Below, piece after piece: positions 1 through 64,000 of a stretch of DNA of 64,000 bases. Under the pieces are notes generated by a model. It made no database searches. It was not told the DNA's origin and saw only the letters and a list, made by a program, of their open reading frames with translations. The position numbers were made by a program, and so were the translations under genes. Source of the DNA: Candidatus Bathyarchaeota archaeon (lineage in GTDB: Archaea; Thermoproteota; Bathyarchaeia; TCS64); assembly GCA_963769425.1 (NCBI GenBank), contig CAVYLP010000003.1, positions 29,852 to 93,851 on the forward strand. Reading direction: 5' to 3'. Numbering within the stretch: the stretch's first letter is position 1; the number at the start of each line of letters is the position of its first letter.

Positions 1-7
1 TGAAGCA

Positions 8-1732
8 TTGATGTTATATATGGATTTAAAAAAACATTTATTATTAGATATTATAAATAAAAAACAAAAATGGATATTAGCCATATTCATAACGTTATTA
101 ATCATTTCAATAAGTTTGTTATTTATTTTAACTTATACATCAAAACCGTTTACTTTAACTGAAAATAGTACCCTCTTTAGTGTTCTTCCGCCTTTATATT
201 GGGTTTTAACTTTATTAAATTTTATATTCATTTTTACCATTAGTAGATTTATTAAAAATAAAAAATTGCTATTCTCATTACTAATTTTGGATTCCTGCAC
301 TTCACTGTTTCTTAATTATATATTTTTTATACCTGTAGGACAATCAGATATAAATTCAGTAACAAAATATCTTACGGTATTAAATTCATCTAATAACATT
401 GGCATAACCCAAATTAATATTGATAGCTATTTTCAATGGCCGATATATTTTATATTTGCGAAAATCATAATGCTTGTGTTCAACACAGATATATCAACAA
501 CAATTAAAATTGGGTACAGTCTATTCAATATTTTATTTACATTTTTTATAACATTTTTCCTTATTAAACTTAATATTAGTATTAAAAATATATTTTACAT
601 TCTACCAATATATAACATATTAAGTTATCATTTTATAGTTTTACAATTTGCTCAACAAACATTAGCTCTTTTATATACCATATTGATATTTATTTTGTTC
701 ATTAGCATTGAAAAAATAAATGTAAAGTCATTATTATATATAATTTATATAGCATTAATTTTCACACATCCATTTTTTTTCATATTTTTCATAACATCCA
801 TTTTAATAGAGATTACATTATTTAAAAATAAAAAGAAGATTATAAATATTAATTTATTTCTCTCATTACTAGCCATATATTTAATAAGCTATAAAATATT
901 CTTTTCGAGCATAAATTCTCAATTCATAGATCTAATAAGCAATGTTGGATTATTTAAAAGCGAGACATGGACAACTATATTCAGCTTTTTAGGACTAAAA
1001 ATTAACAATCAGACTTCTGCAACATATCCGTTTTATAATTTAGTAAATATCCAATACCTATCACTTTTAGCTAATATATCAAGATTAATTTTACTATCAT
1101 TCATAGGAATCCTCATGATCGATGGTCTTATAATGCTTAAAGAAAAACAATTATTCAAAACCATTAAACAGTTAGACATCTCAATCATGATTTCTACACT
1201 AATTTTTTGGATAATTGGATTATTTTCTTCATTTTTAGGTCAACGCTCACTTCAGGTGTTTTTCATACCAGTCGCAAAGAGCTACAACTATATAATTAAA
1301 AAATCGACCATCATGAAATCAATAATTCTATTACTAATAATTATATCCCCTATTGTTTTCTCATTAACTTCTTGGGGAGACACCTTTTTGACTGGAAGTT
1401 ATTCAGTCAAAGATTTTGAGATGGAGAAATCGGGTCAAATTATTGACAAATTTGCTCTGAGTGATCAAAAAGTTTTAGCTGCAAACAATGGATTTCCAAC
1501 CGGGTATCCCTCAGGTCTTAAAATCTATTATGTTCAACCAGGGTACTTTGAGTACATCAATATAACAAATAAAACATCTAACATGGACTTAATTTTATAT
1601 ACGCCAAAAATGAACATGTTAATACAATACTACGGAATTCAACAAATTAAAAAACAAAATTTATTGAATAATAACGTATTATATAATAATAAGAACACTA
1701 TATGCATAAATCCTTTACATGTCATCAAATAA
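8..1732 (+). CDS. Large polytopic membrane protein (574 aa) in the AT-rich island. It may be a glycan polymerase or an oligosaccharyl/glycosyl-transferase-type membrane protein.
   Basis: Long ORF with more than 10 predicted hydrophobic segments. It heads a cluster of glycosyltransferase and sugar-modifying genes. No family motif was recognised. Confidence 0.45.
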   Translation: MMLYMDLKKHLLLDIINKKQKWILAIFITLLIISISLLFILTYTSKPFTLTENSTLFSVLPPLYWVLTLLNFIFIFTISRFIKNKKLLFSLLILDSCTSLFLNYIFFIPVGQSDINSVTKYLTVLNSSNNIGITQINIDSYFQWPIYFIFAKIIMLVFNTDISTTIKIGYSLFNILFTFFITFFLIKLNISIKNIFYILPIYNILSYHFIVLQFAQQTLALLYTILIFILFISIEKINVKSLLYIIYIALIFTHPFFFIFFITSILIEITLFKNKKKIININLFLSLLAIYLISYKIFFSSINSQFIDLISNVGLFKSETWTTIFSFLGLKINNQTSATYPFYNLVNIQYLSLLANISRLILLSFIGILMIDGLIMLKEKQLFKTIKQLDISIMISTLIFWIIGLFSSFLGQRSLQVFFIPVAKSYNYIIKKSTIMKSIILLLIIISPIVFSLTSWGDTFLTGSYSVKDFEMEKSGQIIDKFALSDQKVLAANNGFPTGYPSGLKIYYVQPGYFEYINITNKTSNMDLILYTPKMNMLIQYYGIQQIKKQNLLNNNVLYNNKNTICINPLHVIK

Positions 1733-1885
1733 GCATATAAAAATTTTTTAAATATTCTAATTTTAAATTTTAAAAACAGTTATAAAAAATATAACATCAT
1801 AAATAAAAATAAAAATATGCTTTTAAGTAGAATAATAAGAAAGTTTAAGACCCAATTCCCTAAGTAATGACTAAATGAATATATA

Positions 1886-3118
1886 ATGAAACAAATACGA
1901 ATGGCGCTAATATTAGGAAATTTTTATACCAAATCTTTTCCGAGCTGGCCACAGGTTACTGGGGTATATGGTTTAAATTTACCAAACAAAGGACACCTCG
2001 TCGACATGTTCATGCCTTATCATGCAAATGCATTTCAAAAAACACAATCTATAGCTTTGTATAAAAGCAGAATTTATTTAATTCCTTGGATGAAAACCAA
2101 TTCATACCTATTTTCTATGGTTACATTCATGATATACCAAATGAGACTTTTCTTTAGTTTATTAAAATTAAATAAGGAAAATCATTATAACATATTTCAG
2201 GTTAGAGACGAAATATTCTCAGGAATAACCGTATTATTATATAACATCTTATTAAAGAAAAAATATACATTCAACTACTCATTTCCATTTTTTGAGGGAT
2301 TAAATGAAGCATATAGGAATGGTGAAAAAGTAAATAAAATTCAGTTATTATTTTTCTATATTCAAGATATTATTTTAAAAAATTTACTATTCAAAAAAAG
2401 TACCTATATTTTTCCAATAAGTGGTGAAATGCTATCAGAACTGGTCAAAATCGGTATTCCACGAGATAAAATGTATCCGCTTACAGAAGGAATAGAACCA
2501 ACCACATTTAAAATCAATTCGAATTATAACGAACTGAAAAAAATTCTCAACATTAATGATAACGAATTTATCATTTCGTACGTCGGATCACTATCATCTT
2601 CAAGAGGCATTGAAATAATAATAGACGCCTTTGAGATGGTTTTAAAAGATAACCCCCAAACAAAATTATTATTAATTGGGTCAGGAAATGATTTCAATTA
2701 CTTAAAAAATAAGGTTGACCGTAAAAATCTTAATAATTCAATAATTTTTACCGGCCAAGTAAGTCATGATGAGGTTCCAAATTATATTTCCATATCTAAC
2801 GTTTGTTTGTCTATAATTAAACCTTTAAAGAGCTTTTTTGTTAGTTCTCCATGTAAACTTTTTGAGTATATGATACTAGGGAAACCGATAATTGCTAATA
2901 AAGAAATTCCTGAACATGAAAGAGTAATATCAGAATCAAATTGTGGCCTATTAACAGAATATAATACAAATGATATAAAAAATGCGATAAATTATTCCAT
3001 TAAAAACTATGATAATTTTAAATTACTAGGAGAAAATGGGAAAAAATGGGTTATTGAAAAAAGAACATTTTCTAAGATCTCAGAACAATTAGAAGAGATT
3101 TATTTATCGCTTTTATGA
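1886..3118 (+). CDS. Glycosyltransferase, GT1/GT4-type (410 aa)
   Basis: C-terminal motif EYMILGKPIIANKEIPEHERVISESNCGLL is typical of group-1 glycosyltransferases (E-x7-E nucleotide-sugar binding region). It sits in the glycan cluster. Confidence 0.7.
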   Translation: MKQIRMALILGNFYTKSFPSWPQVTGVYGLNLPNKGHLVDMFMPYHANAFQKTQSIALYKSRIYLIPWMKTNSYLFSMVTFMIYQMRLFFSLLKLNKENHYNIFQVRDEIFSGITVLLYNILLKKKYTFNYSFPFFEGLNEAYRNGEKVNKIQLLFFYIQDIILKNLLFKKSTYIFPISGEMLSELVKIGIPRDKMYPLTEGIEPTTFKINSNYNELKKILNINDNEFIISYVGSLSSSRGIEIIIDAFEMVLKDNPQTKLLLIGSGNDFNYLKNKVDRKNLNNSIIFTGQVSHDEVPNYISISNVCLSIIKPLKSFFVSSPCKLFEYMILGKPIIANKEIPEHERVISESNCGLLTEYNTNDIKNAINYSIKNYDNFKLLGENGKKWVIEKRTFSKISEQLEEIYLSLL

Positions 3119-3167
3119 TAACGATTGATTAAGAATTTCAATTCCGGCACATAAAGTACAATAGTGT

Positions 3168-4253
3168 TCAACTACTAATGGTTTTGAATTTGTTCTGTAA
3201 CGCTGGATCTTCCTTTATTTGAACCAAGCTTTCCGGATAATAGCTAATAAACCATACCAAGAAAGATGTCACATCAATTTTATCATTCAATAAATGATTT
3301 CTCTTGACACGCCAATCTTGTTTGACACCATTCTCAGATATCAACATTGTAGCGTATTTCAAAGCCTCAGAAGGATTCGAAAAACTATGCAAAAGATCAT
3401 ACTTTTTCTCAAGTTCCAACAGATTACCCATTGTATTCGATAGCGATGAAACGTATACCGAAGGAGTGCCCAATAAGGCGGCTTCAGTCGCCATCGAAGC
3501 CCCCTCCCCCACATAAAGCGATGCATAATACAGTAAATCATGGATATACACTGGATGAATTGTTAATTTGAATTTTTCAATATCGTTTGGCAATTGCCCT
3601 TCGGCACTCACAAAAACTTTTCCATACTTCGATAATTCTTCAATAAATGCCATTTTATCAAGAATTCCTGTTTGACGAACATCATGTGTGGCGGTCCAAG
3701 CACTGAATCGGATAATTGTGAACTTATCCTCAATCTTAAGGCTAAGCATATCAAGAACAGCTGGATTTGGTGAAAACCATCTTGGGTGAAGATAAACTAT
3801 TTTTTGATCCCCTTGATACCTGATTTGTTTTGAACCTAAATTTAGCTTATAGTTATCAGGGGTAAAAATGACGCTCGTGAAGGGTGCGTACAATCTATAC
3901 TGTTCTCTCGAGTGCTCCGTATCTTCAAAAGTAATCGATGGTTTTTTTAATAGCCAGGCTACATGTGCTGCACGAACCTATCCAAGACCGATGAAAATAT
4001 CTGGCTTAAAATCCAATGCGGCTTTATACAGTTTTAAATCCATCAAAGGCATGTTCAATAATTTCTTAGTAATAGAATCGCCGTAATTACCAAAGTTGAT
4101 ATAATTAACACCATAGCAATCCAATAACTCAAAAACAATAGGTCTACCTGACGCTATAACTAATACTTTATTACCTAATCGCTCCATTTCACGGATAAAA
4201 TATTTGAAAAAGTGAACATGAGCAGGATGATTAATATCCGTAATGATATTCAA
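3168..4253 (-). pseudogene. DUF354-like protein (a predicted glycosyltransferase/epimerase-like family) interrupted by an in-frame TAG
   Basis: ORFs 3978..4253 and 3168..3893 are in the same frame on the minus strand. Translation reads ...IFIGLG * VRAAHVAWLLKKPSITFEDTEHSREQYRL-YAPF... through a TAG at 3978-3980. The C-terminal ORF starts at TTG. Confidence 0.55.
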
Positions 4254-4299
4254 TACACTCTAATATTATAGAATTGTTTTCTAAATATCAATTGAATGG

Positions 4300-5295
4300 T
4301 TATATTTGAGCCTCGATTCCCTTATACTTCAATTGCAAAATATTTTTAAAACAATCGAAAATTGGTTTTCTAATAAATTTATAATATTTTCCATAATTTA
4401 CCAAATTTCCACCAAATCTTCTCTTAAACTCACGGGGCCCGTAAGGCCTTTGAGGATTTCCCGCCCCTCCAAAGTCAAAAAATTTATATCCATTTTTACT
4501 GCCAATTTCTAAACCTAACCATACCATTAATTCATTTGAATATTCAGAAACGTCATTATACAAAGATCCAGCATACCAATCATACATTACATCCTTATAG
4601 GTCAGAAATATTCTTGTAACTATAGGCTCATCATTTTTATATCCAATTTTTCCTATTATTTGTCCCTTAAGATACTTAAAAGCATTGATAAAAACTATCT
4701 TGTTTGGATTAGGCATATTTACTCTTTTATAAGTATTACAAATAAGACGATACGATTCATCGATATTTTTTTGAGTTTTAATATCGGAAATCACGATATT
4801 TTTACTTAATGCTTTTTTAATATTTTTTCTTCTATTTTTAGGAATTGAATCCCATGTTATTTTTGAATCTAGATTTAGTGGTATTTCATAATTCAAGTGA
4901 TCCTCATAATAATAACTTATTTTTGAAAGAGCATTTTTAATGCTGCTTGTATCCCACATATTTTTAATATCTATCATAGAAGAAGGTATAATTTTTGGAT
5001 TTAATTCATCGATGTAGGATAATAGCATCGACGCATACATCGATTCATCGATAATTGGTCCCCCCTGAAAAGATAATCTTGAAAATAAATTATAATAATT
5101 TGTTAAATTCCCAACCATTAACCCCTTTATATTGTTATTATTTAATATAGTCAAACCCACTGATTTATTATAATTATCAATATTATTTACTTTATAATAC
5201 TCAGGCGTTTGAAATATATTGCCAAATTTATTAGTTAAAACATACTCTTTCCATTGTTTTTCATTAACTTTATCTATATTCATAATTTGTAGCAT
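4300..5295 (-). CDS. FemAB-like acyltransferase (FemABX / DUF482-like GNAT-fold family)
   Basis: C-terminal FDFGGAGNPQRPYGPREFKRRFGG motif characteristic of the FemAB family. 331 aa. Confidence 0.6.
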   Translation of the reverse strand: MLQIMNIDKVNEKQWKEYVLTNKFGNIFQTPEYYKVNNIDNYNKSVGLTILNNNNIKGLMVGNLTNYYNLFSRLSFQGGPIIDESMYASMLLSYIDELNPKIIPSSMIDIKNMWDTSSIKNALSKISYYYEDHLNYEIPLNLDSKITWDSIPKNRRKNIKKALSKNIVISDIKTQKNIDESYRLICNTYKRVNMPNPNKIVFINAFKYLKGQIIGKIGYKNDEPIVTRIFLTYKDVMYDWYAGSLYNDVSEYSNELMVWLGLEIGSKNGYKFFDFGGAGNPQRPYGPREFKRRFGGNLVNYGKYYKFIRKPIFDCFKNILQLKYKGIEAQI

Positions 5296-5298
5296 AAG

Positions 5299-6063
5299 TT
5301 ACCCTCCTCTAAAAATACGTATAGCCAATTTACCCGAGTTAAACAAATTATCTAAACACCAACTTATTACAAATTCAGAATAATTCGTTGCCCATCTTTC
5401 AGGGTGAATATTTAAATATAATTTAGAAAAGGACTTTGTGGAAATTACTTTTATTAAATCATTTGTATTTCTTATTTTAATCGAATTTATATCAGTTTTA
5501 ATGTAGTCCCTTAAATTGTTTTTATTATCCCAGCTACGTCCAGCATCCGTATAATAATCTATATCAGAAATAGATAGACTACCATCGCCAAGCAAATTAA
5601 AATCTTCAAACTTTACATTTTCCCAAATAGAGCTGCTCACATATCTCGACAAGGGCCGCCCATGCATGCTAATCGTATTAACATAGCATATTTTTCTAAA
5701 TTCTTCGAGCTCTTTCTTAAAAACATTAATGGCTTCAAATTGGTCACCATTTGTCTTGCAGAGCGTCTCATAATGATAGCCAATCTCATGCCCCATAACC
5801 GAAATTGATCGAATAATATCCTTATCAAAAACTCCAGAAGAATATCTAAAATAATATGTCGCTGAAATTCCTAAATTGTATTCCAGTTCAGCCATTTTTA
5901 AGGCATTCTTGGGCTTTCGGTCAACATCATGTCTTAAAATTATAAATCCATCCACCGGATGAGATTTTAAATATTCTTCTACGGTAATGAATCTATATCT
6001 AGAAATAATATTACACAGTTCTTTATACTTAGCTAATGTAAAATCAAGAGTCATATAGCTCAC
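5299..6063 (-). CDS. Polysaccharide deacetylase-like protein (carbohydrate esterase 4 superfamily-like)
   Basis: RHDVDRKP motif and His-rich metal-site residues (HEIGYHYE). It is separated by only 3 nt from the upstream FemAB-like gene. Confidence 0.5.
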   Translation of the reverse strand: MSYMTLDFTLAKYKELCNIISRYRFITVEEYLKSHPVDGFIILRHDVDRKPKNALKMAELEYNLGISATYYFRYSSGVFDKDIIRSISVMGHEIGYHYETLCKTNGDQFEAINVFKKELEEFRKICYVNTISMHGRPLSRYVSSSIWENVKFEDFNLLGDGSLSISDIDYYTDAGRSWDNKNNLRDYIKTDINSIKIRNTNDLIKVISTKSFSKLYLNIHPERWATNYSEFVISWCLDNLFNSGKLAIRIFRGG

Positions 6064-6204
6064 ATCGTAATGAATTAACGATCATAATTCTATTATTAAA
6101 TAGTATGCAATTTATTAAGAGTACGTTTCGCCGTTATTACAATGATTGCCAACCTAAATAAGAAAACAGTATTACTTTGAAGAACTCGTGCTAACTAATG
6201 AGTA

Positions 6205-7203
6205 TTAAAAAAATCGCCTTTTAAGGAGCCTCAAATACACTGACTCTGCGAATTTACCCCGTATATTCTGTTTCCTAACGGTATAAAAAGCGGTAAGTTT
6301 CGGTCCAAATTTTGATTTATATGTGGCAATTCCTTCTTTGTTAGCGCCTACAAAATCTATTTTTAGGATGCCTTCCTGCTTACATTTTTTTATGTTTTCC
6401 CAAGTGAGCAACTCATTTACAGGTATTTTTCCTTCAGGTCTTACGCTTCCAAGCCAATCCATGTAAGTATCATTGTGCCATAGAACAACTTCAGATCCGA
6501 CTATATCCTCGCCATTTTTTACTAAGTGGATGCATATATTATCTGGAAATAGTGCCCTAAGTTCGTTTAAATAATCTTTACTATATAATGGAATTGTTAA
6601 TCCTTGTTCAATATATCTCTTTGAAATCATACCAAATACAAGATCACTTTTATCAGTTTCAACTATTTTTATATTCAATTCTTCCGCTTTTCTTATTTTA
6701 GAACGTTTCTTAATATTAATACCCTTCCAAATTGTATCTATATCGGAAGATAAGTCTAGGATATATGTATAGTTAACATTCACATCATATCCACCCCAAA
6801 TTAACTGTCTAGTATCAATAATATCAGGCATGAACGAAATAAATATGTAATCGGGGTTTAATTGTTCTAATGTTTTAGAGAAATCATCATAAATAATCTT
6901 GAGATATTCTTCCTGTTTCTCTTGGTTAAAATCATAAAATGTGTCTTTAAGGGCATATCCAAGATAGGGTATACTAGCTCTCGGCGGTGGTGAGAATAAC
7001 ATCTTAACGGAATATTGTTGTTTATAGAAAACAGGGAATAAGCAAAACAGTTCATCGGTCTTAAAAAAACCGTAGGTTAACAAATCGAATCCAGAGTATT
7101 TAGCCGTTGTTTTAAGAAAATCCCAACGATGAAATATTGTTGAGTGACTGCAATCCTTAATGAATTTATCCCAGACCTGCGGGTCATCAATTATTTTTAT
7201 CAA
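6205..7203 (-). CDS. FemAB-like acyltransferase, paralog of 4300..5295
   Basis: C-terminal ...GILKIDFVGANKEGIATYKSKFGPKL resembles the FemAB signature. Size is similar (332 aa). Confidence 0.55.
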   Translation of the reverse strand: MIKIIDDPQVWDKFIKDCSHSTIFHRWDFLKTTAKYSGFDLLTYGFFKTDELFCLFPVFYKQQYSVKMLFSPPPRASIPYLGYALKDTFYDFNQEKQEEYLKIIYDDFSKTLEQLNPDYIFISFMPDIIDTRQLIWGGYDVNVNYTYILDLSSDIDTIWKGINIKKRSKIRKAEELNIKIVETDKSDLVFGMISKRYIEQGLTIPLYSKDYLNELRALFPDNICIHLVKNGEDIVGSEVVLWHNDTYMDWLGSVRPEGKIPVNELLTWENIKKCKQEGILKIDFVGANKEGIATYKSKFGPKLTAFYTVRKQNIRGKFAESVYLRLLKRRFF

Positions 7204-7291
7204 AAGGCCAGTCCTCGGACTCTATCTAACAGCTCAAAGATAAATTGATTATTATTAACCATATATATTATTCTTAACTTAATTATGTACA

Positions 7292-8332
7292 ATGAATTAC
7301 GACATATTGAAATCAAGTGATAAAATTTGGGACATCTACACGGTAAAAAATGATTATCAAATTAATGAAACTAATAATAATTTAAAACGCAACTCTGAAA
7401 TAATAAAAAATCCTCTGGCCTCAGAATATCTATTTAAAAATGAAAAGGTGCCCGAATATCCAAATGGGGAGGGATTTGCTTTATGTCTTACACACGACGT
7501 CGATGAAATTTACTTTCCATGGAGCCATTTACTACAAGCCATAATTTATTACGCCAAAAAAATGAATACGCATGGAATAATAAATTCCTTCCATTGGAAA
7601 TTTCGTAAAAAAGAGAGTCCATATCTAGATTTTAAAAAGATACTCGATCTTGAGAAAACATACAATGTTAGATCCACATTCTTTTTCCTAGCAACTGAAA
7701 AAGATCCCATCAGATTTCGATATGTCATTGAAGACGCAACGGAAATCATCAAAGATATTCAATCAGAAGGATTCGAAATAGGACTTCACGGTGGATACTA
7801 TGCTTACAATAATCTTGAGGACATCATTCAACAAAAAATTAGACTCGAAAGAGTTTCTAACAGCCAAGTAATTGGTTACAGGAATCATTATCTAAATTTT
7901 AACGTCCCTCAGACATGGTATTATCTGACAAAAGCGGGATTTACATATGATTCAACCATCGGATACAACACAAATAACGGATTCAGAAATGGCATGTGCC
8001 ACCCATACAAACCATATGATCGGAATATTAATAATTATATAAATATTATTGAAATTCCCCCAATTATCATGGACTCTGCATTTCCAAAAGGCACACTAGT
8101 AACTAATTGGTGGGAATTAAAGAAGATGTTAAAAGTTGTCGAGAAAAATCACGGGGTTCTCACCGTTAATTTCCACAACGAAGTGTTTCACGCCCCCTAC
8201 AAAGCAGACTTCATGAAGCTGTACGTGCATCTCCTGGAGGAAGGGAGAAGAAGAAAGGCTTGGATGACAAATGCCTCCGAGATACATGACTGGTGGAGAA
8301 AAAAATATATCGAGGAAGATATTATCACATAA
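7292..8332 (+). CDS. Polysaccharide deacetylase-like protein, paralog of 5299..6063
   Basis: LTHDVDE motif near the N-terminus and GLHGGYY His motif. 346 aa. Confidence 0.5.
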   Translation: MNYDILKSSDKIWDIYTVKNDYQINETNNNLKRNSEIIKNPLASEYLFKNEKVPEYPNGEGFALCLTHDVDEIYFPWSHLLQAIIYYAKKMNTHGIINSFHWKFRKKESPYLDFKKILDLEKTYNVRSTFFFLATEKDPIRFRYVIEDATEIIKDIQSEGFEIGLHGGYYAYNNLEDIIQQKIRLERVSNSQVIGYRNHYLNFNVPQTWYYLTKAGFTYDSTIGYNTNNGFRNGMCHPYKPYDRNINNYINIIEIPPIIMDSAFPKGTLVTNWWELKKMLKVVEKNHGVLTVNFHNEVFHAPYKADFMKLYVHLLEEGRRRKAWMTNASEIHDWWRKKYIEEDIIT

Positions 8333-8572
8333 ACTACCACATATATATCAGCGTCGCGCGCATAATAATCTAACTACTTCCTGATTAATAAATAATATAC
8401 AGTATAACTTAGTTTTAAACGGTGTATAAAAAGAATTCAGCTCATATAATAGTGGTACGAGCTAATTTTCAACTTGTCCAAGAATCGGAGAGGGTGATTC
8501 AGTGAGCATCAGCAAAACCTTCTTTACTTCGGTTCGGATGAGTATACATAGTAGTTGAGTTCTTGAGTTAGA

Positions 8573-9662
8573 TTAATAGTAGTCCCCGTAGGAAAAGTGT
8601 ATTTTGCTAGGTTGGGAGTTCTCAAGGAGTTTGAACTCCTTCTTTGCCAGGTCGGTATGGCAATACATCATAAGTGGCAGATTGCTTCTGACATCAATAA
8701 AGCCCAATTTAGATGCAATTTTCTGGTAGTTATGACCTGCCACAACTCTATAATTTATAGCATTTACACTCAAGCCATCGAAGTAGTCACACGCGTCCAC
8801 AAACAGGCTTGAAGCCACATCCAATCTCCCAGGTAAAGCAAGGAGGTCCATTATGTAACCCTCCGATAACGCACCATCTCCCTTAACCTGAAGCACACAG
8901 TACCCCAGAATCTCTTCCCCCTCAGTGACCTGCTTGACAAGGATACGGTGCCATCGCGGATCTAAATATCTCCAATTCAGGTAATCTTTGTTCCTCTCAA
9001 CCACGAAATTTAGACCCGCCTTGACTCTGTCGTAGAAGACATTGATACGTTCATCGAAGAAAGATTTCTCGGCGATGACAAAGTCACCTCGATAGCTAGG
9101 TTTGGGAATCAATCTACCTTCAATCGATTTCATTCCTTTGAAAGTGCTGAAAGCAAAGCACTTCATAGTAGCATTTTCTATAGACACTGACCTGAAGTAT
9201 TTGCGAACGTTCTTCACTCTGAGCATGTGGCATATTGCATGTGGGAAGACCCTTCGACCCTTCTTGAAGTGGTGCTTCACTATAATGGGACTTAGAGGAA
9301 TTTCATAACTTACCTCATAGCCCTTACGGGTCAGCTCCAGCATGTTGGAGTCGAATACCCTAGAATATACCCCCAAACCTTTGAACTCCCTATGGGTAGC
9401 CGCGTCGTCTCCGTACCTCCCCATGAAGGTGCGGCTACCGATCTTTATTGTTAGAAGAATTGCATGATCAGCAGCCAACTACTTTTCCATCATTCACAGC
9501 AACAGTTATTATCGAGCCCTCGGGACAATCGATATACTTCCACCGCCAAAAATCAAGTGGAGCCTTTATTCTGGCCCAATCTGGAAATGACTGTATCAAT
9601 AATTCCACTATTCCCTCCTCATCGCCAGATTCATAAGGACGGACATTAAAATCAAGACTCAT
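8573..9662 (-). pseudogene. GNAT-family N-acetyltransferase (tandem-GNAT, about 360 aa), frameshifted
   Basis: ORF 9468..9662 gives the N-terminus (...ITVAVNDGKVVGC). ORF 8573..9478 gives the remainder (YGDDAATHREFKGLGVY acetyl-CoA motif). They are collinear with the intact paralog 11354..12442, but a 1-nt frame change falls near 9470-9480. Confidence 0.55.
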
Positions 9663-9972
9663 GTAGTTCGATTGGGTAGAAACCTATATAAAAAAATAAG
9701 TATGTTTGTACGCTCTATCGTAGCGTTCGAGAATATCCTATACTTGGCAGTGATGTCATTTACGACCGAAAACAAAGCCCTTTTAACGAGGTGGTTGGTT
9801 TAGAAATAAAGTTCAAGTAATTAGAGGTAAGATAAAGTGCATGTCGGGGACTATAAGGCGTGCACACATCACCCTAAAGAGCATCCATTTCATCTGACTG
9901 GAGACTCGGACAAACGATAAATATACAATTACAAAAAAGTATTGTCCCTGACGAGCACTTAGGAGGGAATAT

Positions 9973-11030
9973 ATGTCAAACGAGCTTCAAACAAGATTTT
10001 ATAAAAATGGCGATGAACTGGAAATCGTAAAATTACTAAGGCGTATTTTCGATGACTGGGCTGCTCCGCATAAAACCAATTGACTTCTGGAAATGGAAAT
10101 ATCAATCTACGCCCCTAGGGTCATCTATTGCGCTTGTAACAATCGACGATAAATTGGCAGGAATCTGGCCATAGGTTAAATTATCGAATTAAGATCGGAG
10201 AAAGGGTTCTAAGAAGTCATTACGGAGATGATTTCGCGACACATCCAGATTTCAGGGGCAGAGGTGTATATAATAAAGTACTTAATGTATTAGAAGATGA
10301 ACGTCATAATAGTGGGGTAAATTTTCTCTACACGATAACCACAAATCCAATCGTAATGAAAGATAATATCAAGATGGGCAGATTTGACTTACCCCAGCCA
10401 CTTCTACACATGATCCTTGTAAAGCAGGCTAGATCCGGAACGCAAGCAGGTCTTTACTTGTATGGCGGGTTAAAACGACTGACAAAAAGTCCTTCCCATG
10501 CCGCCTCCTCGAAACCCCATGGGGACTATTTAATCGAGACAATAAGGGAATTTAACGGTGCATCTGATACATTCTATGAACGAATAAAAGACTCATACAA
10601 CTTCATCGTCGAGAGAAACAAGGAATTCATGAACTGGCGGTACTGCGACATCAGAGGAGGCAGATTTTTAATTAAACAAGCAAAACGAGGCGATGACGTT
10701 TTAGGTTATATCATTCTTGAGGTTAAGACTAAAGGAGAAAACTCGGAAGGATACATCATTGATATGCTAGCTGAGGACGATGAGGTTGCTACTTCCCTTT
10801 TAAAAGATGGCATTAACTCTTTAGCAGTTCTAGGAGTTGGTACATTTAACTACAGGGTTGTAAAGAACCATCCCTATCAAAAAATTTCAGAAAAACTTGG
10901 CTTCGTGGCACCACCTAATGTAATTGATATGCATGTCTACTGTCAATTTGATAACGCTGAAGAAGCAAAGGAGACTCTTTTAGCGACTGAACCAGGAAGT
11001 ATACACTTCAATTATGGCGATTATTTCTAG
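9973..11030 (+). pseudogene. GNAT-family N-acetyltransferase paralog. The N-terminal half is broken by several frameshifts or stops. The C-terminal 224 aa form an intact ORF (10356..11030).
   Basis: Fragments MSNELQTRFYKNGDELEIVKLLRRIFDDW... and ...DFWKWKYQSTPLGSSIALVTIDDKLAGIW lie in different frames. The C-terminal part aligns with 11354..12442 (ERNKEFMNWRY, GYIIDMLA). Confidence 0.5.
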
Positions 11031-11353
11031 AAACCGGTATATATTTAATATTCATTGTTCAAAGAATCGTGTGTATGGAACGATATACATATTTTAGTAC
11101 TAGACAAGTTCCTTAACTGAATGCTACGTGCGCAAGAGAGGATATTTCAAAACGATTAGGCTAAAAGTATGTTGTAGGGAATGGGTTTTTTAGTATCGGA
11201 TTCCGTCCCCTCCAGGGTTTACGAATCTGGCTCTTAAAATACTTCTTAAATTTAAACATTATAGATCTAGATGATCATGTATAATTACATATATAAAGGG
11301 AAGCGAATCATTAGTAAAAAACAATATAACTTCCCAACATATTAAACATCATA

Positions 11354-12442
11354 TTGGACGACGATACAGTCATTAGAGTCTACAATCCAAGCGATGAGAA
11401 TGGCATTGTTGAACTCCTACAGATGTCATTCCCATTCTGGAAAAAGATTAAATCCCCTCTCAACTATTGGAGATGGAAATACCTTGAAAACCCGAAGGCC
11501 CCAATCATATTCATCGCCGAAACAGACGGCAAAATCGTAGGAGTCGATCATTTCACTAGGCTCAAGGCAAAAATAGGAGAATCAACCCAGGAAATATACT
11601 ACGGTGACGACGCTGCGACCCACCCTGATTATAGAGGTCGTGGAATCTATAACAAGATCAATAGGTTGCTTGAAGAAGAAAGAAAACGAAATGAGATTAA
11701 GATAGCTTTCTCGTTCACAACAAGCCAAACAGTTGTCAATAGGGGACTCGAAAAGGGCCGCCTTCCTTTTCCGCACCAACTAATTAACATGCTTAATGTG
11801 AATGACATAGACCTCTACCTTAAAACATCAAAGGTAAAAAACTTAACACTATATAGTCTTGGTTTCAAAATCCTTAAGACGGGTAACACGATTGTTAACC
11901 AATTTAAAGAAAAACAAAGAAACACAAATTTCGAGATAATTCAGGTCTCAAAATTTAAAGAGAATATGTGGGAGTTCTGGAAAACAATAGAACAAGAATA
12001 CTCTCTCATCTTCGAAAGAAGCAATGAGTACCTGAATTGGAGATACTCTGACCCCACTGCCGATGAAATAAAAATCCGAGAAGCCGTGATTAAGGACGAG
12101 GTAATCGGATATGTTGTGACCGAACTGAGGAATTATGCCGACAACATCCAAAAAGGCTACATTTTGGATCTTCTAGCGCTCCCCGAAAGACTCGACGCCG
12201 CTGGAAGCCTTTTAGAAAATGCTCTCAGTTACTTTAATAGTCTGGGAATAAATGGTGTCGAATATCAGGTTATTAGGGGACACCCATACCAGAGTCTAGC
12301 GAGCAAATATAACCTCGTAGACACGTCGCTGATATCTAAAAGATACTTTTCATGGCAATACAAGGGTGCTGAGAAAGAGTACGAGACAATCAAAGCAGCA
12401 CCGTCTAATAAAATTCACTTCACACTAAGCGACTATCTCTAA
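11354..12442 (+). CDS. GNAT-family N-acetyltransferase (362 aa), intact member of the three-gene paralog set
   Basis: YGDDAATHPDYRGRGIYNKI (R-G-x-G motif A). The second half repeats the GNAT-like fold (ERSNEYLNWRY...GYILDLLA). Confidence 0.6.
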   Translation: MDDDTVIRVYNPSDENGIVELLQMSFPFWKKIKSPLNYWRWKYLENPKAPIIFIAETDGKIVGVDHFTRLKAKIGESTQEIYYGDDAATHPDYRGRGIYNKINRLLEEERKRNEIKIAFSFTTSQTVVNRGLEKGRLPFPHQLINMLNVNDIDLYLKTSKVKNLTLYSLGFKILKTGNTIVNQFKEKQRNTNFEIIQVSKFKENMWEFWKTIEQEYSLIFERSNEYLNWRYSDPTADEIKIREAVIKDEVIGYVVTELRNYADNIQKGYILDLLALPERLDAAGSLLENALSYFNSLGINGVEYQVIRGHPYQSLASKYNLVDTSLISKRYFSWQYKGAEKEYETIKAAPSNKIHFTLSDYL

Positions 12443-12862
12443 CCACTGACGTACAAAGCCAACCACATCAATCTTTCAATGGAATTTGACTTTCACTAAA
12501 TCGGGGTATAAAATGTGACTCGTGAGAGTCGCCGGCAGTATGAAAGGGAATCTGGCTTGTTCAGATAAACTGCATGACAATGATCTCTTTACCGCAAGAT
12601 TTTTTTGTCAACATTATGGATAACGGTTTGAGAAGTGCTCACCAAACACCTCTGATACCCTTAGCCAAGTAATGCGCGTTCTACTGTCCAGTTAAACTAA
12701 CCGGAAAATAATACTTCGACAAATCGGTTAAATAGTTATGTGAATACTCATGGCTGCTCAAGTAAACCATGCTAAATTGGTTTCAAAAGTTAAAAAAAAA
12801 GCGTAAATTCCCCTGTTAATGACTTGTTAAACACTATAAATATTTCAATGCCTAATGAACTA

Positions 12863-13687
12863 TTAATAATCAACGATTTTTGCCTTTTTTAAGTCCAGAT
12901 TATTTGTACTAGTAATCACTACATTCGAATGAAAAAACTTATAAAAATACTTCATTTTAATTCTCCAGAAATAGTCACGAAGCAACAATCTAGACACATT
13001 AACAATATATCTTGTATAACGAATCTTCGATTTCTCATTGCCATAACGTGCAGGTATGTGGACGTCCATCACTCGGAAGCCAACCACATTTAGTTTCGCA
13101 AGAAGATCATTACAGTAGCCATAGGAGGGATAGACACCATTAAGATCAATTCCATGTAGAGCTTTCGAACTGATAGCTGTGTACCCATTCTGAGGATCAC
13201 CAATATTCCAATATCCTGATGAAAATTTGGTTAGCAACGTCAATAAAAAGTTCCCAAGTCTACGAAAGTTACTCATACCCTTCATATCTTTGATTGATAA
13301 AAGTCTATTTCCCTTGGTGTAGTCGGCCTTATCATCAATTATTGGGTCAACAAGTGAAGGTATATAACTTGGATCCATTTGGTTATCTCCGGCCATTACA
13401 ACTACTATGTCAATATTATCGTCGATGCTTTTTTTATACCCTGTAATTATCCCGGCACCTACTCCCTTGTTTACTTCATGCTTAATTGGGTGAATTCGGA
13501 AATCAGAAAGTGCTAGTTCTGCTGCTATTTCGTATGTTCGATCAGGGGAATCATCGTCAATTACGTAAATCTGATCAATGTAATCCGGAATTGTTTGTAT
13601 GGTTTGTCCAATAAGAAGCTCTTCTTTGTATGCGGGTACGACTACAGAGAGTTTCTTATTTTTATACATTATCGGGACCCTATTCAT
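12863..13687 (-). CDS. Glycosyltransferase family 2 (dolichyl-phosphate sugar synthase-like)
   Basis: N-terminal LSVVVPAYKEE...YVIDDDSPDRT (DxD) and GAGIITGY are typical of GT2. Confidence 0.75.
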   Translation of the reverse strand: MNRVPIMYKNKKLSVVVPAYKEELLIGQTIQTIPDYIDQIYVIDDDSPDRTYEIAAELALSDFRIHPIKHEVNKGVGAGIITGYKKSIDDNIDIVVVMAGDNQMDPSYIPSLVDPIIDDKADYTKGNRLLSIKDMKGMSNFRRLGNFLLTLLTKFSSGYWNIGDPQNGYTAISSKALHGIDLNGVYPSYGYCNDLLAKLNVVGFRVMDVHIPARYGNEKSKIRYTRYIVNVSRLLLRDYFWRIKMKYFYKFFHSNVVITSTNNLDLKKAKIVDY

Positions 13688-13992
13688 TTTAATATGCTAT
13701 TATGAGTAAATCTTCTATCTGATCGATGGATTATCATCGCACGCATATCAGTTCCGTTACAGAATATCCTTGACTTATTAATATCGTCTCCGATATTCTA
13801 GTTCTAATCTATCGTTAGGTAGTAAATTAAAATAATCTTAATAATTATTAGGTGCAGAATAAAAAACTATTAGACCCTGATAAAAGTGTTACAATCTTTG
13901 TCAAGTTAAATAAAGCATTGAATAAAACCAGTCGAAATAGAACAGCGCGCATTAAAGATAAGACGTATTGACCATATTGCCCATTTTACTAT

Positions 13993-14936
13993 TTAGCCCA
14001 CCAGGACTCTCTGCCTTGTCTTCGAAGATCTCAGAGCCTCCTCACAGAGGGTAAGTGCACGAAGACCGTCTTCCCCGGTTATCTCAGGAGATAAACCGTT
14101 GGCGACGTGGTCTATGAATGAGCGAAGTTCCTCCTGAAGAGGTTCTTTATATGGTAAAAAGGGCTGTACAATCATTTCGTTATTTTCGATGGTGATCTGC
14201 TGGGTAGTGTACTCGACGTTGATTATTCCTTCTGTTCCGGTTACTGTGAGTGTCCTGATTCTTCTTGGGGTAAGCCAGTTTGTTTCGATAAATGCACTCC
14301 GGTCTCTATCATAGAAAAGATTGATGTTAGCATAATCTTCATACTTATGCCTGATACACCCTGCTACGGCTGAAACATACTGTGGCTCCCCTATGAGAAT
14401 GTGATTAATAATATCAATATCGTGGATGGCAAGGTCTTTCACAACACCAACGTCACCAATCCGATCTGGACTTCGACTTACTCTACGGGAGTGAGCAAGT
14501 ATTACATCTCCAATTTCGCCATTGGAACTTCTCTATACACCTCTTGGACTGCGGGATTGAATCGTTCTACGAAGCCAACCGTTAGAAAGACCCCAGCTTT
14601 GTGGGCCTTATCGATCAGGTTTTTCGCCTCTTCAATTGTATTCGTCATCGGTTTCTCGACAAGAACATGCTTACCATTTTCAATGGCTTGTAGGGCGAGA
14701 TCGTGGTGTGTTATAGTTGGTGTACAAATATCGACGACTTGTATGTTAGGGTCGTGGAATATTATTTTTGGATCGGTGTAGTATGGTACATGGTAAAGTT
14801 CACCGATCTCTCTAGCGGTAGGTTCATGAGCATCCGATATTGCCACAAGTTTGGCTCCGGGTAGGCTCCTGTAAACGCGAGCGTGGTTTCGACCCCAGCT
14901 CCCACATCCTATTACTGCGGCATTAATCGTCGACAT
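13993..14936 (-). pseudogene. Gfo/Idh/MocA-family NAD(P)-dependent sugar oxidoreductase, split by a frameshift
   Basis: ORF 14502..14936 carries the Rossmann N-terminus (AAVIGCGSWGRNHARVY...EKP). ORF 13993..14442 carries the C-terminal domain. They are in different frames and joined near 14445-14505. Confidence 0.6.
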
Positions 14937-15210
14937 AGTAGAGATGTTGTTAGTTGAAGGATTAATGGGTTATTAAAATAAGGATACACTCTTGCCAATG
15001 ATCAAGAGTCCAGAAGGAAAAAAGAAGCAATTCGCGGCAATTAATTAACCTATTTTGCTTCGTCAAAAAATGTTTATAAACTTCAGGAAGAAAGTTGAAA
15101 TTTTTATATAAACTGAGATTGTGAGCCTTAGGATCATCTACATATTGTGAGCTCCAGCACGTAGCACAGTGTAAATTAATTTAATAATTAGTCCCCGGTT
15201 TAAATTCATT

Positions 15211-15453
15211 TTAGCTGACTATACCGAGAACCTTAATTAAAGCAAAATAGCTAAGTGTCATAAGAAAGGCTACCCCAACTAAATCTACGTCTCGTCTCTT
15301 TTGTCTGAAAATTAGAGTTGTTCCAAAATAACAAATACTCAGAATTGTGAGATAGATGTCCAAAGTAATCTTTGGGATTAGGAATTGTGCAGTTAAGAGT
15401 GATACAAAGAAAACGATACTGAGTGTTGAAATATAGAGTTTTTGTTTATTCAT
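15211..15453 (-). CDS. Small membrane protein (80 aa, three hydrophobic segments)
   Basis: ORF only. Confidence 0.3.
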   Translation of the reverse strand: MNKQKLYISTLSIVFFVSLLTAQFLIPKITLDIYLTILSICYFGTTLIFRQKRRDVDLVGVAFLMTLSYFALIKVLGIVS

Positions 15454-15464
15454 CTTTTATCACC

Positions 15465-16740
15465 CTAAATATCGCCGTAATTATTTTTCCAGTTGTATTC
15501 TCTTCCTTTAGAATAATTGGGGCGTGGTAGATTATTTGCGAGTACGCTACCAACTATGCTTGTTTGGAGTGTTCCTAGGACGGCTATGTAGCGTGGAAAG
15601 TCGAAGTTGAGCGTGCTTACTTTCATTTGAATGAGGACGTCTTCACCCTGTTTGATCTCCTTAACCGACTGGATAAGGCCTAAACCCTCTACGAGAGTGT
15701 TTCTGAGTGCTTCCTCAATTGAAACATCATTATTTAGTGATTCGATTAAATCGCCACCAATCGGCATACGGATCATTAGCCCTAGCTTCCTATCGATATC
15801 TATAACGAGCCTCGGTGGGGCATCTACCAGTTTTTTAAATAGATTAAAATCAGTAGGCTCTCCGAGAGGTATATATGCATACGTTCTTCCCTCCTTACTA
15901 GGGAGATAGATCGCCTTCTCTTTAGCTTCGAATTGCTCGAGAATGGCTTCCACATTATATAATGACTCTTTTAACATCGCGAGCAGATTTTTATGGGGTG
16001 TGGGATCGTTTGGGAGCAGCATAGTGGTGGCGCCTAAAACGAATATGGCGATCCCTATCGCTGTAAAGAGACTGCTGTTGAATCTGAAAAATGCAATCAC
16101 TGACAGCCCGGCACCGATGGATGTGAGGATGAACCCAAGAAGGATGTAGGGGGAGATCTTAATCTTTCGCGTTGCCTTCACCTTGGATGGGCTCGTTTTC
16201 GATTCATTACGGTACCAAACGCGTACACCCCAGATTAGTAATACAAATACGCCCAAGGATGCGAGAAAAAGTGATACTCCTCTAGCGTTTATGTCTCGTA
16301 AAAAGTAGGAGAAGGGATGAGAAAAATCAGCTGAGACAACCCCATACCAGAGATACTTCGTTGCATTACTAAACGAATTATCAAAGTTGAGTCTATAGTA
16401 TCCATTTTCGTTGGCTGTCCACGTTACTTGTTCAGGGTTGATGATTCTCTTTTCGACTATAGACGTATTCGAGGGACTCTTTATGCTGAAATCGAGGTTG
16501 TTATTTCCGCCAGATATGTGGATCTCGACAGACTACTTTTGTTCCTTGGGGAAGCCAAGTCAAGAGATAATTCTGGGAGGAGGGATTAATAGTCGAATTT
16601 GCTTCCGTTGGATAAATGTGGTAAGATTCTGATACTATTAACGGTCCTACTATCATCAGACCAATACCTAGTAGTATCAGAAAAAAACCTGGAACTAAAA
16701 AAATCGTGTTGTTTCCCTTTAAAAAAGAACTCATGTCCAC
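15465..16740 (-). CDS. Membrane-anchored protein of unknown function. It is probably one gene whose annotated ORFs (15465..16256 and 16501..16740) are joined by an open frame and a frameshift.
   Basis: The 15465 frame stays open upstream to 16532 with no start codon. ORF 16501..16740 supplies an N-terminal TM segment in another frame. The 16256 start is TTG. Confidence 0.35.
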
Positions 16741-17033
16741 TAGTTACTTCGACCAGTTTAATAATAGTTTATGCCTTCTTGTTTCTGTTTGTTTTTTATG
16801 TAGAAAAGGTAGTGAAGAGGAAAGTAACAATGAGAACGAAAGTGCTATTGGGTTTCGGCGCACGCAATTCATAAATGGCTCAAATTAATTGGAAATTCAT
16901 AACAGTTTCTACAATCATTATCACTTATTAAAAAGAGTGTTTCGGGAATAAATTCTTATAAATGAGGATGAAAATCGCACCCTTTTCAAGGATGTATATT
17001 AATAGCTAAAAAAATAACTTTTATTGTTACAAA

Positions 17034-17311
17034 ATGGCATTCGATCCACTTGAATTGGTTATTATCGTCGTAGCAGTTGCACTTCTTTTCTAGGGCCCAA
17101 GCAGATCCCCGAACTAGCGAGAGCACTCGGAAGAGCAAGAGGTGAGTACAGTAAAGCCAGCAAGGAAATAGATAACGAGGAGAAGCCTAAATCACGAAAG
17201 GAGACCCCCGAAGACCCGTTAACAACTGTGGCCCTAAGCCTAGGAATAAGCGTGGAAGGAAAGTCAAAGGACCAGATTGCTAAGGAGATAATTGATAAAA
17301 AATCTTTCTAA
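17034..17311 (+). pseudogene. Second TatA-like gene (tatA paralog) disrupted by a 1-nt frame change at a G-run
   Basis: Frame 0 gives MAFDPLELVIIVVAVALLF then TAG (17091-17093). The +2 frame from 17093 gives GPKQIPELARALGRARGEYSKASKEIDNEE...KKSF*. Joined, they match TatA (…LIWGPNKIPELARALGRAKNEYSKA). The break falls where TatA1 has Trp (TGG). Confidence 0.6.
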
Positions 17312-17379
17312 GAAAAGATGAGTTTTAGGATTCCTCGTCTAAGCGGACTCATTAGTCATGATATTTCACATAGTCAAGA

Positions 17380-18288
17380 CTATATTCTTGACTTCCCGCA
17401 CTTCCGGCAGAATGCCTCATTCCCCTTAAACTTAGTCCCACAATAATTGCACTTGGATTCGACTGCTTTAGGGAATTCAATGAGGTTTGGAGTCACCCTG
17501 TTCTTCTCATACCTCTTAGCAACTATAATCGCGCCCTCGATCATTATAATCACTGGTATGAATAGAGCAAGATCCGCGAGCGGGCCTCCATCTGGACTTA
17601 TCAGCGCTGTGATGGCGTAGATTATAATGTAGAAGATCTTCCTGTTCTGTGTGATGATGGAGGTACCAACTACGCCAAATTTTACCAGAAGCACAAAAAA
17701 GACCGGAAATGTAAATCCAAATCCAGTGAATAGTACCGTAGTGAAGATCATCGAGTAGAAATCAAGAGCCGTGATGATTGGCTGCGCGCCCACGAACTGT
17801 GCGAAAATAATCACCGTCAACGACATAAATGGAGCTAAAAATAGGTAACCGAAGGCTGCCCCGGCTGCGAAGAAGAGTGTAAATCCTAACACAAAGGGGT
17901 AAACTGCCTTCCTTTCGTTCTCTAGCAGGGCTGGATTAATGAATTGAAATATCTCGTATCCAATGATCGGGGAACTGACAACAAACCCGAGTAGGATAGA
18001 GGCGAAGACATAAACCTCGAGAGGATCACCAATCTGCAGACTGATAATCTGTAGCTCAGTTGGAGCAACATAGTTCTTGACGACCTCCAGCATGACCGAG
18101 ATCATTGGTCTGTAAAATCCTGTAAGAAAACTTGAAGGATTAATTAAATCAAGGGGATTCGCGGGGAAAAGCATGAAAAAGATAGTGCTTACGAGAAGTG
18201 CAATAATAATAACCTTAGATCTGTCGGCCAACTCCTGAACATGCTCAAGAAAATTAGCCACTATACCAGGTTCTTCAGTCGCCGCCAC
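17380..18288 (-). CDS. tatC: Sec-independent protein translocase TatC with a C-terminal zinc-ribbon extension
   Basis: Six hydrophobic segments. N-terminal HVQELADRSK and SPDGGPLADLALFIPV match TatC motifs. C-terminal CNYCGTKFKGNEAFCRKCG. It lies 46 nt downstream of tatA. Confidence 0.85.
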   Translation of the reverse strand: MAATEEPGIVANFLEHVQELADRSKVIIIALLVSTIFFMLFPANPLDLINPSSFLTGFYRPMISVMLEVVKNYVAPTELQIISLQIGDPLEVYVFASILLGFVVSSPIIGYEIFQFINPALLENERKAVYPFVLGFTLFFAAGAAFGYLFLAPFMSLTVIIFAQFVGAQPIITALDFYSMIFTTVLFTGFGFTFPVFFVLLVKFGVVGTSIITQNRKIFYIIIYAITALISPDGGPLADLALFIPVIIMIEGAIIVAKRYEKNRVTPNLIEFPKAVESKCNYCGTKFKGNEAFCRKCGKSRI

Positions 18289-18334
18289 ATAGCATCCCTA
18301 CAGGACTGGTGAGTAATTAAAAAAAGGAAAGACC

Positions 18335-18631
18335 TTAGAGGTTGGTCTTCTTCGCAACAATCGCGTCGGCGATCTCATCCCGCGTCTTCCCGACTGTTTC
18401 GATGCCGAGTTGCTGCGCCACCTCAATGATTTTATCGGGTGCCGGAGCACTCTTAGGAGCCTCCTTCATGGCCTCCTGCGTGAAGACCTCTACCTCACTC
18501 GCGGCCTTAGAATATTCATTCTTCGCGCGTCCGAGCGCCCTGGCTAATTCAGGGATCTTGTTAGGTCCCCAGATCAGGAATATCATGATGGCTCCGACAA
18601 TTACAACCAGTTCAAGTGGATCTAACGCCAT
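18335..18631 (-). CDS. tatA: Twin-arginine translocase subunit TatA (98 aa)
   Basis: MALDPLELVVIVGAIMIFLIWGPNKIPELARALGRAKNEYSKA. N-terminal TM segment plus amphipathic helix. Confidence 0.85.
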   Translation of the reverse strand: MALDPLELVVIVGAIMIFLIWGPNKIPELARALGRAKNEYSKAASEVEVFTQEAMKEAPKSAPAPDKIIEVAQQLGIETVGKTRDEIADAIVAKKTNL

Positions 18632-18670
18632 TTTCCATCGATTCAGCGAAGGGAAGCTTTCTTAATATAC

Positions 18671-18708
18671 CTAATCGATTAGCTATTTTTAATTTAAAAT
18701 AGCTAATC
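18671..18708. promoter_or_regulatory. Nested perfect palindromes in the divergent tatA / PvcA-like intergenic region. This is a candidate operator.
   Basis: The 12-bp palindrome ctaatcgattag (18671-18682) overlaps 13-bp inverted arms gattagctatttt (18677-18689) and aaaatagctaatc (18696-18708). The site lies about 45-60 bp upstream of the tatA start. Confidence 0.45.
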
Positions 18709-18917
18709 AATTCATCAAGATACAGTTTTTCATCTTATCTATTTATAAAAAAAAATTCTAATGGAGAAACCACTGCTCGACAGCGAGGCGGGTGGTGTAG
18801 GAATGGAAATTGAACCAATTGTAATAGCCATATAACGGCTGTCCTTTTCACACATCTCTATTCGACTAATTAACTGATGCCCCCAAAACCTCGCATGCAG
18901 TTGAGAGCACGCACATA

Positions 18918-19951
18918 TTGGTTAGAAAATACGTAACTCCTATAATGGTAAAAATCACATCTGTGTCTGATAACACATTGGAAAAAGTAGGCGAACCTTC
19001 ATTAAAGCAATACTTGAACCAAATCATTGACTACGTAAAGACAAAAGAACAACCCAACAAACAAATTACCTCAAATAAACTCGTAGAAACACTCTTCGAC
19101 ACACTACTCTCACACGACTTCTGCTACCTAACGAGAACCCAAGTCGTACCCTACACATCGCAGATAATCGACGCATTCCAATCCGCAACACAGAAAAACA
19201 AACCACTACCCATGTACCTTGACCTCGGGCCCGGATACCACGCAGCCCTTGAAAAAAGCGACCCAAGACGCCTCTCCTTCGAGGTAGACCTAGGAGAACT
19301 CCTAGTTCTATATCAGATGAGAAAATTCATCAATAGAGTAAATAAAATCTATCCACCCGGGGCTGAGTTCAACATTATAATTGACAACGTGTGCGCTGTC
19401 TACGTAAACGACATCAACACTAAGGAAACGGAGCACTACTGCAGCCGATTCAGGGAACTAATAAGAGAGATGAATATGGAGGACCATGTAAAACTCCTCG
19501 TCGAATCGGAGCACTTCAACGTATCAGACTATGATGTTAAACCAATCCCCGAAGATGAAATAAAATCCTACGAACTCACAAAAGATGAACATGAAAACGT
19601 CGAACGATTCATTGGGCGCGCCTGCTCCAAAGAAGAGGCAATTAGGAGAATACTAACATACAAACAGATAGGAGACAGAACAGATGAGTTATTCTACAGC
19701 TTTTTCCAACACGGAGTACACATGACACAGAGAGCCTCAAAGCACAACGATAAGCTTCAGACCATTCCCAGGAGGCGACTCTAGGATACAGAGCCGGAAA
19801 AGTCGTCCTCGGCATCAACAACAGAAACAAAGTGTATCCCTTCCTGTTAACCAGCACCAACTACGAAAAATTCGTATATGAGAGCTTCACCTTCCCGGAG
19901 ATTCAACCGAAGGCAATTCGAGAAATAACGTTCGCTCACCCATCATAAATA
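18918..19951 (+). pseudogene. Hypothetical protein with tentative similarity to the DIT1/PvcA (isonitrile synthase) family. The C-terminus continues in another frame.
   Basis: The main ORF ends at TAG 19782-19784. The adjacent frame continues as GYRAGKVVLGINNRNKVYPFLLTSTNYEKFVYESFTFPEIQPKAIREITFAHPS. The segment IYPPGAEFNIIIDNVCAVYVNDI recalls the PvcA/IsnA core from memory only. Confidence 0.35.
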
Positions 19952-20169
19952 TCCAATTAACAAGCGTTCAATCCTACTAAAGGATCGAAGGTCAGCCAAA
20001 CGTAATTAATTCAATGGATTAGGCTTCATTCCAGCATTTCGAAAACAGGAACTAGCCGTCAAAGCAACCATAAAAACATCATACCTGCCACCTTGACGCT
20101 GCTAAAAAAGTCCAGACCCTCATGATTCACACCAATAATGAAGATTTCAGTTAATTATTAAAAATATAA

Positions 20170-20279
20170 TTGGTGCCGGGAATGGGAATTGAACCCATGG
20201 TCTCTATCCGGCTAAGGCACTGGTGCCTATAACCTCTGGATCATGAGTCCAGCGCATTAGCCAAGCTATGCTACCCCGG
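20170..20279 (-). tRNA. tRNA-Met/Ile2 (anticodon CAT) with an approximately 31-nt intron at a non-canonical position (variable-loop / T-arm junction). CCA is genome-encoded.
   Basis: Minus-strand read GCCGGGG-TA-GCAT-AGCTTGGCTA-ATGC-G-CTGGA-CTCATGA-TCCAG-[AGGTT...GAGACC insert]-ATGGG-TTCAATT-CCCAT-TCCCGGC-A-CCA. The acceptor, D, anticodon and T stems all pair. The extra 31 nt contains a GGCAC-CA-GTGCC hairpin. Confidence 0.6.
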
Positions 20280-20319
20280 CCCTTCTGACCCATACACACT
20301 GCACAAATTTAAATCCTGA

Positions 20320-21516
20320 TCATCGCTCAACGAGCCTAGGTTCACTAAGGGCGATAGGTCTTCCCTTCTCAAAATACACCCTTGGTAACAGTGGATGCAA
20401 CCCAACCATGAGGGAATACGTCATAATTCCGGCTAGTTCAGCCACGTTATGCGCGTTATTCACACCACCACGCCCTATGGCTTCTACTACCCCACCCACG
20501 TCGACGTCTGTCCCATCAAGATCGACTAGGAAGTGATTGACAGATACCGTCCCTAGTACATGTTTGATCCTCCCATCCACCATGACTAGGCCTTTCTTCG
20601 TCAAGCCCCTCGGGTAGCCGTCGGAGTACCCGATATGAACTGTCCCCACCTTCATCCTCTTAGAAGCCGTGAATCTCCTAGAATAGGTGAGGGACTCTCC
20701 AGACTCAACCCACTTGACCTGTTCGACTCGAGCTTTGAGGGAAATTGCCAACTTTAGGTCCAAACCGCTCTCCCGATCCTCAGGGTCGGGATAGAACCCG
20801 TAGAGCATTAAGCCCGGCCGAACAGCGTCCAAAAACGTGAAGGGTCTGTGGAAGACCGCGTTTCCACTTGCCATGCTGCGGACCCCATACCTAATCCCCA
20901 ATCGATCCAACTCTGCGCTGACATCCTTCATTCTATCAACCTGAATCCGATCAAGTTCCGCATCCTCCGACATGGTCGAGAAAATACCGGTTATCTCAAG
21001 GTGCGTAAGAGACGAAATATACTGAACGAGATCAACGGCTTCGCTCCACCTTACACCAACTCTACCGAGTCCTGTGTCGATCTTAACCCGAGTCTCAGCC
21101 TTCTTCCCGACTTTTTGGGCTGCGGATTCTAGTCTCTCCGCCGTTTTCTTCTGGTAAATCGTCTGCGTGATTTCTTTTGTGACAACCAATTCATAATGCT
21201 CATCTGAGAAGAGGGGATCCATGCTGATCACACCACAATCAAGGTGAGAGTCCCTGATCTGCTCGGCCTCCCAAAGCTTTGCTACGAGGTACTGCTTGAT
21301 GCCCATCCTCATCATATGCGCAACTACTGGTACCAACCCATGGCCGTAGGCATTCGTTTTAACACAGGGGATCACTTCGACTTGGACCTTTTTCTTAACT
21401 TCTTCAAGGTTGTATGTGATAGCGTCGAGGTCGATCTCGAGCCAAGAGGGAAAGCCCTGGATACGTTTCTCTATCTCTTCAGAGGAAAGCTGCCTAGCGA
21501 AATAGGCTTCAGCCAA
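20320..21516 (-). CDS. alr: Alanine racemase (PLP-dependent)
   Basis: VKTNAYGHG pyridoxal-phosphate attachment motif near the N-terminus. Length and C-terminal beta-domain are consistent. Confidence 0.8.
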   Translation of the reverse strand: MAEAYFARQLSSEEIEKRIQGFPSWLEIDLDAITYNLEEVKKKVQVEVIPCVKTNAYGHGLVPVVAHMMRMGIKQYLVAKLWEAEQIRDSHLDCGVISMDPLFSDEHYELVVTKEITQTIYQKKTAERLESAAQKVGKKAETRVKIDTGLGRVGVRWSEAVDLVQYISSLTHLEITGIFSTMSEDAELDRIQVDRMKDVSAELDRLGIRYGVRSMASGNAVFHRPFTFLDAVRPGLMLYGFYPDPEDRESGLDLKLAISLKARVEQVKWVESGESLTYSRRFTASKRMKVGTVHIGYSDGYPRGLTKKGLVMVDGRIKHVLGTVSVNHFLVDLDGTDVDVGGVVEAIGRGGVNNAHNVAELAGIMTYSLMVGLHPLLPRVYFEKGRPIALSEPRLVER

Positions 21517-21825
21517 GTGACATCGACGGATTAACTGGCTCTAATCCTATTAAATAGGTTTGGCGAATTAACACAATTTACCCAGAAAAGCCATGACAAC
21601 ATGGACTTGCAAATCCCTGACCAGAACCAAACACTCACTATGACCTTCACAACGCTAGGGGGCTATCACTTATTGTAGCGTTCACACAAGGCCCTTGTAG
21701 ATAGGATATAAGGGTCATGGCAAGGCGTAGAAATAAGCTAGAATTGACTTAGATTTAAGAAATTTCTCCTAACTATAAATACGATTCTTCCTTTTATAAA
21801 AACGGAGAACCGTGAGGTAGTAAAA

Positions 21826-22218
21826 ATGTCCGCTCCGATCCCTCCGTCAGCTATAGACTGGGGTAAGGTCTTCGAGATATTTCTCGTACTTGGAGCGATC
21901 GCCTTGACGGTGGTCATGGGATCAATGCTCTACATGCTTGTAAAATACAGATTTAGGGGAGGGGAGTGGACAGAGAGACCGATTGACCCATCTCACGAAA
22001 ACACTACCCGTTGGAGGGAAGCGATAATCTTCGCCTCAATATCATTCCTTGTACTCTTTGGATTAGCCATAGTCTCATACAGGGCAGTAGTATACATCCA
22101 GAATCCGCCGATCGCCACTAATTCCTACGAGATAAAGGTCACGGCGTTTCAATGGGACTTCAGGTTTACCTATCCTAACGGATACTCAACGGTTGGGGTA
22201 TGCAATGTCCCAGCTAAT
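21826..22218 (+). pseudogene. Haem-copper oxidase subunit II (CoxII-like) N-terminal fragment, truncated by IS insertion
   Basis: Two TM helices, KYR, HENT and YEIKVTAFQWDFRFTYPNG (the conserved QWxWxFxYP region of CoxII). The annotated ORF 21826..22302 reads on into the IS terminal repeat that begins at 22219. No CuA-site region follows. Confidence 0.6.
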
Positions 22219-23492
22219 GCGCGCTGCCTTGTCCCGAAATTAACGGCCAAACACCAATCCCTCGAGCAAGGAGACATAAAATCAACTCACAAAAACCACT
22301 AAGCCACATCAACCCCTCCGAAGCCCACAAAACACCCACAACAGACTACACCCCCAGAACCCCAAACCCACTACCCACTAGCCACCCCCACCAGAAACCC
22401 CTCAGACGAGACCCTCACACGTTGAAGAACGTAGGCGAAACAGCCTTCTCAGGCCGACCCAGACACTCAGCCGCCTCACGAACCAGCACGACACAGAGCA
22501 GGCTCAGCAACGCATACACCGAAACGCATCCCAGCCTCCTCACATTGTTCACGGTCAAACCGTACTGGGTCTTCAGCCAGCTGAACACCGACTCCACCAG
22601 CGGACGCTTATGGTACTCGGCCACGAGCCCAGGTGGACCGTGAGTCCTGAACCTACGATCAACCCTCAGAATCCCCTCACCTCTCTGGTTAGCAGTATAC
22701 GGAATCACCGAATCAGAGACGAGACCCCTCACCGCCGAGCTACTGTACTGGCTGTCCGCCACCAGGCTCCTCACCAACCCGCCGGCCCTAACCAGCACCG
22801 CCCTGGCCTTCTCAACCAAGCCTGGAGCGTGCTTCTTCTCGTTGTCGTTAGCGGGAGCCAGCAGAGTGGCTAAGGGAAGCATCGTTTTGTGGTCCACCGC
22901 GACGTGGAGTTTGTAGCCGAGGTCGTAGCCCCTGCCGTTCCTGCCCACTAGGGCGTCTGGGTCAGAGTACGCGACCCTGCTGTTATCCGGGTGCCTGATG
23001 CTCCGTGCCTTGATGAAGCTCGCATCCAGGAGCACATCGACCTCAGGGGCTCTGAATCTGAGGAGTTTGACCACCTTCTCCTCGAGGATGAGCTGGAGGA
23101 CGTCGGATCCGACCCGCTTCGTGAATCTGCTGATGACGGATCTGGGGTAGCCTCTCTGTTTCCCGTATATGAGGCAGAGCCGTCTGAGTCGCCGGTCGAC
23201 GTCGAGGATCCGGGTGAGCTCGCGGAGGCTTCGGATGCCTTTCAGCCTCATTATGAGGAGGGCTCTTAGGATTCCGAGTGGGTTTCTGGGTGGTCTGCCG
23301 GCTCCGGTTGTGTGGTAGCAGCCGATGAGTTGTTTTTGGGCAATGCTTAAGTCGACGTTTCTGAAGAGTGTTTCAAGGGTCTCGTGTTCGTCCTGTCCTA
23401 ACGGACTCGACCTCCTCTGGTTCCCGCCATGGGTGACGAGACCCTAACTTTCAAGATAAACTTGTCTCGAATTTAGGGACAAGGCAGCGCGC
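22219..23492 (-). mobile_element. IS4/IS5-family insertion sequence (about 1.27 kb) with 22-bp imperfect terminal inverted repeats
   Basis: Left end gcgcgctgccttgtcccgaaat (22219-22240). The reverse complement of the right end atttagggacaaggcagcgcgc (23471-23492) is gcgcgctgccttgtccctaaat, matching 20 of 22 positions. The DDE transposase ORF lies inside. A CA-rich 3' segment (22300-22400) resembles copy 2 at 46000-46100. Confidence 0.7.
22415..23251 (-). CDS. DDE transposase, IS4/IS5 family (278 aa from ATG; the frame stays open about 190 nt further upstream without a start codon)
   Basis: Segments DASFIKA, HVAVD, VADSQYSS and ESVFSWLK (DDE, with the E in the xxxFxWxK-like region). Confidence 0.7.
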   Translation of the reverse strand: MRLKGIRSLRELTRILDVDRRLRRLCLIYGKQRGYPRSVISRFTKRVGSDVLQLILEEKVVKLLRFRAPEVDVLLDASFIKARSIRHPDNSRVAYSDPDALVGRNGRGYDLGYKLHVAVDHKTMLPLATLLAPANDNEKKHAPGLVEKARAVLVRAGGLVRSLVADSQYSSSAVRGLVSDSVIPYTANQRGEGILRVDRRFRTHGPPGLVAEYHKRPLVESVFSWLKTQYGLTVNNVRRLGCVSVYALLSLLCVVLVREAAECLGRPEKAVSPTFFNV

Positions 23493-23997
23493 GATAAGAC
23501 TATGGCCCCAAACCCAAATTAGATCTTGATTTCTGCTAGATTTTTATTCTTTGAAAGAAAAAACTAAATATTTCTTAAAGTATGTGAAAGATGTGTATAG
23601 ATATGCGCGCGCAGTTAAATTTAATATTTATAAACTCTGGTGCAAAATCGATCTATTGCACCAATAAGTGGCGAAAAATAAATGACGAAAGAGACGTTCG
23701 AAATAGGTGAGACCGAAAAACACCTTATAATAGTTGACGCGAGCATATTTTGGAAACATATAACCATCGAAATAGATGGGAAAACAATGGTTAATGAGTA
23801 CAGTTATTCACCGATGCCGAAGAAATTCCAGTTCGACGTGGGAACTTCCGAAAAGCATCAGTGGAAATCAGCGCCGGGGGCTTCTCACCCATCAAAGTCG
23901 TTGTAGATGGCAAAGAGGCTCAAAAAACCTGAACATGCACCGCAGTAATTCGTTAGACATGATCAACATAGAAAGCTAGCGAGAAAACTCGGAAATC

Positions 23998-25260
23998 TTA
24001 CTGGGCCCGCGTCTCCATAACAGGCGGGACGCGATACTCGCCGTTCAGGATGGCCGGGCCGGGCTGGTAGACGCGCAGCCAGAGTATGAATTTGCCTGCA
24101 GGCGCGGGCAACCAGTTGGATTCATGGCCTGCCGGAGCGGCGTTCTGAATATAAATGTCGACGGAGCCGTCGGCGTTTGGCACGAGTCCCGACCGGTCGC
24201 TCACGCTGTACCGGTTGATTGGATTCGGCACAAAGCGATTGTGGTCATCACCCATAGTCAGCGACCAGAATGCATTGTTCGGCGGGAGTTGTCCTGCCGG
24301 GAAGTGCATGATGTAGTCGTGCTCTCCGGAGAGCGGATGACCCGCGCCATCTGCGTCCGTCGTCCAGTACATCGCCTCCTCCGGTACGTTTACCGGGCCA
24401 GGAAATATCTGGGCGCATGCGGCTCTGAACAGAAAGCCGATTGCCAGGCTCGCCGCATCCGAAAATGGTGGTCCAGCCGTTGACCTTCGTGACATAGATC
24501 CTCGCAATAATCGGGAGCGTGACAAACGCCAGCCCGAAGCCGAGGAGGATGCCTTGTATCACGTCATTACGCACAGTTCTTGAATTGGGATTTAAGATGA
24601 ACGAATTGATGATGAAAAAGACGAATACCACGCCGATGAGTACCGTCAGAATAGCGTATGTTCTGCTGCTCATATTGATCCCTCCTGGTTTAGCGGTGTG
24701 AGCCGTATCTGCTTTGCAAGATGATGGGCGGTCGGCAGGTCGCTGTCGCTCTCCACGAGCACTCGGCCGATGACGAGCACCGAGTTGTTCGGCGAGGATA
24801 TCTGTTTCATGCCGCTCGGCACCTGTCCTTTCCAGTTCGGCCCCGTGATGAGGTAGTCGCCGGCTTCGGTTCCCGTGGTACGTTTGCCGACGTAGGCGAA
24901 AACTGTGTTGTTCGACGGGTCGGTGAACTGCACGCTGTAGTAGCGGCCGTTCATGTCCGGGACGTGCAGGACTTGCGGCCCTTTTCTGAGGTCAAGCCAG
25001 CCGACCGTAGAGCGTGTCGCGGTTCACGCCGTAGTCACCAGGTTTGAGGCCGAGGCGGGCGGGTGGAGGGGGTCTGCAAAGAGTGTTTGGGGCTCCGTAT
25101 AGAGCGTATTGACCGGGATGGGGCCTTCGCCGAACCCTTTAACGAGGATCGCTCTCTTGTACACGTACAGAATTATGCGTGGCCAATTGTAGATGAAAAG
25201 GAACCATGTCACGACCATGATCGAACCGAAAATTAATAGATCTTCGAGTTCCCACATCAT
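23998..25260 (-). pseudogene. DUF1254/DUF1214-family protein gene broken into at least 4 ORF fragments
   Basis: Fragments 25024..25260, 24670..24954 (DUF1254-like: YSVQFTDPSNNTVFAYVG...LITGPNWKG), 24248..24673 and 23998..24525 (DUF1214-like: NNAFWSLTMGD...YRVPP) lie in different frames of one strand. Confidence 0.5.
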
Positions 25261-25813
25261 GGATTCATCTTACATGATTGTTTATACAGTTTGCCATGAT
25301 CTCATCTTTGATGAGGAGGTTGTATTGAAAAATGCCAACAAACTTTCAACGAAAATTATTGCGCGGTTGTGGGTAAATGTTGGTTGTCTTTATGAGTAAA
25401 ATCGCGTCTCGCGCACGCCCCGCTACCATTAGCTAACCCCTCAATCTCAGAGAGAGTACTCAAAGCGTTACGGAGTATCAGGATCCTTAACAAGAACTCT
25501 CAGTTGACATATGCCAAGCATCTCAGAAGGCTGGCTAAAGGAGTAAACCTTGATTCTTCCGAGAGGTTTGCACTAATCTTTCATCTGAGCAAACATGGGC
25601 TAAGACCCGATGAAATCAGTAAGATAAAACTCAGTTTTTAATGGGGATAGAGGTGAGCTTTCGGTTAGAACATCAAAGCTTGGTCTTGAATGGACGCTGA
25701 GATTGAAAAGAGAATCTAGCGATTTATTTAGAGATCAACTTGCCTTGATCCAGATGCATTTCTTCTTTGAATTAGTTATTGGGTTAGAGGTTTTTGCGAC
25801 AGCGTGGCACTGT

Positions 25814-27331
25814 TTAATTTCCGATTATTCCATCAATCGCTTCCTCGAGATCGCCCGCGGCCTTCTCTAGTTTTCTCCTCTTCTCCATGATGTATACTGA
25901 GTCTTCCTCGATCTTTCTCTGGCTGAGGCCAATCTCTTCTAGGACTCTCACTGGGGCAGGACCACCGATGAGTGTTCGTCGATACACCATCTTCCGTGGA
26001 TCCATAGCCTCCTGAATGATTTGGGTCGATAGCCCCAGATTCCTTCCATAGTCGGGATACATCGTTGCAGCTTCGTCAAGATTCTCCTCCGTGACCTGGC
26101 TGGGTTTCACTCCACGTTCGACACCTACCCTGACAAGTGTCGCGACTATCTGATGGGCGGTCCTCCACGATAATCCCTTCTCGCGCACAACGGCTGCGGC
26201 GAGGTCAGACGCCCCCGCCCAGTGGGCACCAGCTAACTCTTCAGCGCGGGAGGAATCTATCTTCAGGGTGCTTAAAATTCCAGGGATCATTCTCAGCCCA
26301 TTGTTGATGTCGGTCCAGGATCTGTGCATCCCATCGACGGAGTCTGCTCCCAGCATCCTTGACTTGACGTTGACTGTCAGGTCAGCTAAGAATCTGAGGG
26401 CCGTGGGATTTCTCTTCTGCGGCATTATGCTGCTTGTTCCGCAGTACCTGTCGGCTGGGTCGACAAGTCCGAACTCGTTCGAGCTAAAGATGAGCATGTC
26501 GTAGAACAGACCGCTGATAACGTGGCTCAGAGTGAGGAGGACGGCGAAGCTGTCCAGTGTGTACCACTCGTGTTTCTCGGCGTCGTAGCAGTTCCTGTAC
26601 AGCGCGTCGAAGCCTAGGAGGTCCATGGTGCGATGTCGGTCGAATCCAGGGATGTCGGTTCCCGTGCCAATCGCCGAGCCCGCGGGGCTGATCTGGGACA
26701 GATCGTAGGCGGCCTCAAGTTTTCTCTGCTCCCTTTCGAGCTGATTGAGGAAGGCCATCGCGTAGAACCCGAGCGTCATAGGCTGAGCATGCTGGAGGAT
26801 GTAGCTTGAGCCATAGACTGTCAGCCCTGGAGAGTACATCGGCCAGATGGTTTCCACGTGTTTCTCCGCAAAGTCAGCTAAGGCCATCCTAACGGTGGTG
26901 AGCAACTCCATGGCTTCGAGGATGTATTCGCGCTGTGTGATGTGTTGGCTCACCGTGGCGAGGTCTCCAGTACTTCTCCCGATGTGGATTCGACCTCCGA
27001 CCTCCCAGCCAAGCTTCTCAATCAGGTAGGATTCACCCGAGTGGTCAACTCCGCCAACTCTGACGCGTTCCGCCAAAACACCCTCCGCCTCCATCTCCCT
27101 GAAGGCTCTGAGGATCGCCGCTCCGTCGCCCTTCGGAATTATGCCCTGTTCGGTGAGCATAACGGTGTGGGCCTTGTCGAACATGTGGTAGGCGAGGTAG
27201 GGTGGGGTCTTCTCCCACCCCTTTTCCGCTCTCTGGAACTCAGGCGCCATCGGCTCTGTGAGGCGGCCGACTCCGGGCCTCATCGCGAACCATAGGTGAC
27301 CTCTGTACCTGTACTCCTCTTTCTTCTCCAA
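25814..27331 (-). CDS. argH: Argininosuccinate lyase
   Basis: Fumarate-lyase signature GTSSIMPQKRNP. Overall layout matches ArgH. Confidence 0.85.
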   Translation of the reverse strand: MEKKEEYRYRGHLWFAMRPGVGRLTEPMAPEFQRAEKGWEKTPPYLAYHMFDKAHTVMLTEQGIIPKGDGAAILRAFREMEAEGVLAERVRVGGVDHSGESYLIEKLGWEVGGRIHIGRSTGDLATVSQHITQREYILEAMELLTTVRMALADFAEKHVETIWPMYSPGLTVYGSSYILQHAQPMTLGFYAMAFLNQLEREQRKLEAAYDLSQISPAGSAIGTGTDIPGFDRHRTMDLLGFDALYRNCYDAEKHEWYTLDSFAVLLTLSHVISGLFYDMLIFSSNEFGLVDPADRYCGTSSIMPQKRNPTALRFLADLTVNVKSRMLGADSVDGMHRSWTDINNGLRMIPGILSTLKIDSSRAEELAGAHWAGASDLAAAVVREKGLSWRTAHQIVATLVRVGVERGVKPSQVTEENLDEAATMYPDYGRNLGLSTQIIQEAMDPRKMVYRRTLIGGPAPVRVLEEIGLSQRKIEEDSVYIMEKRRKLEKAAGDLEEAIDGIIGN

Positions 27332-27455
27332 GTTTATCGATGATAGAGCTACTGTGCGCCTACATAGTACCTATCATTGGCCGAGGAGATCGACAGTTGT
27401 GCATGGAGAGTTATGTAAGAAATGATGCGAGTGCGCAACTCATGTGACTAAAGAT

Positions 27456-29219
27456 TTAGTCCAGGTTCAGCTGGGCGAGCCAAGTTGCCTCACCCAGAGC
27501 GTCTGAAACCCGGTTAGCCTCACGGACAAGCTTCGTCTTCAAGGCTTTGAAGCTGCTAGTATCGGGGTTTAACTTCACAAGTTCGGAGAGCGGATGCAGC
27601 ACAGGTATTGGCTTGATGTATTCGGCGCCATAATGGTCCTGCCCGTATGGTCCGCTGAGGGTGTAGTTGATTGGGTTGATGACTCTGCAGATCTTCAACA
27701 TCGTAGCGTTTGTTGATTTTGCTCTCGTCTCATCATCCTCGTGAGAATTTTCGGAGGCCCTGTTTAGTTCCTCTGTTCTTAAGTCGAACGTGACTGCAGC
27801 CTCCTTGAAGCCCTTGGCTTTCTCACTTAGCCCTGAGAGGTCTAGTGCGTCGCCTGAGATCTTCTCGAGCTCATCGAGGGCTGTGAGTGTCCAGTCCGCA
27901 ACTGGGGTAAATCTGTATGGCAGTAATGGCAGAGTGCAGAGCCTCAGAATGACAAGGAGGTGAGCCTTGTTAGCCATGTAGAGGGTCTCAGGGTCGCATT
28001 TCTCGATGGTGTCGTATTCGCTGTGGTACCACCAACCACCAGGTTTCTGCTCCTCTCCGTTAGGTGTCACAGTCAAGACCCTTGTGGATGGCACCCCGAC
28101 CCCGAGGTAGGACTGGTCACCGGCTTTCCACGGTGTGTAGCCAGCGATTCTCCTGTAATCAGCTCCCTCGTATTCGGCTAGATCCTTGATCGTCTGGTCC
28201 ATGAAGTCGTGGCAAACGGGGTCCGAGTCGACGGTGTATACCGTTGTCCCAATCATGCACGGCGTATCGTCGTTTAGGTATGCGACACAGTGTTGCTTCA
28301 CTCTATCCCAGTTGTTGTCCAGGTAGTATGTTGATCCAGTCATGATGCCGGTCTCGTGCCCCTGGAAGAAGAGGAACTCCGCTCCTCTTCTCATCGGTTT
28401 AAGACTTGATAGAACCCTCGCGACTTCGAGAGTGCACGCGACCCCGACGGCGTTGCAGCTACCAGCCGCGGCCCAGGCATCCATGTGGCTGCCGAGTAGG
28501 ACATAGTCCTCCTCCTCCCCCTGAATAGATGCCGTGGGCTGTCTTGTTCTAGCCCAGCCCCTTTCATTGCGGCCACGCATAAAGACCCTCACGGGCCCGC
28601 TCTGAAGGAGCTGCTTGAGCTCGTTTCCATCCTCATAGTTGATGAGAAAGGCTGGGATTCTCCCGATCTCGTCGATGTTCTCCGGGGTAGGGTTACCCCA
28701 CACGGACTTGACTGTGCCCCTGTTTAAGACCCTGCGGGGGGCATGGTAACTGATGACGATCAGACCTGCAGCACCCTTCAACACGCCCGCTACGTAGTTC
28801 TTCCAGGGCCTAGCTGGTCCGAGTTCGAACTCTGCCAGAACAATCTTGTCCTTGACGTTCTTATCTTTGTAGTCTTCGAGGCCGCCTCCGGCGACGTAGA
28901 CTAATTCTCCCTCGACCCCTTCTGAACCGGTGGAAGCCATCTGTGCGAGAGGCATCGCATCTATGGACCTCTTTTTTGGCGCCGTGACTCGGAGTTCGGC
29001 TTCAGTAAGCTTGGGGAAGTCGAGCCAGCTCTGATACTCAACTGCTTTCGCCTGAACATGGTACCCTTTCAGGACGTTCAGTACGTATTCGACGGCTCTC
29101 TCGTTTTCCGGAGTTCCCGAAAGCTTCTGTCCTGATTCCGCGAACCATTTGGTGTGTTCCCAGCTCTTCTCCCTTGAGACTCGGTTAAGTGCCTCCTTTT
29201 CATAGTCCGTTAGAACCAT
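27456..29219 (-). CDS. M28-family metallopeptidase-like protein with a PA/TfR-like apical region (587 aa)
   Basis: LLGSHMDAW, DDTPCM and EFLFFQGHETG segments are compatible with an M28 dinuclear zinc site. No signal peptide was recognised. The call is tentative. Confidence 0.4.
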   Translation of the reverse strand: MVLTDYEKEALNRVSREKSWEHTKWFAESGQKLSGTPENERAVEYVLNVLKGYHVQAKAVEYQSWLDFPKLTEAELRVTAPKKRSIDAMPLAQMASTGSEGVEGELVYVAGGGLEDYKDKNVKDKIVLAEFELGPARPWKNYVAGVLKGAAGLIVISYHAPRRVLNRGTVKSVWGNPTPENIDEIGRIPAFLINYEDGNELKQLLQSGPVRVFMRGRNERGWARTRQPTASIQGEEEDYVLLGSHMDAWAAAGSCNAVGVACTLEVARVLSSLKPMRRGAEFLFFQGHETGIMTGSTYYLDNNWDRVKQHCVAYLNDDTPCMIGTTVYTVDSDPVCHDFMDQTIKDLAEYEGADYRRIAGYTPWKAGDQSYLGVGVPSTRVLTVTPNGEEQKPGGWWYHSEYDTIEKCDPETLYMANKAHLLVILRLCTLPLLPYRFTPVADWTLTALDELEKISGDALDLSGLSEKAKGFKEAAVTFDLRTEELNRASENSHEDDETRAKSTNATMLKICRVINPINYTLSGPYGQDHYGAEYIKPIPVLHPLSELVKLNPDTSSFKALKTKLVREANRVSDALGEATWLAQLNLD

Positions 29220-29529
29220 ATGTGGAGATTCGTAGTCTGCGGATATTTCAGTTGCGCGCGAATGACTCTCTTATTTTTAATAAAAGTGTCAAGTCAGACT
29301 CGCAAGTGAAAACGTTAGTATGGGGCTTCCCCCCGCTACTTTTAATAAATTTATGAATATTATCCAGTTCAACTACACATTCAGAACTCGAATATGCAGA
29401 AGAGGAGAAAAATCTCGCATCCTGTCGCGCACGCGTAAGGATTATGGGGTTGCGTATATTATGTGCTGGTCATCCTCGCACGCTTGCCGTCTCATACACT
29501 TTTTAAAATTCAATTCTCAATACAGAATC

Positions 29530-29844
29530 ATGAATGCCGAAGCATTTGACGATGAGGGATTTCTAATCAACGCCAATCTATGGACCAAAGAACTATCAAA
29601 GAGTATGGCTAAGACCCAATTCGACATAACCCTCACCGACCAACAGACAAAGATCATCCTTTACATCAGAGACTACTACAAAAAATGGGAGACACTACCA
29701 ATGCTTAAAACAATCAGAGACGAATTCGACCTAACCACATCAGAGATAGATGAACAATTCAAGAGAGGCAGCAGCACAGCGAGGGGAGTAATATGCAAAC
29801 TCGCCGGGTTACCAAAGATGCTATGCATAGCCTCAGGATGCTGA
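29530..29844 (+). CDS. TusE/DsrC-family sulfur-relay protein (about 105 aa from the internal Met; annotated ORF 29320..29844)
   Basis: C-terminal ...KLAGLPKMLCIASGC is close to the DsrC/TusE tail (…AGLPKPTGC…) with a penultimate-arm Cys. The internal LTDQQTKIILYIRDYYKKWETLP is DsrC-like. Confidence 0.55.
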   Translation: MNAEAFDDEGFLINANLWTKELSKSMAKTQFDITLTDQQTKIILYIRDYYKKWETLPMLKTIRDEFDLTTSEIDEQFKRGSSTARGVICKLAGLPKMLCIASGC

Positions 29845-29851
29845 GCGAACA

Positions 29852-30205
29852 ATGAGCGAAGAGCTATTGCTGGTATACGGCTGGGGACCGGAGGAGGATG
29901 GAAAACTCTCATCCCTCCTCTACATAGCAGAGACGGGGATATCGATGGGCATGAATACCTCGATCTTTCTCTTCACAGAAGCGGCGATCCTCGCCAAACA
30001 GGGTAACATCCAGAAGGTAAGCGTGGAAATGGACTCCAGGTTCAGACGAATCACAAACGACCCCAGGCTCAGGGTATATGTGTGCGAAGAGGCGGCAAGG
30101 AAGCGTGGGTTAACACGTGATAACATCGAGGAAAAAATCAGCCTTATTGGGTACGCCACCTTCCTTGACATAGCTACAAAAACTAAGACTGTGATAACAA
30201 TTTAG
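29852..30205 (+). CDS. DsrE/DsrF/TusD-like protein (117 aa)
   Basis: Conserved YVCEEAARKRGL Cys motif. Size matches. It starts 8 nt after the TusE-like gene. Confidence 0.55.
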   Translation: MSEELLLVYGWGPEEDGKLSSLLYIAETGISMGMNTSIFLFTEAAILAKQGNIQKVSVEMDSRFRRITNDPRLRVYVCEEAARKRGLTRDNIEEKISLIGYATFLDIATKTKTVITI

Positions 30206-30219
30206 GGGATAGATAAACG

Positions 30220-30612
30220 ATGATTGTGAAAAAGGTGAAGGAAGTCAAGGACTTCGACGTCAAGGAGGCGTATGGGCAGGATGCTGAGGGAGTATCGATC
30301 AGGTGGATCTCTGAGAAACGCACGGGCGGGGATGAGTATCTGCACAACTTCGCACTCAGATACTTCACCTTCAAGCCTAATGCCTACATGAATCCTCATA
30401 AGCATCCGTGGGAGCAGGAGATCGCCGTCACGAAGGGAAGGATTCAGGTTTTAGGAGCTGCCAATGTTCAGATTCTGAATGAGGGAGATGTAGGATATTT
30501 CCCGGCGAATGAGGTGCATGGTTTCAAGAATCTCTCTAATGGAGATAGCGAGTTCTATTGTGTGATTGGGTGTGTTGGGAAGGGTGAAAACTGTCTGGGC
30601 ATACAGGGCTAA
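30220..30612 (+). CDS. Cupin-domain protein (130 aa)
   Basis: PHKHPWEQEIAVTKG and EVHGFKN form the two cupin His/Glu motifs. Confidence 0.6.
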   Translation: MIVKKVKEVKDFDVKEAYGQDAEGVSIRWISEKRTGGDEYLHNFALRYFTFKPNAYMNPHKHPWEQEIAVTKGRIQVLGAANVQILNEGDVGYFPANEVHGFKNLSNGDSEFYCVIGCVGKGENCLGIQG

Positions 30613-30779
30613 AAAACATTATAGTTGGCTAATTAATTGAATCTCTTCATTCATTACCTACTTATTTGACTTGATTATGTTCTTGATGCCGAAGTATTGT
30701 AAATGAAAAAAAGATAGCGATTCTTAACCTAGCATCTTAACTAAAAGGATTTAATAGAGAAGGGTTAAAATCGGGCTCC

Positions 30780-31817
30780 GTGTTGAAGCCGTTGGTATCC
30801 ACCATGAAGGGGAAGGCGCTCGCACTCATCTCCGGGGGGCTCGACAGCACCCTCGCTGTGAAGATGGTGAAGGAGATGGGGCTCGAGGTCGAGGCTGTTC
30901 ACTTCACCACCCCATTCTGCCAGTGCGACAAGTGCAGCGTCGACACCACCGCGGAGCAGCTAGACCTCAAGGTCCACAACGTCTTCCTCGGGGAGGAGTT
31001 CCTCTCGATCGTCGTCGACCCGCCCCACGGCAGGGGCAGCCACATGAATGTCTGCATCGACTGCCGCATACTCATGCTCAGGAAGGCGAAGACCCTCGCC
31101 GAGCAGATAGGCGCGGGCTTCTTCGTCACCGGCGAGGTTCTCGGGCAGCGCCCCATGAGCCAGCATGGGTCGGCCATGCGCCTCATAGAGCGAGAGGCGG
31201 GCGTCGAGGACCTGGTACTCAGGCCACTCTCGGGCAAGCTCATGAAGGAGACGCGCATGGAGGACGAGGGAATCGTCGACCGCGACGACCTACTGGAGAT
31301 CAGTGGCAGGAGGAGGCTTCCGCAGTTCGAGCTCGCGGAGAAGCTGGGCGTCTACGACTACCCGTGCCCATCTGGCGGCTGCCTCCTAACCGACCCCGAG
31401 TTCGCCTCAAGGCTTCGGGACTACATCGACAACGAGGGCACGCCAACGATCGAGTCGATACTGCTCCTCAAGGTCGGCAGACACTTCAGGGCGAGGGAGA
31501 CACGCATCGTCGTCGGCAGGAACGAACTCGAGAACAATATTCTCGAGGGCTTCGCACAGAGAGGCGGAACGCGCCTCGAGGTCGAGGGGATAAACGGCCC
31601 CGTCACCCTTGTCATGGGATACGACGAATCCGCCATCAACGCCGCAGCCAAGCTCACCGCAAGATACTCGGATGCACCCAGAGACACACAAGTATGGGTA
31701 AAGGTCACGTCAAGCGCCTCCAAGAGCAGGCAACAAGTGGAGACCGTGGACGACTATACGCTTGAGTCTCTCAGGATCAAAGGCGCGAAGATCCGGTCCA
31801 AGAATACAGGCGTCTAA
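30780..31817 (+). CDS. PP-loop ATP pyrophosphatase of the ThiI/tRNA-sulfurtransferase type (no THUMP domain). Its likely start is M at 30807.
   Basis: LISGGLDSTLA (SGGxDS PP-loop). VCIDCRILMLRKAKTLAEQIGAGFFVTGEVLGQRPMSQ matches the ThiI catalytic-Cys / GExxGQxxSQ region. Confidence 0.6.
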   Translation: MLKPLVSTMKGKALALISGGLDSTLAVKMVKEMGLEVEAVHFTTPFCQCDKCSVDTTAEQLDLKVHNVFLGEEFLSIVVDPPHGRGSHMNVCIDCRILMLRKAKTLAEQIGAGFFVTGEVLGQRPMSQHGSAMRLIEREAGVEDLVLRPLSGKLMKETRMEDEGIVDRDDLLEISGRRRLPQFELAEKLGVYDYPCPSGGCLLTDPEFASRLRDYIDNEGTPTIESILLLKVGRHFRARETRIVVGRNELENNILEGFAQRGGTRLEVEGINGPVTLVMGYDESAINAAAKLTARYSDAPRDTQVWVKVTSSASKSRQQVETVDDYTLESLRIKGAKIRSKNTGV

Positions 31818-31931
31818 CCCCCTTACTGATCCCTTCATATGCCCGCGCAAGCTGATAATCACAGGGAAGCTAAAAGATTACGAGTACAACGAAACTAAAC
31901 CTATATATAATTTTTAAACAAATAGCAATGT

Positions 31932-32129
31932 ATGGCCTTCAAACGAATTTATCAGGACATCCCGGGAGTCAGCTGTCCATTATGCGGCGCATCCGTATTG
32001 AAAGATGCTAGAAATACAAAAAAGATCACCTATTTCTGCAGTGGAAAAACAACCCACGACCTAACAAATAACAAGACCATAAAGGCCTTTTTAATTGGAG
32101 AAGCCCTAACCCGACCTACAACACACTAG
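31932..32129 (+). CDS. Small Cys-containing hypothetical protein (65 aa)
   Basis: ORF with CPLCG...FCSGK (possible zinc ribbon). Confidence 0.3.
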   Translation: MAFKRIYQDIPGVSCPLCGASVLKDARNTKKITYFCSGKTTHDLTNNKTIKAFLIGEALTRPTTH

Positions 32130-32498
32130 ACTACGCCTACGCACATAGAAGCTAAGATAAAATCATTATTTCAAGAACATTATAGACTACTTAAATGCTT
32201 ATCTCATTTTTCGAACTTGCCTTTAGCTCAAAAAAACAATCAAACATACCGCCAGAAAATTAACCCAAAAGAACAATTACAAAACAACCAAAACCCATCA
32301 AAAAAAAAACGACCATGACATAAAACACAAAAAAACCCTAAAAACACATACAAACACACTTTAACAACCACTTTTTAACAAAAACAAGTGAATTGTGATG
32401 AAAGAGATCTCTTTCCCCGCTACCACGTACTACCCCCTCAACGTTCGCGTGTATAATAAGATAAATAAGGGTTATTTGCATTCTTTTTTTGACCTTGT

Positions 32499-32615
32499 AT
32501 GCCATGTAAGTGCAAAGAGTGTGGCGAAGTTTTTCCGAGTGCCAAGCAGAGAGATGCTCATATAGCCAAAGCACACCCAGAGAAGAAGACGCCAACAACT
32601 GCCAAGTCTTCATAG
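32499..32615 (+). CDS. Tiny C2H2-type zinc-finger protein (38 aa). It falls below the 60-aa cutoff of the ORF track.
   Basis: MPCKCKECGEVFPSAKQRDAHIAKAHPEKKTPTTAKSS has the C-x2-C-x12-H-x4-H spacing. A TATA-like ttatttg sits about 27 bp upstream (32472-32478). Confidence 0.45.
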   Translation: MPCKCKECGEVFPSAKQRDAHIAKAHPEKKTPTTAKSS

Positions 32616-32932
32616 AGCGATGGGACCTATACCCTATTTCGCTCGCGCGTATCATACTCAGATTTTTTCAGATTTCTAAGCTTTGAGAGTTCAAACGACA
32701 GCCTTGTACTACCCCCGCAACTTTTCAATTAAACTAAATATTATTTGGTTTAAAATACTTTTTCGCAAACGATGAAGGGCTTATGGCAAGAAGACCATAA
32801 TGCTCTCGTGATATTAATTGAAAAATTTATGTCGATTTAGAAATAAAATAATTATTTATTTATATTGATGATATTTTTTGAATATCAAATCGAGCAGAAT
32901 TTTTATATCTAAAATAAGAAGATGAATAATGT

Positions 32933-33841
32933 ATGATCAAAAGTAATAGAAGTAGATTGATACAAACCCAGGTTATGGCACAAATAGCGCCTCCAATTCT
33001 TGAGTCACAAGCTGGTTTCAATGGGGGCTATCTAACAACGTGGGATGGGAGGGCAAAGCACGGTGCTGGCCCTGGAGGTATCAAATATAACGTAAGATTG
33101 GGATCACCATGTTTGGGTTGGCCAGAGACGGAGTATCTTGAACCTGGGGTATCATTAAAAGAGGTTGAGGCAAAGGCTGCACCATATCAGAATCCCTCCA
33201 GCTTTTCGACTACTATGCATACGGTATGCTGTCTAGGCAATGAAGCTAGACTTGTATCCGGGGACGCAAAGAGTAGAAAAGGTGTAATTATAGGTAAGAG
33301 CGATAGACACGTCCTCGCTGAATTCTCTGATAAGATACTTGAGGACCTCACGATTGGTGACCATGTTCGTATCATAGCTGAAGGTGTGGGACTCGAAGTT
33401 GAGGGCTTTGAAGGCAGCGTCTTTAACATGTCAGGAGAATTTCTCGACTCATTAAATCTAAGTTTGAATGGGGGAAAACTTGTATTCCCTGTCGCCAAAA
33501 TCATTCCGGCTTATGCTATGGGAAGTGGGGTCGGTGGATCAGAGGCCCAGAGGGGTAACTTTAGTATTCAGAGTAATCCGCCGGAGCTTGTTGAGGAACT
33601 AGGAATTGCGGATTTGAAGATGGGTGATTTCGTTGCTCTCAAGGACATTCTGATGCATTATGGGAAGGCTTACCATAGAGGTGCGATTACGGTAGGTGTA
33701 GTGATGACTGGAGCGAGTGATAACGCTGGGCATGGTCCTGGTGTACTGGCGCTTGCTTCATCAAAACCTGGTATGATCCTCCCCGACGTAGATAGATCAG
33801 CAAACCTAAGGCGCTACATCGATGTGACCTACTATGATTGA
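32933..33841 (+). CDS. Uncharacterised protein, paralog A (302 aa)
   Basis: Full-length similarity to 33834..34703. Shared motifs are DGxxxxGxGPGG/NG, GxPCxGW, CxGNEA, SGDAK, GDxVxxK, MGSG and GHGPGV. Confidence 0.6.
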   Translation: MIKSNRSRLIQTQVMAQIAPPILESQAGFNGGYLTTWDGRAKHGAGPGGIKYNVRLGSPCLGWPETEYLEPGVSLKEVEAKAAPYQNPSSFSTTMHTVCCLGNEARLVSGDAKSRKGVIIGKSDRHVLAEFSDKILEDLTIGDHVRIIAEGVGLEVEGFEGSVFNMSGEFLDSLNLSLNGGKLVFPVAKIIPAYAMGSGVGGSEAQRGNFSIQSNPPELVEELGIADLKMGDFVALKDILMHYGKAYHRGAITVGVVMTGASDNAGHGPGVLALASSKPGMILPDVDRSANLRRYIDVTYYD

Positions 33842-34703
33842 GACCAATAAGGATCGACTCGTAAAGGTTGCCGTAATGGGCGAGGTTAATATGCCTTGGG
33901 CTAATGAGACCTACTCCACGGCGTTCGATGGTTCACCAAGAATTGGGAATGGACTTAGGCTTGGTATGAATGGAGTAAAATGTAACATCAAGATAGGTGA
34001 CCCATGCGCTGGCTGGGTTGAGGGTGAGCACGTAGAGCCTGGAGTGAGCGTCGCGAACCCAGATAATTTGCAGAACAACGCTCTCGCAGTACTCGCGTGT
34101 GTTGGCAACGAAGCCACGGTAAAATCCGGGGATGCCAAGGGAGCTAATGGAGTAATAACCGGTAAACACGGTCCATTTCATGTCCACTTCCGCGCAAAAG
34201 ATAAAGCGAACATCTCGATCGGCGATAAGGTCCAGTTCAAGGCTTGGGGGGTTGGATTAAAGATCAAAGGTTATGAAGATGTGAATATACATAAGTGCGG
34301 ACCAGAACTTCTCGAAAAAATGGGGATAGAGATCAAAAATGGTCGACTGCTTGTGCCAGTCGTCGCTGAGTTCCCTGCCGAGATCATGGGATCAGGCTAT
34401 GGTATGTCCCCACACTCAATCGACTACGACATCCAGAGCACGTGCCCAGATGTTGCTGTTGAGCTGGGTGTAGATAGGCTGCGCCTCGGCGACTTCGTTG
34501 TTTTAAGGGACCAGTTAAACGATTATGGTAGGGGATATTACAAGGGTGCAGTTAGTATAGGAGTCGTAATCCACGGCTGGAGTAATCACCCGGGACATGG
34601 ACCAGGCGTAACTACGTTAATCAGCGCGAGACCTGGCAGGGTAATGACCACAATCAATCCTGAAGCCAACATCGTTAATGCCCTAAATCTTAGTTTGGAT
34701 TAA
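33834..34703 (+). CDS. Uncharacterised protein, paralog B (289 aa). Its start overlaps the end of paralog A by 8 nt.
   Basis: See paralog A. Tight overlap indicates co-translation. Confidence 0.6.
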   Translation: MIETNKDRLVKVAVMGEVNMPWANETYSTAFDGSPRIGNGLRLGMNGVKCNIKIGDPCAGWVEGEHVEPGVSVANPDNLQNNALAVLACVGNEATVKSGDAKGANGVITGKHGPFHVHFRAKDKANISIGDKVQFKAWGVGLKIKGYEDVNIHKCGPELLEKMGIEIKNGRLLVPVVAEFPAEIMGSGYGMSPHSIDYDIQSTCPDVAVELGVDRLRLGDFVVLRDQLNDYGRGYYKGAVSIGVVIHGWSNHPGHGPGVTTLISARPGRVMTTINPEANIVNALNLSLD

Positions 34704-35121
34704 TCCCGGAATTCGTCGTCTTTGAATCATTTTTAGGACCAGAATATATGCGGATCCCAATCGCACCGCCAAATATAAATGCGATTAGTATGAGGAAATC
34801 ATTTACATTAATAGAAATACCACTAATGAATAGAAAAAGAGAGTAAAATAAATAGGCAATAAAACCCAATAGAACACCGACAGAGACATTAGTGTCTGGA
34901 TAACGTCTCTTGAATAAATTTGATACTGCAACTCCGCTTAATAATGAAGAGGAAAATATCACACCAAAATAAAGGTAGGGGTCAGCAGTAATGAACGTAA
35001 CTAAAATGAGGGCCATAATATAAGCAGGCGTTGCTTCTAATACTCCCCCTGATACATAAATTTGTAATGGAGTTTTAGTAGTTTTTTCTAAATTTTCCAC
35101 GTTAATACGATGAATCAACAC
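34690..35121 (-). CDS. Small polytopic membrane protein (143 aa)
   Basis: ORF with four hydrophobic segments. AT-rich. Confidence 0.35.
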   Translation of the reverse strand: MLIHRINVENLEKTTKTPLQIYVSGGVLEATPAYIMALILVTFITADPYLYFGVIFSSSLLSGVAVSNLFKRRYPDTNVSVGVLLGFIAYLFYSLFLFISGISINVNDFLILIAFIFGGAIGIRIYSGPKNDSKTTNSGINPN

Positions 35122-35225
35122 AATAAATATCTTTTGAGACGAGCACGGCTCATATGGTGAATTTTCCAGAATCCATCACGATGAAGGGCTTTTGGTCTTG
35201 CTTCGTCACGGTGATTGTAGGATGC

Positions 35226-36119
35226 TCAACTAGTAGAATCCATATGGGTCTTTGATGGGTAAAAGCTCCCTCCAAAAGCCACATGTATGGTACCTATCAC
35301 CTTCTCTGCCTCGAGGAACTCATCGACGAGTCTTGCTTTCGGGTTTATTCCAAAGGAGAATTCTCCCAAGTATCTCGACCCAGGGTCTCTTCGAAGTTCC
35401 TCCTCTATTCGACTCTTGATTTTCTTGTCGCTACATTTGACTAAGCCTGCTTTGCCATTTTTGGAACTGATCTCGACTGGAGTTTCGCGGTAGAGTCTGT
35501 CGAATCCGCCTGATGTGCAGACAAGTTTTCCATCAAATGAGTCACCCACGGGAGGCATGCACATAACTTCACCACATGGTAGGTTGCCACCGTATTCTAC
35601 TATGAATTCATGGTCTATTCTGAATGTGAAGTCGGCGCCTAACTGGCTCTGTACTCTAACCTTCTTTGTATCCTTCAGTTTCTCTCTGAGCTTCTCGCCG
35701 AAGGCAAACATCGACTCGTATTCAGCATCTGTAAGGGAAGCAGCGCCCTCTGTGAACATGTCTATCGTTAGACCTGGGCAGTGACAGATTCTTGCTGATT
35801 TATGCCGTTCGAGTTTGTTGAACTGGATCCTGTAGGCTGTCTCTTCACCAGAGTTTCTGAAGAGGTTAATATACAGGTCTGGTTTATTTGCAGCAATTAG
35901 CTCCTTCGTGTGATCATCAAGTTTGGTTCGTATGTTGCTGCTTGTATCCATCATACATAACTTCGTCCAGAGACCGAGTTCGAGTGTAGCCCTCGAAAAT
36001 AAGTCTCCAAGTGGCTTCAACTCTGAGTCGCAAAATATGAGGGCTGATTCACCCACAGTAGCGTCTCGTGTGTTAAAAAGTGCAGTCTTAACTGCTGAAA
36101 GGGCATCCAATCGAGTCAC
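35226..36119 (-). CDS. M29-like (aminopeptidase T/AmpS-type) metallopeptidase-like protein. It is the last gene of the membrane-module operon.
   Basis: Overall resemblance to thermophilic aminopeptidase family M29 (tentative). The start overlaps the upstream gene by 4 nt. Confidence 0.4.
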   Translation of the reverse strand: MTRLDALSAVKTALFNTRDATVGESALIFCDSELKPLGDLFSRATLELGLWTKLCMMDTSSNIRTKLDDHTKELIAANKPDLYINLFRNSGEETAYRIQFNKLERHKSARICHCPGLTIDMFTEGAASLTDAEYESMFAFGEKLREKLKDTKKVRVQSQLGADFTFRIDHEFIVEYGGNLPCGEVMCMPPVGDSFDGKLVCTSGGFDRLYRETPVEISSKNGKAGLVKCSDKKIKSRIEEELRRDPGSRYLGEFSFGINPKARLVDEFLEAEKVIGTIHVAFGGSFYPSKTHMDSTS

Positions 36120-36817
36120 ATCTCGTATCCCATCGATTTTCTCAACAGATTCCTCGTTTTCAGTACATAGACGGTTGCTACGATGACGACTATCATTCCG
36201 ATTGTGAGGTACATGTTATCGGAATTCAGAAGCATTACCATCCTTCCATTCACTAGAGCAGTTCTGCTCATGAAGGTGTTAGCGAAGTAGGCACCGAAGG
36301 CGATGTATATCAGGTAGTATCCGATGCGGGACGTCGTTCCCAAGGCTCCTGTGTGTGGCCTCGAGAAGTAGAAGTACAGCAGAGAGGTTATCACAGTGAC
36401 AACCACCAGGATGTTCTCAAGAGATTGCGTCAGGTTTCCGGTGATGAATAGAGGCACTATTGTCGCTTGGATCTGGCTTGTGAGACTGACTTCTATCACT
36501 GCCCTCAATGTGATGCCCATACCGACGCCTATGGAGAGCGCGATTGGGTATCTTGCTACCCATCGATATTTCTCTGTGTACCTGAGATACGTTGCTAAGC
36601 CAAGGAGAATGGGGATTATGACTAGATAGTTTCCGCTCTGTAGTGGAGTTATACCGTAGTCCATGATGAAGCCTATCGCAGCCACGAGGGCGAAGGCTTG
36701 GGCTGTAGCAACGAATGTGTGTTCAGCGAAGACTGTGAAGGGATTATCTTTGAACAACATACTGAAAATGCATAGGGTGAAGAAGACTACAAGTAGACTA
36801 TCTAAACCAATGACCAT
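36116..36817 (-). CDS. Polytopic membrane protein (233 aa)
   Basis: About 6 hydrophobic segments. Translationally coupled with its neighbours. Confidence 0.5.
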   Translation of the reverse strand: MVIGLDSLLVVFFTLCIFSMLFKDNPFTVFAEHTFVATAQAFALVAAIGFIMDYGITPLQSGNYLVIIPILLGLATYLRYTEKYRWVARYPIALSIGVGMGITLRAVIEVSLTSQIQATIVPLFITGNLTQSLENILVVVTVITSLLYFYFSRPHTGALGTTSRIGYYLIYIAFGAYFANTFMSRTALVNGRMVMLLNSDNMYLTIGMIVVIVATVYVLKTRNLLRKSMGYEM

Positions 36818-37632
36818 TACTTCTTACCTCCTATCCCCACGAAGTACACTATATTGCCAATAACCACGGCTGCTATCAGCCATAGGTGGGCGATTGAGAG
36901 AACGTCGGTGCTCTCTACTCCTAGACCGGGGGTTTTTGTCAGTATCTCGAATTCGCCTGCTCCTCTGACGCTGGAGAGCAACCCAGAGATCTGGCCTGCT
37001 TGGAAATATGGAAGCATAGTAGGCAGCATAACACCTGTTTCGCCGGCTATGACTTTGTTATTAAATTTCTGTTGGAACTGCATGAGGAAACTAGTGGCGC
37101 TAGCTGAGCCTGAATCGAATGTTATTATCAGTGTTATGTCAGCACCGGTTTTTACGTTATCGAGGAAAGTTCCGGAGATCGAGTTACCGTAGTAATCATT
37201 GTGCACAACACCGTGGAAGTTAGTTGCTAATGCGGCTAACCCAGTGTCCCAACCCGCGACGTACCCTATATTGACATAGTCTTGACCGTATTTTTTCCCT
37301 TCCAAGTTAACGTTTTTCAGAGTATAGTCGATCCACTGAGAACCCATAGTCCATGCGCTAAAGTAGATCACCTTGAGGGGTCTGGTCATTAGAAACTGTG
37401 TGGTGTCGAGGACTTGTGGGCCCAGTTCGCCCCAGGATGCTGCGTCGCCACCGTAGTGGACCAGCACGATGCTGCCTGATGGTAAGTTTACAACGGTGTT
37501 ATAGTAGTCCTGAGTATACTGGCTTACCGTTATCGGTAATCCTAGTGGGTGAAGTATAGGGATAGCTATGGCTATGAACATGATTATGTACACTATTCGC
37601 TTCTGGTTTTGGTAGCCATTTAACCAACTCAT
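36817..37632 (-). CDS. Bitopic membrane protein with a large extracytoplasmic domain (271 aa)
   Basis: N-terminal TM segment, central soluble domain (LVHYGGDAASWGELGPQV...) and a C-terminal TM ending in GIGGKK. Confidence 0.5.
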   Translation of the reverse strand: MSWLNGYQNQKRIVYIIMFIAIAIPILHPLGLPITVSQYTQDYYNTVVNLPSGSIVLVHYGGDAASWGELGPQVLDTTQFLMTRPLKVIYFSAWTMGSQWIDYTLKNVNLEGKKYGQDYVNIGYVAGWDTGLAALATNFHGVVHNDYYGNSISGTFLDNVKTGADITLIITFDSGSASATSFLMQFQQKFNNKVIAGETGVMLPTMLPYFQAGQISGLLSSVRGAGEFEILTKTPGLGVESTDVLSIAHLWLIAAVVIGNIVYFVGIGGKK

Positions 37633-37637
37633 TCAAA

Positions 37638-38276
37638 TCACTTCTCCGAAGTTCCGGCCAGGAAACCATACTCCTTGCCGGTCATGACCCTTAGAGCGAG
37701 GGCAACTGCAGCCAATGTGATACTTATGCCAATGCCTCTGCTCACGCCCATTGTTGGATAATTTAATATGAATGTGCCAATTGGGTCGAATCCTCCCCAT
37801 ATGATTGCACCGATAGGTGCGTTTTTCAAGAGAACTATAAATGCGGATATGAGGAGCAGTGATGACTCGATGCTCTTGAATCTGAATGATTTGTAGGCTG
37901 CGGACGCCATGTAGAAGAGGGCTATTGAGTAGAATGTGGCGCTAAGTGGGGAGTACACGTTATTGTATATGTAGCTTGAGATATCACCCGAGTTCCCCTG
38001 AATTACGCCTATGATCGAAGTTATAGAGGTCAATAGAATAAACCAGGCGGCATAGTACCATCCAGGTCTTCTTTTAGCAATTTTTTTCCCGTAATTCTGA
38101 AACATGTTGATGAAACCGAGTCCGATTGCGAAAGCTGCTATAACTGTTCCCCAGTTGGTTAGTTGATCGGTGGTTGCCCTAAGGATGGGTATATCGAGGT
38201 TCCAATCTAAGAGGAAAACGATGATTGCTATCGCTGTGATTGCTATCGATATCTCCTTACGTTTATACCATGACAT
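37638..38276 (-). CDS. Polytopic membrane protein (212 aa)
   Basis: About 6 hydrophobic segments. Confidence 0.5.
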   Translation of the reverse strand: MSWYKRKEISIAITAIAIIVFLLDWNLDIPILRATTDQLTNWGTVIAAFAIGLGFINMFQNYGKKIAKRRPGWYYAAWFILLTSITSIIGVIQGNSGDISSYIYNNVYSPLSATFYSIALFYMASAAYKSFRFKSIESSLLLISAFIVLLKNAPIGAIIWGGFDPIGTFILNYPTMGVSRGIGISITLAAVALALRVMTGKEYGFLAGTSEK

Positions 38277-38287
38277 TTCAATGCCTC

Positions 38288-39076
38288 CTAAACGCTAAGA
38301 AGTATGGATACGATGTTGTATCCGAATATTGCAACCACAGCACCGACGACGATTAAACCGACAACAAAGATTTTGCCCCAGTCTTGGCCACGAAGGCTTC
38401 CTATCTCCACGGGATCCTTTGAGAGATAAGCTCCAGCTGCATAAAGCTCCTCACCGATAAGTACATAATCAGCTATACAAGCCAGCACTGCCGTCTGCTG
38501 ATAGTTTTGGCCGCTGCCAGCGATGACGATAGCCCCAACCGACTCCGCTTCCTCACTCAAAGCCAGTTGTTCGGGGCCATACAGTCCAGTGAAGGCGGCT
38601 GCGGCAATGTTTTTTTCGTGGATCAGCCCTATTTGGCCGGTAGCCCACGCAAACTGGTCTTCTGAGAGGAATATCACATTCTCTGGTTTAAAGTCCTCAA
38701 TTCTTCCCTCGTCATCGTAGGCGTTCCTAACAGTTTCGACAGCCTGAGGGTAGATGATAGATGTCCCTATGTCTCCACCAGCGGGGACGTATAATGTTGT
38801 ATGTGTGCGCGCTGCAATTTTGGCAATATAACCCGTTATGCTCAAGGCCGCTAGCGTGTTTGGGCCAAAACTATCTAAACCATAGCCACTCATAACAGGG
38901 CGGTTCATCTCCGAAGACCTTTCAACAGCCTCCTCGATAGCATCTAGTGCGGCAACTTTTCTGATATATGGTAACTCCTTGGCTTTTCCAGCCTGCGTCA
39001 TCAGATAATAAATCACTAAAAAAAGTCCGATGAGCACGGCAAATGGAAAAGCCTTGCCAGGGAATAACAGTAACAA
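38288..39076 (-). CDS. Bitopic membrane protein with a soluble central domain (262 aa). It is the first gene of the module.
   Basis: N- and C-terminal TM segments. It is preceded by a 245-bp, roughly 25% GC intergenic region (39077-39320). Confidence 0.5.
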   Translation of the reverse strand: MLLLFPGKAFPFAVLIGLFLVIYYLMTQAGKAKELPYIRKVAALDAIEEAVERSSEMNRPVMSGYGLDSFGPNTLAALSITGYIAKIAARTHTTLYVPAGGDIGTSIIYPQAVETVRNAYDDEGRIEDFKPENVIFLSEDQFAWATGQIGLIHEKNIAAAAFTGLYGPEQLALSEEAESVGAIVIAGSGQNYQQTAVLACIADYVLIGEELYAAGAYLSKDPVEIGSLRGQDWGKIFVVGLIVVGAVVAIFGYNIVSILLSV

Positions 39077-39320
39077 TTTAAGTCAGATTAATCGATATTT
39101 GTGATACATATTAATAACTTTCCATTAAAACTTATTTCATTTGAGGAAAAATTTAGTATTTTTTAGTCAATTAAGTAATATTCACGACTGATTAACTGGA
39201 TGAAATACTATTTTTATCAATTATGTCATATTTTAAAACACTAATACTTACTTATTATTTAACTTAATAACCATCAATTTTCTAACTTACTGCCGGGAAG
39301 AGAATGATATGAATAAGTTA

Positions 39321-40475
39321 TCACTCATCTAGTACCTCAATGTTCGCTCTCGGCAGAGTCACCCGCTTCCCGTTATTTAGTTCAACCTCGACTACCCTCA
39401 CGTCTGCTTCTGTCTCAACCTTGTGAAGATTGATTGGCAGACTAATGACAGTGCCATTCTCCCCGAAATAGGGGGTCTGAATCACTCTTACAGGGGTTCC
39501 AACCCTCATAGTCGATGGAGCTTCTTCTTTCTCGTCTGTGGGGGGTGTTTCCTTGTTCGGAATGATGATCTCTGGACGTTGAACACCGGCCCTGATCTGG
39601 GTGGCGCCATTGATGTGGGCTAGATATCCGTTGAACTCGTTGAAGAGGTCAAAGGTTCTCTTCGACATCGCCATCTTGCCGAAGCCCTCGGTGATGATCA
39701 GGGTTAACCCAATTTCTTCTTCCCCGGTTATCGCCACTCCGATAGCGTGGCCTATAAAGCTCGTCAAATCTTCCTCTTTAATGCCTCCCGAGATTATGCC
39801 TGATACGCCGAGTTCAACAGCTTTTTTTAACGTCTCGAAGGTGACGATTCCCCCCGACACAAGTATGTTACCTTTATGTTCGGACTGAATCGCATCGGCT
39901 GAAAGTTGATCCTCTGGGGAACTTACCATCACAGCAATATTGCCGTGTGCCTCTCCGCCTACACCGAATATTCCCTGGATGAAAGCAGCCTCCGTCTCTA
40001 TTACGGCGCCAACATCTTCGATGATCTCACTGACCCTTCCAGGAACATATGCGTTCACACTGATGGGCTCCGGGTGAGTCCTGACAATGATCCTACCCGT
40101 CAAAGCTGAAACATTATCAACTACGCCATCTATTGGAGACCTAACGAATTTTTTTATGAGTCCAAACATCGTTATGCACTGCGCGATAACCTCGTTCTCT
40201 TTGACAGGGTCACCAACCTTCTTCACTAAGTAACTCTCGAGCTCCTCAGAATCAACGTTCAGAATACCCGCTGCTTTAAGGATGTAGGGTCTTCCCGGCA
40301 TTTTTACCTCGGCCACAACGGTGTCGTAGTCGACGACGTCCCCCAGTTTGACAACGACGTTGCCGTGCATTGGCAACTTCCTGATCTTCTTTACATCCAC
40401 TCTTCTCTTGACTTTCAGGCCGGGTGAGTAAGCTTGTGCCTCGGAGGCAACCGCGTCGGTTTCGATAATTGTCAT
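39321..40475 (-). CDS. Uncharacterised protein (about 384 aa from MTIIETD...) partnered with a MutL-family ATPase
   Basis: Its start lies 4 nt downstream of the upstream stop. N-terminal beta-clip/SAF-like segment (VKLGDVVDYDTVVAEVKMPG), Gly-rich central region (GIVTFETLKKAVELGVSGIISGGIKEE) and a C-terminal KOW-like region (RVGTPVRV). No family was recognised. Confidence 0.45.
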   Translation of the reverse strand: MTIIETDAVASEAQAYSPGLKVKRRVDVKKIRKLPMHGNVVVKLGDVVDYDTVVAEVKMPGRPYILKAAGILNVDSEELESYLVKKVGDPVKENEVIAQCITMFGLIKKFVRSPIDGVVDNVSALTGRIIVRTHPEPISVNAYVPGRVSEIIEDVGAVIETEAAFIQGIFGVGGEAHGNIAVMVSSPEDQLSADAIQSEHKGNILVSGGIVTFETLKKAVELGVSGIISGGIKEEDLTSFIGHAIGVAITGEEEIGLTLIITEGFGKMAMSKRTFDLFNEFNGYLAHINGATQIRAGVQRPEIIIPNKETPPTDEKEEAPSTMRVGTPVRVIQTPYFGENGTVISLPINLHKVETEADVRVVEVELNNGKRVTLPRANIEVLDE

Positions 40476-40479
40476 CAGT

Positions 40480-42291
40480 TTACACCTCCTTGTTCGGGTA
40501 AAGCCCCAGCGATTCATTCCAGGTTTTTATCTTTCGTTTACAGAGCTCTGGGCTTTCTGGGAATCTTATTGGTCTCCCCCTCGCGTCGATGTAGACCCCG
40601 ACGACGCCGCCTTGTATGGTTGTTTTCAGGGTTTTCCCGGGCCCAGCCCCAACATCGAAACCCCGCGAAGGTGTGATCACCGCCTTCGCCTCATGCCCCT
40701 CGGGGAGGGAAACCTTCACTATCTCACCGAACTTTAGCTCTTTATCCACTTTAGAGCCATCGGGTATCTCAAAGTTGACCCTTAGTGCCTCCGCTCCGAA
40801 CTCAGCTGTGCCGACTGGAGCGATGACAGTTCCAACCCTCACAAGGCAATCTTTGTCGAATATCTGCCATGCCGCATCCGGGTGGATTGTAGAGAGAACG
40901 CCGAGGTGAGGCATCATGAAGACGCTGTCTTGGAAGATCCTTGTAACGCCCTCTGGTTGAAACGCGTCGGTCATTATGAGCATCGACTGCTCGCGTCTTG
41001 GGGCATGTGAAAGGAGGCCTCCGGTACCAGCTATAATTCTTATCTTCATCATGTCTATGTATGACTCTGCAAGCTCCTGGTTGAGGATCTGGTCGAGGTC
41101 CCTCTTCTCACCGACGCCCTTGAGGCGTGTTGCTATGCTTTTATGGTGGACTAGTCCTAGCCTAAGGGCCTCCCTAGCGACAGCGTGTTCCAAGATCAAG
41201 TTATCTAGTGTATGAGGTATGATTGTGGGCCGGATCATCTTATTCATGAGCCTGTTCTTAACCTCAGATTCGTCGAGGTCGAATGGGAGCCACCTCACAA
41301 TATTCTCGACACCTGTCTCGAGGAGCACGTTACATATGCTGTAGCTCATCCCGAGGTTGGCGCTGACGCTCCTCACGAACCTCCCATCAAAGATCGAGTA
41401 GATATTTGTGGTGGCTCCACCTAGCCCCACACCTAAAACGTTCTCCTTGAATGTGTTGGCGATGAGCTGCATCGCCATCCCCTCGCCGCCGGGGGTGGGC
41501 ATTATGTCGATGTTTGTCCACTTCATCAGATCGGGATACCCTGGGGCGTGGGACATTACATGCTTCATGAATATCTCGTGTATGGCTCGTCTTGCGGGCT
41601 CTGTGTTCTCCACATCCAGTTTCGGTCGCAAATTCGGGACGCTTGTGAAGTCGAAGTCCTTGCACAAGATCTCCTTAACCTCCTCGGTGGCATCTTTGTT
41701 ACCCGCGTAGAGGAGGGGGAGGCTATAATCTACCCCGAGCCTCGGTTTAGGCTCCGCCGCCTTAATCAGCTCCGCGGTTTCGAGAACGACCTTTATCGCG
41801 CCGCCATCCGTTCCTCCTGCTAATAGGATCATGTCTGGCCTGAGGCTTCGAATCCTCTGTATTTTGACGTAGTCTGGCCGCAGGTCGTTAGTGGCGATCA
41901 CATCCATGACCATCGCTCCGGCGCCGAGTGCAGCCCTGTTCGCGCTCTCAGCGGTGATCCCTTTCATCGCGCCGGCGACCATCATCTGCAATCCACCACC
42001 AGCGCTACTCGTTGTGCAATAGATGTCCACGCCCGAGTCGTTGATGCACGGCATCGAGATCCCGTGTCCATCTGGGGAGAGTATCTTATGGTTGGTCAAT
42101 TCTTCGATCTCCTTGATGGCGTTCTTAACACCCTGGGTTACGTTCTCGAAGGGTGCTTCCACGGTTGTAGGTGCCTCACCGGCTACGACGAATCTCCACC
42201 CGTCCGCCCTGTTGGCAAAGAAGCGGGCCTTAGTGGTTGTGCTACCGACGTCGGTTGCCAGAATGTACCGAGCCTCCTCGAGTGGCTTCAT
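40480..42291 (-). CDS. MutL/GlmL-family ASKHA-fold ATPase (glutamate-mutase accessory protein-like) with an extra C-terminal domain of about 140 aa
   Basis: N-terminal LATDVGSTTTKARFF (phosphate-1), LLAGGTDGG and GVGLGGATTNIYS (phosphate-2/adenosine motifs) as in glutamate mutase component L. 603 aa, against about 460 for GlmL. Confidence 0.6.
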   Translation of the reverse strand: MKPLEEARYILATDVGSTTTKARFFANRADGWRFVVAGEAPTTVEAPFENVTQGVKNAIKEIEELTNHKILSPDGHGISMPCINDSGVDIYCTTSSAGGGLQMMVAGAMKGITAESANRAALGAGAMVMDVIATNDLRPDYVKIQRIRSLRPDMILLAGGTDGGAIKVVLETAELIKAAEPKPRLGVDYSLPLLYAGNKDATEEVKEILCKDFDFTSVPNLRPKLDVENTEPARRAIHEIFMKHVMSHAPGYPDLMKWTNIDIMPTPGGEGMAMQLIANTFKENVLGVGLGGATTNIYSIFDGRFVRSVSANLGMSYSICNVLLETGVENIVRWLPFDLDESEVKNRLMNKMIRPTIIPHTLDNLILEHAVAREALRLGLVHHKSIATRLKGVGEKRDLDQILNQELAESYIDMMKIRIIAGTGGLLSHAPRREQSMLIMTDAFQPEGVTRIFQDSVFMMPHLGVLSTIHPDAAWQIFDKDCLVRVGTVIAPVGTAEFGAEALRVNFEIPDGSKVDKELKFGEIVKVSLPEGHEAKAVITPSRGFDVGAGPGKTLKTTIQGGVVGVYIDARGRPIRFPESPELCKRKIKTWNESLGLYPNKEV

Positions 42292-42550
42292 GTCGTTCCC
42301 CTACCTTTCTTTAGATGAACTTAAAAAAACTCCTTTCTGTTTTACTCACTTTAGACAAAAACAGTAGCGATGATTAAGAAACGTGGTCATCTTGTTTCAT
42401 TTTCGACACAAATTAATGAATTTCCACAATGAGAGACACTGAATTTCTAATACAAACACATTTTTACTATCTATCGAAGTCGCCGACTAGGATAGGTCGT
42501 AAATTATTTCTCCTCAACTCCCAGATGGACTAACCAGGAGTGTCGATGAA

Positions 42551-44359
42551 TTGGATGAGTTCTCGATTCTGATAACGGATACCGCCGTTGTCGATGGATC
42601 AGGTAAGCCTCCATACAGGGCTAGCATAGGTATAAGGGGAGACAAGGTCGAGCAGGTCGGTATGGTGAAAGGAGACGCCGTGACCGAGATCGACGGAAAG
42701 AAGCTCACAGCCATTCCGGGTTTTATAGACTCACACAGTCACGGGGATTTCAACATCCTCTTCTTCCCCCGTTGCGAAAGTTATCTCTACCAGGGCGTCA
42801 CCACGATGGTGACTGGACAATGCGGCATGTCCCCCGCCCCGATAGGCGATAAGATCACCCTACCAGGGATCGCAGAGTATTACCAGTTCGAGCTCGAACC
42901 CTACAAGTACGAGCCCACTCACACCGTCTACCCACGTGAGACAGTCAACAGACTAATGAGGGAGAAATTTGGGTGGACGATAGACTGGCACTCAATGGCT
43001 GACTGGTTCAAAGTAGTAGAAGAGAAGAAGACGTCGATCAACCTCGCAACCATGGTCGGTCACGTTACGGTAAGGAGGACCGTGATGGAGGATGATTTTG
43101 AGAGGCCGGCTAAAAAGGAGGAGAGGGATATGATGGCGTCACTGATCCGAAGGTCCCTAGATGAAGGGTGCATCGGTTTATCCATGGGTCTCGACTACGA
43201 CCCGGACACCTTTGCCGACAGGGAAGAGCTTGTTGATGCGTGTAAAGTAGCCGCAGAGTACGGAGCCATCTTCGTCCCCCACTCCCGGAGGACGGGGAGG
43301 CGCAAAGGCGTAACCGCGGGTCAGAGGCCACACGACAAGATCGATGCCATAAACGAGGTCATTGACCTCTGCCGCGCATCCAAGGTGCGCATGAATATCG
43401 CCCACCTCTTCACAGGCTGGTACATTAACCCGGACACCAGTTCGACGCTGGAGGAGGCGAATAGGAGAGCTACCCTCAAGGTCATAGACGACGCGATCAA
43501 GGAGGGACTCGATATCAGCTTCGATGCGCTCCCAAGTTGCATGACCTCAGTCTATGGAGGCGCCGCCTTCCTCTGCGGCAGCTTTGAACCATGGGTCAGG
43601 GAGAAGGGAAGCCGAGCCGAGTTCGCGAAGTGGCTCAATGTAGAAGAGTACAGGCAGGAGATAAAGGACGCCGTAAAGGCGGGTAAGTGGTACACGAGAG
43701 AGGGACCCAATATAAATCCCCACTGGGCTGAAGGCATGACGATACTGAGACATAGGGACCCAAACACAATAAACAAAACGATCGCAAAGATAGCGGAAGA
43801 GAGGAGCAAAGACCCCTACGACGTCTGGTTCGACCTGATAAGGGAGGATCCAGATGCCCTATGTGGACATCCATTCACGTATCCCGGAGGACCGCCAGAC
43901 CTTAACGCCGAATACCATAAAGTATTCTGGCAGCACCCAGCCGTGCCCTAGGGATCGTTCATGCAGACGTATACGATTACCAGTATGAACCCCCGGTCCC
44001 CACCTACATGCTGCCCATGGTCATGTTTTACTCAGCATTCCCCCATCATTCCTAGAGAAATTCGTGATTCGCGAGAAGATACTCACGATAGAACAGGCAG
44101 ATACAAAACCTCGACGCAGCCCGCGAAACGCTACGGTCTAAAGGGAAGAGGCGAGATAAAATCCAGATCCTTCGCCGATGTCGTTCTTCTAGAAATGGAC
44201 AAGCTGAAGGTAAACGGAACACCCTTGGAGCCGAAGAAAAAACCATCAGGCATACCTTATGTCATCGTCAATGGCTCGGTGGTGATTGAAAATGGTGAAC
44301 ACACTGGTGCAAAGCCAGGCCAAGTGATCAGGAAGGCCTATAGCCTCCCATCTTCTTAA
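42551..44359 (+). pseudogene. D-aminoacylase (N-acyl-D-amino-acid deacylase, amidohydrolase superfamily) with an in-frame TAG and a garbled segment before the C-terminal domain
   Basis: N-terminal PGFIDSHSHGDF metal-binding motif. C-terminal ...GLKGRGEIKSRSFADVVLL...GIPYVIVNG lies in the same frame after TAG 43949-43951. The segment 43952-44130 fits the family only if further indels are assumed. Confidence 0.6.
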
Positions 44360-44510
44360 ACCCCCCTGAGCGAGAAATCAAGCTGAGACCACGCTATCAG
44401 GCGGTGCTTCACTGAACCTCGAGAGCACCTCATACGTCTTAAGAGCGTCCCTCTCAAAGACCAGTATAATCATCTCCGCATCACAACTCATGAAGTCGGT
44501 TATGTTAATC

Positions 44511-45067
44511 TCATTCATGTAGACCTCTGTAGTAATCGCGGAGATGACACCCCGGGGTATTCGCAGCCTCCTCTGAGAGGGGAATCAGGATACCCGCAAG
44601 CCCTCGGTTCGTCTGCAGGATTCTCTGGCTCGGTAAAACATCTAGGACTTTATTGACGTTCTTCTCATCCATCGCAACCCTGATGTTTTCGAAACCCTTC
44701 ACGAAGCGAAAGGTGTCCCCAGTATTGTAATCCGTTTCCAGGGAGATCTTTTTAGGAGAGTGACAATGTCGGGATCATTATCAAGAGTCATCCCTAATAT
44801 CTTGTTCTTCAAGGTGAGCTTAGAGATTAGTCTCCCAATATTGCTGTAGTTCTCCATCATCTCAAGAATGGGGTAGCGTCGGATCGCACTGACCACAGCC
44901 TCAAGCGAGGTCTTCTCCCCAACCGTACCCTGAATAACTCTGGCGAGCGCCCTGATGTTGATGAGGTTTCTCGCAAGCCCCTTCTTTATGACCGCATCCT
45001 GCTCGATGGTCTCCTTCACCACGTCACTTAAAGAACGCGTCGAATTCGACATAAATGTAGCGTACAC
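44511..45067 (-). pseudogene. Frameshifted paralog of 45214..45876 (divergently oriented)
   Basis: 44699..45067 aligns with residues 1-120 (SLSDVVKETIEQDAVIKKGLARNLINIRALARVIQ...LEAVVSAIRRYP). 44511..44702 aligns with residues about 130-190 (QTNRGLAGILIP) in another frame. Confidence 0.45.
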
Positions 45068-45213
45068 GACACATGGTTTAACATTTGCCGGATATTAGAC
45101 ACGTTTCTACACGAATATCTTCGACCCCAGAGAACATTGCGACTAGATTTAAGCTATCTTCCACTGCCGACATTCAAATATATGCACATATTAATTGAAC
45201 CACTGACACGATC

Positions 45214-45876
45214 ATGGATGAGTCGCAGCAATCACTCAGCGATAACTTGAGAGAGATCATCGAAAAAGACCCTGTGATAAAACAAGCTCTTACAAGAGGA
45301 TTCGTTAACATTAGGGCGCTTGCCAGAATGATTCAACCTCAGATGAGTGATAAACCCACGCTCGAGGCCATCGTTAGCGCTATAAGGAGATATCCAGTCA
45401 ACGAGAGTTACTCAAAATATAGCGAAATCGGGAAGCTCATCGGAAAGCTCACGATGAAAAATAAGATAGCAGCTTTGACGATAGAAAACGAACTAAACGT
45501 GAACCTGGCTCTCGACAAACTCTTGGCTGATACCTGGGTCAAAGGAGGAGACACTCTACACATCGTCAAGGGCATCAATTCTTTGAGGGTACTAGTTGAC
45601 ACTAAGAACCTGGACAAGCTTATTGCGGTTATTCCCAAGAAATATATTCGCAAAACCAACAGGGGGCTCGCCGAGATAGTGATTGGTATGAGCAACCTCC
45701 AGAGAAAGGCTCCAGAGATCGGCGTCATTGCCACTTTAACATCCGAGGTCGCTTTGAACGGTATAAGTCTCACCGACTTCATGAGCTGCGACGCAGAGAT
45801 GATTGTCATAGTGCGTGAGAAAGATGCGTTGAGGTGTTACAAAACACTGGAGAAGTTAAGCCAAGAGGGTAGCTAA
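45214..45876 (+). CDS. Hypothetical protein with an N-terminal HTH-like segment (220 aa). It may be an ACT-like regulator.
   Basis: ORF only. LREIIEKDPVIKQALTRGFVNIRALARMI looks helix-turn-helix-like. Confidence 0.45.
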   Translation: MDESQQSLSDNLREIIEKDPVIKQALTRGFVNIRALARMIQPQMSDKPTLEAIVSAIRRYPVNESYSKYSEIGKLIGKLTMKNKIAALTIENELNVNLALDKLLADTWVKGGDTLHIVKGINSLRVLVDTKNLDKLIAVIPKKYIRKTNRGLAEIVIGMSNLQRKAPEIGVIATLTSEVALNGISLTDFMSCDAEMIVIVREKDALRCYKTLEKLSQEGS

Positions 45877-45916
45877 TTTTTCCAGTTTGTAAGTCGATTG
45901 CGTGCGTAGATACGAA

Positions 45917-46748
45917 GCGCTAGCCTGTTTAGAAAACCATCTTCAAAGACCTTAACCCCGCTAACCTCGACCTAACCGAGACAGACTCCAATACCCCATC
46001 CAAAAATCAAACTCCAAGTCATCTCAGTAGACCCGAAGCCCACCCGCCAAAACGATGGAAAAACCTCAGAAAGCCCCCTCAGCAACGACGCACTCACTTA
46101 ACAAAGCCCTTTATACACATGACCAGATCAGGAGACCCCAACCTCACCGAAGCCAACGCAACGGCAAGCATAGAGATCAGACTCAGCAAGACATGGATCA
46201 CCACACAAGTCCACCCCCTCACTTGGAGACCATCAAGCATCAATTACTCCTTCGCCCTCCCGAAGAGCCTCTCTATGCTCCACCTCTTCCTGAACAGCTT
46301 CACGATCCGCCTAGCACCCCTAGCCATGAAGTCCCTGCCCGCCCTGAAGGCATCCCTCAGCCTCGAGTTCCTCCTCACTGGGATAATGGGCTCGGCACCA
46401 AGCCACTCAGCCGCGTCCCTCGCGTTCTGAGACCCATATTGGCTGTCGGCGAGCACCGACTTAAATCGGACGCCAAGGCGATGAACCGCCTCCAGAAGCG
46501 GCTCGAAGTGAAGCTTGGAGGCTGAGTTGTCTGTCGCTGGGGATTCGGAGGAGGTGTTTGGCTAGTTGGGCTTTCAGCATGGCGAGTGGTTTGATTTGGG
46601 TTCTTCCTGGTCCTGTGTGGTGGTAGTGGTTTGTTAGATTTGTGTGTATCTGGTCTAGGTTGAGTGAGTCAAGCACGCGCTTAACATTCAACCTACCTCA
46701 ATGGAGATTTGGGTTGGTCTCTATATTAATTTCTAAACAGGCTAGCGC
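45917..46748 (-). mobile_element. Degenerate copy (832 bp) of the same IS family as 22219-23492, with perfect 19-bp terminal inverted repeats
   Basis: IRs are gcgctagcctgtttagaaa (45917-45935) and tttctaaacaggctagcgc (46730-46748). Inside lie transposase fragments in two frames (46461..46691 N-terminal LKAQLAKHLLRIPSDR; 46244..46456 C-terminal ADSQYGS...RWSIERLFGRAKE). Confidence 0.65.
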
Positions 46749-46781
46749 GCAAATTACGAGCACAAAGCGCACGTGTTATTG

Positions 46782-49017
<2,236 letters not shown>

Positions 49018-49037
49018 TTATTACTTAATAATCGGTA

Positions 49038-49472
49038 ATGAATAGCACTCTCACTGATGTCGAGATCATATCTGCACTCCGCTCGAAGGGTTTCAAGGCT
49101 ACTTCACAGAGGATAGCCATCTGCCGCAGCATATTACATAGTGCGGATCATCCTACTCCCCAGAGAATTTACGAGGAAGTGAAGAAGTTTCACCCAACAG
49201 TTAGCTTGGCAACAGTGTATAAGACCCTGGGCGTGTTGGAGGAGCTTAACCTGCTCCAGAATCTGCCTTTGAAGCACGGGGAAACGAGGCTCGACCCTAA
49301 CATGGAACCTCATCTCAACATGGTTTGCAGTAGATGCGGGGTTGTAAGAGATGTAACAGATGAATACTTGAAGGAGATGATTAAGAAGGCGGCTGAGAAG
49401 GTTAGATTCAGCATCTCGGGGCAATGCTTCCTCCTCTATGGAGTGTGTGAGAGTTGCGGGAAAAAGCGCTAG
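49038..49472 (+). CDS. Fur-family metalloregulator (a PerR-like candidate given its divergent katG)
   Basis: RIAICRSILHSADHPTPQRIYEEV...TVYKTLGVLEE DNA-binding domain. C-terminal CxxC pairs (CSRCG...CESCG). Confidence 0.75.
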   Translation: MNSTLTDVEIISALRSKGFKATSQRIAICRSILHSADHPTPQRIYEEVKKFHPTVSLATVYKTLGVLEELNLLQNLPLKHGETRLDPNMEPHLNMVCSRCGVVRDVTDEYLKEMIKKAAEKVRFSISGQCFLLYGVCESCGKKR

Positions 49473-49796
49473 AAGTTCACCGCGTTCATTGGTTTTTTGT
49501 GAGGAGTCTGCAGGTTAAGATCTATCAGAGCACACTAGACGATGAGTTGTTCATAATCACTCCTAGTTCATTTACACAGAAGCAATAGCAAAAAACGTTC
49601 AACGAGATTTATGCTTTCTGTAAACGTGGCATCTTTTTGTTATTTCATTGGATAACGGTATGTAAGTGCTAAAGAAACGGAAGTAATATTATAACATAGT
49701 TACTCTTACAGGGAGAGAATAACTAACCTATATATTTTAAGTTAAATAGAATAAATTTATTAACTATGTCTATATCAATCATGCGAGTGAATAGAC

Positions 49797-50048
49797 ATGG
49801 CTGATGTTTCATTCAAGTTAGTTGATGTTGAGAAGAAACCCAGTAGAAGGTACAGGAAAGGAAGCAAGTACGATCCGATAATCGACCAGTTCTGCAATAG
49901 CAAGTCCAAATTGGTGAAGGTTGAATTAAAGGGGAAGGACGCAAACTACATTCGTACTCAGCTGAAGAAGAGGATCGATGCTAGGGATATGGGTAGTCAA
50001 ATTGAAGTATCGGTCGTCAACAACATCGCCTATATTGAGAAGAAGTAA
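49797..50048 (+). CDS. Small basic hypothetical protein (83 aa) in an AT-rich patch
   Basis: ORF only. Confidence 0.3.
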   Translation: MADVSFKLVDVEKKPSRRYRKGSKYDPIIDQFCNSKSKLVKVELKGKDANYIRTQLKKRIDARDMGSQIEVSVVNNIAYIEKK

Positions 50049-50114
50049 AAAGGGTACTAACCTCAAGGGATTTTGATTTATCAAATCCCTCTTTAAATTC
50101 GCTTTTAGCATATC

Positions 50115-50546
50115 TTATTTTAAGGATATTTCCCACCGATATCGAATAAGTCCACGATTCAAGACTTCAAGCAATGCGTTCGCCTTCTTTCGGAGTTCAT
50201 CGGCGTTGCTACCAACTGCCTCTAGGATCGACTCCTCTTTGATCGAGGCCGCCTCCTCGAGTGTCTTCCCCTTTAGCAGGTCGCACAGCGCCTCCACCGC
50301 GACGTTGACCGTTGGGTCGCATAGGCACAGGTACTTGATTGTTTCAATGGAGCCGTTGCGGATGTTGATGAATATCTTCAGGTAATCTGCGGGGCGCCCG
50401 CAGATCCGCCTGTTGCCCTCGGCGACGGGGTCTAGGAGTATGGTGGGGTTTTCGATGGTGCCGGCGTTCTCGAAACCCGTCCTGAGCAGCTTGCGGTAGT
50501 ACTTGATGACTGCCTGGTCCATCTTTTCCCTCTTATCGACTCTCAT
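50115..50546 (-). CDS. NifU/IscU-like Fe-S cluster scaffold-type protein
   Basis: GNRRICGRPADY and CLCDPT Cys-containing segments. It overlaps the cysteine desulfurase stop by 4 nt. Confidence 0.5.
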   Translation of the reverse strand: MRVDKREKMDQAVIKYYRKLLRTGFENAGTIENPTILLDPVAEGNRRICGRPADYLKIFINIRNGSIETIKYLCLCDPTVNVAVEALCDLLKGKTLEEAASIKEESILEAVGSNADELRKKANALLEVLNRGLIRYRWEISLK

Positions 50547-51898
50547 ACGTAGCTGCGTTCTTCAAATATATCGTCGAGCGTCTCGATGAACGTCTCGCAC
50601 TCCTCCATCGTGTTGTAGAAGTAAAGGGAGACGCGGTACAGCATCCTATGCTCCGAGGGAAGCCGCGGCTCCGCCCAGCCCTCTCCGTACTCCCTGTTCA
50701 GGTAGGAGTGGACGCAGAAGGCGCCGGACCGGATCATTATGTTGCTCCTCTCGCTGAGCTCCTCGGCTATCCCAACGGCGTTGGGCCGCTTGATCTCGAA
50801 GGTCAGTATGCCTCCTCTCTGGGCGGGGTCCTCCGGCCCGAGTATCTTCAGCCACTCCGCCTCGTTGTACTTGTGGAGGAGTTCCTCCGTCAGGAAGCGG
50901 TTAAGATCCGTTTCGTGGGAGCTTATACGCTCCATCCCTATCTTCTTCAGGTACTTGACTGCTGGACCCGCCCCGATCTGCCCCGGATAGTTCTGGACCC
51001 CCGCCTCGAAGCTCTCCGGGGGATCAAGCAGGCGGTAGGAATCGTAGGTCGTGTCACCTACCGTGCCTCCGCCGATGAGAGCTGGTTCGACTAGACAGCG
51101 ATCCGACTCATCCACGCCTATCCTCCGCTCTATGAACTCCTTCTTGCCGTAGAGGATGCCGACCCCCTTCGGCCCACACATCTTGTGTATCGAGAATGCC
51201 AGGAAGTCCACATCCAGATCCTGCACGTCGACGGCCCGATGCGGGACCGCCTGAGCTCCATCGAGCAGGACCTCGGCGCCGTGATCGTGCGCTATCTTGA
51301 CCATGGCTTTGGCAGGGATGGTGTAGCCCGTAAGGTTCGAAGTGTAGCCCATGCTGACTAGCCTGACCCTGTTACCCTCCAGCTTGTGCTCAAGCTCCTC
51401 GAGATCGAAGATGCCGCCTGGGCCCTGATCTACATGGTCGACCTTGATCAGTCCTTTATCCTGTAGCCTAAGCCAGGGGAGCAGGTTCGAGTTGTGCTCC
51501 TTGTCCCCCAGCAGAACGATGTCTCCAGGCCGGAATCTGAATCCGAGCGCCACGATGTTGATGGCGTGGGTCGTGTTCGAGGTGAAGATTATCTCTTTTT
51601 CGGATCTCGCGTTTATGAAGTTCTTGATGAGATGACGGGAACCCTCGGTCCCTTTATCGGCGTCTCCCTCGATTCGGCTGGAGACCTCCTCTGCGAACCA
51701 GTGCTGGCTCCTCCCCTCGCCGCACGCCGGGTACTCCTTGTAGTACTCGTTAATGGCCTCGATCACCTGCCTCGGCACAAGCGTCGTGCAGGCGTTGTCT
51801 AGGTAGACCGGCGGCTTCCCGTTGCGACGGCGGCTCAGCGCCGGGAAGTCCCGCCTTATGGCCTCCAGGTTCTCCTTGTTCATCTCTTCGTCATCCAT
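50543..51898 (-). CDS. Cysteine desulfurase (class V aminotransferase, SufS/NifS-like)
   Basis: PLP fold segments. FSIHKMCGPKGVGILYG has the Lys of the SxHK motif. The C-terminal RSGAFCVHS-like region is present. Confidence 0.8.
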   Translation of the reverse strand: MDDEEMNKENLEAIRRDFPALSRRRNGKPPVYLDNACTTLVPRQVIEAINEYYKEYPACGEGRSQHWFAEEVSSRIEGDADKGTEGSRHLIKNFINARSEKEIIFTSNTTHAINIVALGFRFRPGDIVLLGDKEHNSNLLPWLRLQDKGLIKVDHVDQGPGGIFDLEELEHKLEGNRVRLVSMGYTSNLTGYTIPAKAMVKIAHDHGAEVLLDGAQAVPHRAVDVQDLDVDFLAFSIHKMCGPKGVGILYGKKEFIERRIGVDESDRCLVEPALIGGGTVGDTTYDSYRLLDPPESFEAGVQNYPGQIGAGPAVKYLKKIGMERISSHETDLNRFLTEELLHKYNEAEWLKILGPEDPAQRGGILTFEIKRPNAVGIAEELSERSNIMIRSGAFCVHSYLNREYGEGWAEPRLPSEHRMLYRVSLYFYNTMEECETFIETLDDIFEERSYV

Positions 51899-51962
51899 CT
51901 CCGGCTATTAGGTAAAAAGACTGGTTCTGTATCGGCTTAGGGCGGCCACATTTTTTGGTGCT

Positions 51963-54635
51963 CTACTTTTTCTTCTCGGCGAGCGCCTTCTTGACCCTCG
52001 CGGGGGTCGCGGGGAGGTCGTATATCCTCGCGTCGCAGGCGTTGTAGATGGCGTTCGTCACTGCGGGTGCCGTCGAGGTCATCGTCATTTCGCCGATCCC
52101 CGTCGTCTTGAGCGGCCCTATCGAGCGGGGCGTCTCCCTGACGAGGTTGACCATCTCGAAGCTGTCCCGGATCATGGGGAACTTGAAAGTGACGTAGTCG
52201 ACGCTCTTGCCGTGGACGTACTCCTCCCTCAGAGCGTAGCCGACGCCCTGATCCATACCTCCCTCTAGCTGCCCTTCGAAGGCCAGGGGGTTGATGACGG
52301 GGCCGGCGTCTATCGCTGACGTGATCCTCAGGACGCGTGTCTCTCCGGTCTCGGTGTTGACCTCGACCTCGCAGAGCTGTATGTTGTGGCACTCCGTCGC
52401 GTAGTTAGGCCCCTGTCCCGTCTTGGGGTCGAACTTGTCAGGCCCCTCGGCCGCGAAGTTGCCCTCGTAGCGCGTCGGCTTGCCCGCCTTCTTCATGCCT
52501 GCGTAGGTCTTCGTCTTCGCCTCGGCCATAGCCTTCTTGAGCTTGTCGCAGGCGTCTGCGAGGGCGTTCCCGGCGAGGAACGTCATGCGGCTGCCCCATG
52601 AGCCGCCTGCGCTCACAGTCTTATCCGTGTCACGTGTGTAGAGGCGCACCTTCTCCAGGGGTAAGCCTAGCCTTTCGGCCGCGATCTGAGTGAGCATGGC
52701 GTCGTTCCCCTCCCCCGGGTCCGCGACGGCAGCGTAGATCGTTACGCCGTCATCGGAGTCAAGCTCGATATAGAGCTTAGCCGCGTCCCCGAAGTCTCCT
52801 ATGCCGAACGAATCAGCTGCAAGGCCGACGCCGCGCCTCAGCTTGCCACCCTTCGCGTTGAACGCCTCCGCCTCCTTAACAGCCTTCTCGTAGGCGGGCT
52901 TCACGGCGTCGCATAGCTCGGGGAATGGCCAGTCGACCGCCACTGGGCCGGTGGACTTCGACTGCCCCGGCTTCAGCGAGTTCATTCTACGAATCTCAAG
53001 TGGGTCTATGCCGAGTTTCTCAGCGATCATGTCAACGGCGGACTCGATTGCGAACATCGTTTCCGGCGGACCCGCTCCTCGGGCTGCACCACCTCCGGCG
53101 TTGTTGGTGTAAACGAGTCTACCGAAAGCCTCGATGTTGGGTATGTGGTAGGACCCCTGTAGCATCATCAGCGAGCGATCTAGGCTCGAGCCGGGTCCGC
53201 CCAACATGTAGGCGCCCTTGTTAATCGTGAAGTCGTAGTAGAGCGCCGTGAAGTGACCACCCTTGTCCGCCGCCATCTTCAGCTTCGCCGAATATGGGTG
53301 CCTCTTCGATGTAGTCTGCATCGACTCCGTCATACTCGGCTGATACTTGATTGGGCGCTTGAAGTGGAGCGCAGCGGCAGCAGTGACAGCCTCCGTCGTG
53401 ACCCTCGCCTTGATGCCGAACTGACCGCCTACGAAGGGCTCCTTATAGCGGACGTTGTCCCAGCCGACCGCCTCCTTGATCTCGGCAGTATGGTTGTGGA
53501 TAGCGATGCTGCGCCCGATCACGACGAGCTGGTCGCCATCGAGGTAGGCGACGCAGTTTTCGGGTTCAAGCGGTGCCTGGTGGTTCATCTGCGTCTCGAA
53601 GTCGTGTTCGACGACGACCGCAGCCTTGGCGAACGCCTCATTCGCGTCTCCCTTTATGAGGGGCTGCGAGTAGCAGAGGTTCGGCGAGTGGCTGTGTAGC
53701 TGGTAGGCTCCGGGTGCGAGCGCCTCCTGAGGAGTCATCATGACGGGGAGAGGCTCGTACTCGACCTTGACAGCGGCCGCCGCGGCCCTTGCCTGCTCGC
53801 GGGTCTCCGCTGCGACGCCGATGATCGGGTCACCAAGACACCTCACCACGTCCTCGCATAGCACAGGCCTATCTGGCCAGTACTCCCTGATCCTGTTCGT
53901 TCCCTTGATGTCGTCGGCCGTCATGACGCCGAACACTCCCGGCATCTTCAGCGCCGCCTTCGTGTCGACGGACTTGATCTTAGCGTGGTACTGGATGCTG
54001 TGCACCAGCGCTAGGTGGAGTGGTTTGTCGAGCTTTATGTCGGCGGAGAACTCGGCGAGGCCACAGGCCTTCAGCATCGATGTGGGCCGGGGATGGAATG
54101 TGCCCATCATCCCTCCCTTGAGACCGCGTCGGACCTCCGCGGGGGTCGTCTCCTTTCGGATGAACTGGCCCGAGAGCTTCACGGCCTCAATGATCTTCTT
54201 GTACCCTGTGCACCGACACATGTTGCCCGCCAGCGCCCTCTTTATCGCCGGGAGGTCCGGGTTGGGGTTCTGATCGAGAAGGACCTTCGTCGCTATTATC
54301 ATGCCCGGCGTACAGAAGCCGCACTGTATCGCGTCGGTCAAGACGAACGCCTCCTGGATCAGGTGAGGCTTCTCAGGCGTGCCCAGACCCTCAATCGTGG
54401 TCACGGACGCGTCGTCAAGGTCGGCAACCTTCTGCAGGCAGGAACGCACCGCCTTGCCGTTCACTATCACGGTGCACGCTCCACACTGACCCTTCCGATC
54501 ACATGACTGCTTCGTGCCAGTCAGACCGAGGTCCTCGCGTAGCAGGTCGATTAGGGCCCTGTTGGGCTCCACCGTGAACTCACGCTTGACTCCGTTGATA
54601 TTTATAGAAACTTCCTTCGTCGTAGTCGGCGACAT
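51963..54635 (-). CDS. Molybdopterin-dependent aldehyde oxidoreductase (xanthine-oxidase family, Mop type). It has N-terminal 2x[2Fe-2S] domains fused to the Mo-cofactor domain and no FAD domain.
   Basis: N-terminal CDRKGQCGACTV...C and GFCTPGM...CRCTGY ferredoxin motifs, then a large MoCo-binding domain. 890 aa. Confidence 0.8.
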   Translation of the reverse strand: MSPTTTKEVSININGVKREFTVEPNRALIDLLREDLGLTGTKQSCDRKGQCGACTVIVNGKAVRSCLQKVADLDDASVTTIEGLGTPEKPHLIQEAFVLTDAIQCGFCTPGMIIATKVLLDQNPNPDLPAIKRALAGNMCRCTGYKKIIEAVKLSGQFIRKETTPAEVRRGLKGGMMGTFHPRPTSMLKACGLAEFSADIKLDKPLHLALVHSIQYHAKIKSVDTKAALKMPGVFGVMTADDIKGTNRIREYWPDRPVLCEDVVRCLGDPIIGVAAETREQARAAAAAVKVEYEPLPVMMTPQEALAPGAYQLHSHSPNLCYSQPLIKGDANEAFAKAAVVVEHDFETQMNHQAPLEPENCVAYLDGDQLVVIGRSIAIHNHTAEIKEAVGWDNVRYKEPFVGGQFGIKARVTTEAVTAAAALHFKRPIKYQPSMTESMQTTSKRHPYSAKLKMAADKGGHFTALYYDFTINKGAYMLGGPGSSLDRSLMMLQGSYHIPNIEAFGRLVYTNNAGGGAARGAGPPETMFAIESAVDMIAEKLGIDPLEIRRMNSLKPGQSKSTGPVAVDWPFPELCDAVKPAYEKAVKEAEAFNAKGGKLRRGVGLAADSFGIGDFGDAAKLYIELDSDDGVTIYAAVADPGEGNDAMLTQIAAERLGLPLEKVRLYTRDTDKTVSAGGSWGSRMTFLAGNALADACDKLKKAMAEAKTKTYAGMKKAGKPTRYEGNFAAEGPDKFDPKTGQGPNYATECHNIQLCEVEVNTETGETRVLRITSAIDAGPVINPLAFEGQLEGGMDQGVGYALREEYVHGKSVDYVTFKFPMIRDSFEMVNLVRETPRSIGPLKTTGIGEMTMTSTAPAVTNAIYNACDARIYDLPATPARVKKALAEKKK

Positions 54636-54873
54636 GCAATCAACTCTGCATTACTATTACGAAATGTTTGTATGAACATTTCGGTCGAGTGTACGCGCTT
54701 GCCTCCTATAGTTGCCCTGCGTTGTTGCGTCCTAACGGTGAAGCGGGTGGAGCAGCTAGGTTAGAGTACATTAAGATTAAAATGGGCTAGACCAGTGGAA
54801 GCTTTTTTTTCAGTCTAATCCTCCTTAACAAAATGATTTTACTAATATGTGATGCCTCTATAAACGCTAGCAA

Positions 54874-56373
54874 ATGATTCTAGAGTCGATATGTATACTC
54901 GTTCATTTTATAAGACGCTGTAATCTTCCTAATTGCGTGAGAAGTTTGAAAATTGTGTCAGTCTCAATCGCATCCATTGCGATTCTATTCACGATAGTCC
55001 TAGCATTTTCAGCGACTAATGTAGTCCACGCCATCGGGGTAAACGCCACTATAAATGGTGGACCCACCCCCATGGGAATAGTATATGACTCCGGCAAGAA
55101 CCTAATCATCACAGCCAACTACAAACTCGATCCAACCAACCCAAACTCCGCAAACAGAATCTCATTGATAAACGACACCACTAACAGACTCATCGGGTCG
55201 ATCGCCATACCCTTTATACAAACAACAGGTGCTAGAGGAGCCTTCCCAGTCGACCTAGCCTATGCACCGGACCAAAACTTGACATTCGTATCCTGCGGAG
55301 CCGGCACGGTAGCAGTGGTGGCGGATAAGGATGGCCACATAGTCGCAAACGTTGCAGTGGGGATTTCTCCAACTGGCATAGCCTACGACTCCGGCAAGAA
55401 AGAGGTCTATGTAGTCAACACATATGACGGAACCGTCTCGGTCATTGACGTCAACTATAAGGTGATCGCAACCATACCCGTGGGAAAAAGCCCCACCCGC
55501 GTAGCCTATGACTCAGGTTTAGGCGAGGTATTCGTGACCAACGAGGAATCTAGCACGGTCTCTGTCATTTCGGATAGCAAACATGAGGTTGTTGCAACCA
55601 TAACCGTTGACGCCGGCGCCACAAACTTCGGCCCCACAGGCGTCGCCTACGACTCCGGCCAACACAAGGTCTACGTCGCCAACCCCCACTATAACACTGT
55701 CTCCGTCATATCCGACGACGCGGATAACAAGGTCAAGACCACGATCAACAACATATCTGGCGCGAGTGCTGTGGCTTACGATTCTGGCAAGGGCCAGATA
55801 TGGGTGCTCACACAGGGTGGCGTCACCGTAATATCAGACAGCAATGATCAGGTAATTGCCAGTGTGGGTATCGCATCTGGGCTTTATGGTATAGCCTATG
55901 ACTCAGGTAAGGGCGAGATATTCGTCACCAGCACTAATGATGGCACGGTCTACATGATTTCAGATTCATTCAGTACCCCAACGCCGACGCAGACAACAGG
56001 CACCCTAATAGTCAATGTAAAGGACTCCAACGGAGGTGTCCTCTCGGGAGTAACTGTATCGTCGACGAGCCAGCCCTCAGGTCAAAGTGGGTTGAGTGGG
56101 ACAACCGGCTCTGATGGGTCGGTGACTATTAGCAATGTGGCTACAGGGGCATACACGTTACAGGCATCGAAAAGTGGATACGTGACTGGGACTGGTTCAG
56201 GAAGTGTTGCGGCTGGCTCATCTGCAACCGTTAGCATTACCCTTCAGACTCAACAATCGGGCGGAGGAGGTGGAGGGGGCGGGGGTGTGCCAGGTTTCCC
56301 GGTTGAAGCTACTGTACTGGGTATAATTCTCGTTGTGGTTGTGTTGTCCGCCCGAAAACGCTTATCCGTTTAA
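54874..56373 (+). CDS. Surface protein with YVTN-type beta-propeller repeats and a PGF-CTERM archaeosortase sorting signal
   Basis: About 7 repeats of ...YDSGK..V(Y/F)V.N...TVSVI... A Thr/Ser/Gly-rich linker follows, then GGGGGGGGVPGFPVEATVLGIILVVVVLSARKR at the C-terminus. Confidence 0.65.
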   Translation: MILESICILVHFIRRCNLPNCVRSLKIVSVSIASIAILFTIVLAFSATNVVHAIGVNATINGGPTPMGIVYDSGKNLIITANYKLDPTNPNSANRISLINDTTNRLIGSIAIPFIQTTGARGAFPVDLAYAPDQNLTFVSCGAGTVAVVADKDGHIVANVAVGISPTGIAYDSGKKEVYVVNTYDGTVSVIDVNYKVIATIPVGKSPTRVAYDSGLGEVFVTNEESSTVSVISDSKHEVVATITVDAGATNFGPTGVAYDSGQHKVYVANPHYNTVSVISDDADNKVKTTINNISGASAVAYDSGKGQIWVLTQGGVTVISDSNDQVIASVGIASGLYGIAYDSGKGEIFVTSTNDGTVYMISDSFSTPTPTQTTGTLIVNVKDSNGGVLSGVTVSSTSQPSGQSGLSGTTGSDGSVTISNVATGAYTLQASKSGYVTGTGSGSVAAGSSATVSITLQTQQSGGGGGGGGGVPGFPVEATVLGIILVVVVLSARKRLSV

Positions 56374-56902
56374 TTTCCTCGATTTTTCTATAACTCTTCG
56401 GCATGACTCATTTTTTACTCCACTTGCACACACAAATAAAGTCGAAGATGATACAACGAGGATGATATTTATCGATGTGAGGTGTAACACCAATAAAATG
56501 ACGTCTGAGATGAGACAGAGGCAGATTTCCAAATTATATATCTAAGAGGTGTGACACTAATCTCATCAATTCATCGAATCTCATGCCACTTATACTCTAG
56601 CGCATTTGTTACAAGCGATGAGAGACTGAGGAAAATAGAGGATCCCGCGATCATCATAATGAAGGACTATATCTAAACAATTTTTTAAATAGAAATGAAT
56701 ATGTAAAAGCTTCGTACTAAATCAAAATGTATTTATCGAATTGTAAATGGGTTAACAACCACCATTATAACACGCAACAACCACCGTATACAGTGAAGAA
56801 TCCTGTAACGGCCACCACTTACATGCGCAACTGCTACTATTACAAAGCGCAACAGCCACCGTATACAAGGGACAGCTCCGCAACAGCCGCCACTTATAAG
56901 GA

Positions 56903-56989
56903 AGACAGAAATAGACAGAAATAGACAGAATAAGACAGGAATAGACGGAAATAGACAAAAATATACTAAAAAAGACAGAAAAAGACAGG
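56903..56989. repeat. Imperfect tandem array (about 9 copies) of a 10-bp unit AGACAGAAAT
   Basis: gaagacagaaatagacagaaatagacagaataagacaggaatagacggaaatagacaaaaatatactaaaaaagacagaaaaagacagg. Confidence 0.8.
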
Positions 56990-57135
56990 CGTCTAAGCGT
57001 TTTTATTGACCTGAATCGGTAAAGGGGCTTGGAAACGGCTCAGATGGGTAAAGTGTTTGTGAGGAAAAACGGTATAAGTTGCAGTCGTTGCGGTATAAGT
57101 AGCCACTGTTGCGCGGAGGATGTGGATGGACTCAG

Positions 57136-57381
57136 ATGGGTTTTTCGGTGCGGATCGGAGAGGCACATAGATTAATGATCCCGATTGAATGCAGGCGAAA
57201 ACTTGACCTGAAGCCGGGGCAGATCTACGATATAACGATTGTAAGCTCGGACAGGATGGTCAAAGAAAATTTCCTTGCGAAGCTTCACTCATCTGGACAC
57301 GTCGTCATCCCGAAGCTCATCTACGAGACAAGAAAGTTCGCCAAAGGTCAGCTTCTAACCGTCTACGTCAGTACAGATTAA
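57136..57381 (+). CDS. AbrB/MazE/SpoVT-type swapped-hairpin DNA-binding protein (annotated ORF 57109..57381)
   Basis: MGFSVRIGEAHRLMIPIECRRKLDLKPGQIYDITIV has the KLDLKPGQ hairpin motif. Confidence 0.5.
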   Translation: MGFSVRIGEAHRLMIPIECRRKLDLKPGQIYDITIVSSDRMVKENFLAKLHSSGHVVIPKLIYETRKFAKGQLLTVYVSTD

Positions 57382-57402
57382 ACGAGGTGGAGGATTGCCT
57401 AG

Positions 57403-57663
57403 CTAGACCTTCCCTTTAGCCTGATCCATCGCGGCCTGGATCCCCCTACTGATCTTTCTCGGCAAAGTAGTTCTTCTCACCCACCGGCCATCCGCACTAA
57501 GCTTTTTGATTACCTCACTCAGGAGGGCTACATCAGCTCTGAGCCTGTTAACGTCACGCCTAGCCAAGACAAAGAGCATCCTCGTAGCGTCGTCCTCGAC
57601 CCCGTCCTTTAGCCAAGCATTAAGGCGCCTTCTATCAGCCTCGGTGAATATGTAACTTCTCAT
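57403..57663 (-). CDS. Small hypothetical protein (86 aa). The rest of annotated ORF 57403..57906 is a shadow of the deacetylase gene.
   Basis: Internal Met MRSYIFTEADRRRLNAWLKDG... The coding-like part ends before the overlap with 57717..58559. Confidence 0.3.
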   Translation of the reverse strand: MRSYIFTEADRRRLNAWLKDGVEDDATRMLFVLARRDVNRLRADVALLSEVIKKLSADGRWVRRTTLPRKISRGIQAAMDQAKGKV

Positions 57664-57716
57664 AAAGCTAAAAATATAACAGCGTACTAATAAAAATTCA
57701 GGATTCAGAATACTAT

Positions 57717-58559
57717 TTAATCCTTCCAGCACCGAGCCACGTCTTCGCCTCTGCAGAACCAGACCCCCTTCTGCCTCATCATGTGCTGGATGAGCCTCTC
57801 CACCATCATGATCCTGTGCGCCCTGCCGCTGATGTAGGGGTGCAGCGTTAGGACGTAGACGCCGTTCTCGACGTTGTCGTACATGTAGTCGAACTCCTGG
57901 CTCCACACCTCGAAGACGTCGCTCGGGGAGTGTAGTCCCGGGTTTAGGGGAGCCCTGCGGAACTCGAAGTGGGGGTAGTCGTCCATGTACCAGGAGATGG
58001 GGAGCTCTATGATCTTCGACTCCCTGCCGAAGACCCAGGGCTCGGAGGGGGAGCCGTGGTCACCCACCCTGCACTTGTAGGGGTTGAAATCGTCACCCAT
58101 CTGGGTGCTGTCGTAGAGGAAGCCGTGGTCCTCCATCAGCTTTATCGTGCTGTTACTGTTCGCGAAGCCGCCCGAGCGGTTACCCACGGGGTACTTGCCG
58201 GTGACCCTCTTTATCACCTCGTTCGCCTTCTCCATCAGCTCCAACTCCTTCTCGGGGCTGAGCTGAGGCGCGTCCTCGTGGCACCACATGTGGTGGGCGA
58301 TCTCGTGCCCCTTATCGAATATCTTCTTCGTGAGCTCCGGGTAGACCTCGATGGTCCACGCCGGAACGAAGAAAGTGGTCTTGAAGTTGTACTTGTCGCA
58401 GAGGTCGAGCACCCTCGGGACGCCTACACGGGCACCGAACTCGCCCTGGCTGATCAACGTGGGCGTCGTCTCGCCGCGGAGGACAAAAGCAGACATCGCG
58501 TCGAAGTCCCAACTGAGGACGACGGCGCATTTCTTACCCTTCGGTAGAACAATCGGCAT
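57717..58559 (-). CDS. Divergent polysaccharide deacetylase (PuuE/allantoinase-like CE4 family)
   Basis: N-terminal KKCAVVLSWDFDAMS and His-rich HHMWCHE segments. Confidence 0.6.
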   Translation of the reverse strand: MPIVLPKGKKCAVVLSWDFDAMSAFVLRGETTPTLISQGEFGARVGVPRVLDLCDKYNFKTTFFVPAWTIEVYPELTKKIFDKGHEIAHHMWCHEDAPQLSPEKELELMEKANEVIKRVTGKYPVGNRSGGFANSNSTIKLMEDHGFLYDSTQMGDDFNPYKCRVGDHGSPSEPWVFGRESKIIELPISWYMDDYPHFEFRRAPLNPGLHSPSDVFEVWSQEFDYMYDNVENGVYVLTLHPYISGRAHRIMMVERLIQHMMRQKGVWFCRGEDVARCWKD

Positions 58560-58607
58560 ATCGGTTCGAGGAATAGGGTACTCAAAATGCGCTTTTAAGA
58601 CCGCGCA

Positions 58608-58994
58608 TCACGCCGACTCAAGCTTGTTGGAGGGGACCCAGCCGTAGCGCCACTTGGCGTCGAGGCACTCCGCCCACCCGAGCGTCTCCCCGAGTAGCTG
58701 GACAACGTCACCTACCTCCACGGTCAGCTCGATTGAGTTATAGGGCTGGTTGAAGACGCCCTTGGCCCCATCTATCCTCAGGTGGGTCGAGGGGACCCAC
58801 ATCTCAACACTCTTCGAATCTTTGCACCAGAACCAGCCAGGCATCTCCGGGTCCTCCTTACCGACGGAGACAATGTCCCCCTCGGACGCGACCATCGCGT
58901 AGGTGAAGGACGCCTTGTGCTCCCTCGCGACGCGGTACAATGGCCTCTTCATGGTTTCGGGTCCGCGTCGGCGGATAAACCGTTTACTCTTCAT
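58608..58994 (-). CDS. Hypothetical protein, possibly an SH3-like fold (128 aa)
   Basis: ORF with codon usage matching its neighbours. Confidence 0.35.
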   Translation of the reverse strand: MKSKRFIRRRGPETMKRPLYRVAREHKASFTYAMVASEGDIVSVGKEDPEMPGWFWCKDSKSVEMWVPSTHLRIDGAKGVFNQPYNSIELTVEVGDVVQLLGETLGWAECLDAKWRYGWVPSNKLESA

Positions 58995-59012
58995 CCAGGG
59001 GTGAGGCGAGCA

Positions 59013-60212
59013 CTACTTCTTCAATGTCTCCTTGACAACGACGATAGCAAGGAAACAGCCAAGCAGTGCGAGCCCAGCGTTGAGGAGGAAGAGTGAGCCG
59101 ACTCCGAGGAGGGCTGAGACGATCCCCGCAACAGCAGGTCCAGCGAAGGTGCCGAGGTCTCTCAGTAGACGGTAGAAGCCGAAAGCCTTCCCACGGTTCT
59201 CGGGGGTAGAGACGTCGGCGACGAGGGCGCTCGCGACGGGGTGGAAGAAGCCGGTGCCGAATCCGAGGGTGATGCTGGAGGCCACCAGTGCTACCGGGGA
59301 AGCCGAGGCGAAGAGGCCGATGAAGCTCAGCGAGGTGAAACCCATCCCCACTGCTATCGGTAGCCTCCTGCCGACGCGGTCAGATACTGGGCCCGCGAGG
59401 AAGGAGCCGAGAGAAGTCGCCCCCGCGAAGGCGACGAATAGGAGGGCCAGCTCCTCGATGCTGAGCAGGCTCGTCTGGGTCGTGTATAGGGGGATTATAG
59501 AACTGAAGACGTTCTGAGAGTACATGAAGAGGAAGGCGGTATACATCGCGACAAGGTACTCGGGACCGATAATGTCCCTGAGCCCGCCGACGTCGAGCAC
59601 CGGCCCCCTCGCCCCCGTGGGGGCGGAGGTCTCCCTGACGAGCACAATACTGAGGACGAAGGCCACCGCGGAGAAGGCAGAGGCAACGCCGAAGACGGCG
59701 GCGACGCCGATCACACTGACCAGTACACTGGACGCCGCTGAGCCTATCATTATAGCGAAGCCGTTGCCCCCCTCATAGAGCCCCATCGCGAGGGCCCTCC
59801 TCTCCGGGCCAGCCGCCTCCACCATCGCCGTCATCATGGCGAGGAAAAACATCGCCTGCCCCGCCCCGTAGAGAACGAAGCCGACGACCAGCATGGCAAC
59901 GGAGGAGGATAGGTAGACTACCGCGAGGCTCACGGCAATCGTCGCCGCCCCAACCGTGGCTAGCCTCTTCCGCCCGTGGACATCAGAGAGGAAGCCACTC
60001 ACCGGGCCCAGCCCCGCCTTAACGAGGCCGATAGTCGAGATAAGAACACCCACAAGCAGGTACGATGTCCCCACGAAGCCGCTCGTCTGGAGGGCGAGGA
60101 GGGGCTGGATCATGCCGTAGCCGATGAAGCTTGCGAAGAGTGCCGTCATGTAACCGGCGACCCTAAAGAAGAAGCCGAGGCCACCCTCTCTCGCGGTCAA
60201 GGTCTCAACCAA
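59013..60212 (-). CDS. MFS transporter (12 TM)
   Basis: Twelve hydrophobic segments and a loop 2-3 motif (DRVGRRL). Confidence 0.75.
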   Translation of the reverse strand: MVETLTAREGGLGFFFRVAGYMTALFASFIGYGMIQPLLALQTSGFVGTSYLLVGVLISTIGLVKAGLGPVSGFLSDVHGRKRLATVGAATIAVSLAVVYLSSSVAMLVVGFVLYGAGQAMFFLAMMTAMVEAAGPERRALAMGLYEGGNGFAIMIGSAASSVLVSVIGVAAVFGVASAFSAVAFVLSIVLVRETSAPTGARGPVLDVGGLRDIIGPEYLVAMYTAFLFMYSQNVFSSIIPLYTTQTSLLSIEELALLFVAFAGATSLGSFLAGPVSDRVGRRLPIAVGMGFTSLSFIGLFASASPVALVASSITLGFGTGFFHPVASALVADVSTPENRGKAFGFYRLLRDLGTFAGPAVAGIVSALLGVGSLFLLNAGLALLGCFLAIVVVKETLKK

Positions 60213-60236
60213 CTCCCCCCACAGCCGTGAAAAGGC

Positions 60237-60764
60237 TTGCGCCGACGCCTGCCACCTGAAACGATAAAAACACCATGGGCCAGAGTCACTCAGGTGTCAG
60301 ACTTGGTAAAGGCTCTCGTCCTGTATCACAGTCAGGAGTTCGGTAACACGGGTAAGATGGCGGAGGCGGTGGCGGAGGGGCTGCGCTCCGCGGGGTGTGA
60401 GGTCACCACTTTCAACACTAACGCGGGGAGGTTCGACGCCTCCACCTTCCCCCAGTACGCCTGCGCCGCCTTCGGCTCACCCGACTACTACAGCTACGTC
60501 GCGGGGGGCCTCAAGACCTTCATGGACGACCACTACATTTTGCATACTCGCAAGGGCGTCACCGGGATGAAGGGCAAGCCATACTCCCTCTTCTACAGCC
60601 ACGGGGGAGGCGGCAGGGTCAGGGAAGCTATGGTGAACCTCTTCAAACACGTCGGGACACTCGTCGGGGAACCCCTCGGCTGCCCCGGCGCACCCTCGAA
60701 GGACATTCTGAGTAAGTGCCGCGACCTCGGAAGGGAACTCGCCAAGAAAGCGACGACCTCATAA
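60237..60764 (+). CDS. Flavodoxin-like fold protein (WrbA/NAD(P)H:quinone oxidoreductase-like). The true start is probably internal (TTG/GTG near 60303).
   Basis: VKALVLYHSQEFGNTGKMAEAVAEGL flavodoxin-like N-terminus. Confidence 0.5.
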   Translation: MRRRLPPETIKTPWARVTQVSDLVKALVLYHSQEFGNTGKMAEAVAEGLRSAGCEVTTFNTNAGRFDASTFPQYACAAFGSPDYYSYVAGGLKTFMDDHYILHTRKGVTGMKGKPYSLFYSHGGGGRVREAMVNLFKHVGTLVGEPLGCPGAPSKDILSKCRDLGRELAKKATTS

Positions 60765-60804
60765 CGATCGGTAAGAAAAGGGCTTCATCAGGAAAGCGAT
60801 CAGT

Positions 60805-61644
60805 CTACCACTTCAGCTTTTGGAGGAAGGCCCTGACTTCCCTCTCGAAGTCTGCTGGCTTATCCTGGGGCACCATGTGACTCGCCCCCTTAACCGCCAC
60901 GACCTCGAGGCCCGGGATCAGCTTCACCATCCGCTCCCTCTTCTCCGGGGTCACCAGCGGGCTCTCGGAGCCGAGTATCAGCTTAGCTGATACCCTGATC
61001 CTCTCGACGTATGGCCAGAGGTCGGTGAAGTAACTTGTCATTGTCGGGCTGCCCGTGGGCTTCGGCTTGAGACTCCCGTTGGGTTGCTTCACAAAGCCGT
61101 GTTTGAGCCGGTTCTCGACGTACTCTGGGGAGAACCCGGGGTATCTCTGCTTCAGGTACGCCTTCGCCTCGGCCTCGTTCTTCATCGACTCAGGCGCCTG
61201 CTGACTCCAGGGTCTGGACACCGGGTCCGGCGGTGCTATGTCGACCAGTATCAGCCCCTTCACCTCGTCGGGGTGCTCCGCGGCGAGTATCATGCTCATC
61301 CTCCCACCGATGCTGTGGCCTATGAGGACGCAGGGGGAGTAGCCGAGCTTCAGGTAGCACTCTCTCATGAGTTCCGCGTGCTCGGGGAGGGTCACTGTCT
61401 TCGTCGGGACGGTGGTGTCCCCGTGTGCGAGGATGGTGAGGGCTAGTATCTGATACCTGTCCTCAAGCGACTCACACATAGCTTCCATACTGTAGGCGTC
61501 CATCCCCATGCTGTGAAGGATGACGATCTTCCTACCCCTCTTCCCCCAGGTGGCGTAATGAATCTTGTAGCCGCCGACCTCGATGAAACCCTCGGATGCC
61601 GTCAAAGCGTGTCGAGGAGTGTTGGGGGGCTTCGCCGGTTTCAA
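60805..61644 (-). CDS. Alpha/beta-hydrolase fold protein
   Basis: GHSIGG nucleophile elbow. HGDTT oxyanion-region context. Confidence 0.7.
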   Translation of the reverse strand: MKPAKPPNTPRHALTASEGFIEVGGYKIHYATWGKRGRKIVILHSMGMDAYSMEAMCESLEDRYQILALTILAHGDTTVPTKTVTLPEHAELMRECYLKLGYSPCVLIGHSIGGRMSMILAAEHPDEVKGLILVDIAPPDPVSRPWSQQAPESMKNEAEAKAYLKQRYPGFSPEYVENRLKHGFVKQPNGSLKPKPTGSPTMTSYFTDLWPYVERIRVSAKLILGSESPLVTPEKRERMVKLIPGLEVVAVKGASHMVPQDKPADFEREVRAFLQKLKW

Positions 61645-61652
61645 TTTTTGGA

Positions 61653-61889
61653 TCAGTACCGGTCGCGTGGGCTCTGTGTGAGCTTCATCACGGCGAGGCT
61701 GTGGCTGCAGACCCCCTTCTCCTGGTACCCGGGGCAGCTGCAGTAGACCCTGCCATCCCTGACGACGAGGGTATATGTGCCGTGATCACCAATCACATTG
61801 TAGTGCCCAGTGTCGAGCCTCTCGATCCTCCCCGCCTTCAGGAGCCGGTCGGCCTTGTCAAGCATCTTGTAGAGTGGCATGGCGAGCAC
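61653..61889 (-). CDS. SWIM zinc-finger protein (78 aa)
   Basis: YCSCPGYQEKGVCSHSLAV has the CxCx(n)CxH SWIM pattern. Confidence 0.5.
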   Translation of the reverse strand: MLAMPLYKMLDKADRLLKAGRIERLDTGHYNVIGDHGTYTLVVRDGRVYCSCPGYQEKGVCSHSLAVMKLTQSPRDRY

Positions 61890-61971
61890 TGAAAACAGGA
61901 GGCGACGGCTTCAAGATAAGCTATTCCATGAGGGCGCCGGGATACGGTGAAATATTCTGAGCGGGGATATC

Positions 61972-62817
61972 GTGTTGATTCGTATGGGCAGACTTGAGGG
62001 TAAGGTCGCGGTGGTCACAGGCGCCACCGGGGGCATAGGCGAGGCGAGCGTCAGACTCTTCGCATCGGAGGGGGCCAGGATCATAGCGGCCGACGTCGAG
62101 GACGAGAGGGGACACCGCCTAGAGAGTGGATTGAAGGGCAAGGTGGTCTACCGCCACACCGATGTCTCGAAGGAGGAGGATGTCAGGGACGCGGTGAAGG
62201 ACGCCGTGGACAACTGGGGGCGCCTAGATGTCATGTTCAACAACGCGGGTATCGTCGGCGCCGTCGGCTCAATAGAGGAGGTGAAGCTAGAGGACTTCGA
62301 TAGGACCCTCAGGGTCAACCTCAGGGGGGCCTTTCTCGGGGTAAAGCACGCCGCCCCCGTGATGAGGAAGCAGGGCTCGGGGAGCATAATAAACACGGCG
62401 AGCACCGCCGCCGTCCTCGCGGGCTTCGGCAACCACATCTACAGCGCCTCGAAGGCGGGGATAGTCCAGCTAACCCGAAGCGTCGCCATGGAGCTTGGGG
62501 AGGCGGGTATCAGGGTGAACTGTGTCAGCCCCGGCTACATACCGACGCCGATGATAGGAATAGCTAGGAGCCTGACCAGGGACCAGGCGGAGGAGAAGAT
62601 GCACATCATCGAGGACGCCTTCAGGGACGCCCAGCCGCTCCGTGGCCCAATAATGCCCGAGGAGGTCGCAAAGGCAGCACTCTTCCTAGCTAGCGATGAT
62701 TCCAAATTCATCACGGGACAGAACCTATTCGTCGACGGCGGAGTCACCGGCGGAAAGATGTGGAGGGACTACCAGAAGGGGACGAACAGTCTCAGGGAGG
62801 CCCTCGAGAAGGGATGA
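61972..62817 (+). CDS. Short-chain dehydrogenase/reductase (SDR)
   Basis: TGATGGIG cofactor motif. YSASKAG catalytic Tyr-x3-Lys. Confidence 0.8.
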   Translation: MLIRMGRLEGKVAVVTGATGGIGEASVRLFASEGARIIAADVEDERGHRLESGLKGKVVYRHTDVSKEEDVRDAVKDAVDNWGRLDVMFNNAGIVGAVGSIEEVKLEDFDRTLRVNLRGAFLGVKHAAPVMRKQGSGSIINTASTAAVLAGFGNHIYSASKAGIVQLTRSVAMELGEAGIRVNCVSPGYIPTPMIGIARSLTRDQAEEKMHIIEDAFRDAQPLRGPIMPEEVAKAALFLASDDSKFITGQNLFVDGGVTGGKMWRDYQKGTNSLREALEKG

Positions 62818-63377
62818 GCGCTAAGGTAACGGTCCTAGGCGTTGCAGGTAGCCCACGCAGAGGAGGAAATACTGAGACACTTCTGGACGAGGTCCTAAGA
62901 GGTGCCAAGGATGCGGGTGCGGAGACTGAGAAGGTGGTCCTCGCACAATCCAACGTTGGCCCCTGTAGAGCATGCAACGCGTGCTCACGGACAGGAATCT
63001 GCATACAAGACGACGACATGGCAGCAATCATCGAGAAGATGAAGGCGTCCAGGGTCTGGGTCCTCGCCACCCCGGTCTACTGGTGGGGCCCAACCGCACA
63101 GATGAAGGCGTTCATAGACAGGTGGTACGCCGTCCCCAGAAAGGAATTCAGGGGCAAGCGCATCATACTCGCCGCCTCCTCGAACGGAGGTGAAACCTAC
63201 CAGAAGCTAATGATAGAGATGTTCAGTGAGATCATCGACTACCTCGGCATGGAGAAGTACCGTGTCCTCCAAGCGGCGGGCACCGACGCGAAGACATCGG
63301 CCAGAAACAACTCCGCCCTCATGGAGGCGGCCCACGCCGCGGGGTTCGACGCTGTCAAGACGCTGAGTGATCCTTGA
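62814..63377 (+). CDS. NADPH-dependent FMN reductase / iron-sulfur flavoprotein-like protein. Its start overlaps the SDR stop (ATGA).
   Basis: MSAKVTVLGVAGSPRRGGNTE flavodoxin-like P-loop. CRACNACSRTGIC cluster motif. Annotated ORF 62760..63377. Confidence 0.6.
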   Translation: MSAKVTVLGVAGSPRRGGNTETLLDEVLRGAKDAGAETEKVVLAQSNVGPCRACNACSRTGICIQDDDMAAIIEKMKASRVWVLATPVYWWGPTAQMKAFIDRWYAVPRKEFRGKRIILAASSNGGETYQKLMIEMFSEIIDYLGMEKYRVLQAAGTDAKTSARNNSALMEAAHAAGFDAVKTLSDP

Positions 63378-63853
63378 AGCCGTCGATCGTTACCATCTCT
63401 TCCCTGACCTTCCACCCGCAGTCACGGCAGGTGTTATCGTACCACGATAGGGGGTAACCGCATCTTTGGCAGTTCCACCGCTCCGCCTGCTCCCTCAGCC
63501 AGCCTTCCGAGCCGCCGGATTCGATCACCTTCAGGGACCCCATGAGCGTCCTCGCCCCTGTAGGCGGAGAAGTCGACGATGTACTTGTAGTCGGGGCACT
63601 CTTCGAACTCATCGCATTGGGCACAGTTCTCTATGCCTCTCTTCTTCTGGCAGGCCTTGATGCCACACTTCTGGCAGTTTATCCACTGCTCCTCGTATGG
63701 TGAGGAGCAGCCGTTGCACTTTATCTCGTCCTCGGGGACGTTGAATCGCCTCGCCATCTCCTTGAGGAGTTCCCCGCCGTCCCTCTCCGCTCTGTAGATG
63801 AAGCATGCGCCGCAGTATATTCCGCATTTGCTGATGAGTCTCTCGTCGACCAC
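63355..63853 (-). pseudogene. Cys-rich DUF3795-like protein, apparently frameshifted
   Basis: 63434..63853 gives the N-terminal CGIYCGAC...CNGC...CQKC...CAQC. 63355..63624 gives the C-terminal ...WNCQRCG...CRDCG in another frame. Confidence 0.35.
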
Positions 63854-64000
63854 GATTCAGAGTTACTAAACAAACCGTTTAAACCCACCCTCTCCGAGGG
63901 AACGATTAATCTCGGCGGTCGAGCTAGACAACTTAGTGATGACTGCTTTGATGGAGAAGATGCAGTGGGACATCGCGCAGCTGGTCGAGAACACGGACCC

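Follow-up and report, generated by a model that had tools for sequence, protein, structure and literature searches.

A low-GC surface-glycan island in a Bathyarchaeia-type archaeon, its AT-rich left part most likely imported

The left end of the 64,000-nt stretch of DNA analysed here (the window) carries a genomic island of a familiar kind, a low-GC surface-glycan island, the enzyme content of which is unusual and several genes of which are broken. Its assignment to cell-surface glycan biosynthesis is well supported, and its AT-rich left part has most likely been acquired from a different microbe. In the reading that we favor, and consider probable though well short of certain, a Bathyarchaeia-type archaeon hosts one surface-glycan locus composed of a resident right layer and an imported left cassette, with the diamino-sugar chemistry proposed below. 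Such a locus would reach from at least 3.1 kb left of window position 1 to about 16.3 kb. In the right layer (about 8.4–16.3 kb, 40% GC), which would be the older of the two, three old GNAT paralogs accompany an AglJ-like GT2 and a gene resembling UDP-GlcNAc 3-dehydrogenase. The left layer (from at least −3.1 kb to about 7.4–8.4 kb, 29% GC) would be a cassette from a much more AT-rich donor, bringing a DegT aminotransferase, two GT4s, a GT-C transferase, DUF354 and two deacetylase/FemAB-like pairs.

Positions 1–8400 (block 1) average 29.7% GC, with 500-nt sliding windows between 0.20 and 0.38, and positions 8401–16500 average 39.9%, in agreement with an earlier sequence-only reading that described them as extremely AT-rich and intermediate. 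The same reading put the genome otherwise at about 55–60% GC, which is too high: positions 16501–64000 average 51.1% in a 35–63% mosaic that reaches 58–63% only at about 50–64 kb and in a few patches, the conserved TatA-TatC flank lies at 44–53%, and L001, the locus of the nearest relative compared, at 46%. The 8.4–16.5 kb segment is only mildly under this probable host baseline and looks like an older, resident part. Jensen-Shannon segmentation puts breaks at 7440 and, as the strongest split in the window, at 20170. Nor is window position 1 the start of the island, as had been supposed; an independent and identical contig, L005, adds a further 3111 bp on the left side with a GC of 28–30%, and the island reaches at least 3.1 kb past that position.

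The compositional contrast extends to codon and amino-acid usage. GC3 is 0.22–0.36 in the eight coding segments of block 1 and 0.40–0.88 in 30 genes from 17–64 kb, ranges without overlap (Mann-Whitney p=2e-8); GC1 and GC2 of the block-1 genes are low as well, and the FYMINK amino-acid fraction is 43% in block 1 versus 25.5%. As the shift is not confined to GC3, long residence in an AT-rich genome is likely. Block 1 is 93% coding with ORFs of 254–574 aa, and no stop-free stretch exceeded 148 aa when it was shuffled 200 times; the ORFs are therefore judged to be real, and their intactness at lengths beyond those expected by chance points to purifying selection. The lateral exchange that the earlier reading suggested is thus supported for the AT-rich block, where every codon position and the amino-acid usage are foreign, but not for 8.4–16.5 kb. 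The genes of block 1 are as follows.

20..1732, + strand: GT-C-fold membrane glycosyltransferase, 570 aa, about 11–13 TM helices, soluble C-terminal domain of about 115 aa
1886..3118, + strand: GT4-type (Pfam Glycos_transf_1) glycosyltransferase; PF00534, E 7.6e-25
3168..4253, − strand: DUF354 (GT-B-like) gene with one in-frame TAG at 3978–3980; both halves match PF04007
4300..5295, − strand: FemAB-like transferase 1; weak PF02388 and PF13480 matches
5299..6063, − strand: divergent CE4-like deacetylase candidate, 254 aa; motifs RHDVD and GHEIGYH
6205..7203, − strand: FemAB-like transferase 2 (VimA-like class); PF13480, E 1.3e-12
7292..8332, + strand: CE4 polysaccharide deacetylase (VimE-like class); PF01522, 27.8 bits (cut-off 23.1)

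Pfam searches recovered the gene types named from the sequence alone (GT1, GT2, DUF354, two FemAB/Acetyltransf_6, Polysacc_deac_1, GNAT and Gfo/Idh/MocA). The large polytopic membrane protein named with them is present and is a GT-C-fold glycosyltransferase, but it matches no Pfam or NCBIfam family. It differs from known GT-C enzymes (STT3/AglB/PglB, ArnT, AftA, ALG9/12, PMT) in its small C-terminal domain and in an identity to solved structures of just 6–13%. In L090 its homolog directly adjoins that of the GT4, for which the best NCBIfam match is TIGR04063 (PEP-CTERM/XrtA GT; 104.8 bits, under its cut-off). The DUF354 translation reads ...IGLG*VRAAH... around the break, and TAG is an ordinary stop codon within the window. 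This TAG is known from one assembly, with two independent Logan contigs ending on either side of it (3861 and 3983), and intact orthologs occur in L007, L010, L011 and other loci.

The 254-aa deacetylase candidate has no Pfam or NCBIfam match. Its five orthologs (43–48% identity) nevertheless keep H45-D46-x-D48, R44 (the first residue of RHDVD), H92 and H97 invariant, and its family aligns with the Deac346 (CE4 deacetylase) family in hhalign (probability 87%, E 3.9e-6, 41 columns). FemAB-like 1 lies directly downstream of it, an order repeated in L021, where both deacetylase/FemAB pairs are present. The two FemAB-like proteins are paralogs (29% identical, BLASTP E 2e-8) that score 39.2 and 59.4 bits, respectively, against TIGR03019 (cut-off 260), and the family profile of FemAB-like 2 reaches FemX structures at E 1.7e-4. 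Its partner at 7292..8332, which is paired with FemAB-like 2 in 12 related loci, has VimE (NF053580) as best NCBIfam match (E 1.2e-24, 86.8 bits, cut-off 440). To the right of these pairs lie the following genes.

8573..9662, − strand: two-domain GNAT paralog A, frameshift near 9480 (tblastn with GNAT paralog C)
10076..11030, + strand: two-domain GNAT paralog B, frameshift near 10166, about 34 N-terminal residues absent
11354..12442, + strand: two-domain GNAT paralog C, intact, 362 aa; PF13527 and PF00583
12863..13687, − strand: GT2 of the polyprenyl-phosphate sugar synthase type (AglJ-like); PF00535, E 2e-23
13993..14936, − strand: Gfo/Idh/MocA oxidoreductase, frameshift near 14530; best family NF040723
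15211..16256, − strand: two hypothetical membrane proteins, 80 aa and 263 aa, with TM-like segments; GC3 0.31 and 0.47

In tblastn with GNAT C against GNAT A, residues 1–64 fall in one frame and residues 60–361 in another, and the frameshift lies in the context GGCTGC-T-GATCAT, which contains no homopolymer. The GT2 scores 61.3 bits against TIGR04182 AglJ (cut-off 325) and has orthologs of 56–62% identity in clusters L007, L010, L041 and L059. Alignment to the L007 protein places the frameshift of the Gfo/Idh/MocA gene, the halves of which score 134.8 and 133.2 bits against NF040723 (archaeal UDP-GlcNAc 3-dehydrogenase); in L007 the ortholog is intact (60% identity) and reaches 329.9 bits (cut-off 450). 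The hypothetical membrane proteins at 15211..16256 match no family, and their membership in the glycan locus is uncertain. With DUF354, GNAT A, GNAT B and Gfo/Idh/MocA, four genes of the locus are broken, three of them in the 40% GC block.

Recurrence of the operon was counted over 45 related loci of at least 8 kb, and DUF354, Deac346 and FemAB-like 2 occur together in 12 of them. The L007/L008 region holds in a single cluster homologs of the GT2 (57% identity), Gfo (60%), FemAB (40%), deacetylase (44%), DUF354 (about 40%) and, at its end, GNAT C (28%), together with a UDP-sugar dehydrogenase, and adjoins LysW/LysX; the GT2 is likewise found with block-1 genes in L010, L041 and L059. Since related contigs hold genes of both blocks in single clusters, the AT-rich and intermediate blocks are best regarded as one locus. 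This recurrence also bears on the possibility of an assembly chimera, in which the AT-rich block would derive from a different low-GC organism of the same sample and be misjoined. The source is a metagenome-derived contig (383,910 bp), GC3 rises from about 0.3 to about 0.5 within about 1 kb near 7.4–8.6 kb, and the Logan contigs of ERR12035932 cover 1–3861, 3983–7648 and 12171–13979, none spanning the step at 7.4–8.4 kb. However, the genes on either side of the step share a function and cluster elsewhere, the composition shifts as a gradient (24% to 35% to 40–45%) and not at one clean join, and no repeat occurs at the step, leaving a misjoin only a slim chance.

The related loci further indicate how the low GC of the block arose. 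Core-operon GC equals flank GC in most of them (34–55%), as in L041 (0.546/0.543), L014 (0.434/0.434) and L010 (0.430/0.428), and the closest relatives, at 58–59% amino-acid identity (59% for FemAB-like 2) and in the same divergent arrangement, lie on L091 at 49% GC. The 30% GC copy in the window is therefore compositionally foreign. L007 is an exception, its cluster (0.34) being AT-richer than its flank (0.425), which leaves room for a family-wide lean toward low GC. Glycan loci very commonly have a low GC, and the exception, together with the four broken genes, would suit a native locus AT-enriched in place without transfer, whether by relaxed selection and AT-biased mutation or by selection for low GC. 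That account is improbable, given that block 1 is intact except for a single TAG, that the shift includes GC1, GC2 and amino-acid usage, that the broken genes lie mostly outside the 29% GC block, and that cassette and flank agree in GC in most orthologous loci.

Comparable low-GC exchanged glycan islands include bacterial O-antigen and capsule loci, variable Haloferax glycosylation clusters and the glycosyltransferase/S-layer islands of Haloquadratum (PMC5867893). The present island shares with them clustered glycosyltransferase and sugar-modification genes, foreign composition, a conserved/variable mosaic and pseudogenes. It differs in its host, a Bathyarchaeia-type archaeon represented by a metagenome-assembled contig alone, and in an extreme GC contrast (about 29% versus 46–51%).

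The chemistry that we propose is modeled on two known routes, the Wbp/Vim pathway of bacteria and the acetamido-sugar route of archaea. Its first steps, oxidation of UDP-GlcNAc at C3, transamination and N-acylation, would yield a 2,3-diamino sugar or uronic acid. N-acetyl groups would next be removed by the CE4 deacetylases, leaving free amines onto which the FemAB-like enzymes would place new acyl groups, probably amino acids. Assembly of the presumed lipid-linked glycan would fall to the GT4 and GT2 enzymes, and the GT-C enzyme may take a sugar from a polyprenyl-phosphate donor and transfer it on the outside of the membrane. The pathway probably works poorly in this genome, as the genes for the 3-dehydrogenase, DUF354 and two GNATs are broken and no UDP-sugar 6-dehydrogenase is visible in the window. 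The earlier proposal of an S-layer or cell-surface glycosylation locus is borne out for the cell surface by the enzyme families, the GT-C fold and the recurring cluster; for S-layer N-glycosylation in particular it is not, as the window contains no AglB.

In Porphyromonas gingivalis and Tannerella forsythia, VimE, a CE4 deacetylase, acts before VimA, a TIGR03019-type transferase, adds Ser or Gly (Veith et al. 2020, PMC7468200). The enzyme set of the island parallels this Wbp/Vim pathway, which yields an amino-acylated 2,3-diamino uronic acid, in having a sugar 3-dehydrogenase, a DegT aminotransferase, a CE4 enzyme closest to VimE, a TIGR03019-type FemAB transferase and GT4 enzymes. Unlike that pathway, the locus has an archaeal host, two deacetylase/FemAB pairs, DUF354 and GT-C; the window contains no WbpA-like, LbH WbpD-like or WbpS gene and no T9SS context. 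All named-equivalog matches (VimE, TIGR03019, AglJ, UDP-GlcNAc 3-dehydrogenase) fall under the curated cut-offs, those to VimE and TIGR03019 far under, and the DegT protein is generic, nearer PseC/LegC than WbpE.

The archaeal acetamido-sugar route of NF040723, which we take to be that of the Methanococcus maripaludis MMP0350-0353 genes, is approached through the Gfo/Idh/MocA protein and through a UDP-ManNAc dehydrogenase-like gene in the L007 cluster. Here, however, the score is under the cut-off, the window gene is frameshifted, and the partner acetyltransferase would be a GNAT and not of the LbH type. XrtA/PEP-CTERM EPS loci are resembled in that TIGR03019 pepcterm_femAB, TIGR03006 pepcterm_polyde and TIGR04063 stp3 are best or near-best NCBIfam matches, but with scores well under the cut-offs, and no exosortase, archaeosortase or PEP-CTERM protein was seen in the window.

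Features to the right of the locus bear on whether the island was carried by a mobile element.

TatA' 17034 onward, + strand; TatC 17380–18288, − strand; TatA 18335–18631, − strand: conserved flank (Pfam TatC, TatA)
20174..20280, − strand: tRNA, anticodon CAU, with a 33-nt intron; Rfam RF00005, 55.5 bits

An IS-bounded composite transposon, or an integrative element at this tRNA, would have as neighbors a real IS5-like element at 22219–23492 (23-nt inverted repeat) and the strongest composition break, which coincides with the tRNA 3′ end. The IS-end-like remnants proposed earlier at about 8350 and 13941–13965 agree with the inverted repeat of that element at no more than 11/23 and 13/23 positions, which is chance level, as over 100 sites across the window reach at least 13/23; the motif CGCGCGCAT that they share is not enriched (13 matches versus 9.5 ± 3.2 expected). 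No integrase or transposase lies within 1–20 kb, IS ends are likewise absent from the island, and a search of 1–20 kb and L005 for att-like copies of the tRNA 3′ part gave nothing beyond a single 16/17-nt match at 18800–18816 with E ~0.13. With the vertically conserved TatA-TatC genes also sitting between the tRNA and the glycan genes, carriage by a mobile element is very unlikely.

The TatA-TatC-TatA' order is common to L001 (TatC 81% identical), and TatC of a close relative, P0105, is 97% identical. Synteny with L001 is lost on both sides beyond these genes, so that the absence of the island from L001 carries little weight. TatA' is a pseudogene with a stop after codon 19, and KatG and DUF1254/1214 are also broken outside the island, so gene decay is not specific to it.

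Composition separates the left end of the window from the rest. Positions 1-8400 are 29.7% GC, 8401-16500 are 39.9% and 16501-64000 are 51.1%, and entropic segmentation of the window, made without prior assumptions, divides it into six blocks.

Blocks of the window by entropic segmentation
1-7440, 28.9% GC
7441-20170, 40.2% GC
20171-50200, 49.6% GC
50201-54730, 59.7% GC
54731-57720, 46.7% GC
57721-64000, 60.0% GC

The eight coding segments of block 1 (the AT-rich left part, ending at about 7.4-8.4 kb) have a GC3 of 0.22-0.36; per-gene values are 0.31-0.52 in the intermediate block (about 8.4-16.5 kb) and 0.40-0.88 for the 30 genes at 17-64 kb, which show zero overlap with block 1 (Mann-Whitney p=2e-8). 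GC1 and GC2 are also lowered in block 1, and FYMINK residues make up 43% of its proteins versus 25.5% elsewhere. By GC, codon usage and amino-acid usage alike, block 1 has the composition of a horizontally acquired island, and the low-GC block proposed in the sequence-only reading is borne out in its core. Its genes are genuine, since ORFs of 254-574 aa give a coding fraction of 93% and the longest stop-free run across 200 shuffles of the block is 148 aa. Markov-normalised tetranucleotide profiles point the same way, in that block 1 correlates with the other blocks at r of 0.15-0.32 and the others among themselves at 0.28-0.60, but the statistic is noisy at this size, the two halves of block 1 correlating at only 0.05. 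The companion figure of 55-60% GC for everything else in the genome was overstated. Outside block 1 and the intermediate block the DNA is a mosaic of 35-63% GC, the conserved TatA/TatC flank is 44-53% and the homologous locus in the nearest relative recovered is 46%; for the host, a baseline of about 46-51% is probable. The stretch of 58-63% GC at 50-64 kb (GC3 0.69-0.88) is an outlier in the direction opposite to block 1.

Whether low GC accompanies these genes wherever they occur can be judged from related metagenomic contigs carrying the cassette of DUF354, CE4 deacetylase and FemAB-like genes.

GC of the cassette and its flank in related contigs
L041, cassette 0.546, flank 0.543
L014, cassette 0.434, flank 0.434
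L010, cassette 0.430, flank 0.428
L007, cassette 0.34, flank 0.425

Only at L007, among these loci, is the cassette clearly below its flank. A contig of 49% GC (L091) carries the nearest known relatives of the deacetylase/FemAB pair in the window, which are 58-59% identical and keep its divergent arrangement, with DUF354 alongside. A homolog of the window's GT-C protein (the polytopic membrane protein at 20-1732) lies on a contig of 51% GC (L090) between two GT4 genes, near a Wzx-type flippase, a CapK-like ligase and two FemAB-like genes. Since cassette GC follows flank GC in most loci and these relatives stand at 49-51%, low GC is not a trait of the gene families. The composition of block 1, amino-acid usage included, accords with a long history in a genome of some 25-30% GC, and import from an AT-rich donor is the best explanation. 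Enrichment of a native locus in AT, in place and with no transfer, is contradicted by the long intact ORFs of block 1 and its shifted amino-acid usage, and also by the position of the broken genes, three of the four in the locus sitting in the 40% GC block. An assembly chimera, in which the AT-rich block was wrongly joined to a host contig, is unlikely, as genes from both sides of the composition step co-cluster in other contigs and composition changes in a graded manner. In two related contigs (L001, TatC 81% identical; L002, 58%) the island is absent beside TatA-TatC, but synteny is lost on both sides.

The imported layer continues beyond the window. An independent Logan contig (run ERR12035932) is identical to positions 1-3861 and extends 3111 bp further left at 28-30% GC, through a DegT/DnrJ/EryC1 aminotransferase gene and another GT4; the island therefore starts outside the window, and the AT-rich layer spans at least 11 kb. 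The flanking genes identify the host as a Bathyarchaeia-type archaeon, since the window's TatC is 81% identical to that of a SPRUCE peat Bathyarchaeia MAG and many more TatC matches are labelled Bathyarchaeia; a further TatC relative is 97% identical. On two JGI contigs (L007/L008), the genes of the locus form a single cluster next to archaeal-type LysW/LysX.

Genes of the L007/L008 cluster
GT2, 57% identical to the window
Gfo/Idh/MocA, intact, 60% identical
UDP-sugar 6-dehydrogenase
FemAB-like protein, 40% identical
CE4 deacetylase, 44% identical
DUF354, intact, about 40% identical
Polytopic 627-aa membrane protein, L007 18409-20292
Two-domain GNAT, 28% identical

The presence of genes from both the AT-rich and the intermediate block in this one cluster indicates a single functional unit, not two loci. 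Identity between L007 and the window is 57-60% for the GT2 and Gfo genes of the intermediate block and 40-44% for the genes of block 1, a pattern that fits an intermediate block forming the resident, vertically inherited part of the locus, and that differing functional constraints could also give. The lateral origin proposed for the whole low-GC region thus stands for block 1, on its composition, amino-acid usage and relatives at 49% GC, but not for the intermediate block, which looks resident. The 627-aa protein of L007 shares its architecture with the window's GT-C enzyme, with no detectable sequence similarity between the two. L007 also encodes (13705-15429) a possible surface protein of 574 aa whose one TM segment is C-terminal.

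The boundaries of the island were compared with two features further right.

Mobile element and tRNA of the window
22219-23492, complete IS5-like element, 60% GC, with 23-nt terminal inverted repeats GCGCGCTGCCTTGTCCCGAAATT
22415-23251, minus strand, DDE_Tnp_1 transposase of this element
20174-20280, minus strand, tRNA(CAU), interrupted past the anticodon arm by a non-canonical intron of 33 nt

IS-end-like remnants had been suspected at both composition boundaries, near 8350 and at 13941-13965. These sites match the real repeat at 11/23 and 13/23 positions, a level of chance given that more than 100 sites in the window reach at least 13/23, and the GC-rich motif common to them shows no enrichment in the window; the suggestion is withdrawn. 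A possible solo IS end, matching the repeat at 17/23 positions, sits at 46728-46750 immediately downstream of KatG. The intron-bearing tRNA was found by Rfam and missed by ARAGORN, and the strongest composition split of the window (20170) abuts its 3′ end. Despite this coincidence, integration at the tRNA is rejected for want of an att-like repeat, none being present in 1-20 kb or in L005, the Logan contig that extends the island leftwards; the vertically conserved TatA-TatC genes sit between the tRNA and the glycan genes. A 16/17-nt copy of the 3′ part of the tRNA at 18800-18816 brackets only a DIT1/PvcA-like gene (18918-19784). No integrase or transposase occurs within 1-20 kb, the left end of the island lying beyond that range. 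With integrase or transposase, att repeats and boundary IS ends all wanting, no signature supports an island carried by a transposon or integrated at the tRNA. By analogy with other glycan loci, the cassette could plausibly have arrived by recombination in conserved flanking glycan genes. A scan for sigma-70 promoters and terminators was uninformative on AT-rich archaeal DNA.

All the gene types first recognized by eye in the island are recovered by Pfam.

Glycan genes of the island, by Pfam
1886-3118, GT1/GT4
3168-4253, DUF354
4300-5295 and 6205-7203, two FemAB/Acetyltransf_6 proteins (FemAB_1 and FemAB_2)
7292-8332, Polysacc_deac_1 (Deac346)
11354-12442, GNAT, intact
12863-13687, GT2
13993-14936, Gfo/Idh/MocA

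The GNAT is the intact one of three old paralogs (two-domain, about 360 aa, 32-33% identity). The Gfo/Idh/MocA protein matches best the archaeal UDP-GlcNAc 3-dehydrogenase family NF040723 (134.8 and 133.2 bits for its halves, 329.9 for the ortholog that is intact in L007, cut-off 450); the DegT left of the window is a generic match. Deac346 is a CE4 deacetylase as judged from its PF01522 match (27.8, cut-off 23.1) and Asp/His metal-site motifs, with H68, D69, D71 and H166 invariant in 10 orthologs, and its best NCBIfam match is VimE (NF053580, E 1.2e-24, 86.8 bits, cut-off 440). Both FemAB-like proteins match TIGR03019 best (FemAB_2 at 59.4 and FemAB_1 at 39.2 bits, cut-off 260). FemAB_2 passes PF13480 Acetyltransf_6 (48.5, cut-off 22), both fall below the cut-off of PF02388 FemAB (19.2, cut-off 24), and a profile of the family extends to FemX structures at E 1.7e-4. 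Between the two genes lies a 254-aa protein (5299-6063) with no family match, which is probably a second, divergent deacetylase, as it shares the RHDVD and GHEIGYH motifs with the CE4 deacetylase Deac346 and its family aligns with that of Deac346 in hhalign at 87% probability (E 3.9e-6); its single-sequence structure model has a pLDDT of 44. Searches of PDB sequences with FemAB_2 or Deac346 as single sequences, or with the 254-aa family profile, returned nothing useful, and look-ups of identical proteins for TatC and its 97% identical relative, the GT4, the N-terminal Gfo part and Deac346 gave no match. The polytopic membrane protein has a GT-C membrane fold, and no model in Pfam or NCBIfam covers its family. 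D110, kept in at least 90% of 31 homologs, is a candidate for the acidic catalytic residue of GT-C enzymes (the Asp of PglB or ArnT), which sits in an extracytoplasmic loop close to the N-terminus; Y137, P141, Q209, H250 and G400 are invariant. The AglB oligosaccharyltransferase and Agl equivalogs that mark archaeal N-glycosylation clusters are lacking here.

In P. gingivalis and T. forsythia, Wbp enzymes make UDP-GlcNAc3NAcA, from which VimE is proposed to remove the 2-N-acetyl group and on which VimA, a TIGR03019-type FemAB-family transferase whose donor is only presumed, is proposed to install serine or glycine; elsewhere among bacteria, homologs of vimA/vimE also lie in clusters with wbp genes (Veith et al., PMC7468200). 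VimE (NF053580) is a CE4 UDP-2,3-diacetamido-2,3-dideoxy-glucuronate deacetylase acting on UDP-GlcNAc3NAcA, and its putative island counterpart Deac346 scores far below the cut-off. The island resembles this system in having a 3-dehydrogenase-like gene, a DegT, a deacetylase with VimE as best match and transferases with TIGR03019 as best match, and goes beyond it in having two deacetylase/transferase pairs, DUF354, GT4s, an AglJ-like GT2 and a GT-C enzyme. It differs in its incomplete Wbp core (WbpA, WbpB, WbpE, WbpD): a WbpA-like 6-dehydrogenase is absent from the window and present only in the related L007 cluster, the window holds GNATs and no WbpD-like LbH acetyltransferase, the 3-dehydrogenase-like gene that would stand for WbpB is frameshifted, and the DegT that would stand for WbpE is generic and lies left of the window. 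As all equivalog scores lie under their curated cut-offs, the likeness is in how the enzymes would work and not in family membership. With that reservation, we infer that the island follows Wbp/Vim-type logic. A 2,3-diamino sugar, possibly a uronic acid, would be synthesised first; one or two of its positions would next be N-deacetylated and receive a new acyl group, probably an amino acid, from a donor that may be aminoacyl-tRNA or acyl-CoA. Assembly of the glycan would take place on a polyprenyl carrier, with transfer by the GT-C enzyme on the outward-facing side of the membrane to an acceptor that may be an S-layer protein, a lipid or a polymer.

The same genes recur elsewhere. A metagenome scan seeded with the FemAB-like family (8-sequence alignment) returned 79 loci, of which the 45 of at least 8 kb were used for gene counts. 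DUF354, deacetylase and FemAB-like genes occur together in 12 of the 45, mostly as a tight co-directional operon; among these operon loci the 254-aa protein is found in 5, the GT2 in 7 and the 627-aa membrane protein in 7. Both deacetylase/FemAB pairs are found together on one contig (L021). In L041, L014 and L021, the ORFs next to the operon encode by Pfam beta-helix/PKD proteins, a Polysacc_synt flippase and an ATP-grasp enzyme, all surface-related, and do not settle the taxonomy of the contigs. The ATP-grasp gene of L021 (2287-3558) lies directly upstream of the 254-aa protein ortholog and suggests an alternative, tRNA-independent route of amino-acid ligation in some versions of the cluster. 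Within the literature covered by the search, no account appeared of a DUF354/CE4/FemAB association, nor of FemAB-type sugar acylation in archaea. We offer tentatively, as a proposal that may well prove wrong, that the operon is a widespread and hitherto undescribed module for removing N-acetyl groups from (di)amino sugars and putting amino acids in their place, an archaeal counterpart of Wbp/Vim. The two pairs in this island could modify N-2 and N-3, the module would be coupled to the GT-C family without a Pfam or NCBIfam model, and amino-acylated surface sugars would be a general, laterally traded envelope feature in archaea of anoxic sediments and soils.

Bathyarchaeia are an abundant, almost wholly uncultured group of anoxic sediments and soils, so that their cell surface is, to our knowledge, essentially unknown. 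The locus predicts one surface sugar for them, an N-deacetylated, re-acylated and possibly amino-acylated diamino sugar. It also ties DUF354 to a defined enzymatic neighbourhood of CE4 deacetylase and FemAB-like transferase, identifies an unannotated GT-C family, and extends the flexible 'glycotype island' pattern of bacteria and haloarchaea to Bathyarchaeia. Surface-glycan islands of low GC that pass laterally between genomes are well known, archaea included (PMC5867893), and the present one is an instance in a poorly known lineage, ordinary as a genomic island and more interesting in its gene content.

Several genes of the locus are broken in this genome. A single in-frame TAG at 3978-3980 interrupts DUF354, and frameshifts disrupt the 3-dehydrogenase-like Gfo/Idh/MocA gene near 14530 and two GNAT paralogs near 9480 and 10166. 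The pathway could be impaired in consequence, or other loci of the genome could complement it. Reading the TAG as pyrrolysine is unlikely, since TAG is a normal stop here and terminates 10 of 45 complete genes in the window's gene table. Three further genes are disrupted, so breakage is not confined to the island.

Disrupted genes outside the island
46782-48999, minus strand, KatG catalase-peroxidase, frameshift near 48700, N-terminal part (...TDSQE) in a separate frame
About 23998-25250, minus strand, DUF1254/DUF1214 gene with at least one frameshift, in a 60% GC patch adjoining the IS
17034-17345, plus strand, TatA′ (second TatA) pseudogene, stop after codon 19 at a conserved Trp and more disruption downstream

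The equivalent of TatA′ in L001 appears intact. Long-read homopolymer error is an unlikely source of the breaks, and sequencing error is unlikely to explain them all: two of three frameshifts lie outside homopolymers, two lesions (the DUF354 TAG and the TatA′ stop at the conserved Trp) are substitutions, and independent contigs agree with about 9.3 kb of AT-rich, homopolymer-rich sequence with zero indels, over stretches that exclude the lesions. Two Logan contigs of the same sample end at 3861 and 3983, flanking the DUF354 TAG, and may reflect a population polymorphism.

Two regions further right are described for completeness. Positions 50201-64000 encode a molybdopterin aldehyde-oxidase-type enzyme, a class-V aminotransferase, an MFS transporter, an SDR, an FMN reductase, an alpha/beta hydrolase and a second CE4 deacetylase, and may be a separate block from a high-GC donor. 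Tandem DUF4438 paralogs and a long minus-strand operon with a PF13941 'MutL' protein, DUF6754, an M29 peptidase-like gene and several genes without a family occupy 32933-34703 and 35226-42291.

Follow-up and report, generated by a model that had tools for sequence, protein, structure and literature searches.

Interrupted genes in a bathyarchaeial metagenome contig are probably residual consensus errors

Introduction

Pseudogene-rich genomes in recent decay are found in Mycobacterium leprae, Sodalis glossinidius, and host-restricted Salmonella or Shigella. The lesions in such genomes include numerous nonsense codons as well as larger deletions and IS insertions and are shared among close relatives, and constraint on the affected genes is relaxed. 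In some archaea, TAG is decoded as pyrrolysine. In sequencing, homopolymers are the classic site of Nanopore errors. Stewart et al. (2019; PMC6785717) describe post-assembly indels in single-molecule (Nanopore/PacBio) assemblies, which lead to premature stops and truncated predicted proteins, and the IDEEL test, which was built for such truncating indels.

The window analyzed here, a stretch of 64,000 nt, belongs to a contig of 383,910 bp from a complex community. It resembled decaying genomes in that 23% of its genes were interrupted, some of them by several lesions, with an IS nearby and with accessory genes and duplicated paralogs preferred. However, its source is a free-living soil/sediment lineage (Bathyarchaeia), 17 of the 18 lesions were frameshifts of 1–2 nt, none of the nine that could be compared was shared with relatives, and constraint was intact in the tested genes. 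With single-molecule assembly errors it had in common 1–2 nt indels that caused premature stops and split genes in otherwise conserved genes, and assembly-private lesions at tens per 100 kb with siblings affected at other positions. It differed from them in its many non-homopolymer lesions, in clustering instead of uniformity, and in one substitution; the technology behind the contig, we infer, was Nanopore with Flye and Medaka.

Interrupted genes and their lesions

Three-frame translations revealed 18 lesions in 13 of ~57 genes (52.7 kb of coding sequence), a proportion far above what is usual for a finished prokaryotic genome. All twelve items that the first-pass annotation had listed as interrupted were real in the deposited sequence, and since one of them, DUF1254/DUF1214, consists of two adjacent genes, the count became 13 genes. 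The lesions comprised one TAG nonsense codon and 17 frameshifts (nine net +1 and eight net −1), at a density of ~28 per 100 kb. Every frameshift had a net effect of ±1, and the nine that could be polarized represented seven 1-nt and two 2-nt events. Positions are given below as the permissible interval of each frameshift, derived from frame comparison. Upon repair, the genes formed full-length ORFs that matched Pfam models continuously across the lesion sites, and no sequence or domain was lost. The truncated products of the interrupted genes were already present in protein databases as separate entries.

The sole non-indel lesion was found in the DUF354 glycosyltransferase-like gene (3168–4253, minus strand), in which a genuine in-frame TAG at 3978–3980 (reading ...FIGLG*VRAAHV) occupied a column that was Ser in 113 of 120 homologues. 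The repaired protein gave a single continuous PF04007 match (residues 2–267). GNAT1 (8573–9662, minus strand) contained one net +1 frameshift at 9471–9478, based on its frames relative to those of the intact paralog GNAT3. This permissible interval of 8 nt, TTGGCTGC, held no homopolymer, and the repaired protein matched PF13527 across the site. GNAT2 (~9960–11030, plus strand) carried two net +1 frameshifts, at 10040–10080 and 10140–10171, according to frame comparison and Pfam matches after repair. In the Gfo/Idh/MocA oxidoreductase gene (13993–14936, minus strand), one net −1 frameshift lay between the Rossmann and C-terminal domains. It had been placed at ~14470, and the permissible interval was instead 14505–14532, without a homopolymer of 4 nt or more.

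In the GOLD-domain membrane protein gene (15465–16734, minus strand), one net +1 frameshift at 16504–16532 split the N-terminal TM segment off the remainder of the protein, and repair raised the PF01105 score from 25 to 38 bits. The gene tatA2 (17031–17311, plus strand), compared with tatA1 and the orthologue in contig L019, had one net −1 frameshift at 17054–17092, for which the T4 run at 17086–17089 was the best candidate. The lesion must be located at or before ~17092, and the G-run (17091) proposed previously was excluded. The PvcA/DIT1-like gene (18945–19948, plus strand) was interrupted near its C-terminus by one net −1 frameshift at 19754–19781, again without a homopolymer of 4 nt or more. 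The DUF1214 gene (23998–24640, minus strand) had one extra base (+1) at 24446, and its copy in contig L025 was intact (224 aa). In the neighboring DUF1254 gene (24640–25260, minus strand), frames and the L025 alignment located a −1 at ~25034 and a −2 at ~25010, within 24995–25040. These two lesions were 24 nt apart and summed to one codon, and the repaired protein scored 139 bits against PF06863.

The gene for a D-aminoacylase-like amidohydrolase (42551–44359, plus strand) showed a −1 at 43943, a +2 at 44040–44041 in a C-run, and a −1 at 44101 in the alignment with contig L023. These indels summed to zero, and three edits restored a 602-codon ORF that was 94% identical to the L023 copy, with a C-terminus that aligned to D-aminoacylase 1m7j. 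The TAG at 43949, regarded earlier as a nonsense codon, turned out to be an out-of-frame stop exposed by the 1-nt deletion at ~43943. The adjacent DUF7523 paralog (44390–45067, minus strand) had a −1 at ~44751 in a T/A run and a +1 at ~44549, also from the L023 alignment; an intact paralog was found at 45214–45876. In katG (46782–48963, minus strand), one base was inserted at 48745–48751 (CAA GA[G] C TGG), outside any homopolymer. Intact KatG (P0001, L018) was 97% identical, and relatives read TDSQ(N/D)WWPADYG at this site. The DUF3795-like gene (63360–63853, minus strand) had one net +1 frameshift at 63538–63541, which is most easily explained by one G too many in a G4 run.

The statement that several lesions lie at homopolymers was correct for the ~5–6 that touched runs of 4–5 nt, but at least eight permissible intervals contained no run of 4 nt or more. 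The number of multiply-hit genes fitted random placement (P ~0.2). Regionally, the lesions were clustered (P = 0.0025), and two stretches of coding sequence, 14.7 and 11.6 kb long, were free of them. Most of them were located in accessory, island-like DNA adjoining the IS and a genuinely truncated gene, and the long housekeeping-type genes in the window were intact.

It is extremely unlikely that these genes are expressed via recoding, in which TAG would stand for pyrrolysine or some other amino acid, or the frame would be restored by programmed ribosomal frameshifting or transcriptional slippage; this may be considered effectively refuted already. The in-frame TAG of DUF354 does lie at a conserved position inside an otherwise conserved gene, as in archaeal pyrrolysine decoding. 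However, TAG terminated 7 of the 44 intact genes, which argues against amber recoding, the position corresponded to a conserved Ser and not to Pyl, and Pfam scans of the window gave no pyl gene. This was the single true in-frame TAG, because the second supposed one was the by-product of a frameshift, and on these counts the earlier rejection of amber reassignment was upheld. The 17 frameshift intervals shifted the frame in both directions and shared no common slippery motif, and none of the tested sites recurred in relatives, unlike programmed sites, which are conserved.

Comparison with relatives and same-run contigs

The relatives L018, L023, and L025 were contigs from three ENA metagenome assemblies with Flye-style "contig_N" names. 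The lesion-sharing test covered the nine of 18 lesions for which relatives at 87–96% DNA identity were present, and none of the nine was shared (one in katG, three in the aminoacylase gene, two in the DUF7523 paralog, two in DUF1254, and one in DUF1214). On either side of each tested lesion, the similarity to the relatives was the same, and no haplotype switch was visible.

The relatives contained private lesions of their own. In L025 (94.8% DNA identity), both DUF1254 lesions were absent and a separate +1 was found at window position 24969; an M28 gene also carried one private lesion. In L023, the DUF7523 paralog was broken elsewhere, in a G-run at window position 44870, and further private lesions occurred in the aminoacylase gene (two) and a MutL-like gene (one). 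Thus, the aminoacylase gene and the DUF7523 paralog in L023, and DUF1254 in L025, were also broken by different lesions, with an overlap of P ~0.04 for L023. L018 had private 1-nt lesions in genes that were intact in the window: two in an XDH-like gene, one in a DsrE gene, and ~10 in an aminotransferase gene. The last were single-base insertions, yet the protein identity was 94% and 72% of the differences fell at third codon positions. This combination is biologically implausible, which indicated that such assemblies demonstrably yield clustered false lesions.

Three k-mer-assembled contigs from run ERR12035932 matched the window at 8,076 of 8,078 positions and spanned none of the lesions; the consensus was thus accurate where it could be checked. 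The Logan contig L024 ended at window position 3983, 2 nt upstream of the DUF354 TAG. The same-run Logan contig that broke near this TAG had 2 differences from the window within 3.7 kb.

Selection and indel spectrum

Purifying selection appeared to have left the same signature in the tested interrupted genes as in the intact genes around them, more weakly in DUF1254 and DUF1214. In the aminoacylase gene, 75–76% of the differences were at third positions, and the divergence at positions 1+2 was 3.6%, compared with 5.0% in intact neighbors. The third-position fraction of katG was 78%, with an amino-acid identity of 97.5%, and at most one of the 17 window-private replacements in KatG fell in the 58% of columns that were at least 95% conserved (P = 8e-6). 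DUF1254 and DUF1214 evolved faster, and their third-position excess was weaker (0.39–0.67). No relaxed selection was found in katG, the aminoacylase gene, or the DUF7523 paralog; the test covered 5 of the 13 genes, these three together with DUF1254 and DUF1214. The dN/dS check suggested in the first-pass annotation thus came out as undiminished purifying selection for these three genes and as a weaker signal for DUF1254/DUF1214.

The ratio of frameshifts to nonsense codons was 17:1, and +1 and −1 shifts were about equally frequent. In the pooled pairwise comparisons, none of the 47 frameshifting indels inside genes reached 4 nt, whereas 11 of the 56 between genes did (Fisher P = 8e-4). For this lineage, the ratio of indels to substitutions in intergenic DNA was at most 0.115. 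At that ratio, the five frameshifts found in total in the two copies of the aminoacylase gene should be accompanied by 43 or more neutral substitutions, which were not seen. The 18 lesions in the window did not form a mixed spectrum in which nonsense codons occur alongside larger deletions and IS insertions; there was one separate IS truncation. Judged from these comparisons, the lesion spectrum appears unnatural.

Origin of the interruptions

We consider it probable that almost every interruption is a consensus error left over from metagenome assembly, most likely from long reads only, and not a mutation in the organism. The consensus would have gained or lost a single base, sometimes two, at the frameshift sites, and elsewhere one base would have been miscalled. 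The errors would have arisen preferentially where the consensus was weakest, plausibly at low coverage or strain mixture in accessory regions, and this may account for the regional clustering. Each error would shift the reading frame, so that gene prediction yields truncated or split genes, and the underlying genes would be intact and functional in the cell. The first-pass annotation had left the choice between gene decay and indel-type assembly error. Assembly error was favored by the lack of shared lesions, the lesions in sibling assemblies, and the intact selection, and decay was retained for a COX2-like gene alone. Several observations speak against consensus error: the lesions cluster in island-like DNA near an IS, a setting in which true pseudogenes would be expected as well; independent assemblies carry different breaks in the same genes; at least eight lesions are outside homopolymers, and one is a substitution that puts TAG in place of a conserved Ser; evolution is faster in DUF1254 and DUF1214; and the consensus is accurate in the checkable same-run contigs.

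Some of these observations would also fit genuine, very recent pseudogenes, that is, accessory genes under relaxed selection with small indels too recent for substitutions to show. The affected genes would then be a glycan-biosynthesis island, the spare paralogs tatA2, GNAT1/2, and the second DUF7523 copy, together with katG and the aminoacylase gene. The clustering in island-like DNA that contains an IS and an integrase-like remnant as well as an IS-truncated gene is consistent with this, as are the intact paralogs near several of the broken genes (tatA1, GNAT3, and DUF7523 at 45214–45876), the breakage of the aminoacylase gene, the DUF7523 paralog, and DUF1254 by other lesions in relatives, the somewhat relaxed constraint on DUF1254 and DUF1214, the intact long housekeeping-type genes, and the substitution in DUF354. 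We regard this origin as unlikely, because no testable lesion was common to relatives, multi-lesion genes showed no excess of non-synonymous change, KatG replacements avoided conserved columns, and large deletions and domain loss were absent. Moreover, the 17:1 ratio and the restriction to 1–2 nt differed from the natural intergenic indels of the same lineage, and some lesions in sibling assemblies, e.g., the ~10 insertions in a conserved aminotransferase, cannot have a biological origin. Should the lesions be real, free-living Bathyarchaeia would accumulate lineage-private 1–2 nt frameshifts in accessory genes far above the substitution rate, which seems quite doubtful. This could be caused by an indel-biased mutational regime, or by recent parallel inactivation of the aminoacylase gene, the DUF7523 paralog, and DUF1254 in sister lineages. 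A collapsed consensus of co-existing strains would be an artefact of another subtype, in which the underlying variation would be real and haplotypes, stitched together at differences in indels or gene content between strains, would give reading frames not found in any one cell. Relatives at 94–96% and 87% identity occurred in sibling samples, a sister genome shared genes at 90% or more, the lesions were concentrated in accessory regions, and the same-run Logan contig broke beside the DUF354 TAG like a variant bubble. Nevertheless, strain collapse is very improbable, given that the flanks of the tested lesions revealed no haplotype switch and that single-base frame errors are atypical of haplotype switching.

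If nearly all breaks are consensus errors, the finding itself is ordinary. In this region, roughly one gene in four would then be wrongly annotated as a pseudogene or a split protein, and metabolic inferences for the genome would be wrong, e.g., the loss of catalase-peroxidase or of a glycan-modifying enzyme. Such artefacts can be flagged without reads from lesion sharing among relatives, the codon-position signature, conserved-column avoidance, and the indel size spectrum. If the lesions are real, they would indicate that accessory genes of an uncultured archaeal lineage are being inactivated unusually fast and in parallel, a result of moderate interest.

The COX2-like gene and the IS

A COX2-like gene (21826–22302, plus strand) and an adjoining IS, with a transposase gene at 22415–23251 on the minus strand, occupied positions 21826–23492. 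In tblastn comparisons (P0154 and P0155), the homology of the COX2-like gene to relatives of 223 aa stopped at residue 131 (window position 22218), and the alignment with L018 placed the start of the IS at 22219. The copy in the sister genome (P0155) was truncated at the same residue. The truncation at the IS boundary is a genuine disruption, the only one so supported, and it was absent from the earlier list of interrupted genes. The two IS copies reported there were reduced to one, since a single transposase gene and no repeats of 150 nt or more were found in the window. The island-like region also holds an integrase-like remnant.

Inventory of the interrupted genes

Three-frame translation bore out the interruption of every gene listed in the first-pass annotation. 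Each frameshift was placed by computing the stretch over which the upstream and downstream frames are simultaneously open. The inventory comprised 17 frameshifts (nine net +1 and eight net −1) and one nonsense codon, distributed over 13 of ~57 genes. These represented 23% of the genes in the window, and the lesion density far exceeds that of finished genomes. One lesion each was found in the genes for DUF354 (TAG), GNAT1, Gfo/Idh/MocA, a GOLD-domain membrane protein, tatA2, the PvcA-like protein, DUF1214, katG, and DUF3795; GNAT2, DUF1254, and a DUF7523 paralog contained two each, and the aminoacylase gene had three. When the frames were joined, every protein gave a single unbroken Pfam match spanning its lesion, such as DUF354 over residues 2–267, DUF1254 with 139 bits, and the Gfo protein with both domains.

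Some details of the earlier description were revised. The TAG at 43949 in the aminoacylase gene, previously read as an in-frame stop, is out of frame and exposed by a 1-nt deletion at ~43943; the three lesions of this gene (−1, +2, and −1) all fall inside 160 nt. The open-frame interval ruled out a G-run as the site of the tatA2 lesion, and the candidate is instead a run of four T at 17086–17089. It had been stated that several lesions lie at homopolymers: ~5–6 of them do touch short homopolymers, but at least eight intervals have no run of ≥4 nt. The TAG in DUF354 is a true substitution, in a column that is Ser in 113 of 120 homologues. As noted before, TAG also terminates intact genes (7 of 44), which indicated that it functions as a regular stop codon in the window. 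The earlier rejection of amber reassignment was thus upheld, and amber/pyrrolysine recoding and programmed frameshifting were effectively excluded.

In trials that scattered 18 lesions randomly across the coding sequence, the number of distinct genes hit was 13 or fewer in 14% of cases and at least four genes were hit repeatedly in 21%, so that several lesions per gene gave no signal by itself. Two lesion-free blocks, measuring 14.7 and 11.6 kb in coding length, were larger than expected (P = 0.0025), which indicated that the lesions were clustered regionally.

Comparison with close relatives

A search with the repaired KatG recovered an intact protein of 724 aa (P0001) with 97% identity. The contig that encodes it, L018 (ENA ERZ25039502 contig_241626), had 94–96% DNA identity and was syntenic over 59.3–46.75 kb and parts of 22–33 kb of the window. 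Cluster look-ups yielded two further contigs, L023 (ERZ25039480 contig_50775), 87% identical over 32.8–45.9 kb, and L025 (ERZ25039477 contig_100026), 94.8% identical over 30.6–23.5 kb. The first-pass annotation had named a comparison with closely related genomes as a check, and none of the nine lesions covered by these contigs (katG, one; aminoacylase, three; DUF7523 paralog, two; DUF1254, two; DUF1214, one) was present in a relative.

Each relative was itself interrupted by private single-base lesions, in genes whose window copies are intact. The private lesions of L018 were in the XDH-like gene (two insertions), the aminotransferase gene (about 10), and DsrE; those of L023 were in the MutL-like gene, the aminoacylase gene (two +1, at positions unlike those of the window), and the paralog (in a G-run); those of L025 were in the M28 peptidase gene and DUF1254 (again at another position than in the window). 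The aminotransferase gene of L018 (7213–8555; window 51898–50543) contained nine single-base insertions and one deletion within ~830 bp, and its flanking genes were clean. It shared 94% protein identity with the window copy, and 72% of the differences were at third codon positions. Ten real frameshifts could not be compatible with such conservation. This demonstrated that assemblies of this kind produce false lesions, and in clusters.

The gene order was rearranged among these close relatives. A 14-kb block (window 32725–46752), comprising two DUF4438 genes, an M29-like gene, a five-gene membrane operon, and the MutL-like, aminoacylase, and DUF7523 pair genes, was missing from L018 between katG and the cupin/DsrE/DsrC cluster; L023 has the block, but with other right-hand neighbours. 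L018 also lacked ThiI (30780–31817) and the 23.5–29.3 kb segment.

A sister genome, represented by a contig of 1,024,914 bp, shared TatA, TatC, Alr, and the COX2-like gene at ≥90% identity. In the genome contig scan, the best genome matches of the MutL-like gene were Bathyarchaeia MAGs with 61–81% protein identity, in which synteny was limited to one operon and which were uninformative about the interrupted genes. The tatA genes flanking tatC on both sides (17031–18631) had the same arrangement in the relative L019 (9346–10949). L019 gave the best TatC match in the metagenome contig scan, with 81% protein identity, and shared only the tatA-tatC-tatA arrangement with the window. The maintenance of this arrangement at such a level of identity indicated that tatA2 is old and retained, rather than a recent spare duplicate.

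Selection and lesion spectrum

For the selection tests, the frames were repaired first and the window was compared with the copy of the relative by codon position. Between the window and L023, 75–76% of the differences in the aminoacylase gene were at third positions, with 91–94% amino-acid identity. The gene was indistinguishable from its eleven intact neighbours, in which the third-position share was 59–84%, and its divergence at codon positions 1 and 2 was 3.6%, compared with 5.0% pooled for intact genes. The broken DUF7523 paralog (62% at third positions and 6.9% divergence at positions 1 and 2) was inside the intact range. In katG, 78% of the differences from L018 were at third positions, with 97.5% amino-acid identity. 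Relative to 39 outgroup KatG proteins, the window KatG displayed 17 private replacements, of which at most one fell in columns conserved at ≥95%, which make up 58% of all columns (P = 8 × 10⁻⁶). The replacements avoided the conserved columns and had thus passed purifying selection, with no trace of neutral decay or random substitution error. Constraint was normal in these three interrupted genes but less clear in DUF1254 and DUF1214, which evolved faster and showed a weaker third-position excess (0.39–0.67).

In the intergenic parts of the same alignments, the ratio of frameshifting indels to substitutions was at most 0.115, which is an upper bound because errors also occur in intergenic DNA. 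At this rate, five frameshifts, the number carried by the two aminoacylase copies together, should be accompanied by at least 43 neutral substitutions, at least 29 of them at positions 1 and 2. The observed substitutions at positions 1 and 2, 43 in total, were already under the background level of intact genes. All 47 in-gene frameshifting indels were 1–2 nt long, and 11 of the 56 intergenic ones were ≥4 nt (Fisher P = 8 × 10⁻⁴; pairwise comparisons pooled). The 17:1 ratio of frameshift to nonsense lesions is unlike natural inactivation spectra. Pseudogene surveys lead to the expectation that nonsense codons account for at least 30% of such lesions, under which this ratio would have P = 0.014.

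Cause of the interruptions

The first-pass annotation had proposed either gene decay or indel-type assembly error. Assembly error was favoured by the absence of shared lesions among the nine compared and by intact selection in the katG, aminoacylase, and DUF7523 paralog genes, and decay was supported only for the COX2-like gene. The main cause is probably errors left in the consensus of a metagenome assembly, likely one made from long reads only. With consensus error the most likely cause, the interruptions would not be a real feature of the organism, except for the IS-truncated COX2-like gene. The source contig, deposited at NCBI and ENA, measures 383,910 bp, and a contig of 384 kb from an uncultured soil or sediment archaeon implied long reads; the contig names of the relatives (e.g., contig_241626) are Flye-style, and their ENA analysis accessions are consecutive. 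Post-assembly indels in single-molecule data are documented to introduce premature stop codons and to truncate the predicted proteins (PMC6785717). The accessions ERR12035932, ERZ25039502, and ERZ25039480 were not found in the texts searched for the Nanopore-only Microflora Danica project.

It is unlikely, given the spectrum and the constraint on the repaired frames, that the lesions are very recent genuine pseudogenes, although they are clustered regionally in island-like DNA, many of them lie away from homopolymers, and one is a substitution. Several hit genes have intact paralogs, DUF1254 and DUF1214 are somewhat relaxed, and the aminoacylase, DUF7523 paralog, and DUF1254 genes are broken differently in the window and in a relative (overlap P ~ 0.04 for L023), all of which would suit such pseudogenes. 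A collapsed consensus of several strains is more improbable still.

Logan, a k-mer based assembly, contained three contigs of run ERR12035932 that matched the window: L001 (35452–38054) and L022 (12171–13979) were 100% identical, and L024 (7648–3983) was 99.95% identical. None of them spanned a lesion. L024 ended at window 3983, 2 nt from the DUF354 TAG, which hints at read heterogeneity there; the chance of any of six contig ends lying within 5 nt of any lesion was ~0.02. It has two mismatches, C for T of the window at 7449 and 7486, which lie 37 nt from each other within a polysaccharide deacetylase gene; they reflect either variation between strains or miscalled consensus bases. Exact-protein look-ups of 16 fragment variants of the truncated lesion products found none in Logan and none outside the source record; this absence was uninformative, because Logan holds only ~20% of the intact window proteins.

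Truncation of the COX2-like gene and other remnants

Two IS copies had been reported previously, but the window contains only one transposase gene and no repeat of ≥150 nt. The IS starts at 22219 and encodes a transposase (DDE_Tnp_1 and DUF772, 22415–23251). It begins exactly where the homology of the COX2-like gene (cytochrome oxidase subunit 2; 21826–22302, 158 aa) to its 223-aa relatives stops, at residue 131 (window 22218), and the remainder of that gene was not found elsewhere in the window. P0155, the copy in the sister genome, shows 100% identity as far as residue 131, where it is truncated as well. The IS boundary and the shared end indicated that the truncation (region 21826–23492) is real, inherited, and IS-associated. 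It is a genuine case of decay beyond the genes originally listed, and it differs in character from the 18 small lesions.

An integrase-like remnant was located at 25396–25870, between DUF1254 and the lyase gene, in two frames ('...GLRPDEISKIKLSF' / 'GDRGELSVRTSKLG...'). The corresponding position in L025 has no called gene. The remnant probably represents a recombinase that underwent genuine decay long ago. At 31926–32318, a single stop separates two ORFs that share a reading frame ('...EALTRPTTH*TTPTHIEAKIKS...'), and the first contains a zinc-ribbon-like CPxC motif. The alignment of this region to L018 and L025 displayed several indels. It could be a further interrupted small gene, or merely two adjacent ORFs.

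Layout of the window

Based on Pfam matches, the 64-kb window of this Bathyarchaeia archaeon opens with a low-GC glycan-biosynthesis island (1–17 kb) containing GT1, DUF354, FemAB-like, polysaccharide deacetylase, three GNAT paralog, GT2, and Gfo/Idh/MocA genes. This is followed by the tatA-tatC-tatA locus, PvcA-like gene, alanine racemase, and IS; then by DUF1254 and DUF1214, lyase, M28 peptidase, and DsrC/DsrE/cupin; then by the operon with the MutL-like gene last, the D-aminoacylase-like gene, and two DUF7523 paralogs; and finally by katG, fur, NifU/aminotransferase, the XDH-like molybdoenzyme, and others.

GC content was 24% at the left end of the window and 62% at its right end. This GC mosaic is extreme for one contig, with 24–32% at 1–8 kb (in the glycan island), 41–55% in the middle, and 59–62% at 52–54 and 58–64 kb. 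It could reflect horizontally acquired islands, and mis-joins are less likely. Logan contigs of one run matched both the low-GC and the mid-GC parts.

The glycan island is notably rich in acyltransferases. The GNAT-domain proteins (~360 aa) are encoded by three tandem paralogs at 8573–12442, GNAT1 on the minus strand and GNAT2 and GNAT3 on the plus strand, and all three share a conserved C-terminus ('...IHF(S/N/T)xGDY(Y/F/L)'). A further Acetyltransf_6/FemAB-like pair was located at 4300–7203.

Follow-up and report, generated by a model that had tools for sequence, protein, structure and literature searches.

Four neighbouring genes in the window, the 64,000-nucleotide stretch of a Candidatus Bathyarchaeota contig analysed here, encode two CE4-fold deacetylase-like proteins (D1 and D2) and two FemX-type transferase-like proteins (F1 and F2). 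On balance they are probably surface-glycan modification genes, whose products would de-N-acetylate and then aminoacylate a 2,3-diacetamido uronic acid or a similar amino sugar. This reading draws on sequence comparison, a structure model and analogy with the bacterial Wbp/Vim system. The observed basis comprises the folds, the family relationships, a conserved catalytic Lys, synteny across archaea and bacteria, and a hydropathy scan that predicted the D and F proteins to lack transmembrane (TM) segments. The genes of the island and its surroundings were as follows.

8-1732, plus strand: 574-aa protein, ~11 hydrophobic stretches (hydropathy scan)
1886-3118, plus strand: GT4 glycosyltransferase (Pfam Glycos_transf_1, 7.6e-25)
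3168-4253, minus strand: DUF354 (GT-B-like) gene downstream of F1, both halves matching PF04007
4300-5295, minus strand: F1, FemX-type double-GNAT aminoacyl-transferase-like protein, 331-aa ORF
5299-6063, minus strand: D1, CE4-fold deacetylase-like protein of an unannotated family of ~250 aa, 254-aa ORF
6205-7203, minus strand: F2, FemX-type double-GNAT aminoacyl-transferase-like protein, 332 aa
7292-8332, plus strand: D2, CE4 / VimE-like deacetylase-like protein, 346 aa
8573-9478, minus strand: GNAT-like paralogue
10356-11030, plus strand: GNAT-like paralogue
11354-12442, plus strand: GNAT-like paralogue, the third copy between D2 and GT2
12863-13687, minus strand: GT2 resembling polyprenyl/dolichyl-phosphate sugar synthases (Pfam Glycos_transf_2, 2e-23)
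14017-14927, minus strand: WbpB-like (GFO_IDH_MocA) oxidoreductase gene with a frameshift near 14511-14520
22415-23251: IS transposase

The ORF boundaries of F1, D1, F2 and D2 were exactly those of the initial annotation, and exact copies of all four are present on the NCBI/ENA contig. The database records are slightly shorter for F1 (327 aa, starting 4 codons later, probable start 5283) and D1 (251 aa, 3 codons later, probable start 6054). The adjacent glycosyltransferases were also recovered, namely GT4, the GT-B-like DUF354 and GT2. The description of two consecutive units held for F1 and D1, which share a strand, but not for the second unit, in which D2 lies on the opposite strand and reads away from F2, with an 88-nt spacer between them. 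On the minus strand F2, D1, F1 and DUF354 are co-directional, placing deacetylase and Fem-like genes beside a GT-B-like gene. The pairs did not arise by recent duplication, and to call them duplicated was misleading. Identity between F1 and F2 is 29% over 177 aa; their family profiles are homologous over the full length (hhalign, 99.7%, E 1.8e-25). BLASTP gave no significant similarity between D1 and D2 (E 0.016), which are linked at the profile level only (hhalign, 87%, E 4e-6, 66 columns). The D1-F1(-DUF354) and D2-F2 modules would represent distinct ancient families.

The transferases were compared with the Fem enzymes and with other GNAT proteins. F2 exceeded the Pfam cutoff for Acetyltransf_6 (PF13480; 48.5 bits, cutoff 22) but not that for FemAB (PF02388; 19.2 bits, cutoff 24), and F1 stayed under the thresholds of both (FemAB 19.2 bits, Acetyltransf_6 17 bits). 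TIGR03019 was the best or near-best NCBIfam match of each (F1 4e-10, F2 3e-16), at 39-59 bits against a cutoff of 260. F1 had 1719 homologues in an all-against-all HMMER search, and the F1-family profile matched S. aureus FemX (6snr, 5e-23), Weissella viridescens FemX (FemX_Wv; 2.5e-17, aligned over positions 14-286) and Sbb17 (3e-11). Profile matches of the F proteins were restricted to FemX, FemA and Sbb17, in line with the earlier view that they are FemAB-like and not an unrelated GNAT subfamily. The AF2 model of F2 (pLDDT 89) pointed the same way, with a predicted double-GNAT fold of the FemX/Sbb17 type. The best Foldseek matches were Sbb17/Sba18 (superposition E 4e-14), enzymes that attach an amino acid to an amino sugar, and W. 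viridescens FemX (TM 0.72-0.74), followed by FemA and MprF. The eleven top matches were all aminoacyl-tRNA-dependent enzymes (TM 0.65-0.74), whereas acetyl-CoA tandem GNATs scored lower (TM 0.4-0.5). For F1 the fold is assigned from the family profile alignment to FemX_Wv and to the F2 family.

The catalytic Lys motif of FemX is retained. K291 is invariant in the F1 family within the motif 'EFKRRFGG', which aligns with 'AFKKVWG' of S. aureus FemX, and in the F2 family K296 of 'YKSKF' is likewise invariant. Both probably correspond to the catalytic Lys K305 of FemX_Wv in its [FY]-K-x-x-[FW] motif, a match made by motif and not by residue-level structural alignment. A basic segment ('KKRSKIRKA' in F2, 'KNRRKNIKKA' in F1) aligns with 'SKTKSKIKRP' of FemX. 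From the sequences and the model, we infer that the acyl donor of F1 and F2 would be an aminoacyl-tRNA. The closest homologue of F1 shows translational coupling to a deacetylase of PF01522 and stands beside a hexapeptide acetyltransferase.

In the deacetylase-like proteins, the previously noted HDVD motif was present in D1 ('RHDVD') and D2 ('THDVD') and invariant across both families. D2 passed the Polysacc_deac_1 cutoff (27.8 bits, cutoff 23.1) and matched the NCBIfam VimE model NF053580, named UDP-2,3-diacetamido-2,3-dideoxy-glucuronate deacetylase, with residues 64-316 on model positions 162-427 (1.2e-24; 86.8 bits, far below the cutoff of 440). TIGR03006 was a secondary match (3e-10; 39.7 bits, cutoff 276). 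The 641 homologues of D2 came mostly from Methanosarcinales, Methanoperedens, Altiarchaeales and Hodarchaeales, and the D2-family profile matched HpPgdA (3qbu) at 8e-4. D1 had no match in Pfam or NCBIfam, including the VimE model. Its fold is of the CE4 type, and the nearest structure is that of the O-antigen deacetylase WbmS. The NodB-type distorted (β/α) barrel was found in the deacetylase-like proteins, and the CE4 pseudoenzyme BA3943 was among the fold matches. Sequence identity was 14-17% to WbmS (Bordetella O-antigen locus, PDB 3hft), whose function is putative, and to ArnC/ArnD, which act in lipid-linked Ara4FN synthesis and deformylation.

The metal site expected in these proteins was only partly preserved. 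The motif-1 H-D-x-D and the first His of motif 2 are invariant (D43/D45/H94 in D1; D69/D71/H166 in D2). However, the second canonical His of the motif-2 H-x-x-x-H is absent in both families in alignments to SpPgdA, Bc1960 and HpPgdA. Its position is held by an invariant Leu98 in D1 and by a Tyr of 'GLHGGYYAY' in D2 (Y170 or Y172, depending on the alignment). Neither protein thus has the canonical CE4 Asp-His-His triad. The invariant His just before motif 1 (H42 in D1, H68 in D2) might serve as a substitute ligand. A late invariant His (H217 in 'HPERW' of D1, H295 in 'WHN' of D2) is a candidate for the catalytic acid of motif 5 near the C-terminus. The invariants of the D2 family are H68, D69, D71, H79, H166, R197, H199, D220, H237 and H295. 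Over hundreds of homologues, the D families keep many polar positions unchanged, among them 4 to 6 His and 3 to 4 Asp.

Synteny was examined around D2 in 80 loci of other genomes, with neighbours counted within 10 kb. DUF354 lay near D2 in 76 loci and immediately upstream in 54. A Fem-like gene was found in 54 of the 80 and directly downstream of D2 in 25, and the genes directly 3' of D2 were F2 orthologues. The pairing of deacetylase and Fem-like genes is far beyond chance. D1 accompanied D2 in 25 loci, and the full set of D1, D2 and two Fem-like genes occurred in 12, from Methanothrix and relatives, Clostridia and Chloroflexota. One Methanothrix locus (L079) has the full set in the gene order of the window and also holds a canonical TIGR03006-like deacetylase. 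The D1-F and D2-F adjacencies also recur as separate modules (L020, L056, L062, L079, L091). GT4 genes adjoin D2 in ~38 related loci, a gene 53-72% identical to the window GT2 was present in 43 of the 80, and in 53 of 91 loci the cassette came with a multi-TM family of ~630 aa. The cassette unit is larger than the pairs: DUF354, a multi-TM protein and the AglJ/PpgS-like GT2 belong to it as well.

The GT2 of the window matched AglJ, PgfS, PpgS, Dol-P hexose transferase and ArnC best in NCBIfam, all under the cutoff. The 574-aa protein, possibly a polymerase or a GT-C-type transferase, had no Pfam or NCBIfam match and no detectable kinship to the ~630-aa family. The DUF354 gene aligns in a single reading frame along intact homologues, which have S, A, G or N at the position of an in-frame TAG (3978-3980). 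With these residues at the site, and with TAG terminating 10 of the 40 window ORFs, recoding of this codon is unlikely. The three GNAT-like paralogues share 29-39% mutual identity; one has a 5' frameshift and the third matches Acetyltransf_9 and Acetyltransf_1 (Pfam). A homologue of these paralogues also stands at the end of a Hodarchaeales locus (L001).

At least one Wbp-like gene was found within 10 kb in 45 of the 80 loci. Three had the full WbpA/B/E/D set (L010, L076, L088), of which the Thermococcus locus L010 has the order WbpD-E-B-A, then GT2, D1 and DUF354. WbpB, WbpD and WbpE occurred without WbpA in seven others (L031, L042, L043, L047, L053, L085, L087). WbpA, WbpE and WbpD were not found within the 64 kb of the window, although the island extends past its left edge, and the WbpB-like gene is the sole Wbp gene there; in tblastn a Thermococcus WbpB-like protein matched it in two frames (aa 2-142 and aa 140-308).

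These loci resemble the Wbp/Vim system of Porphyromonas gingivalis and Tannerella forsythia, which has a VimE deacetylase, a Fem-like VimA transferase and a GT-B VimF (PMC7468200, PMC13086638). In both, a CE4 deacetylase gene stands beside a GT-B-type gene and a gene for a FemAB/TIGR03019-like transferase. WbpA/B/E/D genes accompany the cassette in related loci. The proposed logic, N-acetyl off and amino acid on, would be shared by analogy. In this system, swapping vimA between species changed the amino acid carried by the linking sugar from Ser to Gly, and VimE, with putative activity, is credited with the deacetylation (PMC7468200). The relationship is nonetheless distant. The window has two deacetylase and two Fem-like families where Wbp/Vim has one of each, and DUF354 in place of the GT4 VimF. 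The cassette hosts are archaea, Clostridia and Chloroflexota without T9SS, and in the window Wbp genes are absent or disrupted. TIGR03019 (FemAB family) and TIGR03006 (polysaccharide deacetylase) are likewise paired in the glycan loci of PEP-CTERM/XrtA exopolysaccharide systems. Unlike those, all scores here were far under the family cutoffs (~260-276 bits), and a Pfam scan of 40 window ORFs found no exosortase or archaeosortase families. The F proteins share with FemX (W. viridescens, S. aureus) and Sbb17/Sba18/Orf11 a double-GNAT fold lacking the FemA coiled-coil insertion (TM 0.65-0.74) and, with FemX, the catalytic Lys motif, at 11-14% sequence identity. Their acceptor is presumably a glycan precursor and not, as for those enzymes, an antibiotic intermediate or the stem peptide of peptidoglycan. 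Orf11/Sba18 show that this fold can aminoacylate an amino-sugar amine (PMC12945691).

The initial annotation had proposed deacetylation followed by N-acylation or aminoacylation in a surface glycan. The core idea, an amino sugar first de-N-acetylated and then aminoacylated, is supported computationally, while the substrate, donor, step order, final acceptor and chemistry are what we infer. In the proposed pathway, D1 or D2 would strip an N-acetyl group from an amino sugar, most likely a 2,3-diacetamido-2,3-dideoxy-uronic acid made by WbpA/B/E/D-type enzymes, either as the UDP-sugar or already on a polyprenyl/dolichyl phosphate carrier. F1 or F2 would then acylate the freed amine on the cytoplasmic side with an amino acid from aminoacyl-tRNA. 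The two modules may each handle a separate N-acetyl position or sugar, or may assemble a branch of two residues, and DUF354, GT4, the AglJ/PpgS-like GT2 and the large multi-TM protein may load and transfer the modified sugar. Against this stand the widely missed equivalog cutoffs (VimE 87/440, TIGR03019 39-59/260, TIGR03006 40/276), the missing second metal His in both D families, and the frameshifted Wbp gene and premature DUF354 TAG. In addition, it would be futile for a WbpD-type enzyme to add an acetyl group that is then taken off the same position, so it is hard to see what two deacetylases would do on one sugar.

Alternatively, the enzymes might work sequentially on one branch and not as two parallel pairs. 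One deacetylase would free one amine, F2 would add the first amino acid and F1 would extend it, as FemX and then FemA/B do, with the second deacetylase acting on a different residue or, like ArnD, on a polyprenyl-phosphate-linked sugar. The recurrence of D1-F and D2-F as separate modules and the specific position of F2 orthologues after D2 make this unlikely. The F proteins might instead be N-acyltransferases using acyl-CoA or another non-tRNA donor, giving a product with a non-amino-acid acyl group. The name of Acetyltransf_6 as a GNAT acetyltransferase domain, the long annotation of VimA as an acetyl-CoA transferase (PMC7468200) and the acetyl-CoA-dependent tandem GNATs among the fold matches would fit. 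We consider such a donor very unlikely, given that the eleven best fold matches are aminoacyl-tRNA-dependent at clearly higher TM scores, the profiles reach FemX, FemA and Sbb17 only, the Fem catalytic Lys motif is invariant, and VimA exchange swaps Ser for Gly on the sugar (PMC7468200).

As for D1 and D2, either or both might be pseudoenzymes, PuuE-type metal-independent hydrolases or enzymes of another substrate class, as the lost motif-2 His, the BA3943 match and the absence of D1 from Pfam and NCBIfam could suggest. The many His and Asp residues kept invariant over hundreds of homologues argue for catalysis, the His before H-D-x-D could replace the missing ligand, and D2 matches an NCBI-named deacetylase model; we consider these alternatives very unlikely. 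Finally, the island in this genome might be a decaying, horizontally acquired remnant with a non-functional pathway. Its three disruptions (the DUF354 TAG, the WbpB-like frameshift and the 5' frameshift in one GNAT-like paralogue), its GC content of 21-33% against 50-62% farther along the window, and the IS transposase are consistent with decay. Yet F1, D1, F2, D2, GT4 and GT2 are full-length with family-invariant residues intact, the disruptions may be artefacts of assembling a MAG contig, and low GC is usual in surface-glycan islands, which leaves decay quite unlikely.

The pairing of deacetylase and Fem-like enzymes is already known from the bacterial Wbp/Vim pathway of Porphyromonas, where it has been characterised (PMC7468200), and from comparative genomics of TIGR03019 and TIGR03006. 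The four genes of the window belong to a cassette found in many methanogens as well as in some Clostridia and Chloroflexi, and Wbp/Vim-like de-N-acetylation and aminoacylation of a surface-glycan sugar is probably what they would carry out.

The initial annotation had described two consecutive pairs of genes, each with a FemAB-like transferase and a deacetylase. An ORF check placed four reading frames at exactly the positions it gave, and the gene observation itself was real. We refer to the FemX-like proteins (FemAB type, double GNAT) as F1 and F2 and to the CE4 deacetylase-like proteins as D1 and D2. The genes of the region, in window positions, are:

8-1732, membrane protein with about 11 segments and no family hit (flanking gene)
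1886-3118, GT4 (flanking gene)
3168-4253, minus strand, DUF354, a GT-B-like gene (PF04007)
4300-5295, minus strand, F1, ORF of 331 aa
5299-6063, minus strand, D1, ORF of 254 aa
6205-7203, minus strand, F2, ORF of 332 aa
7292-8332, plus strand, D2, ORF of 346 aa
8573-12442, three GNAT-like paralogues, between D2 and GT2
12863-13687, minus strand, GT2 (flanking gene)
14017-14927, minus strand, WbpB-like GFO_IDH_MocA oxidoreductase, frameshifted (flanking gene)

F2, D1, F1 and DUF354 formed a run on one strand, in which the intergenic distances were about 141 nt (F2 to D1), 3 nt (D1 to F1) and 46 nt (F1 to DUF354). D2 was transcribed divergently from F2 across an 88-nt spacer. No transmembrane segment was predicted in D1, D2, F1 or F2. 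Identical proteins are already recorded on a 383,910-bp NCBI/ENA contig, where D1 (251 aa) and F1 (327 aa) are slightly shorter. The GNAT-like paralogues matched Acetyltransf_9 and shared 29-39% mutual identity; the first carries a 5' frameshift (9471-9644), and a homologue lies at the edge of a Hodarchaeales locus (L001).

D2 passed the Pfam Polysacc_deac_1 model. It also matched NCBIfam NF053580 ('UDP-2,3-diacetamido-2,3-dideoxy-alpha-D-glucuronate deacetylase VimE') with an E-value of 1.2e-24 and 87 bits, the equivalog cutoff of 440 bits lying far above. D1 had no match in Pfam or NCBIfam. Its family has about 1,700 members, each of ~250 aa, from Thermococcus, Archaeoglobales, Methanoregula, Methanoperedens and Methanosarcinaceae, with others from Peptococcaceae and Thermosipho. 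The H-D-x-D motif was invariant in both the D1 and D2 families, and the first His of CE4 motif 2 was kept (H94 in D1, H166 in D2). Compared with SpPgdA, Bc1960 and HpPgdA, the second canonical metal-binding His was replaced by Leu in D1 and by Tyr in D2, and therefore the classical Asp-His-His triad is incomplete. Judging from sequence, an invariant His ahead of motif 1 is a candidate for the substitute metal ligand.

PDB searches with the single sequences of D1, D2, F1 and F2 returned nothing useful, and the remote matches required family profiles. The F1-family profile, built from 30 sequences, matched FemX of S. aureus (6snr, 5e-23) and of W. viridescens (2.5e-17), followed by Sbb17 (9wqw, 3e-11), Sba18 (9wqy, 2e-9) and FemA (2e-4). 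Sbb17 and Sba18 are aminoacyl-tRNA-dependent peptide synthases. In the profile alignment, the invariant Lys of the F1-family 'REFKRRFGG' motif aligned with the Lys of the Fem 'FKK' motif. F2 passed Pfam Acetyltransf_6 (48.5 bits), a database in which F1 stayed below threshold. The AF2 model of F2 (pLDDT 89) was closest in fold to Sbb17/Sba18, W. viridescens FemX (TM 0.72-0.74) and S. aureus FemX/FemA. The MprF aminoacyl-phosphatidylglycerol synthases came next, and acetyl-CoA-dependent tandem GNATs scored lower (TM 0.4-0.5). Three F1 homologues of ~680 aa (P0256, P0258 and P0260) contain two tandem Fem-like units, with four GNAT domains each. F1 and F2 also matched TIGR03019 (F2, 3e-16; F1, 4e-10), which is the FemAB family that occurs in PEP-CTERM loci. 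Membership of a PEP-CTERM/XrtA system was rejected, as the scores were far under the cutoffs and a scan of the window ORFs found no exosortase.

The description of the pairs as duplicated did not hold. F1 and F2 shared 29% identity over 177 aa, and their family profiles aligned over the full length (hhalign 99.7%, E 1.8e-25). D1 and D2 were kin only at the profile level (BLASTP E 0.016; hhalign 87%). The idea that a unit of two genes had recently been duplicated in tandem was also contradicted by other genomes, in which the modules stand apart.

The closest characterised system to the cassette is the Wbp/Vim sugar pathway of Porphyromonas and Tannerella. In this pathway UDP-GlcNAc3NAcA is made by WbpA/B/E/D, and removal of the 2-N-acetyl group is the proposed role of the putative CE4 deacetylase VimE. 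The TIGR03019-like VimA then installs Ser or Gly, the amino acid being altered by an interspecies vimA swap, and the sugar is presumably passed on by VimF, the neighbouring glycosyltransferase (PMC7468200; PMC13086638). Following the same logic, a CE4-like enzyme (D1 or D2) would expose an amine, which a FemX-like enzyme would aminoacylate from aminoacyl-tRNA in the cytoplasm; DUF354, GT4, GT2 and a membrane protein would carry out the transfer. The proposed aminoacylation has a direct precedent on the F-type fold, because enzymes of the Sba18/Orf11 type use Gly-tRNA to glycylate an amino sugar on its amine (PMC12945691). Deacetylation might occur on the UDP-sugar, as in the VimE model, or on a lipid-linked sugar, as in the ArnC/ArnD model. 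The two modules might serve two positions or sugars, or build one dipeptide branch. The initial annotation had likewise proposed deacetylation followed by N-acylation or aminoacylation of a surface glycan, which is essentially the Wbp/Vim logic. Fold, motif and synteny back this idea, and the genes are not recent duplicates. Bacteria are already known to have systems of this kind; the novelty lies in the architecture, with two deacetylase families, two Fem-like families and DUF354, and in its wide spread in methanogenic and other archaea.

The cassette is common. A D2-profile scan of the GTDB species genomes, with D2 as the anchor, found 574 relatives, mainly in Methanosarcinales, Methanocellales, Methanothrix and its relatives, Clostridia and Chloroflexota. 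From these, the best 80 loci were analysed, their ORFs being labelled with family HMMs. They included 67 archaeal loci (Methanosarcinales, Methanocellales, Methanotrichaceae, Methanomicrobiales, Altiarchaeales and Methanomethylophilaceae) and 13 bacterial ones (Clostridia, Peptococcaceae and Chloroflexota). Within 10 kb of D2, DUF354 was present in 76 of the 80 loci, at least one Fem-like gene in 54, at least one Wbp-like gene in 45, the GT2 of the window in 43 and D1 in 25. DUF354 lay directly upstream of D2 in 54 of the 80, and a Fem-like gene, orthologous to F2, directly downstream in 25. The full double set, with D1 and two or more Fem-like genes inside the same 10-kb range, occurred in 12 of the 80 loci, three from Methanotrichaceae/Methanothrix and nine bacterial.

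The gene order of the window, F-D1-F-DUF354-D2, recurred in a Methanothrix locus (L079). Lachnoclostridium phytofermentans and other bacteria carried WbpD-WbpE-D1, a few extra genes, and GT2-F-DUF354-D2-F. Most of these loci also start with WbpB, but that of L. phytofermentans does not. The Hodarchaeales MAG locus L001 had the order GT2-WbpB-WbpA-F2-like, F1-like, D2-like, with DUF354 further on. Thermococcus waiotapuensis had WbpD-E-B-A followed by GT2-D1-DUF354-GT4, without a Fem-like gene. The closest F1 homologue was coupled to a deacetylase of the canonical PF01522 type and adjoined a hexapeptide acetyltransferase. In Methanosarcina the cassette occurs not only in MAGs but also in isolates (e.g., M. 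spelaei, L052), and a Methanosarcina cassette has the order DUF354-D2-GT4-Fem.

Some loci were more elaborate. In a Methanocellaceae MAG (CAVTVW010000004.1; L037, 10953-19775), one D2 preceded an almost unbroken array of seven Fem-like genes on the same strand; this arrangement suggests that a peptide is built stepwise or that the added amino acid is diversified. The extra genes between D1 and GT2 in two bacterial cassettes, that of L. phytofermentans (L058, 3117-7064) and another (L047, 3875-7154), included in both a PIG-L/BshB-like deacetylase and a flavoprotein of the geranylgeranyl-reductase family, with an ATP-grasp ligase and a PHP-family phosphatase additionally in L058. These genes hint at more amide-bond chemistry and a reduced polyprenyl carrier.

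GT2 stood out for its unusual conservation, with 53-72% identity between the archaeal and bacterial cassette copies. Its best NCBIfam relatives, all below threshold, were the polyprenyl- or dolichyl-phosphate sugar synthases AglJ, PpgS, Dol-P hexose transferase and ArnC. The likeness of the GT2 sequence to AglJ, PpgS and ArnC suggests an intermediate in which a monosaccharide is linked to a lipid phosphate. Alongside the cassette, 53 of 91 loci encode a multi-TM protein of ~630 aa (18409-20292 in L001). This family had no Pfam or NCBIfam match, and no relationship to it was detectable for the 574-aa membrane protein of the window (8-1732).

The D and F genes sit within a low-GC island. The GC content was 21-33% over the first 8 kb of the window, rose to 36-45% as far as ~20 kb and reached 50-62% in the remainder, and an IS with a DDE transposase gene lay near the glycan island, at 22415-23251. 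The steep gradient and the nearby transposase are consistent with a horizontally acquired, variable surface-glycan island. An archaeal origin of the window is likely: the nearest named relatives were Hodarchaeales, and archaea dominated the D families. A tRNA-Met (CAU) on the minus strand (20174-20280; Rfam 55.5 bits, missed by ARAGORN) has a 33-nt insertion after the anticodon stem; an intron-like insertion at this non-canonical position would fit an archaeal origin.

Several genes of the island were disrupted. DUF354 contained a single in-frame TAG (3978-3980). Recoding as pyrrolysine or another residue was rejected in favour of a nonsense mutation or an assembly error, because TAG terminates 10 of the 40 window ORFs and the homologues have small residues (S/A/G/N) at the site. 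The WbpB-like gene, the sole Wbp-pathway gene in the window, was split across two frames near 14511-14520. WbpA, WbpE and WbpD were not found within the 64 kb, and the island extends past the left edge. The disruptions in DUF354, the WbpB-like gene and one GNAT paralogue may reflect decay or MAG assembly errors.

Taken as a whole, the reading would be of an undescribed cassette, present in both prokaryotic domains, that makes, on a dolichyl or polyprenyl phosphate carrier, a diamino uronic acid which is doubly N-aminoacylated or bears a peptide. Its parts would be an AglJ/PpgS-like GT2, DUF354, two non-canonical CE4 deacetylases, two FemX-like transferases and the ~630-aa multi-TM protein. We consider this full reading unlikely.

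Aminoacyl-tRNA-dependent decoration is established for bacterial peptidoglycan, membrane lipids and a small number of antibiotics; for the T9SS linking sugar, genetics has established it. A full-text literature search found no paper describing such decoration of glycans in Archaea, and nothing relevant on DUF354, the Methanococcus Thr-attachment gene or archaeal Fem-like glycan enzymes. If the reading is true, this would be the first aminoacyl-tRNA-dependent glycan modification of Archaea. Three protein families of the cassette lack an assigned function: DUF354, the D1 family and the ~630-aa membrane protein. Methanogens can be genetically manipulated (PMC3462420) and Methanosarcina isolates carry the cassette, so the predicted amino-acid-bearing amino sugar of the envelope may be open to testing. 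A free amine on the surface glycan would alter the surface charge and provide a handle for covalent protein attachment; on the full, unlikely reading, free alpha-amines could accept surface proteins by sortase-like anchoring, a part that the seryl amine plays on the linking sugar of Porphyromonas.

Follow-up and report, generated by a model that had tools for sequence, protein, structure and literature searches.

The locus considered here raises the question of whether a tRNA-like sequence with a long insertion between the anticodon and T stems is a genuine gene interrupted by an intron and, if so, how the intron could be removed and which amino acid the mature tRNA would carry. The window, that is, the whole stretch of DNA analysed (64,000 nucleotides; Candidatus Bathyarchaeota archaeon, CAVYLP010000003.1:29852-93851), had initially been annotated from the sequence as containing a tRNA-Met(CAT) with an intron at a non-canonical position.

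Gene Structure and Expression Signals

The feature is a real tRNA gene of a Bathyarchaeia archaeon with the anticodon CAU and a probable intron, located on the minus strand at 20174-20280 and followed by an encoded CCA end (20171-20173). The Rfam tRNA model RF00005 was matched in full (model positions 1-71; 55.5 bits, E=3e-9) over 20174-20280, and its alignment put an insertion of ~33 nt between the anticodon and T stems, where the initial annotation had placed the extra nucleotides. The interval proposed there, 20170-20279, did contain the tRNA but missed its first G (20280) and included the CCA end and one further base; in addition, the gene is read from the minus strand. No other RNA family scored above the threshold in the Rfam search of the 64 kb window.

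ARAGORN called no tRNA in the whole window or in 53 related loci, as expected, because introns away from the usual position lie outside its model. When RNA positions 46-77 were deleted in silico (positions marked idx are counted from window position 20280, minus strand, as 1), the same tool called a canonical tRNA-Met(cat) with a variable loop of 5 nt.

The pre-tRNA, read 5' to 3' from 20280, consists of GCCGGGGUAGCAUAGCUUGGCUAAUGCGCUGGACUCAUGAUCCAG (5' exon), AGGUUAUAGGCACCAGUGCCUUAGCCGGAUAG (predicted intron) and AGACCAUGGGUUCAAUUCCCAUUCCCGGCA (3' exon) followed by CCA, and its body up to the discriminator A73 comprises 107 nt. The 5' exon (idx 1-45; 20236-20280) includes the acceptor 5' strand, the D arm and the anticodon arm CUGGA-CUCAUGA-UCCAG. 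The 3' exon (idx 78-107; 20174-20203) contains the variable loop AGACC, the T arm AUGGG-UUCAAUU-CCCAU, the acceptor 3' strand UCCCGGC and A73; both exons were delimited from the sequence and the ARAGORN result for the spliced form. The encoded CCA is present in only part of the homologues. The stems are located at idx 1-7/100-106 (acceptor), 10-13/24-27 (D), 29-33/41-45 (anticodon) and 83-87/95-99 (T), and the spacing between the anticodon and T stems is 37 nt, compared with 5 nt in class I tRNAs. The anticodon loop CUCAUGA has 7 nt with U33 and CAU, as in elongator tRNA-Met and tRNA-Ile2; the anticodon itself (idx 36-38; 20243-20245), on which Rfam, the sequence and ARAGORN agree, is followed by G37 at 20242. 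All four stems pair once the insert is removed, as had been claimed, although the insert is 32 nt long (idx 46-77) rather than about 31 nt.

An archaeal TATA box, TTTAAAT, was found at 20307-20313 (27-33 nt ahead of the mature 5' end), and 38 of 42 distinct loci have a TATA-like motif, mostly the same heptamer, equally far upstream. A T5 run at 20160-20164, 7 nt downstream of CCA, is likely a transcription stop, and T4+ runs lie at most 30 nt downstream in 22 of the 42 loci. The tRNA-CAU gene is probably expressed.

Probable Intron and Splice Motif

The insert is very probably a 32-nt endonuclease-spliced intron (20204-20235) at Sprinzl position 43/44 of an elongator-type tRNA-CAU gene. It follows the last base of the anticodon stem and hence lies outside position 37/38, as the initial annotation had stated. 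To delimit it, every cut pair that leaves a variable loop of 4 or 5 nt was scanned. The pair 45/46 and 77/78 was the only one that combined a central helix H paired in 4/4 positions, a 3-nt bulge, an inner helix h' of 5 bp and a 5-nt variable loop (AGACC); in the alternative pairs leaving loops of 4 or 5 nt, H was paired in at most 2/4 positions.

The helix H (AUCC/GGAU, 4/4 Watson-Crick) joins exon to intron beside the splice site, as the HBh' motif implies. Its exon strand is A40 U41 C42 C43 (Sprinzl 38-41; 20238-20241) and its intron strand is G72 G73 A74 U75 (20206-20209), which is invariant within an otherwise variable intron. The bulge A44 G45 A46 (20235-20237) contains the predicted 5' splice site, between 20236 and 20235. 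The intronic hairpin (20210-20234) is closed by h' (GGUUA/UAGCC, idx 47-51/67-71; 20230-20234/20210-20214), which has 5 bp in the window, where at least 2 Watson-Crick pairs characterise such a helix; its first 2 G-C pairs are invariant. Only 5 of 20,000 intron shuffles reached a 4-bp Watson-Crick helix, a 3-nt bulge, an inner helix of at least 5 bp and a variable loop of 4-5 nt, and the minimal published definition was reached by 158 of 20,000.

According to the published definitions of hBHBh' and HBh' (PMC7714728, PMC4090602), the motif is a relaxed HBh' bulge-helix-bulge rather than a strict hBHBh' one. It lacks the second 3-nt bulge of the strict form, which two or more pairs of an exonic helix h should close: with the bulge A76 R77 A78, h has 0 pairs, because G39 faces G79. 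Constrained folding gave a 10-bp exon-exon helix between UGGACUCAUG (idx 30-39) and CAUGGGUUCA (idx 82-91), which might possibly act as the outer helix of the motif; for this, the bulge has to extend to 6 nt and the T arm has to open. A helix 34-36/77-79, also obtained by constrained folding, was dropped, as A77 breaks it in about half of the variants. No second UCCAG-like strand was seen on inspection of the sequence; with such a strand, a canonical 37/38 intron or an arrangement without G37 would have been conceivable.

In the canonical archaeal case, the 4-bp central helix takes in anticodon bases 1 and 2, with the 5' splice site following at 37/38 (PMC4090602); the cleavage rule used here, after nucleotide 2 of each 3-nt bulge, was derived from that case. 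Processing may be envisaged as follows. After transcription from the TATA promoter ~30 nt upstream, the anticodon-stem 3' strand AUCC would leave its mature partner and pair with GGAU at the intron end, forming the 4-bp H, and H would make up the HBh' motif together with the 3-nt bulge AGA and the hairpin h'. The archaeal splicing endonuclease would then cut between G45 and A46, after bulge nucleotide 2, and symmetrically between G77 and A78, two nucleotides beyond H on the opposite strand. Finally, an RNA ligase would join the exons into ...UCCAG-AGACC-AUGGG..., a 75-nt class I tRNA plus CCA. Cleavage as such, its location at exactly these two bonds, the endonuclease type and exon ligation are inferred. 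In silico, removal at the predicted bonds restores the cloverleaf of a canonical 75-nt tRNA plus CCA. The AG/AG sequence is repeated at both junctions, so that moving both cuts by one or two bases (Sprinzl 44/45 or 45/46) yields an identical mature sequence, which is therefore surer than the exact cut bonds.

Relaxed motifs are tied to the (alpha-beta)2 and epsilon2 endonucleases of TACK archaea (PMC7714728, PMC4090602, PMC4033280), and the (alpha-beta)2 enzyme occurs mainly in TACK, Bathyarchaeota included (PMC7714728). By analogy, the host would possess a broad-specificity splicing endonuclease of the (alpha-beta)2 or epsilon2 type, which has a specific loop. The need for a relaxed endonuclease, put forward in the initial annotation, fits the HBh' motif as the literature describes it.

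Conservation among Homologues

Homologues were searched for in a one-genome-per-species collection with a pattern in which the anticodon arm and T loop were fixed and at least 12 extra nucleotides were required. An interrupted tRNA-CAU gene was found at 53 genome loci, about 50 of which are labelled Bathyarchaeota or Bathyarchaeia; three contigs assigned to bacterial bins of one project are probably mis-binned. The remark that such introns are phylogenetically informative fits this almost exclusive recovery from Bathyarchaeia. At each related locus the Rfam tRNA score was 53-61 bits and no other tRNA was detected. The tRNA gene of the window is identical in L019, L036 and L046, and the alanine racemase gene upstream of it shows 78-81% identity to those of L019 and L046, which places the window in a Bathyarchaeia genome.

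The 51 complete copies comprise 29 distinct sequences, on which the counts of variants are based. The exons are almost invariant among them. In the intron, the ends AGG... and ...CCGGAUA are invariant and the h' stem varies. When the segment idx 39-75 was folded in isolation, the local MFE structure was H, the unpaired 3-nt bulge and the h' hairpin in 29/29 variants. Together with the compensatory changes in h' described below, this provides the bulge-helix-bulge-like fold that had been anticipated at the junction (H AUCC/GGAU, bulge AGA and 5-bp h').

Base pairs were counted in an alignment built with a covariance model of the proposed structure, so all of the following values refer to an alignment fitted to that structure. 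Standard pairs filled 97.4% of cells, compared with 33-52% when the partners were slid by 1-3 columns, and three h' pairs had changed on both sides, in 20 cells. The covariation score was 0.143 versus a shuffle mean of 0.083; none of 500 shuffles reached 0.143, and the slid controls gave at most 0.062. In the exons, the acceptor pair 3-70 switches in a compensatory manner (CG in 21 variants, UA in 8). All four pairs of H are invariant in the 29 variants, without covariation; the case for H is made by complementarity and invariance.

A search of metagenome_contigs for an intron-less allele with the same anticodon arm gave 0 matches. With a looser D-arm/T-arm pattern, the only match was a tRNA-Ala(UGC) that is unrelated, lacks an intron and has an identical D arm. 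In L054-L056, AGAUC-GUGGGUUCAAAUCCCAC makes up the variable loop and T arm of this uninterrupted tRNA-Ala(UGC), and in some relatives the CAU tRNA is predicted to have that sequence too once spliced. Therefore, the predicted splice junction corresponds to a normal tRNA configuration.

Amino-Acid Identity

In archaeal initiator tRNA-Met, A1 pairs with U72 and the lower part of the anticodon stem is made of three G-C pairs in a row. The window gene has G1-C72 and the anticodon stem CUGGA/UCCAG, and the initiator is excluded. The acceptor stem GCCGGGG appears to resemble that of archaeal elongator tRNA-Met rather than tRNA-Ile, and on the whole an elongator tRNA-Met appears somewhat probable.

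The alternative, already raised in the initial annotation, is a tRNA-Ile2 in which C34 would be converted to agmatidine so that AUA is read, and we regard it as possible, if doubtful. It draws on the observation that archaea normally need three CAU genes (initiator, Met and Ile2), which the anticodon alone cannot separate (PMC8450103), and that the window gene is clearly not the initiator. The acceptor stem speaks against it. So does position 37, since G37 (20242) excludes t6A37, an identity element for bacterial-type IleRS (PMC9976931); yet t6A37 is equally expected in tRNA-Met, as tRNAs with U36 carry t6A37-type modifications throughout (PMC8879553). In place of the A37 expected of elongator tRNA-Met and tRNA-Ile2, G37 is atypical for either of them. 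It was present in all recovered homologues, which were found with a pattern that demanded G37. A literature search on G37 in archaeal tRNA-Met and on the TiaS/Ile2 determinants gave nothing decisive.

Apical Motif and Competing Folds

The apical part of the intronic hairpin is formed by the motif GGCACCAGUGCC (idx 54-65; 20216-20227) with GGCAC/GUGCC. The initial annotation had singled out the GGCAC/GTGCC hairpin, which is indeed present (idx 54-58/61-65); however, only its GGC/GCC stem is conserved in relatives, and a 2-nt loop is sterically impossible. Moreover, the helices at the splice sites lie elsewhere, and the key hairpin is the outer one, GGUUA/UAGCC (idx 47-51/67-71). The intron was also inspected for box C/D and K-turn elements, and none were seen.

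Whereas the flanking stem differs among the variants, the motif itself, GGCACCAGYGCC, is near-invariant in 28 of the 29. Its core CCAGYGC (idx 58-64) is complementary to GCGCUGG of the 5' exon (idx 26-32; 20249-20255), that is, to the end of the D stem and the anticodon-stem 5' strand, and the complementarity is 7/7 in 24 of the 29 variants. The only frequent variation is U or C at idx 62, which keeps the pair with G28 and makes or breaks the A57 pair of GGCAC/GUGCC. In L033, the apical motif is replaced by a different sequence and the gene is retained.

The whole-molecule MFE structure of the window sequence (helices 19-24/66-71, 26-32/58-64 and 37-42/47-52; z = -3.2 relative to shuffles) includes the pairing of CCAGYGC with GCGCUGG, as do the MFE structures of 10/29 homologues. 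The anticodon stem is retained in the whole-molecule MFE of 15/29 homologues, where the h' hairpin projects as an additional arm from the stretch joining the anticodon arm to the T arm. The window MFE was rejected as a conserved structure: its outer helix (19-24/66-71) is not kept in relatives, both splice sites fall in contexts other than a bulge-helix-bulge, and the compensatory changes in h' would be unexplained. Averaged over the 29 variants, the energies were -45.8 kcal/mol for the MFE, -44.8 with the anticodon stem kept and -43.9 with H, the bulge and h'. The splicing-competent fold was never the whole-molecule MFE in the 29 variants, and its mean distance of 1.9 kcal/mol from the MFE and 0.9 from the anticodon-stem fold is within the error of the energy model. 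With such a gap, the endonuclease would still have to trap the RNA while its anticodon stem is open, which is usual for off-position introns.

These features may point to an additional function in cis, compatible with a spliced intron, in which the pairing of CCAGYGC with the exon creates an alternative conformer by which splicing would be timed or gated, or the anticodon-stem 3' strand would become available for H. Such a function would account for a motif conserved like the exons next to a variable stem, for the extent of the complementarity, for the pair with G28 that either base at idx 62 preserves, and for the use of the helix in the MFE of the window and of part of the homologues. Nevertheless, we consider it unlikely. 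The exon partner is invariant and hence offers no covariation test, the gene persists in L033 without the motif, the outer extension of the helix in the window is not conserved, and the conservation might reflect protein binding instead. In addition, the pairing and h' were judged unable to coexist on steric grounds, because they cross and only the 2 nt C65 and U66 would be left to bridge a 7-bp helix. It is an equally improbable extension of this idea that GGCACCAGYGCC as a cis-antisense element, G37 and the 10-bp exon-exon complementarity form a three-state switch (cloverleaf-like, antisense-locked and splicing-competent) controlling the timing of CAU tRNA maturation.

It is very improbable that the insert stays in the mature molecule, making the tRNA-CAU class II-like, with the h' hairpin and an 11-nt tail as a variable arm of unusual length. 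The anticodon-stem fold of 15/29 homologues agrees with this reading, and class I anticodons on tRNAs with a long V arm are known in nematodes (nev-tRNAs; PMC4033280). However, the region of 37 nt far exceeds the known arms, the tail has an invariant GGAUA, an exact complement (with a 3-nt bulge) of the anticodon-stem 3' strand that is superfluous in a variable arm, the rule-based cuts leave exactly 5 nt, and the host belongs to TACK, where such introns are common. Known variable arms measure about 10-24 nt and form a single stem-loop in Leu, Ser, some Tyr and Sec tRNAs. Assignment to class II was also rejected on the length of 37 nt, the anticodon CAU and the 11-nt tail after the hairpin.

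Synteny Breakpoint and att-like Remnants

Between the window and nearly all related loci, homology covers the alanine racemase gene and the tRNA and ends exactly at the tRNA 3' end (20170-20173). Across the loci, 106 ORFs located up to 6 kb downstream fell into 83 unrelated clusters. In the window, the GC content falls from about 0.5-0.6 upstream of the gene to 0.25-0.43 downstream. Searches of ~40 downstream ORFs against Pfam and NCBIfam identified cargo-type genes and a single integrase fragment, a tyrosine-recombinase fragment right after the gene in L028 (PF00589, 27.4 bits); no integrase was found downstream in the other loci inspected. In viral_contigs, 0 matches were obtained to the gene or to the junction of the intron and 3' exon.

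Using the covariance model, degenerate partial direct copies were detected downstream of the full gene in L007, L012, L023, L043, L044 and L047. They comprise the intron and the 3' exon, and some begin at the D loop. The possibility that the copies in L012 and L043 are split or doubly interrupted genes was rejected, as a full gene lies upstream in L043 and the degenerate copies are arranged in series. Since the remnants carry the intron, the intron is older than those integrations. In the window, a degenerate direct repeat of 27 nt, from the T arm to CCA (GGTTCAATTTCCATTCC..CACCA), was found at 18800-18826, 1.35 kb downstream (BLASTN 16/17, E=0.079, and inspection). Weak in itself, this repeat is possibly an old att remnant, as the clearer remnants in related loci suggest.

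The simplest reading is that elements have long been integrating at the 3' end of the gene and that the att repeats of this site include the intron. More remotely, the intron-bearing 3' part could be the recombination site of a cassette-like region of accessory genes that starts at the tRNA 3' end in all the Bathyarchaeia examined. That the gene is instead a decaying, non-functional copy and the insert the scar of a mobile-element integration is scarcely credible: the breakpoint, the degenerate copies, the integrase fragment in L028 and the weak repeat in the window would suit it, but the exons are almost invariant with a compensatory acceptor pair, the intron structure is kept through double changes, the TATA box is conserved, and the real remnants lack the 5' part, contain the intron themselves and score 25-88 bits in the covariance model versus 102-134 for full genes.

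Implications

With the insert read as an intron, the Bathyarchaeia possess a tRNA-CAU gene, apparently as a single orthologous copy next to alr, which is invisible to gene finders without a mode for non-canonical introns. Without archaeal intron models, tRNA complements and MAG quality scores would be underestimated for a lineage abundant in sediment and soil. The motif predicts a broad-specificity splicing endonuclease in Bathyarchaeia and offers a conserved natural HBh' substrate whose 3' site lies in an open region of 6-7 nt. An off-position intron that is orthologous throughout the class can be used as a lineage marker, as opposed to the fast turnover of introns in Thermoproteales. According to an old idea, the interruption of tRNA genes shields them from integrating elements; the att-like remnants include the intron, and here the interruption evidently gave no such protection.

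Comparison with Known Systems

Off-37/38 tRNA introns spliced by protein and having relaxed motifs are firmly established for Crenarchaeota and Thaumarchaeota and were reportedly described by Marck and Grosjean in 2003 and by Sugahara in 2008. The HBh' and hBH introns of Thermoproteales, other Crenarchaeota and Thaumarchaeota resemble the present one in that they are short, lie outside the anticodon loop and occur in TACK hosts. They also share the 4-bp exon-intron helix with a 3-nt bulge, its closure by an intronic helix and the partial unfolding of the mature structure needed to form the motif. The differences concern the host class, Bathyarchaeia, and the position at the boundary of the anticodon stem and variable loop. 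Unlike the rapid gain and loss of introns in Thermoproteales, one orthologous intron is kept here in more than 50 species-level genomes, and its apical motif is conserved like the exons. Off-position introns are searched for by default in tRNAscan-SE 2.0, and 673 of them were found in 217 archaeal genomes (PMC8450103). Our literature search for tRNA introns of Bathyarchaeia found no paper describing any.

With the canonical hBHBh' intron at 37/38, the present one shares the 4-bp central helix, the 3-nt bulge and the predicted cut two nucleotides into the bulge; as there, the exons are expected to be ligated and the intron may be circularised. Its position differs, and a second 3-nt bulge closed by an exonic helix is missing (the closure is obtained only with a 6-nt bulge). 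Such a relaxed motif is expected to be no substrate for the strict alpha4 and alpha'2 enzymes (PMC7714728, PMC4090602).

The stem-loop between the anticodon and T arms is similar to the arms of class II tRNAs (Leu, Ser, bacterial Tyr) and of nev-tRNAs. Unlike them, the region has 37 nt, the last 11 of which form a 3' tail with complementarity to the anticodon stem, belongs to a CAU tRNA and, when cleanly removed, leaves 5 nt. The pre-tRNA-Trp intron of Haloferax volcanii is a box C/D guide with complementarity to the exons on either side of it. The conserved stretch complementary to an exon of the same tRNA is common to both introns; however, no C/D boxes are visible here, 32 nt is too short for a C/D RNP, and the target would be the D stem and anticodon stem (24-30).

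Archaeal elements that target tRNA genes leave direct repeats of the tRNA 3' part (PMC4033280). The hypervariable region starting from the tRNA 3' end, the partial direct copies downstream and the one tyrosine-recombinase fragment correspond to this pattern. In contrast, the repeats here include the intron, integrases are mostly absent from the inspected loci, and the window retains only a weak 27-nt remnant.

Thus, the intron of the tRNA-CAU gene is of a known and ordinary kind, now documented throughout Bathyarchaeia, an under-described lineage. It is distinguished by its orthologous conservation throughout the class, its position at the stem/variable-loop boundary, its exon-complementary apical motif and G37.

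Synteny around the tRNA gene

A comparison of the window with 53 genome loci carrying the same interrupted tRNA-CAU gene (L001–L053) revealed a sharp synteny breakpoint at the 3′ end of the tRNA (window 20170–20173). On the upstream side, the alanine racemase gene and the tRNA are kept together in nearly all Bathyarchaeia loci, and their linkage is conserved class-wide. In the window, the tRNA follows the end of the racemase gene (20320–21516, minus strand) on the same strand at a distance of 40 nt; a gene encoding an IS-type DDE transposase (PF01609, DDE_Tnp_1; 22415–23251, minus strand) was found further upstream, 2 kb away from the tRNA. On the downstream side, no homology was shared among the window and these loci, close relatives included, and the 106 downstream ORFs of L001–L053 fell into 83 clusters.

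The base composition of the window also changes here, with a strong GC step between positions 1–20,000 and 20,000–64,000. GC content is 0.25–0.32 at 1–8 kb, about 0.4 at 8–20 kb and 0.47–0.62 past the tRNA. The low-GC part contains surface-polymer genes, namely those encoding a glycosyltransferase, FemAB/GNAT-like proteins and a polysaccharide deacetylase, followed by TatA/TatC.

Partial copies of the tRNA gene

Using the covariance model of the interrupted gene (R1), degenerate partial direct copies comprising the intron and the 3′ exon were found downstream of the full gene in related loci, with scores of 25–88 bits. They were located in L023 (694–796 and 7658–7765), L044 (6408–6502), L047 (1723–1841), L007 (6423–6516) and L043 (430–545 and 4854–4961), and L012 contained six on the minus strand. 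These copies resemble intron-containing att remnants. They set apart small groups of accessory genes encoding, among others, heliorhodopsin, MsrA, cupins, GNAT, an ABC transporter and a beta-lactamase-family esterase, an arrangement that is cassette-like. Locus L047 contains two identical full interrupted genes (327–433 and 2084–2190, minus strand) 1757 bp apart with its degenerate copy between them, and the conserved TATA box is present at only one of the two.

In the window, the strand of the tRNA gene also carries, 1.35 kb further downstream, a degenerate copy spanning the T arm through CCA (18800–18826, minus strand; 16/17 identity plus CACCA); with E = 0.079, this repeat is weak taken alone. 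The repeat and the tRNA gene bracket a single ORF (18918–19784) with a weak DIT1_PvcA match.

In L028, the strand opposite the tRNA contains a 158-aa ORF 195–671 nt downstream. Its match to Phage_integrase (PF00589) is barely at threshold (27.4 bits, E = 3.4e-6), and the ORF is probably a decayed tyrosine recombinase gene adjoining the tRNA gene.

Three contigs carrying the Bathyarchaeia-type gene (L007, L027 and L053; DATLAV010000141, DATKWN010000034 and DATKWY010000178), all from one project, are assigned to bacterial MAGs labeled Patescibacteria, Krumholzibacteriaceae and Desulfaltia. These labels probably reflect mis-binning.

Features of the tRNA

A looser D-arm/T-arm pattern search yielded three loci with an uninterrupted tRNA-Ala(UGC) with G3-U70 on the minus strand (L054, 461–518; L055, 2563–2620; L056, 1450–1507). 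It shares its D arm with the CAU tRNA, and its T arm and variable loop, AGAUC, match those predicted for the spliced CAU tRNA of some relatives.

Position 37 of the CAU tRNA, beside the anticodon, is G (window 20242, minus strand; position 39 of the pre-tRNA). Constrained folding of the pre-tRNA allows a 10-bp exon–exon helix in which G37 would be paired to C48. In tRNAs with U36, A37 (t6A) is the rule (PMC8879553).
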